Positions 1-64,000 of a stretch of DNA of 64,000 nucleotides are shown here, piece after piece. The translations under genes were made by a program, and so were the position numbers. How positions within the stretch are numbered: the stretch's first letter is position 1; every line of letters starts with the position of its first letter. The notes below the pieces were generated by a model that ran no database searches, was not told the DNA's origin, and saw only the letters and a program-made list of their open reading frames with translations. This DNA comes from Moniliella sp. 'wahieum' (lineage: Eukaryota): assembly GCA_003971905.1 (NCBI GenBank), contig RSEE01000054.1, positions 248,001 to 312,000 of the forward strand. The letters run 5' to 3'.

Positions 1-2813
1 AAATCGCATCGGGTTCAGCCGAACGTTGAAACAACGCATCCAAACCACCAACGCCGGCGCCCGGCCCGCGCGTCACCGCCACTCTCACCTCCCGCACCTG
101 AAACACCCTAGCGAGCACTCCCGCTCTTCCGAAGACAGCGAGACCGTCCCTGACCCCAGCCCCCCGAGGCTGAACGGCATCCAACGCAAGAACTGTTTTT
201 GGACGGTGGCTCGATGGCTTGAAACGCTTGCTCTGATCCTTCCCGCATTCTCCCCAGCCTCCTTTCACATGGCTTTCTCCTTCCTGCTTGCTATCTACTA
301 CCCTGACTCTTTATCTGATTGTAAGCCCCTGCGCCTTTTCGCGCCCAACGGACGCTGCACGTTAACCCTGGCCCTGGCCAGCCTCACCCCGGCTGCTATA
401 TATGGTGAGCGAAGCCAGATGTTCTCACTCCCCATTCGTCCTCTCTCATCTTATCATTCCGTACCTACATACCCCATCATCCTGTTCCAAATATACTCAT
501 TTTGGGCAACTACTTTTGAATCTACCTTGGGGGCACGAGATGCAAACCTTTCTGCATGCCGTGCAGACCAGCAGTGTAGACTTCGTTCGTCCCACTCGAG
601 AGCATTGCGCGTTGATCCTCTTCCATCGCATTGCCCCTCACCTCCCTCCCTCTTTCGCCCTATTATTGTCCTATACGCTCAATTCCTCTCGCGCGCCATG
701 CGCCCCTTCCCTCCGTACAGTTCATGGGACCCCCCCCTGAGCCCGATCGCCCTGTTCCCGTGGCTCCTTGCGGGGCGGCCCTCTGCGGCGTCCGATCCAC
801 TCGCTCCCCCATCACTGCCAGCTCTCTGGCGTATACCGGTTATTGAGGCAGAACAGCGGCGCATCCGTTTCTGCCGTGCAGACGGAAGTCGTGGTCATGA
901 ATACCGTAAGCAGTCAGATGCAAACGGTGCCTGAGGCCTCTGATATTGGGCCCATGTCCCTTGTGACAACGTAGGAGGGCAACGCTCTGGAAAGGAATAA
1001 TCGGAACCAGACCGACCTCACATCCCCCACTTAACGTGTGTGTGAGTAGGTAGATATGCTCATCGCTGCAAGTGAAAGGCACAAAGGTGCGGTGTTACTC
1101 GTCCCACACACATTTTGTTAGGCACACAGGGGTGGGCAACGCGGTAAGGAACGGGCTGTTGAACGGTAACATGGTAATCCATTACCTGGTAGCCACCTAT
1201 TGTATCGATTGTACGAAAAGGTATCGATGAGGCAGGGAGGCCTGTGGACTGCCTTGTGGGCTTGCCCCATATGGTTGGTAGAGTGACTCGGAGCGCACTG
1301 AGGCCTCAGCCTGAGGACTGATAAGGTCTGTGGTTACCAAGGCCAGAGAGGTGCTGGGGCCGCTGAGTGTGGCGAGGGCGGTAAAAAACGGCAAGTGGTG
1401 GTGAGAGCGAGTAAGATCAACAGCGCGTGAGAAGAAGAGGGTGGCGGGAAGGAACGTGGAACACGTTTTAAACGCAGAGCACGTTGAGTACTGCATCATA
1501 CTAAGTACCAATGTTCCGTTGTAACCATATGGTCCTGCCAGGCCAAGCACATGTCTGCAGGCATTGTGCCTGTTGGCCTTTCGGCGAATTAAATGTTCTA
1601 TTGAAAACTACTGGTGCTGTAGGATAGCATCGAGACGCCTATGATGGTCTTCTCTTCGGCAAAAATGCGGAGGGATTGGGGCGTCTTGAACATGGAAATC
1701 ATCGAGATTGTCGATCCTGCATCATGCATCATGCAGAACACTGTGAACACGGTCCGCTATGTACTTTGACAGTGGTGTGGCAATAATGGTCCACGTATGG
1801 GGAGGCAGCTGTTGGCCGTTGGTACAGTACGTTTTCATTGCTTTGGGGGGGCGGGGGGGGGGGGCGCTGCAAAATGTATGCGGGGCACAAGCAAAACTAA
1901 ACCAAACAACCGACACTTGGCGTGGCGGTGGCCACGGGACCGAGCCTACACCGAGCACCGCTCAGGGTGCGTTAGCGTTCGGCCGTTTCGGGCCGCGGGG
2001 ACAACGGGAACAGCGGGGACAGCGGGACAGCGGGGCACCGGAGACGGCAAGTGGTCGCCGCAGGCGGTGGCCAGTGTTTGGCTTTTTTGTGGTAGGAAAC
2101 GAGATGAGATTTGAGAGAAGTGAGCTCTGTGGAACCGGAGACGAGGCACCCGCTGCGAAACAGCGCGGAATAGGCGCCACAGCGTGGTAGGGTCTGGTAG
2201 GGTTTTCGGTTATGCAATGCACTATCATTCACTCGTCCTGGCCAGGCGCCTCTACCTGGGTGTCAACACACCGCCGCGCAACGCCGCAATTGCAGAACAC
2301 AACCGCCGATTCGTTTAAGCTTCCAGGCGCTGAACTTAGAAAAGCCTTTAAGCTTTATCGCTTTATCTGCAGGTGCTCTCCAGGTGACATCTCCGCTTTT
2401 CTTCTCTTCCTTCCAACGCGCAACACATGAAGAGGACGCCACGTCGCAGTTGAATGCACCAACATGCATATACACAAAGAGAACCAACAGAGCGTTCTCA
2501 GCAAATGGAGAGAGGGATGCCAACGAGAGGAGAAGGTATGAATTTTGGTGTGAGGCCAATCGGGTAGGAAGGCAGAAGGGGATAATGAATGTAATGCCCG
2601 CAGGGGGTAGAGGAGCGTGACAGAGTACCAATGTGCTCCGGTGTGTGGGGGAGGGTGAAGACCTTTTGGTAACAAACGAGAGAGGGTGGTATGACCCAGC
2701 CAGCAGGAAACCGCGGCCAGGTATGAATATGACAAGTCATAATGACAGTGGGGAGGAATAAGGAGCGAAATTAAGCCACCAAGAGGGAGGGAACGGGGGA
2801 AAGGCAAGTGTGG

Positions 2814-4165
2814 TTAATGGAACCGTGGAATCAAGCTGCGCCTTCGTTCGGACCGATCGGAATCCGTTGGCTCGGCGACCGATTCGGACCGTGGAAGGGT
2901 ATTCTTCCGTTTGCGAAAGAGAGGAAGGTGCAGGGCTTGCAGAAAATTTGACCGCGCGCGGCGAAGCGGGGGAAGGGAGGGAGGGGGTGCGTCCCGTTCC
3001 GGCTGGGCCAAGGGTTGTTCCAGGCGTGGCAGCGCCGGCGGCGTTGGAGACAGGGGAAGCGGCAGCGACACTGGTCTTCCAACCGCATCTTATTGGCCTG
3101 TGCGACGCGATCTAGGATCCCATTCAGATCGAGTTGAAGCGACGCCGTCATGGGCGCATGGACGTGCATCGAGGTACGACGCGACAGCCTCGGGACCGAG
3201 CGAGCGCGAGGCGCACAGTCCCCCTTTCCTGCTGGCTCGTTCCTCTTCCCACGCATTCGCCCTCCTGCTTCACCCTCGTCCTCTTCCTCCTCCGTTTCTC
3301 GAGGCGCAGTAAATAAGAAGGACTGGATGTGGGACGGGGCAGATTTAGGTACGGAGAGGGGTTGAGATGCACGCGCGTGGGTGGGGCGACGAAGAACAAA
3401 TGGTGCGCAGCCTGGCGTTGGACTGGCATGGCGGCTTTCCTCGCGTGACTTTCTCCGCGTCCTCGTCTCTCCGTCTAATTGGATGCGAGGCCGCACATCG
3501 AGGGATGGGCGGTCTGCGGGGGCAGAAGGAGGGGGCGAATCGGCCTGGCTACTCGCTTCTTCCGGCAACGGGCGAAGACACAAGCTCGATTCGCGCCGTA
3601 ACGTTTGCAAAGCGTCTTCGAGCCGTTGCAGGGCCACTTGCGGTGATTTAGATACGGGCGTTAGTGGGGTAGGGAGCTTGTGCGGATCGTCACCGAGCGA
3701 AGCTGGCGATAGGGCTGGATGGCTGGGATCGAGCGGCGGGGTAAGTTGATCCCCTGTTACCGCCGTATCCGCGCTTGCTGTCCCCTCTGTTCCGGCTGTA
3801 CTGGAGTCCCAGGAGGGAAGAGCAAGTGCAGGAAGACCGCTAGGCAAGGGCGGTACGGGGGGCAGAGGCAATGTCGGTGTCGGGCCGGGGTTAGAGGTGC
3901 GTCGGGCCCGAGGAGAAATCGAGGATGCGGAGGAGGGGGGGGGCACGGTGACAGTGACTGTCTCGACGGGGTCGCTTTCGTAGCCGGTGGGGTGGAACGA
4001 GCCAGACACGGATACGGCTACGGCGCGTGCGGCCGACTTGGGTGGCATGCCGAGTTGGATGTGGTGGGCAATGGCTTCCATGTCGCTGATGGCAGCGTCC
4101 CATGAGTCGGCGCTGAGGGCGCTAACGAGGCTGTCCTGTCGCCGTCGTTCTCGCGGAAGCGTCAT
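2814..4165 (-). CDS. Hypothetical Ser/Pro-rich, largely disordered protein
   Basis: ATG-initiated 444-aa ORF (2831-4165) with a short amphipathic helix (ALQRLEDALQTLRRES). It probably continues via indels to ...RRRSLIPRFH* at 2814. No domain recognised. Confidence 0.45.
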
Positions 4166-4909
4166 TGGGGGTGTATGCAGGGGCGCGAAGAGTTGGTGTC
4201 AGAGAGGGAAGAAAAGGAGAAGAGTGGATGGTGGACATGCGCTGCTGGCTTGGGGGGGAAACAGGGCGTAGCCTATCTGCCGCGGGGCGTTGGGCGCGAT
4301 GGTGTAGCCGCAGACTGGGTGCTGGTAGGTGCTGTAGAAACAACACCGCTACGTACCATGCGACGGTGATTTAGCTTTGGGCTTAGCGTATAAGAGGCTT
4401 GAAACGGAAAGCTTAAAGCTTATTAAGTATGCCATCCCATGTCCCAGCCACAACGCTGCCTTGTCCCACCCATCACCCATTACCGGTTACCCATCACCTC
4501 TTCTCCAGGCCGATCACCGAATGCCCACTACTGCCCCGAGCTTGGGTGGTGCCCGGCACTGCACACTGCCCATCTGCCCGGCAGCATCTGCTGAGACTAG
4601 GGAGGTGCGGCATGTGACATGGGGCATGCGACATGTGTCACGTCCGAGGCCGATCTAAGATCTGAGAGATGATCGATGAATATGAATATTCGATCGATGA
4701 ATAAGCTTTGGACTTGGGAGTGTGCCATTCTATTAGCAACCACACTTCTCCATACCAACAGCACCGGCAGCACAATCTCCCTTGCACTTCTCGCATCTCT
4801 ACCGCAATCACTCGCATCACCATCATCCTCACCGCCATCCCCGACGCCAACACCCCCACCACCCACTCCCAGCGCCCAGCCCACGTGTTAGCTGTCCCCT
4901 ACAGTACAA

Positions 4910-4981
4910 GCTAGAGCACGTCCATTTCATTGACAGAGCTTAAGGCTGGGACAGGGGGAACGCTACGTCTAAACCTAATCG
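4910..4981. repeat. Dispersed ~72-bp element, copy 1
   Basis: gctagagcacgtccatttcattgacagagcttaaggctgggacagggggaacgctacgtctaaacctaatcg is near-identical to 54828-54900. Confidence 0.9.
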
Positions 4982-6257
4982 TTCATCTTGCGGGGGTATA
5001 GCGTGCGTTTAAAAGTAACTTATTCCTAGTCTGCGATGAGGTCTTAGTAAGGCTTCGGCCTCAGTGAGGTCAGGCCGGATTATTAGGTGTATCGTCCTCG
5101 GTAGCTTCCCACCCTCCCCCGTGCCAACAACGAATCAGACCATTTCATGTGTATACATACTTTCCTCACCTCCACCACACCCCCACCGCCAGGCTTCAGG
5201 AACTTCAAGTGAAGCTTCAGGCCCTTTTCAGGCCCTAGGGGGCACTCCCGCCGTTCCCTCCTAATTTTCTTACTTTGTTTCCCTTTGGGCTCTTTGCGCT
5301 GTCCCTAGCTTGACGAGGGGCATCCCAGATCGTAACGCGCAATGCCTATATTTTTTTTTCAATTGAGACAGGAAACATTACGTTGGATACGCGGATGTGT
5401 CGTCTCGAACCTTACCCTGCCTAGGTCTGTGCGCTGTGCATAACCGGAGGATAACCGGGAACCGGTGCTCTTCTTGAAGAGCATCATCGGCATCGATCAT
5501 CGAGATCATCTTACCTGCCCACCAACGTGCCTCCTAAACCACCAATCATTCATGAATGTTCCACCCCGCTTCGCTCTGAGGGGAAGCTTATATATGTGTG
5601 CTGGGCGCTAGGCACCAACGGTGCAAACTCGGTTCACGTGGTCCTTGCTACGAATGGGGCCGGATCCACATGGGTTTCCAGCGAGACCCGTGAGCGCGGT
5701 AGGGTTCCAATTTCCAGGCGAGACCCCACCAGTCCCCCACCACCCCCACCATTCACTGGTTTTGCAAACAGAGGCACTCAGTACTCATCGTGCACCTGAC
5801 ACCATAAACCAAACATGAACCAACGACATTCAACGCCATCTCGACCGTTGGCAAGTAGCAACCCTCCCGCTTCCCAGTTGTGCCATCGATCCTATTTCCC
5901 CTTGGAGCTTTGGTTGATCTAGCCTCTTGTCCCTCAGTCCAACAGCAGTCCGATGTACGACGGTGGGCCACAGGGCAACACAGCTGAGCTCAGCGCTTCG
6001 CGCTTACTGTGCCTCCTGGGGGCCCACGGGGGACCCCCCCCGCCACCCACAAGTCACGGTGACTCGTGACGCGGTCACTTCACCGCGTGAGCTCCTCTCC
6101 GCTCCAAGTCCCCCGCCCTCTCTTCTTTTGTGACATGGCATGTGACGCATGTGACTGGCCGACCCAACGGGCCCGGGTCCGGACCCGGGTCGCGAAAGCG
6201 ATACGATTGAGCGGATTGAGTGCACCGGCTGACCGCTCAAGGGTTGTTGGGCTTAAG

Positions 6258-6270
6258 GTTCAAGTTGAAC
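6258..6270. promoter_or_regulatory. Palindrome GTTCAAGTTGAAC (copy 1 of 3), candidate cis-element
   Basis: The exact 13-mer also occurs at 31614 and 59080, and all three copies are intergenic. A regulatory role is inferred. Confidence 0.4.
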
Positions 6271-6630
6271 GTTGAGCCCCGCTGTGAGCCACTCCGGCTC
6301 AGCGGCTGAGCCCGAATCCTGATACTCATTGGCGGGCATGCTTGTTGCTCGCTCAGGCTCAGTACTCAGTGCCATCAAGGCGGGAACGACCAAGTCGATG
6401 AGAGCAAGGTTATGCAGGTTATGCTGTGGGCGGGCCAGCGAGATGCAAGCCATTGGTAGCTAGCTCTAGCTAATAGTTTGGGGGCCGTACGTGTACGAGG
6501 GGCTGAGCCTGTGTCAACCAAGGTCTCATTAGGGTACGTGATAAGGTTGTCGTGCTAGCGCGGCAAGATAGGATCGGCAAAGGTCAGGAGGTAGGGCGAA
6601 GGCGGAGGCAATTTTGGGGGCGGTAATCAG

Positions 6631-6660
6631 GCTTCAAGGTTCAAGGTTCAAGGTTCAAGG
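6631..6660. repeat. Heptamer tandem repeat (TTCAAGG)x4
   Basis: gcttcaaggttcaaggttcaaggttcaagg. Confidence 0.9.
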
Positions 6661-7213
6661 TCGGAAACTAGAGGCAGGGAAGAGGGGAGAAACGAAGAGG
6701 AAAGCAAGGGATCGGACAACGGGGACGTCACAAAAGGTCTGTAAGACTGAATGGGGAGCGTTCCAGACATTCGGCGTCCAAGCCGTCACGACAGAAGACC
6801 TCGTTGTGCAGGATGCATGATGCAGGTGCAGCACAGAGATGGAGTCAAAAAATGGGCAAAGGAAAGAACAAGAGTCACGCGTGCTACAGGTCGTCAACAG
6901 CGGGAATGATGCTCATTAACCAACACTGTGCATCAATTTGGTGGCCAACGGTGGACTGAAGCGAGATAGAGGAAATGATGAGGGGGAAAGGGCGAAGGGG
7001 AGGGAAGAGAAGGGGGGAGAAGAGAAGGGAAGGGGGGAAGGGATGATCGACAACGTGTCAAGCGTATACCGAGAGGGGGGATAGGGGGTTAGGGGTCAAC
7101 GGTCGAAGCATGATGATCAGTGCAGGGCAAGCCAGGGTGACATGTGGGAGCCAGCCCTTGCCTTCCATCTTATTGGGCAGCAGCCTCCATGCTAGGCCCT
7201 AGGCTGGGGGCAG

Positions 7214-8879
7214 TTAGATCAGCATCGAGGGCAAGTCCTCCAGGTAGTTCTTGAGCTTGACGAGGAAGGTGACCGCTTCACGGCCGTCGAGGAGACGGTG
7301 GTCGTACGTCAGGGCGACGACCATGATGGGGCGAATTTCCACCTTGCCATTGACCACCACGGGTTTCTCCTTGATGCCGTGCATGCCCAAGATGGCCGCG
7401 CCGGGCAGGTTGAGGATGGGCGTGCCAAACAGCGACCCAAACACACCCCCGTTCGAGATGGTAAACGTGCCGCCCTGCATGCTCCAGGGTCAACTTGCCG
7501 TCGCGGCCTTGGTGCCCAGAGCAGCGATCGCCGCCTCAATCTCTACCAGCGACATGGACTCAATGTTGCGCACGACCGGGGTGACGAGACCCTTGGGCGT
7601 CGACACGGCAACGGCCAAGTCAACATAATCGTGGTACGCAATCGTATCGCCCAGACCAGGGCCCTCGATCTGCGCGTTGGCAGCCGGGATCTCCTTGAGC
7701 GCCAGCGCCGACGCCTTGGAGAAGGCACTCATGAAGCCAAGCTTGACGCCAGTCGCCTTCAACACGGCGTCCTTGTGGCGTGCACGGAAGGCCATCAGGC
7801 CGCTCATGTCAATCTCATTGAACGTCGTCAAGCTGGCCGCCGTGTTTTGCGACTGCTTCAACCGTTCCGCAATGCGCAGACGCATCCGGTTCATCTTGAC
7901 CCGGTGCACAGCGCGGCTGCCAGCCACGGGCTTCTCCTCCACAGGAGCAGGCGCAGCATCCTTCTTGGGCGCAGAGGCCGCCGGTTTGGAAGGCGCAGCA
8001 GGCGCAGGCGTGGGGGCTGCGGAGGGGGCAGGAGCAGAAGGAGTAGGGGCGCTGGCTGCAGGCGCGGGTGCGGCAGCAGCGGGTGCCCGCCAGCAGGCGC
8101 GTCCGCAGGCTGGATCTTGAACAGCGGGTGTTCCACCTCGACCGTGTCGCCCTCCTTGGCCAGGGTTTCTTGCACAAAGCCACTGACAGGTGCATTGACG
8201 CTCACATCAATCTTGTCCGTCTCGCGGATGCTGGCCACCTCATCGCCCTCCTTGACGTACTACCCCAGGTTGCTTGAGCCACTGCTTCAGCGTGCCTTCC
8301 GTGATGGACTCGGCGAGCGAGGGAACGTTGACAGTCTGCACAGGGCCCGTGGCCTTGCCTCGCTCGCGCCGGAAGGTCCGGGGCAGCAGGAGCAGGCGAA
8401 GCAGCGGGCGGCTCGGCAGCTTGGGGGGCAGGGGGCAGCAGCGCCGCCAGAAGGAGGAGGACCGGGCTCGATGATAGCAATTTCGTGGCCGACTTCAATG
8501 TTGTCATCGGGGTTGGCCAGCGTCTTGGTCAAAATGCCGCTGACGGGCGCATTGATGCTCACATCAATCTTGTCCGTCTCGACACTGGCGATCTCCTCGC
8601 CCTCCTGGACATACTCGCCGGGCTGTTGAGCCACTGTTTGAGCGTGCCCTCGGTGATGGACTCGGCGAGCTCGGGGACCTTGACCGAGTCGAGCGCATAC
8701 GCAGACGAGTGGAGGCCGCGCAGGGCCAGGGGCGTAGCGGCGGGGCGGCGAGCGCACCGCGAGGCGCGGCGGCCAGGCTCAGCGCACGGGCGGCGGGGAG
8801 GGGGGCGGGGCGGGGGAGGATGCGGGGGCGGGCGCAAGGACGCGGGGAGCGGAGGGGCGGAGAGGCGAGGCGCAAGCAT
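7214..8879 (-). CDS. KGD2: Dihydrolipoyllysine succinyltransferase (2-oxoglutarate dehydrogenase E2), mitochondrial, with two lipoyl domains
   Basis: Arg/Pro-rich presequence MLAPRLS..., two lipoyl domains with ETDKIDVS, then [47 protein letters not shown], and catalytic [15 protein letters not shown]. Several indels. Confidence 0.96.
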
Positions 8880-9610
8880 GGCGGCGACGCGGAGGGGAGC
8901 AGCGGTGGTTGGCAGAGCCAGGAGGTGGAGGTGGCTGGCTGCTGCCCAGAAGGTTGCCCAGCGCTGCACAGACCCAGCCAGCCACCGCCCGCCGACGTCA
9001 TCGATCGCTCATCCGCACCGCGCTGGCACCGCGCCGGTCTGTCGGCCGGCACGGCAGCCCTGCACCCCTGGGTGCAGTGGATGCGCACGCTGGTGCTGAC
9101 GGCAGCGCTGCGCTTGCCTCCGCCTGACTAATTGCCCGTGACCACCCGCGACACACTGCCTCTCCGCCGCGCTCCTCCCCATAATCTTCCGCCGCCGCGC
9201 CCCTTGCACCGCTCCCGGGCCCCTCCGACAGCTCTCCGCATTCCGCCCAGCCTGTTCCGCCCGCACGTCTTGCTTACGTTTCCACTGCAGGAGTGGGCGC
9301 ATGCATGCCGGCCCACTCCAGCTCATCCGCACCGACGGGTGGGCGCCGCTGTTGCAATGTTCACGCCATGCGCGGAGAAGTGTGGGTGGCCGTGGAGAAT
9401 TGCTGCTGCGGAGAAGCAACGCCTATGGGCGGACATGGCACACACTGCCCCTGTGCCTGTCGTCGCTTCACGTTTCGCCGCGTAGTCAAGCGGACTTGGC
9501 TGGGCCCACCACACAGTGCCGCCGGCAGCAGCCCCTCCCTCCCTGCCTCTCCACCACCACCAACCACTACCTCCCTCCCCCCTCCCCTGTTGTCTTTGTT
9601 TGTTCCCGCC

Positions 9611-10801
9611 ATGTCCAAGACGTTCACATTGCTGTTCTTCCCGGCGACGGCATCGGGCCCGAAATCGTGGCCGAGGCCAGCCGCATCCTCGAGCTCGTTG
9701 CGTCCAAGAGCGACTTTGACCTCAAGCTCACCTCCTACGACTTTGGCGGCGCCGCCATCGACTCGTCCGGCGACCCTTACCCCACCAAGACGCGCGAGGC
9801 ATGCAAGGTTGCTGACGCCATTCTGCTTGGTACGCCTTTCCCCCCTGTTTTCTCTCCTTTTCCCCCTCCCCCCCTAACAACCCACGTGAAATCCAGGTGC
9901 CGTTGGCGGGCCCAAGTGGGGCGTGGGCAAGGTGCGCCCGAGCAAGGCTTGCTAGCCATCCGCAAGGAACGACCTCTACGCCAACATTCGTCCGGCCTCC
10001 TTCATCTCGGACTCGCTTGTGGAGCACTCGCCGTTGCGCCCGAGATTGTTCGTGGCACGGACGTGTGATTGTGGTGCGGGAGCTGGTCAAGGGCTTGTAC
10101 TTTGGCTCGCGTACCGAGGCGGACCTGTCGAGGCAGCAAGGGGGAAGCGGTGGACCAGATGGTGTACGACCGGGCGGACGTGGAACGGATCACGCGCCTG
10201 GCTGCCTACTTGGCCCTCCAGCACAACCCCCCGCTGCCTATTCACTCGATTGACAAGGCCAATGTGCTGGCCACCAGCCGGCTGTGGCGTAAGGTCGTCA
10301 CAGACACGCTCGAGAAGGAGTTTGGGGACAAGAACATTCCCCTCGACCATCACCTGGTTGACAGTGCGGCGATGCTGATGGTGAGCAACCCGCGCAAGCT
10401 CAATGGCATTCTCCTTACCGAGAACATGTTTGGCGACATTCTCTCGGACGAATCCAGTGTCCTGCCCGGCTCGTTGGGGCTGCTGCCTTCTGGCTCTCTG
10501 TCTGCCCTGCCCGACGGCAAGAACCGGTGCAATGGCATCTACGAGCCCATCCATGGTTCGGCGCCCGACATTGCCGGGAAAGGGATTGCCAACCCCATTG
10601 GGACCATCTTGTCGGCCGCGCTCTTGCTCCGCTGGTCCTCGCCCAGCCGGCCGCAGCAGAGAAGGTGGAGGCGGCGGTGCGCAAGGTGCTGGATGCTCCG
10701 GAGATTGGCGGGGCGGCCTGCGGACACGCGACTTGGGTGGCCAAACGTCGACCAAGGAGATGGGCCAGGCGATCTACGAGGAGTTGGAGAAGCTGCTGTA
10801 A
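9611..10801 (+). CDS. LEU2: 3-isopropylmalate dehydrogenase
   Basis: [62 protein letters not shown]. Intron ~9830-9897 (gtacgc..ctaac..cag). Indels. Confidence 0.97.
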
Positions 10802-11512
10802 GCGCTTGCTGCTTGCCCGGGTGAAAAAATAAGTACATGTATTGCATTTCCAGCGCATCTTCTTTCACATTGGGGACGAGAGCCGGGCAGTTGCGGATGC
10901 ATTAGGCCGTAGGGAGAGAGCAAGTGGAGCTGCTAGCCATCTTGAGGCTGGAGTGCCAGTTGGTGCTGGTGGATGCAACGCTGAACTGAGGGTGAGATAT
11001 TGCAAGAGAGTGGCTCGTGCGAGGCAGGGCACGACAAGAGACAAGGGGGGTCACGTGGGGAGTGGGATACATCGGGGGCATTATTAATTGTCTGGTGGGT
11101 TCCCACGCGCAGACGCTGGAGGCAAGGCGGGCTGGGAGCAGGCGGGGGCCGCGCGAGGCCAGCAGAGAGCAGAGAGCGCGAGGGATGTTTGGCGGAGCAA
11201 GCGGAGCAAGCACGCCGACGTGTCTATTTTGTCTTTTCAGATGCGGGCGACAAGGGCGTGATTGCCTCCACGTCGGCACGAGGCGGGACGGACGGGGGAT
11301 TGAACATTGCAAATTGAATTGTGGTTCCCAGGCAGCCGCTCGTCCTCCTCCTCGCCCAGCCCGCCCGCCCATCTCGCTTCTGTCGCGTGGGGTGGGACGC
11401 TGGTGTTGCTTGCGCCCCCTCTCTCCTCTGGCCCTCTTCTCCCGCCTCGCCCTCCTCCCCGTCTCTCTCCCCACGCCGCGCCCGGCCGCGGCCCCCTACT
11501 CCCCCGCCCCCG

Positions 11513-13744
11513 ATGGCCCCGGACGACGACGGCTTCACCGCCGTGCGCGCACAGGAGGCGCCCCAGGCACGTCTCCTGCGCCTCGCCGGCTGTTCGACAA
11601 GTTGACCGATGCCGCGCGCGACGAGGCGTTTGCTGCCGGCCGCGCCAAGGATGCCTGGACGCGCACCGCCATCGCCGCCCAGGCCGGCACCGCTGCCCGG
11701 CGCCTTTGCCCGGGTACGCCCCCGCGGCCGATGGCCGTGCGGGGCCGCCGACCCATGCGCCCGACGAGGCACGGCCCCAGTATGCGCGCGAACTCTTGGC
11801 CCAGTGCCAGCCCGATCCGCCGTCTTCACATCCCAAGGGGACAGGCGACTACGGCGAGTACGGGCTGGGATCGACGCTGTCGCATGCGGCGGCCGATGTG
11901 GCGGCGTACATGTACCCCCCGCCATCGCCTGCTGCTTCTGCTTCCTCCTCCCCTGCCCCCCGTCTGCCTCGCCCGCGCCCGAAGGCAGCACCACCATTAC
12001 CCCCGCTCGGACCAGAGAATGGATACCCCGGGTCGCACGTCTTTGGCCTGCTCCCACCGCCTCCGCCCCCGCCCTTGTCGACCAGCAGCGACGACCGCAC
12101 CCGACAACGGCAGCTCGAGTGGCACGCCTTCCTGCGCTATGCGGCGCTGAAAGAGCGAGAGCTGTACAGCGTTTTTCGACATTTGGACCAGGACCGCGAC
12201 GGCCGACTGACTGTGCGCGAGGTGGAAGCTGCCTTGGCCGCGCACGACATTACCCTCTCCGACACCCAGCTGCACGACTTTATTGCCTCGCTCAGCAGCA
12301 GTCGCAACTGGCACGCGCACCTCACTGGGGATGCGGTGCCCCCAGCCAGGGCGAGGGCGACAGCCGCGGTCCGACAGCGTATGTGACCTGGCCCGAATTT
12401 CGGGACTACCTGTTACTCTTGCCGCGCACGCCGAGTGTGCCCGAGATTGTGCGGTTCTACCAAGCGCGCAAGGTCTATGGCCTGTTCCGGCGCGAGAGTG
12501 GCATCTTTCGTGACTTGGCCTCGGGCAGCTGGGCGCACAGTTACTACCACTTTACGCGCATGAACGCGGCGGCGCCGGTGTGACGGCCGATGGCGATTCG
12601 GATGTGACGGGCAACTTGGACGATGCGACACGCAAGTTCAAGCCCAAACGACCCGAACCTGACTCGGACACCACCGAGACGCCCGTTGCTGAGCTGTGGA
12701 TGACGAGGCGCTGGACGAGGAACAGCTGGAAGAGGAGGGAAGCATCCTCCGGGGGGGTGGCGATCAAGTATCTTCTCGCTGGCGGCATTGCCGGTGGCAT
12801 TTCTCGTACTGCCACGGCCCCCTTTGATCGGCTCAAGGTGTACCTGATTACCCAGAGTACCGCCGTACCCAGCGGTAAGAATGGCCATGCGGGACGAATG
12901 ATGGAGGCGGCTCGGACGCTGTACGTCAAAGGCGGTGGCCTGCGTTCGTTTTGGGTCGGCAATGGCCTGAACGTCGTCAAGATCTTCCCCGAATCGGCAA
13001 TCAAGTTCTTCTCGTACGAATCGATCAACGCGTCTTTGCTCAACAGGTTGATCACGTCTCGGACCCACGTGACATTTCCCCGCGCTCCCGTTTCATCTCG
13101 GGTGGTCTGGCCGGGATCACGGCCCAACTTTGTACGTCCGCCTCTTGAGCGCCAGGGGGTTTTGCGTGCTGCGCACATGGACTGACCTGACCGATTTATT
13201 GCATTGCCTCCCTAGCCATCTACCCCGTCGAGACCGTCAAGACGGTGATGATGAGTTCCTCCTACAATGGCCGTGGAGACGGAGGTCAACGAGCATGGCT
13301 GTTGTCCAGACCGTGCGCTCCATCTACGCCAAAGGAGGTGTGCGGGGCTTCTATCGTGGTCTGCCCGCTGGGCTGGTGGGCGTGTTTCCCTACAGTGCGA
13401 TCGACATGTCGACGTTTGAAGGTGCCAAGCTGGCCTACTTGCAGGCGGCCGGCCGGAGCGACATGCCCGTGTACGCAACGCTGATGATTGGCTCCTTTAG
13501 TGGCTCGGCTGGGGCCATCACGGTCTACCCGCTCAACTTGGTCCGCACCCGTCTCCAGGCCAGTGGCACGCCAGCCCACCCTTATATCTACCATGGCTTT
13601 GTCGATGCCTTTCGCCAGACGTATGTGCGCGAGGGATCCGGGCTTTATGGCGGCCTGGGCCCAACCTTGGCCAAGGTCATTCCGGCCGTGTCGATTTCGT
13701 ACACGGTGTATGAGCAGAGCAAAAAGCTGTTGGGCGTGCTCTAG
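11513..13744 (+). CDS. SAL1: Ca2+-binding mitochondrial carrier (ATP-Mg/Pi carrier, SCaMC family)
   Basis: EF-hand [16 protein letters not shown] and [10 protein letters not shown]. Carrier signatures [55 protein letters not shown]. Intron ~13132-13215. Start approximate. Confidence 0.9.
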
Positions 13745-14455
13745 CGCACGCCCTCGGCTTCACCCCCTCCGTTACTCGTTACCTAAGATCAAAGAATCCG
13801 AGTTGGCTGTTGTTTGCTTGTTGTTGTTTGTCTGTTTGTTTGTGTTGGCGCTGGCCACCTGGTTTGACCATCTTTCTCGGCCGGGTTCGGGTTCGCCGAT
13901 CCATGCCTGCCCTCCTTCCACACACCCCCGTCTACCCCTACGCACCGCCCGTTCTTGATCCATCCCCGCATCCCATCACAACCATTGAGCTTGTTGCACA
14001 TGGGCAGACCGGTCCCTTACCACCCAGATAGAACACAGTCCACCAGCAAGGAAGCTCGACTGACTGGGCAGCCTATGGGGAGGGGGAGGGAAGAAAACTG
14101 GCTGATACGCCACAAAAAGTAAGGAGAAAGGGAACAAGTACGTTACGTGCGAAATCAACAGGCACAGAAGAAAATGGCAAGGGCAGGGGGGAGAAATAAG
14201 GGGGCAAGAGGAGGGAGGGGGGCTTGGACACATGATCGAAATCAAGATAGGGTCAAAGCCTGCGCCTCAGGCCGCTGGCCATCGGTGTGGTCGTAGGATC
14301 GTGCAGCGAGGGCTGCCACGGCGCACTTTGACGTGCGCCATGGCCCGGCGGGCAAAAAAAGGGATACAGTAGGAGAGGAAGAGGGACATACGGAGATGAT
14401 ATCGCAGGGTGAAAGGGGAGGAGAGAGGAGGAGAGGAGAGATGGGAAGCTTGGAC

Positions 14456-15126
14456 TTAGGCCGCCACTTTCTTAGGGAAGAAGACGGGGTGTAGACCTTG
14501 AGGTAGAGCAGCTTGGCGCCCTGGTCTGCGGCAGCTGCAGCCAGAGGAGGAAGAGAGTCTTCAAGGTATAGTAGGACGGGATCCAGTAGAGCAAAGGGGG
14601 AGAAGGACTCGAGGATGGTGAGGAAGCCATACGAGACCCAGTACATGGTCCTACATGCCGCTGTTAGTATCGTGGCCAGAGCACCAAGGAGCGACAAAAG
14701 CATCAAGTACGTACCACTGCTTGTCGTCGTCAGTGCCCGGCGTCTCGAGGGCACGGAGGGAGAGGTAGGTGGGCAGCGCCACGCCAACAAAGTTGGTCAG
14801 GAACGTGGCGGCAATGTTGAAGAAGATGGCGGTGGTCACAATGACAAAGAGACCGATGGTGCCCCATGCCTTGGGGACATGGGTCAGCTCCTCGGCCTTG
14901 ACGAGCGCGGGGTACTGGGCCAACTGGGACGGGAGCCGAGGTCAGAGGCAGAGCGAGACAGGCACAGCGGGGACAGAGGCCGGGGGCTGGGCGCACGGCG
15001 CGTACGTACCTCCTTGTCGATCTGGGCAATGTAGTAGTTGATCTTGGCGTGCACGCTCTTGACCTGGGGAGGAACATTGACGTTGCGCAGGCCCTGGAGC
15101 TGGGGGGGGAGCTGGAACGACGACAT
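14456..15126 (-). CDS. YOP1: YOP1/DP1/REEP ER-shaping membrane protein
   Basis: YYIAQIDKE, LTNFVGVALPTYLSLRALETPGTDDDKQW, YWVSYGFLTILESF, GAKLLY. Two short introns with gtacgt donors. Confidence 0.93.
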
Positions 15127-15939
15127 GGCGAGCGCAGCAGCGAAAGGAGGAGAGGTGGTGGTGGGGCGGTGCTGGGTCGCGCGACGAGGTGCGCTCCCGC
15201 CAGCGCCCGCTGGACGCAGCACGCACCTGCCCCGGGTGTGTGAGATTACACAGGGCCGCACAGGGGCAGTGCGCACCCCTCTGGAGGGCCATGGCAGCGT
15301 CAATGTGGGACGCCGCTTGTGGCACGGCGCCGGTGTGGGTGAGAGGGCTGCGCGGCTGGTGCCCCGACACCGCATGGCGCCAGTCTCCTGGTCCCTGAAA
15401 CGTTTCCATCGCACGGCGGGGCCACAGGCCCCAGCCCGGTCTAAGGTGCGCTGGAAACGCCTCCTATTCCTGGACAATTGAACGGTGATTGATTATTGAT
15501 TCTGCGAGCCAGCCGGGTTTGGTCGGGCTCGGCGTGGGAGCTTAGTGCCGACTTGGCATAGTTTACCTCGCCTCCATTAATATTCAGCTTGCCCGCCTTG
15601 GATTGTGCTACACTGCAAACCCTCTCCAATAAGCACACGTAGTCATTGCGACCCACACTACCCGTGCGGCCCTCAGAAATACCATACACTGTGGAATTTG
15701 GCTCGCTGGAAGCGAGTCCCGTACCCACATCTACGTCAGGAGTCCCCCAAGGCCGACCTGGGCAAGGACGAGCGAATAAAGGCATTGCGGGCATGAAGCA
15801 TGAAAGCAACAGAACATCCCGTACAAAGCGGGAAAAGCCCTATCGGGGTGGCACGAGACAGATTTTGTTGAGGGCGGGACTACTTGGCGTTGCAACGCAG
15901 AACGACGGGCAGGGGCGCCGGCACGAGTTCGGGTCCATT

Positions 15940-16722
15940 TCACGCAGGCAGCTCGAACTTTTGGCCCTGCAGCACCTTGGTAAAGTAGACTTGCGAGGCA
16001 AAGTCAGAGCCGAAGCAGTAAGGGGGGCAGCGGATGGATACATACTGTGGAAAAAGTCGGCGTAGAGGGCGGTCTGGACCAGGCCGGCGATGAAGCCGTA
16101 AGTATTAAAATCGGCTGTGCCGTGGAAGATGAGAATGTAAAGCCAGTTGAGCAAGTACAGCGCCCTGTAGACACCCAGTGCAAAGATGTAAGTGTGGTGC
16201 TTGTCTCGGCCTCGCCCGTGCGCTGCAACAAGAAGAACTGGGGCAGGATGGAGACGGCTCGAGGAAGATTGAGAAGGACCAAAGGACCGAAGTCGGTGTG
16301 AGTTCGGGATGGAAGATAGAGCCAGAACGGTAGCGGGTCCAATGAGATATGATAGTGGCAAGCTGTCAAGAGAAGGATTGTGGGTTTGCCTGAGGGTGCA
16401 AAAACCAAAGACGGTGCCAGGTCAGAAAGGGTACGCTAGAATACAGACGGCTAACGTACCGATACTTGGCCTGGATCAGGTAGAGGATGGCAGCGGACGA
16501 CCCGATAAAGAAGGATTTCATGCACACGATATAGATGGTAAACGTCCATCCATAGGGCGAAGTGCTGAAGAGGTCGAGGTAGCGAGTGACAAAAACGATA
16601 AAGTACAACAGTTGGGACTTGAAGCTGAGTCCGCGTGTGGTACGGCGGGTGTGGATCGCATAGAGCAGCAGCGCAATGCTGGCCAAGTGGGAAAGATCGG
16701 CGGCAATTCGGAAGACGTTCAT
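15940..16722 (-). CDS. ERD2: ER lumen protein-retaining (HDEL/KDEL) receptor
   Basis: MNVFRIAADLSHLASI, GLSFKSQLLY..VFVTRYLDLF, ILPQFFLLQRTGEAET, YIFALGVYRALY, AGLVQTALYADFF, C-terminal KVLQGQKFELPA*. Contains introns. Confidence 0.96.
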
Positions 16723-17384
16723 GGCTGACAGTGCCCAGGACGGGCGAGGAACTGGGGCCAGCGCTTGCACACAGACGCTCGTCGGCCCGCGACGGGGATG
16801 GGTTGTTTTGGAAGCGCACTTGTGGACACAGCTCATCCTCTCAGGTTGTACCCACCCTTGAAAAGCTCACGGTAATGGAGCGCGGCTGACGCCTGACGTC
16901 AGCCTGGTGGCGCCACCTAGGGCAACTCGCCCCGCCCTCATAACCAGTTGAAAGCCTCCTCCAGTTTCAACCTTACTAGTTTGACAAAAAGCGAAGAGGG
17001 CGCAAGAGAGACTGATAACGATGAAGGTTTATCTATCGGAAGGGAGACAGGGTCACATGTCACCAGGCGGCACAGATGAGAGAGGCGTCAAGCTTCAAGA
17101 GACAAAATGAAGTGGACAGAGAGGGAAATATACTTATTGGCACACGGCTAGAATCTCCAAGGGGGTGGGTTATAGAAGAAACGCTCTAGGCAGCCCGGGG
17201 GGTGAGAGATGATGTGTGTGCTGATGTGGATATAGGGGGGGAATAAACAGTGCGGTTTTGAGAGTGGTGTTAGAGTCCGCAGAGAATTGTTGGCCGTGAT
17301 GAAAATGTGAATCGTAAATGTGAGTAGGAGAAGAGTGTTTGCCCATATATGCTGCATCCGCACAGCGAGGCAAAGGACAATCAG

Positions 17385-20061
17385 TCACCCATGAGGGGTG
17401 AGAACTTTAAGGGGTCCAAGCTGACCCATCGCCCTCGCCTCCAAGGCGATCGTCGCCATCCGATGAGAGAGGGAAGAACTTCTCAATTGGACTAAGAGGA
17501 ATGCCCGCCGAGGGGACCGAAATTTCGTGCACGGGCTGCTTGGTGCTCTTAATCCAGAAGGGGAGTCCCCAGGAGAGACGAGTGTCAAACAGGAGAGTGA
17601 ATCATCAAAATCAGAGTTGGGTGAAGCTCTCTCATCATCGAACTCAAACCCTCAGGCCCAGGGTATCCAAACCGGGTCAGGAGGGGGCGGCATGAGTGTT
17701 TCGTTGGTTGTGGTGGGCAAGAAAGGGGAGGGGGAACAGGCGTGCTTCTTGAGTGCCCCGGCCACATCACGGACCAGCACTGTATCGCGCCCTGTCCAGG
17801 AGGGAGCACATGAGCGACTGACAAGAAGGGGGCAAAAGGCGTTCCAATGAAAGAAACACGCTGGCCCCTAACGCTTTTTGGGGTGCGCGTGCAGCCGAGA
17901 AAGAGAGCGGAGAACCGGGGCAGAGATGGGCTGGGTGTACAAGGTTCGGCTGGGGATGCTAGGGAAGAACCACAAGCAAGCGAGTCAGGTGATGCTTCTC
18001 GTGACCCCTCAGACAGCTGTAGATCAAAGAACTCATTGCTCTCAACGGTGGAAGCGGAGTGCCCTGGGGACGAAATGGCCATGTTGGTCGGCAGATTGGA
18101 ATCAGGTGGGCAGAAACTGGTGCGGTCGGAAACGTACCCCGTGGAACCAGAGACGACGGGCCAATCCAACCCAGGGGATTGCATGTCAAAAGATACTTGG
18201 GAGGGGCACACGATTCTCCTTATTTGCGAGACCCAATCAAGGGATGGGTACCCCTTTGAAGGAAGAGCCAGCTCAGGCACAGTGTTGGACCTTGGCTTTG
18301 ATGAGCCTTTCTTCCATGGATTGGAGAAAGTGATTGGAGGTGCGAGCATCCTTGATTCGATTCCCCACTTCCTACGGAGTAGGAACGCTGCATGACATCT
18401 GCTCGCTGAGGAGGCATCAGTAAAGTTGGCGGCATGGTGTCACGGTCCCAATGAAGAATGCTGCGGCGCAGATGCATCAAGCATCATCATCCGGGAGAGA
18501 CGGGATTAGAGAGTGCGCCAGATAGACACAAAGACGAAGGGAGGGGGTGGGTCTTCAAGGGAGAGGCGCGATTCGGTTTTTCGAGTGAGCGCGGTCCACG
18601 AATGACCGGTGCCGGCCGCCGCTTTAAAAGCAGGGGGGACAATTTTGTGGACGCAACAGAACCCACCGGCTCCTCCCCCTGCTCCTTGCGGAGAAAGCCC
18701 GGCCCATTCACATGGCCCTTCAAGAATGGAGAGGCCTGTCGTGAAGGTATAACGAGTTGTGAAATGGTGTCATCGGGACATCCACCCCGCGCATTTCCTC
18801 GGGGAGACAGGAGTTCCATGATTTGATCTTGTTAAACTGCCGGGTCTGGTCATTGTACCGAAACGGCCACGTACAGCTGCTCTGTCAAGGGGTTCCATAC
18901 TGTTGTGGCGGGCCGTCCTCGAATAAAGCGGGTGTAAAACATAACAAACACCGTTCCACACATCTTGGATTTTGTGGTCTACCACCAAACCGGTCTTGAA
19001 CACCTCGTTAGGAAGAAACTGGCGCGAGGGAGGGTGCACCGTTTCTTCTGGTCGGTTGTACCAGCATACTGAAACATAATATTGCCCGCTGACTTTGGCT
19101 GGCGATGAAGGAAAAGTGGTGGAGGAAGTGGTCGAATCCGACTTCAAGGATGGGGACGTTGGCGTCCCGGTTTGATCCATCTTGCGTAGCACCTTGAAAT
19201 CTGTCCTACAATGGGTTTGGCTGGGTTTAGAGGATTAAGCACGTGGACCCAGTCGCCCACGCGTATGTCTGGCCTTTGTACTCAATTTGGCTGAGAAAGG
19301 TTTTTTCGCGACCGTGAAGACGTGAATGAGAGGAGACCAAGTCGGCGGTCGAGGTAGGGAGCAAGTCCATAGCGGCTGGGCCAAGGCGGATGCCTCCCCG
19401 CATGATCTAAGCCTCGGGAGAAAACGTGCTGTGCCCCTCTCCAGGGCCAACAGGGATCGAGGTAAATGGATGGGCTCGAGAGAAAAACGATTGGCCACAG
19501 CCCATATGAGCCTCGATCGCCTGGGTCGAGCTTGCGCGGGCCAGGCGACAAGCTCATGGTACGCACGCTGGATCCTCACGACCTGCCCGTATCCAGGACT
19601 TCCAACAGGGTTGGCCAGGCGAGCGTTTGCAAAGAGACGTAGCATGTCCTTCTCGAATGCAGCTGGTGAAGGGAAGGCGTGTGCTGCAATCTTTCGTTCA
19701 ATCGTGAGCAACGAAAGGGGCTCAGACACCTGGGTGTTGGGAGGATGAGAGGACAGCGTATTAGTCACACACACGAAACAAAATGAGCGGCGCATCTGCG
19801 TACCTTGGCGAAGTGCTTAGCGTCGGAAAAGGAGTCCGGGCAGAGGTCCAGGTATGGGGGGAGAAAAGGGGCGGGGTAGCGAGGGTGGCGTGCTGGGGTA
19901 AGGTGGCGGAGGTGGTCCACTACTGACGAGTAAACGGCATGAGCGTTGGCGCGTGCGGACACTTTCTCTCCGGCTGGCAAGGGTGGTAGGTGAAGCCACG
20001 AATCGCAAGCAGCAGTGGACGTGGAACGAGGGGTGGTAAGGTGAGTGGTCTTGGAGGCCAT
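17385..20061 (-). CDS. RSC1/RSC2-like chromatin-remodelling subunit (bromodomain + BAH domain)
   Basis: Bromo-like EPLSLLTIERKI..FEKDMLRLFANAR. BAH-like GDWVHVLNP, VGQIFKV, VCWYNRPEETVHPPSRQFLPNEVFKT, RYNDQTRQFNKIKSWNSCLPEE, then SPFL..GPG. The Ser/Pro-rich tail and 3' end are uncertain. Confidence 0.8.
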
Positions 20062-21517
20062 GTTGGGGGGGCACAAAAGAGGCAGAGAAACGGATGTGTG
20101 TGGACGGTGGTGTGATGCACAAAAAACCGGTAAGAAGAGGGAGCACGGTTGCGGGCAGTGGAGATAATGATGGCGATATCCTTCTTGGAGGAGGGACAAT
20201 GGAGAAAGAGAGGAGAAGAATGCGAAAGGAGGAAGGAGCTGGGGAAACGGGGGCTATGTGTTGCGAGAGCAAAACAACGGCGCCCCACACCGTTTGGGGC
20301 TTGGAAGGCCCTGAGCGCCCTGAGCGCTGATGCATGATGCATGGTGCTGTTGGGGCATGGGCACACGGGCGCTGTACCAGCTCCCCTTGTGGCGCAACTC
20401 GGTGCCAGCAGCAGGGCGCCAGTGCGCAGGTGACGTTGGCACATCCGCCACAGGGGCACAGTCCCCTGCTATCTGCCGTCCAAGCCAAGACCCTGAGACA
20501 CACCCCGGACCTGGGCGCCCTGAGATCCTGAGATTCTGAGAGCTTGAGGCGTCCGAGAAGGACATGAGCGCTGGATGTGGCCTAGGCCGGAGCACCTGAG
20601 CGCTGGAACCTGCTTGAGCCCCCCAAGCCACACACCGCCGAAGATGCCCACATCCAACGGGCCACGCTCTGCCTCGCCACAGTGCTGGCATGCCTCTGTA
20701 GCCACGCCACCACCGCCACTCCAACTAAGAGCACAACACCCTACTTTCAGTCTGCTGTTGGTTTCCGGCCCATTTTCCGTCACGCGTCATTGTCCTCGAC
20801 TTCATTTCATCAATCAGCGTGCAAACGTCACCGTCTTCAGGCGCATGGCAACACGTGTAACAGTCGGGGCTAGTAGTCGAGCGAGACCAAGGTGCTGTCA
20901 GAGACGGAGGGGGAAATGATGGCCAGGTCGTTCTCGTGTGGTGGAAAACAGGAGGCATCGGGCAGAGAGAGAGAGAGGGACAGAAGCAATGAATGGGAAA
21001 GGGCTGAGCAGCTGTTCTTCACCAGTGGAGATGCCGTCGTCCGACAGCCGCGGTCACGGCCTCCGTGACCCACATAGTTGGTGGCTTATGGAACGGTGGA
21101 CTAATAGCCTAGCAGTGGCCCAAATGACCCCAAACAGCTCGCCGTGGGCACTCCCAGCCGTGTTTCCTGACGCCTGTTCTACGGGGTTTCCTGTTTACCC
21201 TTGCCCTGATTCTCCTTCAGTCCATCTACCTAACTTTCCCTTTCAGACTGACTGTCACACGCCGGTTTCCCGTCAAGCCGATCCTGAGTTCCAGGCTTGC
21301 CATTTTCGCAATGGACCCCCTATGCGGGTCCGGCACGTGGCATATGCCTTAGCTGCAGTGCGGTATGCGCTGAAGGATATGCGTCTGTGCCCTCTATGTG
21401 TTTGCTCTGTGTGTCGCAATCGGGCGGAGACGCCAGAGACAGTATAGATCCCCTTTCAGACCGATTGCGAGCCCTGGGAATCAAGGGGCTTCCAGCTCCC
21501 CAGTCCTGGAACGCTTA

Positions 21518-22893
21518 CTAGGCCAACAGCCGCGTCAGCAACTCGACCAGTTGCTCATTTTCTTCCTTGGTTCCAATAGTGATGCGTAGGCACCCAGGGC
21601 ATCCCAACTCCTTGGAACGGTCACGAACAACAACGCCATATTTCTCAGCCATGACCTTGTATACCTGGCCAGCCCGTGCCGAGTCCGGTTGAGCGTTTGC
21701 GTCCGACCGGGGACGGTCCAAAACCGGGACAAGGACAAAATTGGCATCATTGCTCCCCTTTGCTTGCCCCAAAGCTGGAATCTTGCTCAACGCATCTAGG
21801 AGCCAGGCCCGGTTCGCAATGAGCGTCGTAATGTTGTTCCGCATCTTCTCCAGCCCGGCATCGCTTAGGGCCAGTGAGGCCAGACGAGCGGCAGGCACCG
21901 AGACATTGTACGGTGCTTTGGTGTTGTTCATGATCTGAATCAGAGGGGGTGAAGCGTACGCCACGCCCATGCTAACAGTACGAGGAGTAGTAAAGGGTCA
22001 GTGGTGTCCTGGTAAAGGGAAGATAAACATACCGCACACCCGCCAAGCCATACGCCTTGCTCAGCGTCTCCGTAACGATCACGTTCGCATACTTGTTGAC
22101 AAGTGGTACAGCGGACACTGGCGGTTCAGCAGCGCGTTTGCCTTCACGAATCTTGCTCAGCAAAGTCAATATAGGCTTGATCAACAACCACCAAACCGTT
22201 CCAGCGATCAAAGTTGGCGATCGACTCGATAGCCTTCATCGAAAGGAGTGTGCCAGTCGGGTTGCCAGGAGAGCAGAGGAAGACAGCCTTAATGCTGGGG
22301 TCTTTTGCTAGAGTGGATAGGATGGCCTCCGTGTCGAGAGCAAAGCGGCCATTTTCCCTGCCTTCACCTGTGCCCGGAGCTGGATCGACAATCAAGGGTA
22401 CCTTGACCACCTCAAGTTCATTCACTGCTGCACACACAGCGTACATGCCATACGTGGGCGGACAGATGAGAATCTTGTCTTTCCCCGGACGGCCGACGAT
22501 GCGCTGAATCAGATCCAGCACCTCGTCCGAGCCGACGCCAAGCATAACGTTCTCCTCACCTCGACGCCGCGAAGAGTTGCGAGGCGTTTCTTGACGCCAA
22601 ATAGGACGGGTCAGGGTACCTGTGAAGCGGCAAGCGCAGCAGATCCGCCTCCTCGCTTTCTACCGAGCCTGGCACAGTATCGGGAAGTGGTGCAGGGAGG
22701 CCATGGCCTAGGCTGTTCTCATTGGCGTCCAGCAGGACACCCTCTTGGTAGTCGTCGCGGGCACAGCGGTAGGGCTGGAGAGCGAGGATGTTGGACGGAT
22801 GAGGGTGGTGAGGTCGAAATGGGCAGGCTTGAGCGTGGCCTGAAGGTGGGCCGCCCTCTCGGCGCTGATCCCGGGGATGGCGAGGGAGGACAT
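21518..22893 (-). CDS. HIS5: Histidinol-phosphate aminotransferase
   Basis: LQPYRCARDDY..LLDANEN, LGVGSDEVLD, PPTYGMY, FLCSPGNPTG, VVVDQAYIDF, PLP-lysine motif TLSKAYGLAG, CLRITIGT. Intron ~21972-22032. Confidence 0.97.
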
Positions 22894-23281
22894 GGAGGTG
22901 GGGTGACGACGGTCTGGCAAAGTGGCACGGCGGACAGCGGAGATGTGAGTGTCCGTGGGCCATTTGATACCGCGCCGCGTGTGGGATTCTTCTCCGTCCT
23001 AGCAGCTGGAGCAATAAATCGTCACGTTACGCCGCGGCACACACCCGCCGCTTGCAACTTTCAATCGCAGCCCACTCGAAGTGAAATGTGCAGCTCCTGT
23101 GGGGGCGCTTACGGCAGCCAGTTCGACCCGCGGGCGACCAGCAGAGGCCGGGGCCGATAGCAACGGCGCCGATCATCGAATCGACACCGAGCATCATCGA
23201 CATGCTTCATCCTGGCTCGGCTGCTCACACCGACACCAACCCACTCGCGCCGGCCACCCGATCCACATCTGGCTGCCCAGG

Positions 23282-24387
23282 ATGGAGATGCTCTCCTTCA
23301 ATGTCGACAATGGCTACCTCGAGGGCGTGGTGCGCGGTTACATGAACGGCCTCTTGACAGCGCAGCAGTTCCAAACCCTCACCCAGTGCGAGACGCTTGA
23401 GGATCTGCGCATGCAGCTCTCGGCCACCGACTATGGCAACTTCCTCGCCAACGAGCCCTCCCCCCTGACCACAAGTGTCGTCCTCGACCGTGCCACCCGC
23501 CGCATGGTGACTCAGTTCGAGTACCTACGCGAAAACGCAGTGTACCCTCTAAGCAAGTTCCTTGACCTCGTCACCTACGCCTACATGATCGACAATGTCA
23601 TCCTCCTCATCACCGGCACACTCCACGAGCGCGACACACACGAGCTCCTTGAGCGCTGCCACCCCTTGGGCTGGTTCGACACGCTCCCAGCCCTCAGTGT
23701 GGCCAACACTGTCGATGAGCTGTATCAGACCGTGTTAGTTGAGACCCCACTGGCCCCCTATTTCCGCGACTGTCTCTCGGCCGCGGACTGGACGACCTCA
23801 ACATTGAGATCATTCGCAACACTCTCTACAAGTCGTATCTCGAGGACTTTTACCAGTTTTCGCTATCTCTTGGCGGGGTGACGACCGAGGCGATGCAAGA
23901 CTTACTGCCTTTGAGGCTGATCGCCGCGTTATCTCCATCACGGTCAACAGTTTGGTACCAGCCTGACCAAGGAGGAGCGAGCCCGTCTCTTCCCCTCCAT
24001 TGGCAAACTCTACCCGGCCGGAAACAACGCGTTGGCTCGTGCAGACGATGTGGAGCAGGTCAAGGCCGTGTGCGACATGGTTCCAGAGTATAAGTCCTTC
24101 TTTGATGCCCCGCCAGGACAGGAAGAGGCTCAATTGGACCATCTGGAAGACAAATTTTCCAAAGAGGAAGTGAGGATCAATAAAATCCTCACCATCCAAC
24201 AGTTTAACTTCTCCATCTTTTACGCCTGGACTAAGCTCAAAGAACAGGAAATTCGTACCCTTGGTTGGATTGCGGAGTGCATTGCTCAAGGCGCCCGAGG
24301 TTCGTATCTTATCCTCCTACCGTTGCTATGTGGCGGACACTGATACTGCGTTTCTTCAGACCGCATTGCGACTACATCAATGTATGA
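23282..24387 (+). CDS. VMA6: V-type H+-ATPase V0 subunit d
   Basis: [66 protein letters not shown]. Late intron ~24300-24359. Confidence 0.97.
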
Positions 24388-24635
24388 CTCTCTCCACCTC
24401 ATATCTGCCCTGTGTCCCCTTGCCTCTCACATCTCAATACCAAAAAACCTCATCATTCTCTGGCAGCCGCGTGCCTCTTAGAATACATGTTCGCCACCAT
24501 TACTATGAGCCTGACGGATAAGTTGTACATGCATCCAAAGCGGTAAAATGATCAAGCATTTGTGTAGCTCCATCAATCGGAGTGGAAACGTGGCAATAAT
24601 CAAATGATAGGAAAGGACGGCAAGGGCACAAGAGC

Positions 24636-27457
24636 TTAGTCGTCCTGGCCGGGGTACCCCGACTCTGCAACGCCTCATACCTCAACAAGGGGTCCACCTC
24701 CTCCTGTTTCTTGGCGTGCACAGCACCAGCCATGGACAATCCTCGCAGCGTCCGACTCCTTGGTGGTGTTTCGATCCATGAAACAGGGGGTTGAGTAGCC
24801 GCTTTTGCCTTCTTTCCTGGGTAACGCGATGGAAAGATCGCCAAGCCTTCCTTAGTGGGGATGGGGCTGATACAGAGGTGGCTTGGGGAAGCGGCCGCGA
24901 GACCCTGGTGTCGCTCACGAATGTAGCGCTCCAGCGCTTCGGGTTCTGCGCCAGCACCGTTTCAATGTACCTCTCGCGCTCGTTGATAGCATCCACGTTG
25001 GGCAAGTACATGCCGACATCAGGGCACTGGCCTGGTTCGTGGTACGCAGCAGATGCTTGACTGCTGATTCGCTCAAGTCAGTGCGGGCAAAGATGCCGTA
25101 GTCCACCTGGAACGATTGCATATCAGGCGGGACAACGAGGGGACCTTTGATAAGGTTTCCGTCCAACCAACGGTCCAAGTACACCTCAAACAATAAGTTG
25201 GACCGATATGCCCAGGTTCTGGGACCGCCGGCCTGGTCCACTCCTTGCCATATCGAGTTCCTTCCATACGCCGTTTTAGCGAATTATCCTCCTCCTGGGC
25301 AAAGTCACCACCAGCTTGTCAGTGCGGGTCTCAAAATTGAGTATGAGGGACTGCTTGGGAAAGTGCTCAGTAGCCGAGATGAGGATGTTCTCCAGAACAG
25401 AGACCAGAATGCGGAAGACGCGCTCGAACAGATCGTCGGAACCGGTCAAAGTTTTGGCCAAATGTTCGCGGGACATATACTCAAACCCGAACACGGTTGC
25501 CGTGTTGTGGTAGCAAACAAAGATGCCGTCCATGCCTCCGATGCGGACTTGGAGGAGATACTTGAGCATCGTTGCGCGCATCATGTCAAACGTTTCCCGT
25601 TCATACGACTCGAGTAGCCCTTTGGCTTGACGGATTTGGTACCCCGAGCCCTCAAGCCAGTTGGCCCTGTCCTTGCGAACTGCCACCACTGCGCGCGTCT
25701 TGAGGTCAAACGTGCGCCGGGGCAACCGAGGATCTTGGCAGTCGAGCTGGGAGCGCATCATTAACTTGCCCGCTTGGGTAAAGTGGTAGGCTTCTGCATT
25801 TTTGCGTTCTTCCTCCGACAAACGCCACGAATGCAAGCGCGAGTGTTTCTCAAACTGTTCGGGCGTGGAGACAAGCATTGTCTCCATACTTTGCCCAGCG
25901 CTGACAAGACGTAGTTCTCCGCCGTATCACCCGTTTTGTTGTTGTCAATGCCATATGTCTCAGTCGCACTGTCGTAGACTAACTTTACCGATGCGGGCAA
26001 GCGGGCCCCACGGTAAATCCACCAAGCTAAAAGAAGATGGGTTGTCAGTATCAGTAATCAGGACGGGGCAAAGTAGCAAAATGAAAGGGAAAAGGACACA
26101 CATTTTGCAACGCCTTGTAGTTGGATCCAAAGTTGGAAAAATCGGGAGGCTTCCATCCCATGACGAGAAAGTAGATGTGGGACAGCAGCCTGTCATAGTC
26201 GAGGTCGATCCAAAGAATTTAGCCTTGTGTTTGACCGTGAGTGTTTTCAGCTGTGCGTCACGGGACGCAGTGATGTACTCGGGTGCAGTGTCCGGGTCAA
26301 ATAGGTCAAAATCGAGAATCTTGCGAATGCGTGGGTCGTAGTTGTAAATCTGGGTGCGAGGATCTTTTAGCCACGAGACACCCGGATTGAATAAGACACG
26401 GTCCAATCCGTGCGCAAGGCGCGGTGGCTCTACTTGGGTCAAGGGAGCCACCTCCTTCAACTGTACTTCTTCGGGGACAATGGAACCCTTGCAATTCCAC
26501 CGTTTAGGAGACGAAGCAGCCCTTTTGTCGTTAATATTGACCTGTAAATGTTTGCCTGCAATGGCATCGGCGCGAGTGAAAAGATGAGGCTTGGTGAGCA
26601 TGGCTGGGCGTTCACGATAGACGTCGTAGAAGAGCGGCCGCTGGAGCGGACTGTTGCTCGTATAGCCCACGTCGCTGGGCGAAACAAAGCTATCGTCAAG
26701 GTTGTAGACCCCTGGGCCCGGAGAGTGTGGAAGACGCTCCAGTACGTTTCCGCACAGCGTTAATCGCGTCTTGGAGGCGCCTGTTGGCGTACGCTTCAAA
26801 TTTTTGTTCGTCCTCGGTTGTATCGGAAGCAGCCGGACGCTTCTTCTTCCAATCAGACGAGGAAGAGGGCGATCTCGAAGTGTCCTTCGGTTTCTCGGCT
26901 GCAGTCTTAGGCCGGCGGATTGAAGAGCCTGCTTCTGTACCGCCTCGAGTTGTTGGGCCAACTTGATTTGGTCTTGTAGAGCTTCGACGTGTGGCAAGGG
27001 GGATGCATCCGTCCAGGATCGTGGTCGCATATCCAGTTTGGAAGCAAGGGGCGAGAAAGAACTGGGCTCGGCTGGGAAGGGCCAGGGGCGATAGCCGCCT
27101 GAATGGCCGCATTAGATGCTTGCCTGGCACCGGAGGAAATGTTGTGAACTAATGGTCGTTTCTGGGGGGAGTGGCGATATTTAGGCGTGGGTGTGGGTGT
27201 GAGCTTGGCTTTGGGCGGGGACTTGAGATAAGGCTTGGACTTGGGCTTATCTGGAGCATACGGGCGTGCGGTCGAGGGATGGGATGTCGGGGAAGGAGGA
27301 AGAGGACGGGGAAGAGGAAGGGGAAGAGGCAGGAGAAGAGGAAGAAAAAAACGAATAGGAAGACGAGGACAAGGCCGCCGACAGGCCGGCAGCGGGGCGC
27401 GCGAGGCGTGGATGGGGGTGTCCGGAGCATGCGAAGGCCCATCTGCTGCGGGAGCAT
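24636..27457 (-). CDS. PET127: Mitochondrial RNA 5'-processing nuclease Pet127
   Basis: PRLAHGLDRVLFNPGV.WLKDPR, YITASRD, KFFGSTSTMTG, MMRSQLDCQDPRLP..TFDLKTRAV, LESYERE, LQVRIGGMDGIFVCYHNT..FGFEY. Ends approximate. Confidence 0.93.
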
Positions 27458-27758
27458 GGCGGGCGCGCACTCTTTGCCACAGCATCGTGCTCACCCTCGT
27501 GTTGGTTGGACAGGCTGGAGCAGGCCAAGCGACACGCCGCTGGAGAAGGCGGACAGCTCAGCGGCCCTGGGGCGGAAGGAAAAATGCGACTTTTATGATT
27601 CCGCCGGCCGTCTTCGCAAGCTAATTTAACTAGCTGCTCTCTGAAATTGCAACAAACTGCGCTTCACGCTTCGGGCAAGAAAGAGCCTGCCATGGGCAAG
27701 TGACTGCCACCCGTCCCCCCCCCCCCCAAGGCCCCGAGCGCCCCCATCAGCCCCACCT

Positions 27759-29174
27759 ATGAGCGCCAGCTCGCTGGCCGAGCGCACCCGCCTGCTCACC
27801 ACCGCCGACATCCTCCCCGCCCCCTCTGGCGTGTCAGCGGCGACGATTGCGGCGCTTCGCATTGTGCTTTCCCTTGCCGGGCTTCCCTCCCACGACCGCC
27901 GCATCCTTGATCTTCGCCCCGTCGCCCTCTTTGCCCAAACCCACCTGTGCCACAGCGTGAATGTACCGCAGGGGCCCGACGCGCTGGTCACCCGCTTCAG
28001 CTCTCTTCCGCCCCGCAACGTCCCGTTTGTCGTTGTCTGCCAGCGCCAGCACGAGGCCTGGGTCCGCAACAACCTGGGCGGTCTCCGTCGCCGCGTCCAA
28101 GGCGTCGTGCTCTGTCCTGATGTACCCACAGAGGGCGAGCACAATGCGCAGCACAATCCTTCTTCTCCATCAGAAGACGACGAGTTTTGGCGCCTGGCCC
28201 GTATTTTCCGGCTTACCGCCACCACCCCCCCGGCACTGTCCCCAGACCGCTTGGTCCTCCCCCTCGACCGCCCTCGATTCCTCGGCCTGCCGGCCCCTGT
28301 GGTCCAGCGCACCGCCCAATACATTACCCGCCAGCTCGGTCCTGATGAGGTGCGGAAGATGAGTGTGCTGGACCTGGGCTGTGGAGCAGGGAGAGACATT
28401 GCCTGGCTGTGCTATGAGCATGGCTGGCGCCCCCGTGGCCCGGAGTCGACTGGACCGCTGTTGGGGCCGACAATCTCCGTCCTGTCTTGGAGCGCGCGAG
28501 GGTGGTGCTGGATGACTTGGATTGTTCGCCCCGCCCGATAACAAGTACGGGAGAATTGCCAAATTGGTCTGGTCCGAGGTTCGTCGGGACGGGTCGATGG
28601 GGGCCTTGTCGGGGCCGGGTCGTGGTCCTCGCTCGGCGAGTCGGTTGGACGCTGGCCCGTCTGCCGTTCCGCTCAGCCATAGTTGGGAGAGTGATCCGGA
28701 TCAGTTGTGCAGCGGAGGGAGGATCTGCAACAGTTTGCTCACCAGTATCTCGACCCTGACCCGAATGCAGAAGGGGACTTTGACTACGTTTGATCTCCTT
28801 CTCTTTGTCCGCTTTCTGCCGCGCCAACTCTTACTTGCCCTCCCTGCCCTCTCCCACCCGGCACTCTCGTTGTCATCTCGCACTTTTATGACTTGGCTGC
28901 CGATCCGCGTGGCCACCGCCGGACGAAGGCGAACGTCATCTTCCCGCCTGCAACGGGTTACATCCCTCACGCTCCGACTCTGGCCTCGGTCCGAGTACGA
29001 GGGGCCTCCGCCTCAGGCTCGGATTGCCCCGGGCGACATGGAGCGTTTGGTGGCGTGTGGAATGAGGTCCCGATTGCGGGGGGCACCCAAACCTGGTCGA
29101 TCGTCGAGCAAATTGTCGAGCCCATCGAAGACGGTCGGCCGGTGCTCAGTACCGTCCTGCGTCGATTACAATAG
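27759..29174 (+). CDS. Rhodanese-like domain fused to a class I SAM-dependent methyltransferase
   Basis: N-terminal ILDLRP..FAQTHLCHSVNVP..LVTRFSSLPP (rhodanese N-terminal pattern). SAM motif I VLDLGCGAGRD, then FDLLLFVRFL, and C-terminal IEDGRPV. Indels. Confidence 0.75.
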
Positions 29175-30040
29175 ACCGGGGTAGGCTGGTCTCGCTGGTT
29201 CTGGGATCGTGGCATTTGACTGTGTGCACTTGAGCGCCTCGCCATCCCCGTGCCTACCAGAATCTGGGCACACATTTTCCTCTAAGACCAGAGCGTAGTG
29301 ACTTCATTCTACCCGCTTGTTGAATGATCGATCTATCGACGTAGAAGGCCAAACACGCCAATCGACTATACTTCGAACGCGCGGCTTGCGACGAGCAGGA
29401 CGTCCGCTGCGCGGTCAATGTATTACGAACTGAAAAAGCCATGGCGAACGGTGTAGGAGCGCCAACCAGGCTCGACGGGTAAAGTGAACGTCAACGACAG
29501 GGATAATGGCACCAATGAGCTGTTCAACACTCAACAGCAAGGCGATCCGATATGAGTGGGCACGAGAAAACAAAAAAAGAAAGATGGGAGGTCCAGAGAT
29601 CAAAGGCTGACTAAGTTAAATTGATGGGAACAAGGGAGGGAAGAGTGATCTCTCCTTGACCTCGAGCAGGGGCTCCAGAACAGGAAACAATGCGCGGTGG
29701 GAAGGCGGTACAACCGCAAGCGCCAAGGCGCCCTAGAGCCCTGAAGAGCGGGGGCTGGAAGGTGGAAAGGGGGAGGGCAGGGGGATGAAGGCCAGTACGC
29801 CTAATAGTGTTGCTGTCGACCACTAGAGAGTATACCAAGCACAGGCAGGACACGAAGGCGTGGCACTAAGATTGGGATGTGGCCGCGAATGCGGAAAGAG
29901 GGCGGGTGCGATAGGCACTCAGCGAGCCTGTGGTGGGGAATAGAATGATCAAGGAGAGGGAGAAGGGGAGACTCAAGGAGAAGGGGTAGAAAAGGTCAAG
30001 GTCCATGTGAATCAAGTACCAAGAGCCACAACGAGCGAGT

Positions 30041-31347
30041 TCAGAGTAGCGCCGTCTCGCGTAACGCGTTCTGAACAATCGTATCCTTGATGTCTATAAA
30101 AACCTGTTCGATGTCTTTGGTGTCGGTAGCCTGGGTGAGGTGCGGGTAGATGGGGAGCTTGGCACGGTTGAGCTGAGTGAAGCGCCAGAGCACATATCGC
30201 GCCGCCTTTTGTACGTCAGGGCCTCCCGTGTATTCAGGGAAAAATTTCTCCAACGGCACCCGCTTGATCTTTTTCTGGAACACGTCCACCTTGTTTAGAA
30301 AGAGAATCACCGAAGACCGAGCAAACCAGCGCGAGTTGACCACCGACTCGAACAGAACCAGCGATTCGTCCATTCGATTCTGCGTCGGTTCCTCCAGCAG
30401 CACTTGGTCGTACTCTGAGATGGCGACGCAAAAGATGATTGAGGTGACCGCTTCGAAACAATGAATCCATTTGAAGCGTTCCGAGCGCTGGCCACCCACA
30501 TCAAAGAGGTGGATCACGAGGTTGCCCATGGTAAACGTTGTCTCAGTGATCGCCGTGCTCTTGGACCGGGCGCGCAGCACGTCGTCGTTGGTGGGCAGAT
30601 AGCTGGGGGCCGCAATGCGAGTGGCGTTTTCGAAAAAGTAGGGGCCGCTGTCCATCAGATAGAACTGATCACTGTGCAGGTCGAGAAGAGTACGCGTGAC
30701 AGGCGCGTTCCATATTTGCTGGGCGTAGGCCCCCATCTCTGGGGGCAAAGGGTTGACATCGCTCTCCACCTGAGTGGTCTGAGACGAGGTTGGCATTGGC
30801 GGCTCGGAAGGGATCGTCGGTCTCGAGTTCGGTATCCGGACCTGCCTCGGCCTTGTTTGAGCCTGATGCATCGATATCGGTGTGAGCGGAAGAAGAAGAC
30901 TTGATGGTGAAGTTGAGAACCTTTTGGATGGCGAGACGAGTAGGCGTGTCCTCGGGCTGGATTTCATACTTGACCAAAGCCATGGCAATGGTCTGGGCAG
31001 ACTCGAGAAGATTCTTGGCGATGACAAGACGGTAGTAGAGGAGCTCTGCATGGTTGAAGCCGTCCTTGTGGATGATCTTCATCTGCTTGCTAATTGTGCT
31101 CTTGCCGCTCTCGCCACTGCCGAGGAGGAGAAGCTTGAAGGAGCGGCGCTCCTTTTTGACGACGGCAGCGACAGCGGACGTGCGGGAGGCGGGGCCATTG
31201 GACGGGGTGCCGTTGTTGTGAGCGTGGGGTGGAGGCGTGGGAGGAGGAGGCGTCGGCGCCCTTTGTGGTGCGGGGAGTGGATCTAGTGGCAGACGAAGCT
31301 GGATGGGACGGCGAGGCGTCGGGCTTGCTGCTGAAGCAGTTCCCCAT
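30041..31347 (-). CDS. Heterotrimeric G-protein alpha subunit, fungal group III (Gpa3-like), divergent
   Basis: MGNCFSS lipidation motif, [38 protein letters not shown], and [15 protein letters not shown] typical of group III. No intron seen. Confidence 0.95.
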
Positions 31348-31612
31348 GGTGTGGGCGGCAAGGCATCCCCCTTGGGCGGGGAGGGGCGTCCGGCGGGGGC
31401 GAGGGGGGGCGGGGCGCCTGCGTGGAGCGTGTGGAGGGGCGGCGGCGGCGGCGGCGGAGGGACGGCAGTGTGGGGCTGCGTGCGGCGGCGGGAGCGGGGG
31501 GGCGAAGGAAGAGAGCGAAGGGGGCGGTGGGCTTGCTGTTGCGCTGGAGGACGGCAATGGGCCGGGAGGAGCGCAGTGTGAGTGGTGTGAACAGTTCATG
31601 TGCACGCGTGAA

Positions 31613-31627
31613 CGTTCAAGTTGAACG
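31613..31627. promoter_or_regulatory. Palindrome CGTTCAAGTTGAACG (copy 2), ~270 bp upstream of the G-alpha ATG
   Basis: Perfect 7+1+7 inverted repeat. Function inferred. Confidence 0.4.
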
Positions 31628-34399
31628 CTGAATGCTGCACGCTCTCCCTCAGCGCCGGCCGAGCGCTGACCACGTGACGCGCCAGTCGACCCGCACCGCC
31701 CCCATCAACCTCGCTGGCGCTGGGCGGGGCAGCCAGCCACACCCGCCCATGTCCTCGACGCCTCGCCTCCCTCGCCTCCCCCCTTCTGTGGCCTCCACAG
31801 ATGCTGCCTTTCCAAGGCAAGACGACGCAGTCCAGAAGCGCTTTGGCGACATCGTATAATGTACCTGAGACCCCCCCCGGCGGCACCGCCCCAGTGTGAG
31901 CCGCTGCGACCCCCATGTGGGGATGGGCGGTGCGCCATATGGAGCGCTCCGCCGCGCTCGCCCCCTCCAGCGACCACATCATCGCCCAAACGGCACCTGA
32001 TTCAAATACGAGCCACCATCCCACGCGCCACCCGCAGCCAGGATGATCGATGACGCAGATGACGCTTCAGAAGCTCCAGCAAGGCTCACTGCCCTACCTG
32101 CCCTTCTTGTCGCTCTCCTCCCGGCGGGCGAGGGACTGATCCAGCTAATCCGCCGCTACTCCCTCCGCGCGATCTTTGGCGTGGCGGAGCGGCTCTCGGT
32201 GAACCGCGCGTCATCGACGTGTTCGAAGGACAAGTATGGTATGTCTCAACGAATGTATTGGCCACTCTCCAAAATGCTCGCGGTCTCGTCTGTCCGATTG
32301 CAATGCCGGGGCACTCCCACTGCTACTGATGCCGCTGACGGTGACAAGTTGCGGGGCTCGGGGAGCATGCGGCAGTGCGTCGGCCTCTGTGCGTGCATCA
32401 CGCATCCCTAGAGAATATATCTGCTATACTATCAAGGTACATGGATGACGTTTTGTCGTGCCCTACCAGGCATCCTTTTTTTCTGGAACTGGCTGTGCTT
32501 TGATCAACTCTTCTCCTCGATATCGTCCCACCGACCTGACCAACAACAGGTCATGCATTACCCTCGCCCACCCACACAGAGTAACTTACTGTACTAAATG
32601 CCAACAATCTCGGGGCCGTTTGCGGCGTTCAGTCCCTAACGCGTAACGACTGATGTGGATCCACAATAATCAAAGGTGGTGAACACAAATGACCGCAGCA
32701 GACAATAAAAAGCGGAGAACACGGGCCATCGCGAGGATGGGCATATCAGCGCGGTAGTAAGCACAGCGTGTGCAGAAGAAGAGAGATTATCCGCGATGGT
32801 ACGTGTTACGAAGTTGGGACGTTGGACGTTGGACGGTCTCCGGCACGGGGTACTGCGTACTGGAGCTAGTTGTGCCCTGGTGTACCGAACAACGAAACGA
32901 ATAAGGAGAGGATGAGTCACTATCAAACTTTGGTGCCAAGAATCCCACGCCAGACCCAGGTATCATGACGAGACTCAAGTGCCGCTTCCAGCTGGAGAAC
33001 AATATGGTGATTGCTGGATACTATACGGACTGAGTAATGATGCATGTACTGCTGGCTCATTGCGCCCGGTACGCTCCTAATAGCATCAACGTTCAACGAA
33101 CACCCTCATCGATCGTAACTACATCTCTCACATCTCAAGTTTCATCGACCACATATGATCGATCATCAAACCCACCCTCACATATCCTACAGCCTTGCCA
33201 TTTCACTCGTATCCTGGAGGGTGTTGTGGGCGTCTCCTCCCGCCACCAGCGGCCGAGAGGGTGCCTTGACAGACAAGCGGAGGGCTGGGGCGCCACAGCC
33301 GAGCTGCGGAGACAAGTGGAGGGGGAAAGGGGACGAACGCACAACAGAAGGGCGATCACATATGTGCGTTTGTGCTCTTCTTTTTGGAACGGTTGAGCTT
33401 ATATTACTTGAGCTCAACACTACGGGCACCCAGGAATTTCCAATCGCTACTCCTCCCTTCGTCAGCGTGCCATCGGGCCACCGGCCGTCATTAATCATTT
33501 TGCCACACGGAATGAATGGTCAGATCTCGGATCGCACATCTCAGACGGAGGAGAGGAAGCAAGGAACTTCTCTCTCCATTTCCTAATTGCAAGATTCGTT
33601 GTGTTTGAAGGATGGGAGCCCTGGGCGCCAGATCATCGTCAGCGGGTCAACACGTCAGCACGTCACCTGGGTGAGCAAGAGACGCAGATCGCTCAATGGT
33701 ATTAGTAGTGGTGGCGGAGAAGTAAGATCCAGTTGGCAGTAGGTATGAGAAGGTTTTGGCCTAACGTGGGTTATTTAAAAAGGGATGTTCAAACACAGCA
33801 GCTACCTAGCTCAGGCGGAAGAGCGGTGGGCTCATAAAATACCTTGTGACCCACAGGTCGTCGGATCAAGACCGACGGTAGCTACTTTTTTATTTTGCCG
33901 TAGTTAGTATACGCTGGTTGGGCTGGTGCAGCTCTCGGTGAGGCTGGATACGTCGCTGTTCAATCAATGTCGAGGGGGGCATCGGGCGATCAAATACAGC
34001 CGTCGGAACGGGGTCTTGCCCACCATCTATCCCGAGGGAACCAACCCACTTCCTCCTGCCCTGGTTCAACATGCGATTAGGCCGCCTCCTTGACCGGTAT
34101 TAAGGACCTGCAGATGGTCAACATTACCTGCCGTGTCCTCTCCCGGCCCGACGCGCACCAGCGCTCTTAACCCAGCCCAGCTTCAAGCTTCAGCCTTCAG
34201 CACCCTCGGCATGGTCCTCCATTCCCTAGCGCAGCGAATCCCATCTATATCCAACAGTAAGTGAGGGCATGTACATCGGTGCTCCAACGAAAGTGCTCAT
34301 CTTTTACACAAGCCAAGTTCGCCACCACATGCAGGTGGTCCACGGTGCGGACGAAATAGGCCGGTACATAGCGGCTTTGGTGGCCCAGCGTCGTAAGGG

Positions 34400-35620
34400 G
34401 AGCAGTGAGTATAACGGATAGCAGGGGTATTCGGGTCGTCAATTCGAAGTGTGTGTAGTGGGGGGAGGGGGGGGGGGCTCGTGGCTGGGGTAGGATGATG
34501 AGGCAAGACGGGTCAAGTGTGGAGTTTTCTTCGGTCATGGACATCGTCCTGTACGGGGTCCAAGAACGGGTTCTCAGGAAGCGAGGTGGCGACCGAATGG
34601 ATCGAGCCAAGCGCATCCCCTTGCAGTTCCTCGTCCAAGACAGAATCCACCCTGGGGAAACCGCCACGGGAAGAAACACTGCGGTGGATGCTATCGCTGG
34701 TGGAAGAAAGCGAGGATCGGGAGACACCATATCGCTCTGCATACTGCTGGGCCAGGGGAGCCGAAGGATGTCGCCGAACACCAGAATGGGGCGGGCAGAG
34801 TGGCGAGAAAGACGGCTTTGGTCGGAGGACCGTACAGAGGGCGAGGACACCAAGGACGGCTCTCTTCGTTCCGACCCAGTATCGTCCCGTAGCGTGCTCG
34901 ACACACTGCCATGTCGTGACATTGCCGAGGCCTGGTGCCGGTTGCGCACGCTTTGGCTGCGCTGGAAGCGGTTCTCGCCGCGCAGACTTTGTTCAAATGG
35001 ATCGCGGGCGTGATGAGAGTGGGAGCGACGGAGGGAACGAGAAAACGTGCCGGTCCTTAGCAGGCCGTTGCCTGGGGCGCGGGAAGATGACGTCGCGTGC
35101 CGGTCCAACGCCCAGGGAAGGGGGATGGAAGACATCAGGCCAGGGGACGATGCTGGTGCGTAGGAGTCCCGCCGTGTGTCGCCCGTGACAGGATCAACTG
35201 TCTCGTCACGGCGCTGGCGGCCGGAATACGAGTCGTCATGCGCGCTTTCATCATCGTCCGACTGGCGGTGGACGCACGGCGATAAAGCTGCTCGCGGCGG
35301 GAGTCCATAACCAAGCCAGAGCGGACGGCCCAGGCGGGGGAGTGGTGTTTGCGTACAGTCACATTCTGGATCCAAAAGTTGTGGATATGGCCTGGAATGT
35401 AGCCGCAGCACGTCAGGATGACGTTGATGTAAAAGTCGATGCCAATGCCAAAGCGTATGGCGACCGCAAACGGGGGCAGGATCCAACCACAGAGCAGAAC
35501 CAAGACGAAGAGCCGGTGGTGACGCTGGAGAGGGGCGCGGGAATGGTGGCTCCTGCGGTGATTGCCCGCATGGCGGGTGGGGTGGGGCGGGGCGGAGGAG
35601 CGGGAGGATGCGTAAGCCAT
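34400..35620 (-). CDS. Pmp3/UPF0057 proteolipid-domain protein with long hydrophilic C-terminal tail
   Basis: GWILPPFAVAIRFGIGIDFYINVILTCCGYIPGHIHNFWIQ matches the Pmp3 two-helix signature (LPP.AV....G...D..IN..LT..GY.PG..H). 3' end uncertain. Confidence 0.8.
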
Positions 35621-36394
35621 GGCTGGGAATGCGGCTAGCGCATGCAGCAGCAGTGGTGCGCTGATGGTGGTGGTGGTGGCAATGGCGCGAACGGAGGCAG
35701 CGAGAGAAGCAGCTCGGACCAAGCCCAGCGTGTGGGAGGCGGGGGATGGCTGGTGGGCTCCGGCAGCTGGCCGCGGTTCGCTGGGGACTTGCGCCAGTGG
35801 GGGGGAGGGGTGGGCGGGGAGGGGGCGGGGGCAAGAAGGAGCAGCAGGTGGGTTGATAAACGACGGCTGCTGCCAGAAGCCGACGAGACGACCGGTGAGC
35901 TCGGGCGAGCGGTGAGGACCCGTGGTATGTGACAGTGTGTGACATGTATGACATGCGCCATGGGATGCACGTGACCGGGTGCTGAGACAGCGGCAGTCCC
36001 TGGCAGCGCGGAGGCAGCGGAACAGCGCGGGGCTGGCGAGGGCCGGCCGGTGCTGCATGTGATGTGGCAATCATCGATGGGCCATGGCCGGGCGTCGGGC
36101 ACGGGGCCAGCGCCGAGCCTGGCGCCTGGCCCCGCAGCACGGGCAGCGGCGCTGTGTCGGCAAGCTCCACGGAGCTTTCGGAGCACGCCCAGGCTGCCAG
36201 GGGGGGCAATGCATCGCCTCCTTGCTGGGTGCTGCTGTTCCTCGGTACGCGTTGCGCCTGAATATGAGTCGGAATGCATCCGCACGACTGCGTTCCTATC
36301 TTTTTCCTGGTTTGATTCTGAGCTGCCGCGGGGCTGCCTTTTTGCACGAGCCCTTCGAAAGGCGCCCGGCCCATGAACATGTAAGTGTGCTGAT

Positions 36395-36424
36395 GCGTTA
36401 CGCGTTACGCGTTACGCGTTACGC
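36395..36424. repeat. Heptamer tandem repeat (GCGTTAC)x4
   Basis: gcgttacgcgttacgcgttacgcgttacgc. Confidence 0.95.
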
Positions 36425-37062
36425 CTTGTGCCTTAGGGCATCTCCGAATCCCACGGCCTGGTCTGGTTCCCATATTCGAGAACAACCCTTGACACTTTCT
36501 TGACTTGAGACTGAGTCAAAACGTTTCGTTTGTTATGTCCGTTTTCCTCCTCTCCCACAGTCCATTCCCGCAGCCATGCATTGTAAGAACGTCTTCTACG
36601 CGCTAGCACTCTTCTTCCAGTCAAGCGCCGTGCTTCAAAAGCTTCAAAAGTAACTAATACTGACATGGACAAGAGGGAGAGGTGACGGTCAGCACTCAAA
36701 ATGACCGTTGGTACCGCGGGTCTCCACGCGCTGAGGCTGAGCACGCTGAGCGCTGAGCCCAGGCTGAGGCTGAGGCTGGGCGCTAAGTGCAAGTGTAACA
36801 TTTTAACACGCGAGCCCAAAGCCACACGAAGAGCCCCCCAGGTTGAACGTGTGGCAACGTGTGGCCGTGGCGCCTGCGCATTTCCATTTGCATTTCCGTT
36901 TGCACGGTCAAAGTGATCATCGATCACATCCCCCAGCTCTCGTTGGCTTTTTATACCCGGCATAACGCACGGACAAGCATGGTATTACTTGTGTAGTCCC
37001 CGTCGGCCCGATGCCCGCCGAGGTCGTCACGCGTCACGTAAACGTTTTGATTTCTCCCCTTG

Positions 37063-37106
37063 TCAAGCTTCAAGCTTCAAGAGCTTCAAGCTGCAAGCTC
37101 TTCAAG
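37063..37106. repeat. Degenerate heptamer repeat (TCAAGCT)n
   Basis: tcaagcttcaagcttcaagagcttcaagctgcaagctcttcaag. Confidence 0.9.
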
Positions 37107-37253
37107 TGCGCGTCAGGCTCAGGCGCTCATCGATCATTCACCATCCCTCGCGTCGGCGGCTTGGCTGTCAGTTGCCGGGGAGCAGAGGCCGCTGTCTTGG
37201 CGCTCTTTCTGTTGGTTGCAGTCAAAGCCATTGGCAAAACGCCAGTACGCGCG

Positions 37254-37281
37254 TCACGCGTCAGTACTCAGTACTCAGTAC
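37254..37281. repeat. Heptamer array TCA-CGCG-(TCA-GTAC)x3
   Basis: tcacgcgtcagtactcagtactcagtac. Confidence 0.9.
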
Positions 37282-37824
37282 CAGTGGAGAGGAAAACGAG
37301 TGACTAGTGACATGGTGACTCAAACGCTCAAGGAAAGTGGAGAGCCTTAAATTATCGCGTTGGAGTACTGAGAGTCAGATTATTACGGGGACTGGCGTTG
37401 CTGTACCGCTTCCCTCACCGGCTTTTCTCTCCCTTCCCCTCTTCGCTTCTCGCTTCCCCCCACGTTGTTGTTAGCCAACAAAGTGCGCTCCGAAGCGCGG
37501 CGAACACATACGGTCGGGCGAGTAGACCGTAGCCAGTCAATTGCATGCGGATCGATGCACGATGCCGCGTCCCTGCTCCGTGTCCTACTCTATCCACTCG
37601 GCCACCCGCCTGGATCGCAGCGTCTGACATCCGAACGTCAACTGGGCCCACCCCTGCGCTCCATCCCAGCCCCCGCCACCTCCTAGTACCACTACCACTA
37701 CAACACGTAGAATGTTCTGAGTGATCTGCTTGTACGTTCACCGTGCATTCCCACACGCGGATTTGCTACAAACAGATTGCGGCGGCGGGGAGGGGGGGGC
37801 CTCCTCATGCATCATATCTCCCGC

Positions 37825-40800
37825 TCAAAACGAAACGTCCGGCCCCGAATCGTCATCGAGGATGCGCGGACCTCCGGCCGACGGTCGAGCCACTTGACAA
37901 AGGTGGGAAGGAAGTGCTTCGCGTGGCGCTCCACCATCGAGCCGACAAAGGAGCTGTCGGGCGACGGACGAACTCGTCTCGTCCTCCCATGCCACGGGCG
38001 TGTCGGGCGCACTGGTCATGCTCATACTCATGCTCGTGCTCATGCCCATGCCCACGCTCATACCCGCCCCGCCAGCGTCAAGTCGTGTCGGCGCTGGAGG
38101 ACGGCGCGGGCGAGGCGCGCTGTCAGTCGCGAGCGCAGCAGCCTTTTCCAGTAAGTACCCGGTAAACGCAACCAGATACCCATACCGCTGTAGGTACTGC
38201 ACAAACACCCCCGCAGCCGACGTAGGTTGTGGTGCTCGGCAGCGCGCTGCCGCGCATCAAATGTGGCCGTGCGTAGGTTCTGGACCGAAGCCATCTGGTC
38301 AATCGCCGAATCGGCCAATTGCTTGGCCAACCGGCCATACTGCAGGACAGACACCAGTTGAAGAATACAACGGTACTCCCTGCCCGAAGAATTTCTCGTC
38401 GTCCCAGTCTTCCTCCTGCGTGGCCGAGATGGCTTCGGTCAGGGTACGCACCCGACCCATCCGCACCCGCACTCCCCGCTGCCCTAGCTCTAGCCCCGAC
38501 ATGCCCGCCGCCTGGTCGTCATCAGGCTCCGAGGCCGAATCCTCGGAGCTTTCGCTCAGGACTTGTTGGGCCCCAGTCAAGAGATCATCGCCACTCACCG
38601 CAACGGTAGCAACAAGCGCAGCAATGATCATCCCCGTTGTCGTCCGTCCCCGGCCCATTTGGCAGTTCCATGCGCTCATCCAGCCACGCTGAAGCGCCGT
38701 ATGCACCCGAGCTTCGATTTTGGAGAAGGTCGCCGCTCTTGGCGCCTGCCCATCCGTCACGGCAATCCGAGCATAATCCACCGCGTATCCTCGGCAGCCT
38801 TGGGCATAGACTTCCCGTGGCGTCTGGATGTCCAGGTCTTCATTGTCAATCTGCGCCCCACAGCGGAATCACCTCGACCGGCCCGAGGCAGGCCCACCTC
38901 GTCGTGAAGCAGCACACGGTTGCCCCGAGCGCGCGACTCGGCAATCACGTCCCGTTTGAGTGCCGCCTCCATCCGCTCCACCACTTCGGTGGAAATGCCA
39001 GTGGCCTCGACGTTGGTCAAAGGCTGGTCTGCCAAGCGCAAGACGTGAGGACGCCCCTTGACATACAACACCGGTTCCTCGCGCAGCGAGGTCCATACCA
39101 CCCCGTGCACAGACGTCGACCCCGGCCACTGCCTGTCGTTAACGACGATTGTTTGTCGATGGTGGGCTACATCCCGAGCATGCGCATAAGAGTGCCGGTC
39201 TCTTGAGTGAGGCATCACCCCCTTTGTTGCAACCCGGCCCGCAAACCTTCAACCGAGGGCATCCCTGTTCCCCATACCACCCCTTTCCGCTAGGGCTTGC
39301 AGGTTGACGCTCGCTGATAGAGAGTCAACCGGAAACCAAAGGAGGGCCTCCTCGCGCAGGTTGGGCATTCCTTCGATCCGCAGGGGCAAGTTGCGCTTGA
39401 GAATCCCTGGGAAAAAGTCCGACTTGAGCAAAGTAAAGGGCGTGAGAATGTCACCGCTGCGAGCGCTGATCACTTCTTGCTCCTCCGTCTCCGTCACGTC
39501 AATATCGGCAGGCTCTCGGCTGCTAGGCTTCGTTTCTCCGCCGGCTCGGCTGAGCGCAGATAGGCGCCGGCCTTGGTTGGGAGAGGGGTGATGGTATCGA
39601 GACTGCGGCGGTCAAACTCTTGCGAGATGGTCTCAAGAACAGGCTGCGATGCGACAAACTTCTCGTACGTGGGGCGGAGGGGAGTTGGCTGTCGGTAGAC
39701 ATGAGATAGGCTTGAAGAATCATCAGACCAAAGTAGCGTTTCAGCCCAGCAATGCCCGACGCAATCCGTGCCGTACGCACCCCGCATCGGTTGTTTCGGC
39801 TGCTGCGGCACGGTCCTCCTCATCGCATCGCGAATGTTGAGGATGGTGGAGCATCGGTCGATCGCTGCATCAACCTTGCGCTTTACCTTGGTGCCCTTGG
39901 GCAAGACGCGGAGTAAACTGTTGATAATGCGGTACTGCAACGGTGTAGAACGGGACGTTTGCACCTCATCTTCGGCACCGGAGATGGGAAGGCGGGCGCC
40001 ACGCCCACTGCTTGGAGCTGCGGAAGCGTCACTCCCAGGCAGCGAGACCTTGGCGCCTGACCAGCCACTTCAGGCACCGAGGCGTGCTCCTCCAGCGTAT
40101 CCGCACCATCGACCCAATCCGAGACCATGGTGACAATGATCGAGGCCAGGGTACTGCGCCCACGGCCGAGTTGGTCATTGACCACAATCGGGGACGATCC
40201 GACCCGAGCTTTGAAAATGGTGATGAGCAGATCATCAATGTCATTGGGGTCAGGCATCCTCTCCGATGTGATGGGAATCCGACGGAAGGCCAGCTTAGTT
40301 GGCGATCTTTCGTCCGTCTCACCCAAGGCTGGAGCAGAAGATATCGTGTCGTCCTCGCCCGAGCCATTGTCCGATTCAAGTCCTGTGGCAAGTTCGGCCA
40401 TGTCGGACGCTTGGGCTGCCATGACCTCTGCCACCGTTTGTACGTCCTTTGGCGCAGCCTCGACCCACATGGGCACAACTTGGCCTCCAGCAGTCTCAGT
40501 GTGGAGAAGAATGCTTCCTTCCCCGGCCCTCAGTTCCATGAGCACATCATCCTTCAGTCGCTCCTCGAGCAGCTGCAGACGAGACCAGCTGATTCCGCTA
40601 AAAGACTTGATGTTGCGCAGGCTCACCTCGCTCGGACGAAGACAGTAGGGCTTGCCATTGATATAGACCAATGGCTCCTCACGCAAGTTGAGCCAAGTGA
40701 TGCGCTTGGGGGGGCTGAAAGAGCGGCGAAGAACGGTCAATAGGGCATTACGAATGCCATGCTGGGTAGGTTGCCCCGTGGCATAAACGTCCATGTGCTC

Positions 40801-42723
40801 CACCTGGGTAAAGTTAACTGTACCGGCAACAGCTAAACCAGCATGAGCTGCCGCCTCGGCAAACTTGTGCCAAATGTCGCGCTTGAGGATAGTGTGGGAA
40901 CGCAGCACAATACCGACCCGATTGCGGACCACGTGTTGAGCAAATTCATCCCCAATCTCGTGCTCAGCCTCGCCTCCCTCAAGCACAGTTGAAATGGTTA
41001 GCGGTTGGCCTGAGATGGCAGCACTCAGTACGCTCAGATCGGCCACAGGATCAAAGACGTAGAGGGGCATGCTCCGAGCGCGGATGCGCTTGACTCCACT
41101 CCAAATTTCGGGCCGGTTCTGGAGCCAGACACTGAATCGGTGACTGAAGATGGCCGTTTGGGAAGCATTGACATAGGAGGCAAACGCAATAAGGAAGTAG
41201 TAGCGTTCCAGACTGCGCAACGCCTTTGTCAGAATGACCCGCGCCTCCTGTCCGTCCTGCTTAGGATCCGATTGGCTCGTGGCGGCCGCATATTGGACGC
41301 GGCCAAGAAGGATCGCCTCACGCAAGTTGGTCACTTGGGCAGCCGCGTCAACAGCAATGTCGAGCGTAACCTTGTCCTCCCCCTGATCGAGAAGCCCAGT
41401 GAGCTGCATGATGATGCCAAAGTCACCTGAGCTTGCCTTGCGCAAGTTGTCAAGGAGGACAGGTTGTGTCATTAGAGCCATCATGATACTCTGGCTCATC
41501 TCACGAGGGAAAATGTCCGTAATGTCCTTGAGGATACGTAAAAGAGCTGTAGTCTGAGCTTGCTGCTGGTGGCAGCCTCGACGCTCTTGGCCACGGCTGT
41601 GCTGGGTCCACTGGGCAAGGCTGTGGCAGCCATCGAGTCAGGCCCCCGCTGGCCATACGCCTTGAATGGATCCGGGTACCCAAGAAGTAACATCTGCTTG
41701 CGCCGGATCAATAGGGCGGCCACCATAGCAAACGTGGTCCGGTTGAAGCCGGCACCACAGTTGGCTACGAGTGACGTGTTGCGGGGGTCGATGCGCTTGA
41801 TGATCTGGGCATAGGCATCCAGCTGGGAGACGGTCAGTCGATGCACACTCCAAGAGAGGGGAGAGAGAAGAAAGAATGCATACATAGTTGTGCTCAATCG
41901 GCTGGTTCTCGCCAATGGGAACGCGGTGATACTCGAGCTTCCAGCCGGAGCGAATGAGGTGCAAGAAGACTTCCTTGACAGTTAACACAGACTCGTTTTC
42001 GAGGAAAACCCAAGTTGGGACAATCCGGCCCCCGCTGTCTTCCTCATGGACCAGCAACATGTTTTGGTGACGGGCGGCTTCGCGATAAATGTCTTCCTTG
42101 AGACGATCCTCAATGCCTTCCAGATTTGAGGCGCGGTCGGAGATCTTGAGTGTCCGGCGTGGGTTTTCAAAGTCACGTAAGACGAAGGGTCTGCCAGAAA
42201 TGTAGATGACAGGTTCTTCGCGAGTGCAAACCCAAACGCACTTGTCGCGGGTTCTGAAGTTGGGATTGTGCAGTCCGCCGGTGGGGGTGTGGGTGCCGGA
42301 GGCTACACCGGCGGGGCTGAAAGTGCCGCTCTGGGGCATAAGAAGCGCAGCAGCAGCGGCCGAGGCGGGGTCGGAGGTGGGGGCAGGGCTGGTGACATGG
42401 TGGTGGATGTGGAGGTTTGGCTGACAGCCCAGCGCGGCGAGGATGGACTTGAGGCCGGGGATGCTGGGCTGGGCCGAGCCATACACGCCCAGATCGGCAG
42501 CGGCCTTGCGGAAGTTGGGGGCGCCGCTGAGTTGGATGGGCAGGTGGGAGGGGCGGGCGCCAGCGTATGCGTCGGTCTTGATGATGAGGCCGCGGGTGAG
42601 GACGTTGCCCTTGCGGCCGCGTACGACGGCATCGTCTTCACGGCCGGCCCACCAGGCAAGCTGCTGCTGCTGGTCGGCGACGGAGGGGCTGTGGGTGCCC
42701 GGGGGGAACGGGGACCCGACCAT
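37825..42723 (-). CDS. Paladin-like protein with three tandem PTP-like (inositol-phosphatase/phytase-like) domains
   Basis: Three repeats of W..(T/L)REEP..Y..G.P..LR, E.(R/A)LK.D and (Y/F).R(I/V)(P/A)(I/V). P-loops are NCGAGFNRTT, NDQLGRGRST and NCQMGRGRTTTG; GAPNFR in repeat 1. Intron ~41823-41883. Confidence 0.88.
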
Positions 42724-43452
42724 GGGACGGCGGGGGATGGGGGGGATGGGCAGGGGAAGGGGCTGGAGGGCGTGGACGGGGCGCAGAGCACGACGGAGAC
42801 TAGCCGGTGGTTGGTAGCTTCTCGTGCCCTGGCAGGTCACCGATCCAGCCGAGGCAGAGGCTCGGCTGAGAGCTGGGACACTGCCCGCGTGCTGGGAGAC
42901 GCGCGCCAAGCATAAGCGGGCCTGGGCGTGGGAGCGGTGACGGAGTGATAGTGACGCGAGTGACTAGTGACTAGTGACGCACAGACGGGGGACGCGACGG
43001 CGGACTCGGAGGGACGAAGACACGGCTATGCGAGGCGAGGCGATGGATGGTGGGGGGCGCCGCCGCCGCAGCAGCACCCGCTGCGGACAGCAAACGACGC
43101 CAGAGGGGGCGGTGGTGTCCGACGGCTGGATGTGGGCGTTCGACGGTCGATGTGTGAGCGGGACGGCTGGGCAGGCAGGCAGGCGGGCACTGGTCACGTG
43201 GCGCGAGTGACGTCACGCGCCTGCCCAGAACGGGTGGACAGTGGGGCGGGCAGCGAAGGACTAATTAATGACAGCCGCCGCGCTTCTGCCTTGGTCACAT
43301 TTTGCCCCTGGGCTAGCCTCCCTCGGCTGGCCTCTCCATGGCCTCCCCTCGGCCCCCCATCCACCCACCCCCAGCAGGCCTGGACGCCGCCGCCGCCACG
43401 CCCCGCTTGCCCCACTTGCCCCCCTCTCGCCTCTGCCCGCCGCCCCGCCGCC

Positions 43453-45993
43453 ATGCCCCCCCAACGCACGCCGAAGACCCTTCTTGCCGTCCGCTCCCAC
43501 CTCTCCGCCCGCCTCCACGCCATCCAGCACCCCCCGCCCCGTCCCTTGACCTCGCCCACCACACCCAGCCCTCCCTCGCCGACGTCTTGCCCCACCACGC
43601 GCCCCCACCCGACCTGCGCCCTGCCCTCGCCGCCGCCGCCGCCATCCCCTCTCCCCCTGCTCCGCCTCCCCCGCCCCACGATGGTCCTCGGCCGACCGAA
43701 CAAGAATCCAGCGCAAGCACCGCCCTCCCTTCCAGCAGCACCTCTGTCAACGCCCAGGCTGCTGCCACAGGCTCCGGAAAACGCTCCCTCCTTCGCTTCC
43801 TGCGCCCACACGCCTCCTCTTCTTCCGCGCCCACCCTCCTTCTTCCCAGCCACGAACGCCCCGCAAGCTGCCACGCCTCGTCGCACGCGCCGCTCGGCGC
43901 CGCTCCATCCCCCAGCAGCACCTACCCCCACTGACCTAGAATCCGCCCCCGCTCCCGGCGATCTTTCATCCGAGCCACTCCACTTTCATGTCCGCTCCCC
44001 CTCGGTGGCCTCCGCTGCCTCCTGGGGAGTGGTTTCCATTCACGCCGCCACCCCCAACCCGTGCCCGCGCCGTCTCTCACGACTCGGCCCTGCCCCCTCC
44101 CGAACGGCTCGACCCATCTAGTCGCCCAGAATCGCCCCTGTTGCCTGGGGCGGACGAGGATAGCGAGGAACAGAGCGACCCGGTGTTGGAGCAGTTGATC
44201 GCGCACAACGCGGCAATGTATGAGCAGTTGCTCCCCTCGTCACCCCCCTCTACCCCCAATAACTCATGTGCCCCACCTTCCTCCTATTCCTCTTTCTCCT
44301 CTTCTTCTCCTCTTCCCGCCATTGTGTCGGATACTCACTCGGTTTCCCCTCGCCTTGCACCAACAGCGCCTCCGACACCTTCGGCCAAAGGGTTCGCCTT
44401 CTCCCCTGCTCCTCCGTCGCCGCTGGCTTCGTCCTCCTCCGTGGTAGCGCCCGACCCGTCAGAGTTGATCCACGAATACGTTCACTCGCCTCGTCTGACC
44501 CGGATGGTGCAGCTGATGAACCCCCCCAACAAGGGACTGCAAGTATCGGTGGCCGATGTGGGCGACCCCGCCGGCCTGCCCGTCCTGGTGTTTCTTGGCC
44601 TGGGTGCGGTCCGTCACATGGTAGGGCTGTACGACGAGTTGGCGCATGCGCTGGGCCTTCGACTCATCTGTGCCGATCGATGGGGGGTGGGACGAACGGC
44701 GGCAGCGTCCACAGCTGAGTTTGGCGTGCAAGACTGGGCCAGTGTGATGGGCGAGGTGGCGGCCCAGTTGGGCGTGGAGCGGTTTGCCTTGTTGGCCCAC
44801 AGTGCTGGGGCACCGTTTGCCATGGCCACCGCGCTCGCCTTTCCCCCAAGTCGTGGGGCCCATCCATCTGTTGGCGCCGTGGGTCTCGCCCGACCCGGCC
44901 ATCGAACCAGGGTACCACTGGCTTCGCTATGTGCCCCACTCGCTTCTCCGCACTGCCCAAACCGCCGAATGGCACGTCCAAGGCTGGAAACTCGGTCGCC
45001 TTCCCGTGCCACCCTCTAGGACCCCAGCTTCCCCCACACCCACACCCACGTTTTCCCCTCTGTTTCACGACGCGCGTCAACCAGCACCACACCACACGCG
45101 TGCCACCTCCTGGACCCAGTCTCCTCCCCCCTTGGGCCACCCCGCCTCGGATGACGATCTGCGGCGAGTAGCGTGGAATGGGAGGGAAGTGCGAAGTACG
45201 AGCGTCTTGGGGGATCGGACGGAGGGAGGACGAATGCGCTGCGGGTCGGCCTCGGCGACACTGGGGCCACGGGCAAGCCCCATGGTCCTCCCGCCTCTTT
45301 CAACAGGGATGGAAGGCGAGGGAGAAGGCGAAGTGGAGGTACTTTCGCTCGATCCCGATCCCATGTCGGATGCCGATGCTGAAACCGAGGTTGACCGTCA
45401 CTCCTTTACCTACCCGCTGTCGTTGGGCACCTGCGCCGAAAGCACTCGCTCTTCCTTTTCGTCCCTAGGCGACGTCCAGGCCGCCCTGCCACGCACTGCC
45501 TGCCCGTCTCGGGAATCGTCTACGCCGCGGTCGCGGTCCCCTTCGCTAGGCCAATGGGTGCTTCGCGCATCCTCCCGCCATTCCAAGACGGTGCCTCCCA
45601 TTCTGGCACGTCGTCTGGCGTCAGTCTGCCCCATCGGCCGCGCAAACGGCCCGCGGGGAGCGTATTGAGCACCGCTTTACTTCAAGCAGCCCATGCCGAG
45701 GCCATTCACGGGGCGCTCCCGACCTGGTGCGCATCTCGCCACCCGTGGCGCCAAACCATGGGGGTTTGCCTTTCCCGAGGTGAAGCTTCCTGTGGTAGTG
45801 TGGCACGGAGACAAAGACGAGCGCATCTCCTTTGCGGGCTGGTGTGGATGCAGGCGCAAATGCCCTTGGTCGAGATTCGGCGGGTACGAGGTGCCGGTCA
45901 TTCGCTCATGATCAACTCGCGCGTGATTGTTGAGGTGCTGGAGAGCATTGCCAAGCACGCTCCCCCGGTCGGGGCCGACGAGCTGCTCCCTAG
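43453..45993 (+). CDS. Alpha/beta-hydrolase with long disordered N-terminus
   Basis: VSVADVGDPAG.PVLVFLGLG, DRWGVGRT, nucleophile elbow AHSAG, LLAPWV, PWGF..VWHGDKDERI, GAGHSLM (Ser-Asp-His triad). Ends approximate. Confidence 0.85.
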
Positions 45994-46947
45994 GCCCTGG
46001 ACCCACATGCATTGCATTGCCCATACCCCGCCCGACTCGGGATCGCCCTCTTCTCCCTGGCTGGTGAACTTCACCGTTGATACCCAACCCCCTCCCCTCC
46101 CCACGCTGCGCCCTGAAAATACACAAGGACGACACGACGCTCGCTTGTCTGGATTTCCTCCTGTCCGCCTCCTCGGCTGCCCGCTAGTATTTTCCACATG
46201 AGGAGGGCCATCTATACCTCCTTCGCTCTCGCTCTCCGCCACTCCCGCTCTCCGCCACTCCGCTCTCTCCTGCTATTGCCCGTGGCGGCGTGGCTGGTGG
46301 CGGTGGGCCTGGGGGGGCAGGGCAGAGGGGGGCCCAATCGCATCTCTCATTTGGCACCGGAATACGTGTGTGGCTAGAGGAAACGTGGGGCTTGAAGCTT
46401 GAAGTGCGGGGGACGGTGGATGATCGATGATGTGACAGGTGATGTGGCAGATGTCGATGATGTGGGGCGCGCTGGTGGAGACGGCTGCGGTATGCGATTG
46501 CTGATGATCGATGACGAACGCCAGCCTGCGCTCCGGGTGGCTCAGCCCCGGCGTCCTGGCAGTCAGCTCAGCCTGAGCGGTCAACGTATTCAACTTGCGT
46601 TCCTCGTCGCCGCGACATTCGTGAAAGCGACGAGGCCAACAAGCCATGGGGGATGCACGGGCCACCAGTCCTAGCTTGGCACTTAGACTTAGCACTGAGC
46701 TTAGCGCTTAAAGCTTAAATCAGCGCAACCCTGCTCGGCCCTGCTCGGCCAGGGAACAAGCCAAGCATACCGGCGTTATGATGTGTAATGTCCCCACTGT
46801 TTTTTTTCGCCCCACAGGCATTACATGTTACAGTTATCCAATTGAAATGATGTTGATCGCGGGTATATAGCCTCCCCCAGCTTCTTCTTTCCGCCCCCAA
46901 CGGCCACTTTCCCTGCATTCCCCTGCGCCTTCCACCAACCCTTGGCT

Positions 46948-48800
46948 ATGGCCTCCCCACTTGCCCTCACCATGCTCGACCTGCCCCTCCCGCTTCTTGT
47001 CCTTGCCATCGGGGGTTCGGTGCTCGTGGTGCTCGTGCTCCTGTACCCCGACCGTCCGGTGGGCGTGCACAAGGTGCCAGGCTTGCCCACCGTTCCTGGC
47101 CGCCTGCCACTGATTGGCAACTGGAAGATGATGTGGAAAGCAGTGAGCGGCCAGACGAAGGACGGACTGGACTATATGCTGGACTTTCAACGCACGCTTG
47201 CTCCAGGCGGGCGTCCGTTTGCGTTCCATGTGCCCTCGCTGGGCGGGCAAACGACAATGTTGAACCGGCCAGAGTACCTGCAGTGGGTGCAAAGCGGGAA
47301 ATCCCACTTTGACAACTACTGCAAAGGCGCACCCTTTAGCCGCAACTTTGCTGACCTCCTCTCTGAGACGGGCATCTTTGTTGCGGATGGCGATGTGTGG
47401 AAGCGGCAGCGCAAGCTCGCCTCGCGAATTGTATGTGATGGTCTTCTTTGCTGTTCCTACCATTTCCTACCACTCCACGTTTCAGGATAACAGTACCCAT
47501 GGCGCTGACCAAATATATCCTCTCCACCTGGACAGTTTTCCGTCAACAACTTTCGTTCTCATGTGCAACACTCTGTCCAACGTCACCTCGTTCCTCTGGT
47601 GCAGCTGGCTGAGGATGCAGCCGCTCGCCAAGAGGAGATTGTGCTGCCCGATATATTCTTCCGCTACACACTGGAAACATTTGGTATGATGGCATTTGGT
47701 GCCGACCTGGGATGTCTGCCGTACGTGCCGTCCTATCTCTCCGCCCCAGGATACCGAGAAGCTGTGATTCCCGCCACTCTCTGTGATTTTCCAGCTCCAA
47801 GGTAGCAGGATTAGAGAAACAGGTTCCATTCGCGGTGGCGTTTGACTATGCGCAGGCTGTGATCAATGAGCGTTTTATGGACCCAGTCTGGCCAGTGACG
47901 GAAATCTTTTCCCAACGTGGGCGCAAGATGCGAGCGGCGTTGAACACGATCCGAACGACCTGTTATGATATTATTGACCAGCGGCAGGCCAACCAAGCCC
48001 AAGGTGGGTCCCAAGGTGCCCAATCGAAGGAGGGAAAAGATCTGTTGCAACTCTTTATGAGCGAGGGCTTGACTCGTGACGAGCTGCTTCCGGTTGTGCT
48101 CAACTTTATTGCTGGACGGGACACAACGGCACAGGCATTGACCTGGTGCATCTACCTCCTTCACTCGGCCCCGGAAGCGACGACACGGTTGCGCGAGGAA
48201 GTGGCGCAAGTGTTGGGCGAAGGACAAGACCAGCGCTTGATGGAGTATGATGACCTCAAGAACATGCCCTACACCCAAGCAGTGGTGCACGAGACGTTGC
48301 GCCTCCAGCCTCCGGTGGCCAAGAACATCAAGTATGCTATTGAAGCAGATGTGATCCGGCCTTATGCCCAAGAAAAGCTGGTGGGCGGCACGCCCGAGAT
48401 CCGTATGGAACAAGCGCCGTGCCCAGTGCACCCCTCGGAGACGTGATCATCCAAAAGGGCACGACGGTGACCTGGTCAGACTATGTTATGGCCCGAATGC
48501 CTGAAGTGTGGGGAACAGATTGTGAGCAATTCAAACCCGAGCGCTTCCTCAAACCAGATGGGTCCCTGAAAACGTTTAGTCCTTACGTGTTCCATGCCTT
48601 CAACGCAGGTCCACGCCTGTGTTTGGGCCAGACGCTGGCTCTGTATGAAGCCAGTGCCGTCTTGGCTGCCCTGCTGGGCCAGTTTGATGTCGTTTTCAAC
48701 GAGGACGCTTTGGCTCGCAATCCTCCCCTATGCCGAAAGTATCACTCTTCCCATGCTCAATCCTTACCGTTCCAAACTCGTTTCTCGTGTTGTGGCTTGA
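46948..48800 (+). CDS. Cytochrome P450 (AGRDTT type, resembling fatty-acid hydroxylase-like families)
   Basis: N-terminal TM anchor, GIFVADGDVWKRQRK, AGRDTTAQAL, ETLR (ExxR), FKPERF, and heme motif FNAGPRLCLG. Intron 47431-47535. Confidence 0.96.
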
Positions 48801-49939
48801 AAAGCCCTTTTGGAAGCCCCACTTGCCGTATCTTTTTCCTTTTGCTTGTTAACATATGTACATTCACTGGATATGGCACACTTCTTCGCACTTCTTCGCA
48901 TGCATCACCATATCATCTTAGGCGCCCTCAATTCGTGTGTACCATCGCGCTCTCTCCTGGCCAATTAGCCAGCTATTAATATACAGACTCATCTTCATTT
49001 TCATAATAAGTTTGCCCAAACATCCCAGGAGTGAACATGGGGATAATCTCGCATAGTTGAACCCCAATATAGCTCTTGTGACAAGGCGCATGTGGTGTGT
49101 ATATCACAGTACGCCCCATCTTGGTGCTGGCCCGTACATCATATCCTGTATCAAAAATTGCTCTCTCCAGCAGTTATCTCATCGAAAGTGTAGTGCTACT
49201 GCAGACGTTGAATCAGTGTGCAAATTTTACTACAAGGATTGTGCAGTGGCTACAAATAATAGCCTCTTTTCTTGGTTTTGTGTCCATCCCCACCGAACAA
49301 ATAGTTGGTTTTGTGGGCACCCCTGGGTACATTCAGGCCAGGTTGGGGGACCTGGATGTGGGCCCGTGTAGCAGACTCATATATGGATGGTCCATGGACC
49401 ATGTTGGACCCAACCACATCCATGACGAACTGTACGTACCGACGATGTCAGGCAATAAACTCAACCCTATATGAGGGCGCGTTAGCGACGCGAACGGGCA
49501 CTGCTTTGTTGTGTGGCAGGGGGGCAGTGTGGCGGCGTGCTCATTAAAGTGCTTTTTTGGCTTTGCCAATCAAAACCGATTTAAGCGGCTGGTCTTGTTT
49601 CGCGTCGAACCTCCGTCCGGTCCTCTACCTCCTCCTCCTGTACCACCACATCGCAATGCCTGGTTGCATGTACACTTCGTCTACGTCTCAAGAAACCCGT
49701 GGCCGGTACGTATGTCCCTCACCACACACAATTGGTTGCTGGGAGAAAAAGAGACAGAATGCGCAACTAACCCCCTCTTTTTTGTCCGATTCTCTCTCTT
49801 TTCGTCATCATCTCTCCCTCTGTTTCTTCTTCTCTCCATTACTGCGTCTTGTGGATCACAGGCCACTCGAGCGCTTCTCGGGTGGTTTGAATTCAAGGAA
49901 GAAACACTCTTCCCCGTGCGCTCGGACCAAAGACGCGAA

Positions 49940-50327
49940 TGGCATGATGGACATGGATGCCGAGCCCTTCTTCGGCCCACTGGATGAGGAGCTAGACGAC
50001 CATCTGGTCCAGCTGAGCTCGGCCACCTGGAGACGGAAACAGTGCTACGTGATGCTCGGTAAGCTATCAGTGGAGGTGGAGGAGTTGCTGCGGACGAACC
50101 GAACGGTCAAGGGAGAGCTCAGCAGGACCAAACTGTTGCTTCAAGAGGTTGAAGAGCAGTACGCTGCCACAAACCAACGCTCGGTACCTCCCTTTCCTCT
50201 CCACCCCGCTCAACACGTCGAACGGGAGCGCCATCTCCTCCGTTTTGCCAAGTTCATCTCCTTCCTTTTGCCTCCGGGCCACCCCTGGTGCCTGCACCAT
50301 ATTCTGTATTACTTTGCCTACTATTGA
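49940..50327 (+). CDS. Possible small coiled-coil protein
   Basis: MMDMDAEPFFGPLDEELDDHL..VEVEELLRTNRTVKGELSRTKLLLQEVEEQY is heptad-like and follows a pyrimidine-rich leader. No family recognised. Confidence 0.35.
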
Positions 50328-50659
50328 GTGACCCCCTTTCAAAAAGAGACCGACTATCCCTTTATCATTTTCCAACACATGCGCAACAATCATTAAGGAT
50401 CCCACTAAACATTTCCAACCACCATTAACCCCTCCCGGTTTCGCACCTTTTGTCTATACTATCGAAAACATTTGCATCTTCTTCTTCTCTTCTTGCCGCA
50501 GTAAAGCACGCTCCCTTTATGATCCACATCCTCGCAGAACGCGCTCTTCTCGGGCGTAGAGACAAGCGAAAGGGGCTCAGAACACACAGTGGATGTGGTA
50601 TTCGTAGAAGCGCAATGAGTAAAATGCATATAGATGCTTAGTCTGTCGGTTGTAGGAGT

Positions 50660-52992
50660 TAATGAGGAGCTCGAGATGGGCATGCCAAAAATTGAGCGGG
50701 GGGCCGATGAGAAGACGAAGTGGAGGTAAAAGTGGAAGTCAGGCTGGTAGTTCGACGCGGATATTCCCGCTCTGTCGGCTTGACTTCTGTTGCGGCAGCG
50801 GTCAACCAGCCACGCCAGGAGCGCTCCCGGCCAAGCCGAGGGACATGATGGGGATGAGTCGGAGGCGGAAGATCAGTTTGGGCATGTGCGATAGCTTTTT
50901 TCCCTAGGACGTGGACTAATAGGGGGGAGAAATGGGGTTGGTCCAGCTTGTACCCCCGTACCAAATGAAAGTCGGATTTTCCCTCCTTTGGGCATTGCTC
51001 CAGCGAGAACAGAGGGGGTGGGTCCAGGGTGGCGTCTGTGGGTTTGAAGGGAACAGCGCCCTGGAGCTTACAGCTGTCACCGAACCACATTTCACGCTGT
51101 CCTTTCTCCTCCGCCTCACCTCCGAAGAGCGAACAAGTTGGGTCTCCTTTGCAACGAGCATGCGAGGGGTTTCTTTAGGAGGTAAGGGAGGGGGAACGTC
51201 ACAGTCGGAAATAGAACTGGTGTTCTGCACACCATCAGTCAAAGATGCCGAAGGCAGCATGGGCAAGACGGTAGTACCAACAGCCGGAAAGGCATATTTT
51301 GAATGAGCCCCCCACGATCTGGGACTGAATTCTTGTCTTCTTCAATAGGATCAGCTCGAGAGCTATCTATGGAGCTGATTCGTCTCTTGGGGAAAATAGT
51401 TGACGTACGAGAAGCCCTTGACGTCGGCGTACGGCTAATCTTGCGCTCATGGGAATTGGACGAAACTCCGTCAATCGAATAGATTGTTGTGGGTACAGTT
51501 GTGTTGGAGTCTCGAGAGTCATTCCGCGCGAGCGAAAAGGAAGATAGTACACTCTGCGTGTCTGTTGAAGATGGTCCATCGATGGATGTGGTATCCGTCC
51601 CGAAACGACCCAACCGTGCATGGGACCACTCCTCCCACCGGTCCCACCCTGGTTTAGATATGGGCCCACTTACAGGCGGAGGGACACTCCCTGTTCCAAG
51701 GTCCAGGCTTGGAAGGCGCAATAGCCGTCGATGACCATTAGTTGGTTTCATAGTGCATGAGTTCCCATGGAGGGTTTCGTAGGCAGAGAGGTATGGTGTG
51801 TGAGGTTAGAATGCCCCAAGGAGCGAGATATGTGTGTGCCAGCAGATGTCTCTTCTGGGCGCTTATTAGGGTTGCTTATTGAGCTGACCCAAGTGGAAGG
51901 GGGGTAGTTCATGGTCTCGCCCACACGCCTACCTGAAGTGGTCGGCCGGATTGGACAGGGGCTGAGCTGACTGTTGTTGGGGGAGAGTGGAGAGTTAGCC
52001 TTAAGCAGGACGGTAAGAGTTTAGGTGAGAAGAGACGTACTGTTTTTTTCAGCATGCACCTCTCTATCACCGTCGTACGATACGTTGCGCATAGACAACA
52101 GCGGCAGTTCGGAGTTATTGGGAAGAGAGAGCTTAGGGTGGCGCTCTGACTTGTCAGCATAATGTTGAGGTATTGGATGATCAATATGGGGGGCAGAGAG
52201 GTTGCTCCAGAAGGTGATGGCATTTTGCTGCAACGAATTTGGTGGAAAGGGAAATGCATCCAGCTCTTGCCCCAAGAAACCTTCGTCTTCCTCCGTGTCC
52301 CCACAACAGGCAAAGGAGAGTGGTGATGGCTGAGGCGGATCCGAGTTAGATTTGGACACTGAACCAGGCTCATTGTCTTCCTTGCGAATGCTGGATGTAG
52401 TGCCTTGCACGACCGCCTCATTGTTTCCCGTAGTGGCTGGCCGAGGAAACAAGTCGGTGAAGAAGTGAGAAGAGCGGCCACGGAGGGAACTAATCGTCGG
52501 TGCTCGTGGACGGCGGGGTTGGTGGGATGGATGGAAGTTGGTGGGGTAAGTTCGGAAAGGGTGGGGGACTGGGACGAGGAGAAGGTAGTACATGAGATGC
52601 CCAGGACTTGAGTGAGGGCGTAACGAGATGTGATTGAGGCTTCGGGTGGGGAAATGGGAAGGCCTTGTGTGTCCCTAAAGGGTTCAACGTGACGTCTCCA
52701 GCACTATCATATGGGATGGGTGGATCTGCGCTGCAGTGTTGGGTGGTGTCTTGCTGGTTAAGATATTGGTCTTCTCCTTTGCCGAGGATGTTATCGCTGT
52801 TGTGGCCGAGTGCAAGGTGTAGGTCGTTGCGGTCGAGGTCGAGTCCATTTTGTGTTCGGGAAGGGTAGGGGTTCGTAACTGGGGTAATGTCAGGCTAAGG
52901 TCCAGGCTGGTGTGGTCGAATTTGATATGGTCGAGCTCAATCCCGAGCCCAAGGCCAAAGGCCGTTTCCGAGGGGGCTGGGCTGTGGGTCAT
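50660..52992 (-). CDS. Hypothetical Ser/Pro-rich protein (fragmented by indels)
   Basis: Chain of minus-strand ORFs (52684-52992, 52021-52593, 51239-51751, 50916-51266, 50659-51090) with consistent disordered composition, including PPPLPPK. Confidence 0.4.
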
Positions 52993-53893
52993 ATGAGGGC
53001 GGTGGGGAGAGAGAAGACAATAGGAGAGATTGGAGGTAGGCGCACGAACAACAAAGTTGGAAAAGAGGAAAGGGTAATGGTGGTGGAAATGGTGGTGGTG
53101 GTGGTGGCAAAAGTGACTGGTGGGCGAGAGCTAGTATAGGCCGGTCTGGTGACGTGCGAGTGACCTGTCCCTGTGTTCTGTCTCCTTTTATCGATTATCA
53201 GGCGATGAATGAAGAGCGAATGACTGCTGTGACATACTAAAACGAGCTTAAGACCACATAGCATATTATTGCCCACCCACACACACTGCCTTCTCCACCA
53301 CTAAAAGTGAGTGCGTGTTCAATGCAGAAGGTGCCCGGTGGCTCCCGATTTTGGAATGAAGGCTCCACATGCCCGATTCCAACTCCTTGCAAACAATCCG
53401 GGGGGTTCGTCTGTAGGATCCCGACCACTTGTTTTACCCTCTCTGTGGAAACACTTTTTATAGCTAAAAAATAACCACATTTTAAGCTTTAAACTTTATC
53501 CCATCAGTCCCGCGTTCCCGCGTACTACCTGCACCAAGGCAGTGTTGGCCCACCCTGTGTATCACAGCTGCCCCCTCTCCACGCTCCTGCTGCGATTTAC
53601 ATGCGGAAGGCGCCACAGCCGCCACTACCACCATGGGTTTGCCTGCCTTGATGTGGCACAGCAGTGCGATGATGTCCAAAATGGCCCCCTTTTGGTAGTC
53701 AGTTGTGCCTCCCCATCACTAATAGTCACTCCATATATGTGGAGCTAAGAATGTGCACAGCATCAGATGGCCGCCTTTCGCATAGCATCCTGCATCCCCC
53801 CCGGCCTTGTGTTGATAGACAATTTTGTGCGCTGCGATGTCCTGATATCACCCTCGAGGGAGATGCATTCGCGCTGTGAGACATGTGATAGAC

Positions 53894-54370
53894 CTGGAGT
53901 CCTGATGGTCTCGAGGTGATGCAATCGCACTGGTGGTGGGTGGTGGTGGCAAGCCAATCAGCAACGCCTACTACAGAGGAACATCAAAAGCAGCGAGTCG
54001 CACCACAGGGGCAAGCTGCGGAACAAGGTGTTGAGCCATCGGGTGGCTCGTGCTTTGGCCAATGTCCCTTCAGTTCCTCCTCAAGCCTGGGAGTTCCGTT
54101 GTTTCTCTCTCTTGTTTTTCCTTATTCCGCAGCTTAGCCCCTGGTGGCGACTCGCTGCTTGTTGTTCCTCTATAGGCATTGCTGGTTGGCTTAGACCACC
54201 ACCACCACCAGTGCGATTGCATCACCCTCGAGGACATCAGGCCCATCAGGACTCCAGTAGATCTCATCACAAAAAGGACAACACAGGAGGGAGAAAACAA
54301 TGGTCCTCCTAGGCCTGATGAGGAACCAAAAGGACTTTGTTCGAAGCACGAGGTACCCGGTGGCTCAACA
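53894..54370. repeat. Interleaved inverted repeats A-B-A'-B'
   Basis: A (53894-54028) is the degenerate reverse complement of 54120-54257. B (54029-54117) is the degenerate reverse complement of 54279-54370. Confidence 0.9.
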
Positions 54371-54827
54371 ATCTGGAAAAGTGGTAGTAGTAGTGCGGTG
54401 TTGATGGTGGTGTAAAGCACAGACAACAACACCTACTAACGATACAGGATTTTCATCGGCTAGCCTAGCTAGTTTGCCATCGGACTATAACTCTCTCGTC
54501 TTCTCCCTTAGAAGCTACTACTGAAGGATTGAGTCGTTCGTATTTTGGCTATACTGAGAAGGGAGGAGACGATGAATTGACTCCAAAAGAGAGGGGCTCC
54601 TCAAGAGCAGAACGTATATAGGAGGGAGAGCAGATTGGATAGAACAGCGCCACCGAGATGATGGTCACATCTGCTGCTGTGACAATACCGATCTCAGACC
54701 TGGGGCTCAACATACAGTCGCTAAGCGTTCGCATGTCACATGCATCGCAGGCCAGATGTGTTTTTGTTAGTGTTATAGACCAGAGAGCAGGCAGTGGTAG
54801 TGTATGCATTGCACATGAGCTACAGAG

Positions 54828-54900
54828 GCTAGAGAACGTCCATTTCATTGGCAGACTTAAGAAGGCTGGGACAGGGGGAACGCTACGTCTAACCTAACCG
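54828..54900. repeat. Dispersed ~72-bp element, copy 2
   Basis: gctagagaacgtccatttcattggcagacttaagaaggctgggacagggggaacgctacgtctaacctaaccg matches 4910-4981 in the same orientation. Confidence 0.9.
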
Positions 54901-56374
54901 TAAATATTCCTGCCAGCCAGGAAGGAATATTGCACGGAACAAACCAGAAGGTTCCGGACTTGGGCTACCGGCGCCACTACCAGTGTGGCGTCACAGTTAG
55001 GAAGACTTGGTGGGCTCGTCGGCCAGAGCGGCTTGAAGCTTTTGAAGCTTGATCGATGATGCGAGAGGCATCAGATGCAGGGCCTCTCACAGGATCACCA
55101 GAAGCGCTGTGAATATGTGAATGCCCCAGCCCCCGGCTGTAAGGGGAAAGGAATATTCTCGAGAGGGGAGAGATTAGAGCGGTCCTAGTCCCTCCGCGGA
55201 GGCGTTTTGTGGAAGAGCTATGGGCGGCCCGTGGCATCCCTCACCTGAGCGCCTCAGCTGAGGAGGCCCGTGGGCCTGACGCGCTGACGTGACGCGTGGC
55301 ATGCGACATGCGGCATGTCAATGTGACATGATACATGATGTATGATGCATGATGATGATGCATGATGAATGGAACTTGGAGCTTGGAGCTTGGTGCATGT
55401 GCATGGCGTGAGATCTGGTGAAATTCACACCGATGGAGGGGCTGCCGTGGGTAGCAAAGGCCAAGTAGTATGGCAGGTGACCGGTGGAATCGAGAATGGG
55501 CGGGAGACAGAGCTCGGGCCTGCTCGGCCTCTGGGCAAGGCCAACTAAGGACTGCGGCTGAGCGCCTGCTCAGTTTTAACGTTCAGCTTCGGATTTCAAA
55601 AGCTTCAGACTTCAGTTCAAGCCTATATGAGCAAGAGGGAGGCCTGACATGCTGACACGAGGCCTTGAGGCATCAACTTGAAGCTTGAGGCTCAAGGCGC
55701 TTAAGCTTAAGCCCGAGGGCCTCAGCCTGAGGATGGAGGGTGGACGCAGATGGCAGGTGGCAGGCGATGGCTGAGAATTTCGTGAGACAGGAAGAATGTG
55801 GGGTGGCGAGAGGCGAGAGGGGTGAAACAATGCTGCTAGACGGTAGACGTTAATTCTGGCTTTCAGAGTTGGGCGCCTGATCTCCATGGAGTGTCCAGGC
55901 AACACAGCTGCGCCCCCCGGCCTTCAGGTCTCCGGCCGCCTCAGCGCCTCAGCCGGAGATCTGAGATGGAGAGGCCGAACTAAAACGTAGAACTGCGGCG
56001 CGGTGCCCTCAGTGCTGCGCTGCGCGAGATCGCTGAGGGTCTGATCGATGATCTTACGCCCTGTCTTTCGGAAGCTTGAAGTTAGTATGTCACACGTTGG
56101 CGTGTCAATTGTTTCTCGCAGTCGGCCGCAGTCGCCAGCCGCGTCAGCGCCGCACCGGGGTAGCCGGCTTCGCACGTATATAGCTTCGCGGTCGTTTCCT
56201 CGAAAGAGTGCGTTGGAGATAACAAGCCACCATCCTACTCGTCTCCTCTCTTCTTTCCTCCACCAGTCTCACCCTGCCTTGCTCCTGGCTAGCCCCAGAC
56301 TCCCGTCAGCTCGCGCTGTGGTGTCTTTTTGACCTCCACCCCCCCCCTCATCCACCACCACCATCACGTCAACC

Positions 56375-58701
56375 ATGTCCGCGCCCTCTACCCTCCCCTC
56401 GGTCACTGTGCGCGATGCCCAGGGACGGTCCGTCTTTGTCGGCCCTGCGGACGGTGCCGCCGTCTCCGCTATCCCTCCCGAGGTCCTCACCCCGAACGCT
56501 AGCGTCACCTTGTTGGCGTTGGCCGTGTCCAGCCCGTCACCGCCCCCCATGGCGGCATCCTTCTCCGCCCGCTTCCGCCCACTGCCCGCCGCAATAAACG
56601 TATACGCTCCATTGTCTCGTTTCGTCCCCGCAGCAGCCGCTTCGACCGCTTTAACACTGAATCGTCGGCGGACTCGTTTCGTGGCTTCTACACTCTCTTT
56701 TGGATCACCATGTTCCTTGCCATGCTCAACTCATTTTGGCGCACGTACCACCACACTGGCTCCATCCTCTCCCTCAGCTTTTTCAACCTCTTTAGCCGCG
56801 ATGCCAAAATGCTCGCGGTTTCAGACTTTGTCTTGATCGCCCACCTCTTCCTGGCCTTACCCCTCATCCAGTTGGCCACGCGCTACCGCATTCGCTACGC
56901 CAATGGCCTCGTATATCTTGTGTACTTTTGGCTCACCGGTATGCTTGCTGCAGTCATTCAGTGGAGTCGCCGGCGCGAGTGGCCTTGGGTTCAGAGTGGA
57001 TTTTTTGTCCTGCATACCATGGCCATGATGATGAAGCTCTACTCCTACCTTGACGTCAATGGGCACTTTGTGGATGATTACTGGAGCCTGCACGACAAGG
57101 AGGCCCAGCTAGCCCTGGAGGTGGAGCGAGTTGAGGGCGACGACGGAGAGAAGAGTGCACCATCACATGAGTCTGACAATGACTCTTCACATTCCTCTTC
57201 TACCAACAGCTTTATCTCTGACGCTCCCGATCGTGCTACCCGCGCCTGGCGCCGTGCCTGTTGTTCGTGCCCTTCACCAGGCAGAGGTGGTCGACGACAA
57301 TTTCGTCGGTGGTATTGTCAAATCTGATTGGTGCAAACAACAGCTTCAGCAAGGGATGTGCCGCGAAAGGTACGTGGCCAAAAACACGATTCCCTGGCAT
57401 TCTTCCATCAAGGTATCTGAAACAGAAGCGTGTGCGCCCCAAACCCACGACGCTCACGAGATCGGTGAGCGGAAAGAGCAGGCCGTTCATTCGAGAGCCA
57501 AGGAAGCCGTCGGCCAAGCACTTTCTATGGCGGGGATCTCCTCGGATTCCGACGCCGACAAGGAGAAAGATGCCACTGGCATCTCGGCGGTTTCCGACGC
57601 TGGCAAGGAGAAAGATACCACTGGCATTTCGGCAGGTCCCGAAGCTGGGAAGGAGAAAAATGTGTCATTCATCCCTGAACAGCCCACCATGCCTGCCGAT
57701 CGACGCACTGCACCATCACGGGTCCGCAGGGACGACCTCGTTTTTATTCGTGACCCCCATCCTCTCGCAACTCATCCAAATCCGAAGATTCGACAACTGG
57801 CGGAGGACATTGAAGTGCTGCGGGAAACCCTAGTGTCACGAGACCCCTACAACCGAATGCCGCCTTTGCAGTCCGAACCCTCAACGCCCAATATTGATGT
57901 TGCGGAGGATTTGACGCAACGACACTTCTTCCCCGAAAATTTGACCTTCTTCAACTTTTTGGACTATCTCTTGGTTCCCTCGTTGGTATACGAACTAGAG
58001 TACCCCCGAACCAATTCCATTCGCCCCGGATACCTTGTCGAAAAAGTTCTCGCCACTTTTGGTACCTTCTTCTGCATCTACATCATCACCACAACGTGGA
58101 TCTTACCAATCAGTCCCAATGGGCCCAACCAGACTTGGACGGAAGTCGTTGGTATTTTCCTCCAGCTTTCCATCCCCATGATGGCCTGCTATATCCTCAT
58201 CTTTTACATCATATTCGAGGCCATTCTTAACTTTTTCGCCGAGGCGACGAGGTACGTTCTGTGGCCAACTTACCTTCCCTCGTACAGTCACTGATTACGT
58301 CTTCTCTTTTTCCCTCTTTTATCAGGTTTGCCGACCGTGAGTTCTACAAGGATTGGTGGAACTCCAAGTCGATGGATGAATTTTCCCGGGACTGGAATCG
58401 GCCGGTGCACAGCTTCCTCCTCAAGCACGTGTATGCTTCGACTCTTTCCATCGGCGCCTCCAAACCAGTGGCGGTCTTCCTTACTTTTCTTCTCAGCTCC
58501 CTCATGCACGAGCTGGTGATGGCAATCGTGACGGGTAAACTGCGCGGGTACTTATTCCTGATGCAGATGGCACAGCTCCCGCTTATCGCTCTGGGGCAGA
58601 CCAAGTTTATCAAAGATTCGCCTGCCCGTGGCAACCTGCTCTTCTGGATTGGGCTCATGGTCGGCTTCCCGCTTCTCAACATCCTGTATCTTTCGTATTG
58701 A
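56375..58701 (+). CDS. Sterol O-acyltransferase (ACAT/ARE, MBOAT family)
   Basis: FRGFYTLFW, MMMKLYSY, FPENLTFFNFLDYLLVPSLVYELEYPRT, FADREFYKDWWNS, WNRPVHSFLLKHVY, catalytic SSLMHE. Intron 58252-58325. Confidence 0.95.
57533..57667 (+). repeat. In-frame 45-bp (15-aa) tandem repeat x3 inside the sterol acyltransferase
   Basis: GISSDSDADKEKDAT / GISAVSDAGKEKDTT / GISAGPEAGKEKNVS, with units starting at 57533, 57578 and 57623. Confidence 0.9.
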
Positions 58702-59078
58702 CCTACCCCCCCCCGGTCCCCTCACACACACACTGCTTTGCTCTCCGCCTCTCTCGGCTCCGCTCCATTCGTAACGTTGGTTATCTATCTTGTACGATAC
58801 TATCTGTTCATCCGCTGTCGTGATGTTGCCCTCATTATGTGTTAGGGGCACCTCTCCTGCTCACATATTTTATGTCCGACCTGTTGTCATTTTCTGTGCT
58901 TCCTCTCCAAAACTTCCCAGATACGCACTTGGGTACCATCAGTACATCAGTACCCTGTCCGATTACGATCTTGGATTGGCCGTTGTTGGTCTCAAAAAAA
59001 GTCGCTCGGTACACGTTTTGCCAGTGGATGTAGTCACTACCAAGCCGTCCTACCACTAGTAGGCGGTCAGCATCAGCG

Positions 59079-59093
59079 CGTTCAAGTTGAACG
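59079..59093. promoter_or_regulatory. Palindrome CGTTCAAGTTGAACG (copy 3), ~510 bp upstream of the DUF218 gene
   Basis: Identical 15-mer to 31613-31627. Function inferred. Confidence 0.4.
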
Positions 59094-59603
59094 TTGTTGA
59101 CCTTAACTTGAGGAGCGAGCCACAGCGCATGCCTATTAGGTAAGGCATGCTCCACCCCACAGGTATGTATATTGTGGGGTAGTTAGTAGTAGGTATATAT
59201 GTCCGGCCGGTGTAAGTCGGCCTCGGGTGCCTCTGTTTGCTCCTTCAGCTTGCGGTTCAGCCCGAACGGTGAACTTGAACGAACGCTTGACCTCCACGCT
59301 CCCCAGGGCAGCAGACACGGCGCCAGGCCCTCTGCCACCGTCCGACTCTTCGCCGACATCGAGACGGGGGGGCGAGAATGTTGCCCCACGAGCGAGAGCG
59401 GCCGCGGCCGCACGTTGCTGCTGCTGCCCGCAAGGCCACCGCTCCAACCCACCGCACCAATGCCAGTGCACGCTACTCCACCTCCAGCATCCCTTCCCCC
59501 TCCAATTGGCCACCCGTCTCGCGTCGCCCAGTCGCGTGACCAACCTGGGCCTCGGCCTCCTTGTCTCGTTTGTTTGTCTGTCTCTGTTGCTCAACCTCTT
59601 GCA

Positions 59604-60834
59604 ATGGTCCCGCCCTCTCTCGACGCCGCCCCCTCCCCTACCCTCCCCCTCCCAAAAGTTCCCACCGCCGAGCAGATCGCAGACTGGGCCAACTCCTTTG
59701 TGCCTCCTCCCCAGACTGGGGTGAAGGCCTCGACCACCTGGTCGTGGTTATCGGTCATGCGATCTGGACCGGTACCTCCTTCGATGGTCGCCAGGACGAG
59801 GACAATTGGGTCCTGGAGGAGGACCAAAAGGGTGATTCGGTGCGCACGTTTTGGAACCATACCCAACGAGGCATTGAGATTGCCAATGGTGACCCCTCTG
59901 CACTTTTGGTCTTTAGTGGAGGGCAGACCTGTCCCCACTCACTTGCAACCGAGGCGGAGAGTTACTTTCAGCTGGCGCTGCAGAGTAATATGAATCTTCC
60001 TGTCCTCCCTGGTGCGGAGGTGGTGCTGCTGACCACAGGGAAGCATGGGGCCGAAATTGCCCATTTGGGCGGATACAGATGAGGATGTGTGGGCGAAAAT
60101 GCGGCTGGTGCGAATGCTGCGGCTGCGATGCCTGCCCCCTCCCCCTTGGTGGCGACAAAGCCCATGCCCCTTCGACCGTCCTCAAGGCGGGCTCGGGGGC
60201 TGGGTTAGATTTACTTCGGATGACGACGGAGACGTATGCACTGGATAGTTTCCAAAACTTGCTATTCTCTCTCGCCCGCTTCCGCGAGTTTACCGGTCGG
60301 TATCCAGAGCGTGTCACGATCGTTGGTTACGAGTTGAGAAAAGAGCGGTTTCAGAATTTACACGCCAAGGCTGTGCGATGGCCGACTCAAGAACTGTACC
60401 ACAACAAGCGGCGTTTTACCTACATTGGCATTGATGACGCCGGCGACACGAGCAAACAGGACCTTCCGAACAAGAAGAACGAGTATTCCCTTTATAGTAA
60501 GGACATGTACGGGTGTCATGGTCAACTTTTGGTGCGTTATACTGCTCGATTCTAGCGATTTGAAAACTGATCCTCTTTTGCCTTGGTTGAACAGCAAAAG
60601 CGCCAGAACCGTAACCCAACACGCCGGTTTCCCCCTTACATGCTCTCGGCGCCCGAAATGGCGGGTCTGTTACAGTGGTGTCCGGAAGACGAAATTGGGC
60701 TGCAGGGGATCTACAACAACGACTTGCCTTGGGACCGAAAGTGGGACGAAACATGGTCCATCAAGGGTAGCATTGGAAAGGCCCGCCACTCTGGGAAGAA
60801 TTCAAAGGTGTCCTTGAGTCGGGAACGCGACTAA
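59604..60834 (+). CDS. DUF218-domain protein (yeast YOR238W-like)
   Basis: HLVVVIGHAIW, ALLVFSGGQT, TEAESY, TETYALDSFQNLLFSLARFREFTGRYP..VTIVG, R.RNPTRR.PPY. Intron ~60532-60594. Confidence 0.8.
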
Positions 60835-63800
60835 TCTATATTTACCTTGGTCTGTGCCAAGGGTTCCCCTCGTTATTGCCCTGGATCCATCTGGTTCCCT
60901 ACCTACACAAATATGACCTAGCGGTGCAGAAATAATATAATAAGGGGAGTGCACTTCAGTGGCGATGGTGAATAGGAGGAGGAAGAACTACTGATATGCA
61001 CACAGAACCTACATGAATGCGGGACGCAAAAGAGAAGGTCGAATGATGGCAATCTAGTAGTATATCTCATAGTTCTCTATGGCCAAAGGTATACTGAGAA
61101 GTAAGTTAGCGGTGACGGAGGTGAAGGAGGGGCATTGCGTTGGATGCCGGACAAGTTCCAGGGCATACTCACTGACAGCGAGATCAAAAGTCTTACCCCG
61201 ACCAACCCGAGATGGCGATTAGTCCGTCCAAAAGGGGCATGTCCCGGAACGTCAGGCTTCTTTCTACGTCTCTGGCAAAGCGTCAATTCAGGTCCAAGCG
61301 CTGGATGACCTAATCGAGTGCGCGACCCGAGCCGAGTTGTATTTGTTGTCGCTAGACATCCTCCAGGGCCGCAACCATTCACTTGCCTCGCCATGGCCAA
61401 CTCCCAGCTTCCAGTCCCGGGCGCACATCAATAACAGCAACTATAACAACTACGAGCCGATAGACCTAGATGGAGCGGAGGTCCGTCCCGTGAGACGCAG
61501 GTTCCGGCTCAGTGATGACGAGTAGGGCGATCGAACATTCTCAGCCCCGAGTTCTTCGTTACGTCGATTCCGCGCTACGCAGCGGTCTTGCGTACCGACT
61601 TCCTGGACGCCGATGAGGTGTCATTTCCTTTACTCGAGATGGTTCAGCCGAGCTTAGCTTTAAGGGCCATGCCCCCCGATCGAGTTTTGTGGTATCCTGG
61701 ACATACGTCTAGTCTCGGCTCCTCGTTTCAATCACGAGCTTCAACAAAATGATCTTCTCATCGTCGGGCAAGTGTGGGTTGCGAGGTGGTGGCTACGTCC
61801 TCAGGAGAGATTCGAGTTGCTCGAGAGATAAGACCGAAACTGTGATGAAGGCGAAAACCAAGACCTATTGCCCGAGGGTGAGGAGATCGAGGCCATACGA
61901 GAGCTCAATGGGTACGAATAGGCCACCGTGACGCGAGCCGAAGAGGGCTGTGCGCACCGCAGGGATATTAGATGCGCGATGGGTTAATCCAGCCAGTCTC
62001 TCATTTTAAACGCCCGCAAAGACCTTCGGGAGTCTTGCAACCCCGCGGGGTCGCGAGCAGCACACACTGCCCTCATGCCTAACCCCCATCCTCCGCTGTA
62101 TGTGAGACACAGGCTAAAACAGGATACTTGGGTTTTTGGGCTGGATGCATGATATATGCTTTTCTACCTGTGACGGGCTCCTTGCCGGATCGGACCCCGA
62201 GCACTCTGGCGAGCTCCCCCCTGCCGCTTCCGCCTCCGACGATGTGGCTGCCCTGGTCGATGACTAGGAGGGTACCAGCGAGCATGATCACCCCAGCTAC
62301 AACAACAAGCAGCTTGTTTCTTTTTGGCCCGTGCGGTTCATCCTCGGTGAGTCCAACAAAAGGCTCAGCACCTCTATACAGCGGAGGCTGTGGCCCAGGC
62401 GTTTCAACAGCAGGTGATGATCTGCACTCTGCTTCGACCGCTTCCCTCTATCCCCTCGCATCTGTCCCATTTGCCCGAACTCGCCATCATGAGCCCCAAT
62501 GCGTCCTCGGCCATATGCCACAGTCGAACACACTGAGACCGATGTGTATCCCGGGGTATGTTGACTATTCTTCTCTGGTCCTTCTGTGACATTTTGGTCG
62601 TTAGACAAGAAAACTGACCTGTTTCCCTTCCCCTCCGCACAGATTCATGACACGGACGGGGGAGATGTCAGTGCCACGCCACGTCACACCTTTGGCATCT
62701 GCGACGACTGAGGCCGGGGTCGAGTCGACCGAATCGACTCCGTGCCCTGTGGTACCACCGGGACTCCTTCCACATTACCACCACCGCAGCCGCAGGTTCT
62801 TTTCCCGCCCCCGACTCCGACCGGCTTTTCGTTCTCTGACGAGGATGATGGAGAGGACCAGGGGACTCGTACCTCCCCCGTTCCAACAACACGCTGCACA
62901 CACAACCGCTCCCCATACCTGAACCCAAGTGGAAGGCGAAGTTCAAGACTACCTTGTGCCGCGAGCAGGTGAAGGTGCTCGGGGAAGGCTTTCTTTTCCA
63001 GCCACGGAGACCCAACAGGAACATAATCAGAGGGCCCGGGCACAGCGGAAGCGTACCGCCAAGTTCAATATGCTGACCTTGAGGCGCTCCTCGATCGGTT
63101 TGAACAACATCCCCAAAACAATTTGGAGCTAAAGAGTGGACGACAACTCATCCTCTTCGTCCTATTCGTTCTCCCTATTCTCCTCTGAATCTGCAGAGGA
63201 GTGGGATGGGGATAAGTGCGGAATACTCGGAGCCCAATGAGTTGGGGGTGCAGGACCTGATCAACATGGGGGCGCCATGGTTTGACGCACTTCTGCCGTC
63301 CGCGACGCATCCATCCTGAAAAAGGTCACACCGATTAACATGTTCTTTGAGGTATATGGCCAACATGTTTTCGCTCTCTTCCTTCTCAACCAATGGCATC
63401 TGGCGACGGTCAATCTCCACTCAATAATTAATCACCACCGCCATACAATAACCACGGTTACCGGTTAGGATGCATTTTAGCGATTTTCTCGATTATCGAT
63501 CCTCGATTACTGAAGAGAGCCTCATGGCCCAGTCATCTTGGCCTCCAGTTTACTCTCCTCCATCCACATCACAGGGTATCTTGGTATGAGTTCTCATACT
63601 TTCTACCAGCTTTTTCCGCCTTACTGAGGCACTCATTGACGAACCCAGAATCCCAATGTCATACGCAAAATTGATCCGCCGTGCATCTTTATATATTAGT
63701 CACCCCGCGTGTCTTCCCCGAGCGGCTTCTGTTGGACCGAATTCGCCTTTCAGCCACATCGCTTCAGGCAAGTTGTGCTCTGATTCTGGGATGGTCTCCA

Positions 63801-64000
63801 GGACGGGTAGTCTTCGTAGAGGTCCTCTCATTTTTCGCTCGCAAGTCGGGAGGTCTTCAGTATGATCGGGTTTGTCAATTGTATGGTTGGGTTCTCGTCG
63901 CTCCGTGACGGGCGCGTGGCCGATTGACAGGGATGTAGTAAACCTTACCGGCCTTACCAGCCGTACCGGCCACCCTGTTCTCCCCTTTTTTGCCTCGTGA

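Follow-up and report, generated by a model that had tools for sequence, protein, structure and literature searches.

A local 7-bp duplication rule underlies the intergenic TNA/palindrome pattern of Moniliella sp. 'wahieum' and probably records excision of a DNA transposon

The intergenic DNA of Moniliella sp. 'wahieum' carries a 7-bp pattern in which TNA triplets are separated by interchangeable 4-bp palindromes. In the 64-kb window analysed here (the whole stretch from 248,001 to 312,000 of contig RSEE01000054.1), this pattern is a local rule and not a motif: seven bases, NN-TNA-NN, are doubled, and between the two copies lie 0, 1 or 2 mirrored bases, which are the reverse complement of the outer bases of the adjacent copy. 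We consider it probable that each unit is the scar of an insertion followed by an excision, left by a cut-and-paste DNA transposon with a 7-bp target duplication. We found no description of a 7-bp TNA/palindrome pattern in the literature, and the link to heptamer repeats of smut fungi that the original prediction had suggested was not traceable in published work.

When the window was compared with 200 dinucleotide-preserving shuffles of itself, TNA-[4-bp palindrome]-TNA was found 61 times against 7.15 in the shuffles (sd 2.45, max 15), and 49 times against 2.17 when both triplets had the same N. In contrast, TNA triplets around a non-palindromic core were at chance level (125 vs 114.4, sd 10.3). 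Fifteen of the 16 possible 4-bp palindromes are used as cores, AATT being the one missing in a count by eye. Exact lag runs of at least 12 most often have period 7 (n = 7, compared with 5 at lag 3, 3 at lag 6 and 0–2 at the others), and it is only outside long ORFs that lag-7 identity (0.281) exceeds the 0.265 of lags 8, 10 and 11. An unbiased search for any 5-mer followed by the mirror of its own first two bases and by the same 5-mer gave 87 matches for 9.2 expected, and in 51 of these the 5-mer ends in TNA, where about 0.05 were expected. The nine runs quoted in the original prediction all lie where it had placed them, and its expectations of an excess of palindromic cores, a lag-7 periodicity and a sequence-independent rule with two symmetry centres are borne out.

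A census of 62 junctions gave 48 with a net gain of 7 bp (+7), seven of +8 and seven of +9, and the junction grid of the window holds no +10 or +11. The dominant product (41/62) has the form L2L1-TNA-[L1'L2'L2L1]-TNA-R1R2, or the mirror image of this, and so appears as TNA, a 4-bp palindrome and TNA; it retains 5 + 7 bases of the duplicated target. In 35 of the 41 same-N chains the core mirrors the two bases next to TNA (16 from the left flank only, 13 from the right only and 6 from both), so that 29 of the 41 are one-sided with two mirrored bases; the six chains that fit neither flank weigh against the scar reading. Among chains in which the triplets differ in N, the flank-templating rule fits 3 of 12. 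In the junction grid, cells (0,4) and (4,0) hold 27 and 24 matches, for 0.08 and 0.12 in the shuffles. Plain 7-bp duplications centred on TNA occur at four loci (expectation of the (2,2) cell, 0.2), and the +8 and +9 classes have expectations of at most 0.02 per cell. All seven bases are doubled at 18 loci (4 plain +7, 7 of +8 and 7 of +9), which implies that the two ends must overlap by 7 nt. The mirrored tract never exceeds 2 nt, save in two ambiguous single matches, and the 4-bp palindromes are centred exactly on the edge of the 7-mer, that is, they are even-centred. The two mirror-image products are in balance, with 17 and 14 unambiguous junctions, the choice of N matches the background (23 C/G to 8 A/T, where the TNA triplets of the whole window give 1832:652), and N is kept rather than complemented, with 49 same-N cases against 5 complement-N ones, one of which is flank-templated. 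Two features weigh against the scar reading: the (4,1) type was counted six times but its mirror, (1,4), not once, and two arrays, at 32817 and 55375, have TGG instead of TNA.

The junctions lie mostly outside coding DNA, as had been noted. Outside ORFs of at least 600 nt (30.8 kb) we counted 52 sites against 4.67 ± 2.3 in the shuffles, and inside them (33.2 kb) 8 against 2.79 ± 1.6; of nine inside-ORF sites, four are at ORF edges, an unsupported ORF contains two, and the triplets of three differ in N. The claim that the units cluster near gene starts is also supported with rough gene models, which give, per kb, 2.9 junctions for divergent spacers, 2.47 for tandem spacers, 0.37 for convergent spacers and 0.12 for genic DNA (4 in a total of 32.1 kb); promoter-containing spacers thus hold 2.5–2.9 per kb.

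In the first third of the window, +7 junctions were found at 1718..1737 (CA-TCA-TG, where both flanks fit because the target is itself palindromic), 2346..2369 (CT-TTA-AGCT-TTA, mirroring the left flank and followed by a +8 junction, CTTTATC-G-CTTTATC), 4478..4491 (TTA-CCGG-TTA-CC, mirroring the right flank), 5776..5789 (AC-TCA-GTAC-TCA), 6264..6277 (GT-TGA-ACGT-TGA), 6357..6370 (TCA-GTAC-TCA-GT), 17086..17099 (TCA-AGCT-TCA-AG) and 20778..20791 (CG-TCA-CGCG-TCA). At 4652..4681, TC-TAA-GATC-TGA, whose triplets differ in N, is accompanied by the +7 junction GA-TGA-TCGA-TGA. The +9 class is represented at 5495..5517 (GATCATC-GA-GATCATC, a 7-mer, two mirrored bases and the 7-mer again) and at 6407..6424 (CATAACC-TG-CATAACC when read on the minus strand), and the +8 class at 20519..20541 (CCTGAGA-T-CCTGAGA). 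Plain duplications without mirrored bases form an array of GT-TCA-AG centred on TCA at 6633..6661 and a pair of AT-TGA-TT copies at 15488..15501. The mixed run at 20308..20347 opens with a +9 junction (GCTCAGG-GC-GCTCAGG on the minus strand) and continues as TGA-GCGC-TGA-TGCA-TGA; its first core fits neither flank.

Further along, the spacer upstream of a G-alpha gene (32042..34203) has six junctions, of which five are +7 (32044, 32637, 33086, 33488 and 34183) and one is a plain 7-bp duplication (34190). The densest spacer, between divergent ORFs (36395..37312), contributes 13 junctions in 36405-37897, or 14 with that at 36398, which the rough gene models score as genic. It includes a (CG-TTA-CG)x4 array at 36395-36424, +9 junctions at 36635 and 37077, +7 junctions at 36747, 36917, 37027, 37063, 37070 and 37301, and the mixed run CG-TCA-CGCG-TCA-GTAC-TCA-GTAC-TCA-GT at 37252-37285. 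AG-TGA-CTAG-TGA-CTAG-TGA (42959..42982) is found where two divergent ORFs meet, and a 0.64-kb spacer upstream of a P450 gene (46391..46832) holds seven junctions, at 46393, 46421, 46505, 46701, 46708 (plain), 46709 and 46821. Upstream of an HlyIII-like ORF (55033..56055), a mixed run at 55033-55064 is followed by +8 junctions at 55110, 55277, 55645 and 55941 and +7 junctions at 55343, 55356, 55679 and 56042. Other junctions are found at 53186..53199 (+7, TTA-TCGA-TTA-TC), 58937..58954 (+8, CATCAGT-A-CATCAGT), 63456..63469 (+7, GG-TTA-CCGG-TTA) and 63943..63963 (+9, CCTTACC-GG-CCTTACC).

One inverted repeat (53875-54271) offers a paralogous pair of sites. Its left arm has a single CC-TGA-TG (53901..53907, plus strand), an 'empty' site, and its right arm the 'filled' counterpart CATCAGG-CC-CATCAGG (54235..54250), a +9 product made of the 7-mer, two mirrored bases and the 7-mer. 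When the arms are aligned, a 9-nt gap falls exactly at this product. The polarity, insertion and not deletion, rests on this one paralogous pair without an outgroup, which weighs against the scar reading.

The same N kept in both triplets, exactly seven bases doubled and at most two mirrored constitute the signature of a target-site duplication combined with hairpin (P) nucleotides. The plain +7, +8 and +9 classes retain the 7-mer NN-TNA-NN twice, as a footprint should, and inverted terminal flank bases sit at the joint, as P nucleotides do. Under the excision reading, the element would enter at cuts staggered by 7 nt around a central TNA, which would leave a target-site duplication of 7 bp. 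On its excision both flanks would be sealed into perfect hairpins where the duplication ends. A host nuclease would then open each hairpin 2 nt from its tip, leaving an end that is duplex up to TNA with a self-complementary 4-nt 3' overhang. End joining would keep one overhang whole and lose the other, possibly by direct ligation on each strand, with replication resolving the mismatched 4-nt bubble, or by flap removal and fill-in. Such joining would give a net gain of exactly +7 with mirror products equally frequent, and partial trimming would give the minor plain +7, +8 and +9 classes. Arrays and mixed runs would arise by repeated events at the same or a newly made TNA; for example, an ancestral CG-TCA-GT could become CG-TCA-CGCG-TCA-GTAC-TCA-GT. 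The mixed runs at 20321 and 55043 require extra point mutations to fit this rule. A density of 62 junctions in 64 kb is also very high for fixed excision scars and weighs against this reading.

The window itself yielded no candidate element. We found no match to transposase families among its 58 ORFs of at least 200 aa (43 plus 15, from 60 listed ORFs plus one end ORF) and no dispersed repeats in the 64 kb, and a scan of the window for 7-bp duplications with adjacent terminal inverted repeats gave one match, which is chance level.

Among known systems, Transib makes 5-bp duplications, and RAG and Transib form perfect flank hairpins that give even-centred P nucleotides, like those found here at the 7-mer edge. 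We rejected a Transib/RAG-like 5-bp duplication since 18 loci double all seven bases; moreover, a 5-bp stagger would require two different registers for both mirror products. More generally, the scars resemble flank-hairpin footprints and V(D)J coding joints (Ac/Ds, Transib, the Muta1 MULE, RAG) in that the donor site keeps the duplicated target, short inverted terminal flank bases lie at the joint and trimming is variable, but they differ in their mirrored tract of at most 2 nt and in the dominance of one class. Flank hairpins are reported for hAT, Transib, MULE and RAG (PMC5499845), hairpin opening and end joining in such systems being host-dependent (PMC5499845, PMC5873905), and in yeasts and plants P-nucleotide palindromes are described as the hallmark of the scars that Ac/Ds leaves (PMC5873905). 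The experimental Ac/Ds scars given there, 28 types in 128 events, are far more heterogeneous than ours, which weighs against the scar reading (PMC5873905); they are also events recovered with reporters, whereas the scars here are a fixed feature at about 2.5–2.9 per kb of promoter spacer. As the palindromes of Ac/Ds are reported to centre on the complement of the base beside the element, the first nick being offset by 1 nt (PMC5873905), an Ac/Ds-type hAT footprint was rejected: the palindromes found here have an even centre instead of the expected odd one, and N is the same in both copies.

Closer in duplication length are hAT7 of rust fungi and Kyakuja (KDZ group) of Laccaria, basidiomycete DNA transposons for which 7-bp target-site duplications are reported (PMC12730594), as we infer here. 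hAT7 belongs to hAT, a flank-hairpin superfamily. Duplications of hAT elements are 8 bp, and the 7-bp duplication proposed here would fit only the hAT7 subgroup, for which 7 bp is reported (PMC12730594). However, the odd-centred Ac-type palindrome is not seen here, an NNTNANN target preference is not stated for either element in the available part of that source (PMC12730594), and neither transposase was found in the window. NuwaII and PIF/Harbinger elements, of the PHIS superfamily and occurring in fungi, are reported to target C|TNA|G with a free central base, which resembles our target, but their duplications are 3 bp (PMC4482050). PIF/Harbinger-NuwaII insertion at TNA/TWA was rejected because the stretch doubled here is 7 bp and a 3-bp stagger cannot mirror bases outside TNA; TNATNA with the same N was counted only 49 times for 35 expected. 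That many small DNA-transposon excision scars can be read from genomes was described in a comparison of rice species that reports genome-wide footprints (PMC4423477); that study used species comparison and known elements, while we used the grammar of the scars themselves.

The very high density of the junctions, the uniformity of their products, their concentration in promoter-containing spacers (rough gene models) and the lack of an element in ORF and terminal-repeat scans of the window would also suit a host-encoded enzyme, such as a domesticated transposase, that cuts promoter DNA at NN-TNA-NN with hairpin chemistry and no mobile element. Kat1, a domesticated hAT transposase reported to make hairpin-capped breaks, offers a precedent (PMC4763223). 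However, a direct hairpin-forming cut would leave flush ends and no duplication, while all classes show a 7-bp duplication, which implies staggered strand transfer and gap filling, and hence inserted DNA; nor was a candidate gene apparent in the window. We regard such an enzyme as an unlikely source.

Very unlikely, in our view, is a replication error, that is, slippage or template switching at a quasi-palindrome around TNA followed by microsatellite expansion. The two symmetry centres are real, period-7 arrays reach four units, and identical-unit arrays, indistinguishable from slippage products, could have grown by slippage. But fold-back synthesis cannot be primed from a loop of 1 nt, given established hairpin loop sizes, most loci are single and one-sided, with two mirrored bases from one flank, N is not complemented, TNA specificity is nearly absolute, and convergent spacers replicate too, yet are nearly junction-free. 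A slippage microsatellite, which would gain or lose whole identical units whatever the symmetry of the flanks, was rejected on the one-sided chains (29/41) and the strict TNA dependence, and one-unit slippage cannot produce mixed runs, as had been argued. Of the first option in the original prediction, a local mutational process is right in kind, whereas template switching or micro-inversion fits less well, given that N is kept, seven bases are doubled and at most two are mirrored.

Regular spacing and a position in promoter-containing spacers (rough gene models) might instead suggest a functional array, a 7-bp lattice read by a DNA-binding or chromatin protein, or a stop-codon lattice, both of which had been proposed. 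Against this, 15 of 16 palindromes serve as cores, the local flank sets each core (35/41 chains), N follows background frequencies and most loci have two units only; arrays of transcription-factor sites, in which a shared core is expected, were rejected on the same grounds. The stop-codon version is not supported by the strand counts, with 17 plus-strand chains of TGA/TAA against 24 of TCA/TTA. We give these readings very little credence. An assembly or sequencing artefact is scarcely believable for a rule so specific and so restricted to particular spacers, with nearly none of it genic.

Taken as a whole, the original interpretation is partly supported, and the pattern looks like a mutation record rather than a protein-binding signal. 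If the units are excision scars, their clustering in promoter-containing spacers would mirror an insertion preference for open chromatin, and some of the scars may later have been co-opted.

All the runs quoted in the original prediction, in which TNA triplets alternate with 4-bp palindromes, were found at the places given for them. Across the window, TNA-[4-bp palindrome]-TNA occurred 61 times, against 7.15 ± 2.45 (maximum 15) in 200 dinucleotide-preserving shuffles, and sites with the same N in both triplets numbered 49 against 2.17 in the same number of such shuffles. The excess concerns palindromic cores only, since cores that are not palindromic were found 125 times against 114.4 in the shuffled sequences, and 15 of the 16 palindromic tetramers, counted by eye, served as cores. 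Period 7 was the commonest among long exact-lag runs. Outside long ORFs we counted 52 sites against 4.67 ± 2.3 in 30.8 kb, and the observation in the original prediction is confirmed. Within ORFs of at least 600 nt (33.2 kb) there were 8 sites against 2.79 ± 1.6 shuffled; of nine sites located inside ORFs, four are at an ORF edge, three differ in N between the triplets and two belong to an unsupported ORF.

The 64 kb have about 58% G+C and carry ordinary eukaryotic housekeeping genes with few introns; the arrangement of the genes and the presence of Pet127 point to a fungus. Pfam matches were obtained for a G-protein alpha subunit, V-ATPase subunit d, Pet127, isocitrate/isopropylmalate dehydrogenase, a 2-oxoacid dehydrogenase acyltransferase, a mitochondrial carrier with EF-hands, a P450 and a PTP-like phytase. 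We also noted an in-frame 45-bp tandem repeat at 57536-57662 (2.8 copies, 82% identity, 15 codons per unit) within the long ORF 57113-58294, and two direct repeats of 59-69 nt (8156-8332 and 8513-8684; 83-86% identity, about 355 bp apart) in the region of the acyltransferase gene, which are probably a duplicated protein domain. Spacers contain G runs, namely a G20 with one interruption at 1845-1864 and a 33-nt G-rich tract at 35799-35831.

The identity of most same-N palindromes is explained by their neighborhood. We linked the 61 sites into 53 chains, 41 with an equal central base in both triplets (same-N) and 12 with different central bases. In 35 of the 41 same-N chains the palindrome consists of the reverse complement of the two bases that flank the TNA, followed by those bases themselves. 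Of these 35, 16 copy the left flank alone, 13 the right flank alone and 6 fit both; in different-N chains such copying occurred in 3 of 12, which is the chance level. The core is thus set by the bases adjoining its TNA and is not a motif. An unbiased search of both strands for a 5-mer followed by the mirror of its first two bases and by the same 5-mer returned 87 cases where 9.2 were expected, and in 51 of these the 5-mer ended in TNA (TGA 21, TCA 16, TTA 7 and TAA 7) against an expectation of about 0.05. Plain 5-bp duplications with a TNA end were at chance level (8 vs 5.1).

For a full census we wrote each joint as L2L1-TNA-a|b-TNA-R1R2, where L2L1 and R1R2 are the two bases to the left and right of TNA, a is a prefix of R1R2R2'R1' and b a suffix of L1'L2'L2L1 (primes denote complements). 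All 25 combinations of a and b lengths were counted against shuffles, and the grid was then widened to longer mirrored tracts. The two mirror classes (0,4) and (4,0) yielded 27 cases against 0.08 shuffled and 24 against 0.12, respectively. Tandem 7-bp duplications around a central TNA that lack any mirrored base (plain +7) were present at four loci (6641, 15490, 34190 and 46708). Junctions with eight extra bases (+8), formed by the 7-mer, one mirrored base and the 7-mer again or a close variant, were found at seven loci, as were those with nine (+9), in which two mirrored bases lie between the 7-mers. The grid contained no +10 or +11 junction in the 64-kb window and, when widened, no mirrored tract longer than 2 nt except two ambiguous single matches. 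The 48 junctions with seven extra bases (+7) divide into 17 left-templated, 14 right-templated, 10 ambiguous ones at a palindromic target, 5 plain duplications and 2 mosaics; the window has 97 same-N TNA-N4-TNA pairs in all, against about 36 expected by chance (the two same-N shuffle means added), and these junctions supply 48 of the 97. All junction classes together number 62.

Several side features accompany the census. The (4,1) type occurs six times (20521, 55110, 55277, 55645, 55941 and 58939) and its mirror type (1,4) not once, which is possibly a strand asymmetry. Two 7-bp arrays have TGG in the place of TNA (32817-32835, GT-TGG-AC with joint ACGT; 55375-55393, CT-TGG-AG with joint AGCT), and reflect either a slightly relaxed target or a mutated unit that then expanded by slippage. 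Three perfect 9-bp tandem duplications with TNA (6138-6155, 36632-36650 and 55033-55050) are one mismatch away from the rule of a 7-mer plus two mirrored bases, and may be older +9 scars.

One picture covers all classes, that of two ends which overlap by NN-TNA-NN, each with at most two bases mirroring its own terminus. Hairpin opening off the tip is known to leave such mirrored terminal bases, called P nucleotides. Among the other geometries, a 5-bp overlap yields the main class only, and does that in two registers; neither it nor a 5-bp duplication with two P nucleotides can produce the 18 loci in which the full 7-mer is duplicated. If a palindromic target were simply duplicated over 7 bp, only chains in which both flanks agree with the core would fit, and these are just 6 of the 41. 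A 3-bp duplication with filler cannot yield the 18 loci, and a 3-bp overlap restricted to TNA leaves no way for a copy of L2L1 to lie between the triplets. With odd-centred hairpins of the Ac type, one of the copies should show N replaced by its complement; the palindromes here have an even centre at the border of the 7-mer, with N identical in both copies, and complementary-N sites number only five, one of them flank-templated.

We favor, with moderate confidence, a reading of the pattern as the iterated excision scars of an inferred transposon that makes a 7-bp TNA-centred duplication and leaves perfect flank hairpins. The element would integrate with a 7-nt stagger that has TNA at its centre, and on excision its flanks would be closed as perfect hairpins. 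A hairpin opened 2 nt from the tip would give an end that is duplex up to the TNA and carries a self-complementary 4-nt 3' overhang. If the two overhangs were overlaid and each strand ligated unchanged, the top strand would read TNA-R1R2R2'R1'-TNA and the bottom strand TNA-L1'L2'L2L1-TNA, and one product or the other would then arise by replication, or by flap removal and fill-in. Such direct ligation without trimming would explain why the gain is exactly seven, why the whole 4-nt palindrome derives from one flank and why the mirror products are balanced (17:14), while trimming of one or both overhangs would produce the plain +7, the +8 and the +9 classes.

Repeated hits would also account for the runs in which the palindrome switches without loss of register. 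At 37252-37285 an ancestral CG-TCA-GT could have given rise to one left-templated CGCG and to right-templated GTAC units, and three events with two point changes could account for the run at 55033-55064. In the run at 20321 the first core fits neither flank. The original prediction had weighed a mutational process against a code, such as an array read by a DNA-binding protein; its interpretation is supported in part, as the pattern reads as a mutational process and not as a code.

An inverted repeat of about 400 bp at 53875-54271 offers a comparison between an empty and a filled site. Its arms are about 150 nt long, some 80% alike, and end in TGTGA...TCACA; as single-stranded DNA it folds with -106 kcal/mol (z -14), and we saw no flanking duplication around it. 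It contains GGTGGTGG/CCACCACC tracts, and may be an old element of the foldback or MITE kind or, alternatively, a structured RNA. The left arm has a single CC-TGA-TG (53901-53907), and the right arm reads CATCAGG-CC-CATCAGG (54235-54250); on the opposite strand this gives the 7-mer, then GG mirroring CC, then a second copy of the 7-mer. In a global alignment of the arms, a 9-nt gap falls exactly at the 54235-54250 junction. The arms form one putative paralogous empty/filled pair and give direct evidence for an indel, read here as an insertion, though in a comparison of just two arms it may also be a deletion in the other arm.

The scars of this proposed excision appear to be selective in their location. 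In the 31 unambiguous +7 events N is free (C/G 23, A/T 8; all TNA triplets of the window, 1832:652), and apart from T and A no position shows a strong base preference. T occupies the outer mirrored base (L2, which becomes the middle of the new palindrome) in 1 of 31 events where about 6.5 would be expected, which is of marginal significance; the mirror position on the unmirrored side has no such shortage of T. With approximate gene models derived from long ORFs and Pfam matches, divergent spacers hold 27 junctions in 9.3 kb (2.9 per kb), tandem spacers 26 in 10.5 kb (2.47 per kb), convergent spacers 3 in 8.1 kb (0.37 per kb) and genic DNA 4 in 32.1 kb (0.12 per kb), with two more beyond the last gene model. 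The three in convergent spacers, all of which adjoin an unsupported ORF, compare with 21.5 expected at the rate of promoter-containing spacers. Scarcity in coding DNA is expected of any frameshifting indel, but scarcity in 3'-3' spacers is not. Since junctions are nearly missing from the latter, the distribution suggests, within the limits of the rough gene models, that the junction-forming process prefers promoter DNA, a preference also displayed by several cut-and-paste elements.

Searches were made for an element in the window and for related DNA outside it. None of the 58 ORFs of at least 200 aa in the window matched a transposase family, and a scan of the window for 7-bp duplications with adjacent terminal inverted repeats gave one match with only 10 matching bases, judged to be chance. 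The window has no dispersed repeats except a coding duplication and one inverted repeat, and the index of scanned DNA returned no look-alike windows. A metagenome scan with the G-alpha ORF as query gave no match to orthologous DNA; with the conserved part only, it gave one 3.4-kb contig (L001), which at 58% protein identity is too distant for spacer alignment. A full-text literature search, with subscription papers outside its scope, gave no published description of a genome-wide pattern of this kind.

PMC5499845 documents flank hairpins for hAT, Transib, MULE and RAG. For Ac/Ds scars in Candida, budding yeast and plants, PMC5873905 describes deletions and P-nucleotide palindromes of heterogeneous form (28 types in 128 events), odd-centred on the complement of the element-adjacent base, whereas the palindromes of the window are even-centred. 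Duplications of 7 bp, the length proposed here, are reported in PMC12730594 for hAT7 of rust fungi and Kyakuja of Laccaria, and are compared here by length. NuwaII, of the PHIS superfamily, targets C|TNA|G and duplicates 3 bp according to PMC4482050, in contrast to the 7 bp of the window junctions. The even-centred palindromes of the window speak against Ac-type membership, and the duplication length against both Transib and PHIS. The pattern behaves as a flank-hairpin excision scar but cannot be placed in a superfamily.

A broader proposal, which we put forward as speculative and rather unlikely, is that a single hairpin-forming cut-and-paste system, either a new transposon lineage or a host-tamed enzyme, targets promoter NN-TNA-NN and has left roughly one scar in every 350-400 bp of promoter spacer. 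Such a system would create its own preferred palindromic targets and so build heptamer arrays beside genes, acting as a lineage-specific mutational engine of promoter evolution and leaving behind, as a natural archive, the traces of hairpin opening and end joining by the thousand.

If the pattern consists of excision scars, there should be an element or enzyme that makes a 7-nt stagger centred on TNA and forms perfect flank hairpins, and the full genome can be searched for it. The reading also cautions annotators that periodic "motifs" of this type may be scars rather than regulatory code. Should it be right, this organism keeps in its non-coding DNA a natural record of how DNA hairpins are repaired, with thousands of events genome-wide as extrapolated from one window and an unusually clean outcome (opening 2 nt from the tip, one overhang kept), usable for studies of hairpin opening and end joining in a fungus. 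Transposon traffic that left no transposon behind would then have placed short palindromes and 7-bp microsatellites in promoters and altered the spacing of these promoters.
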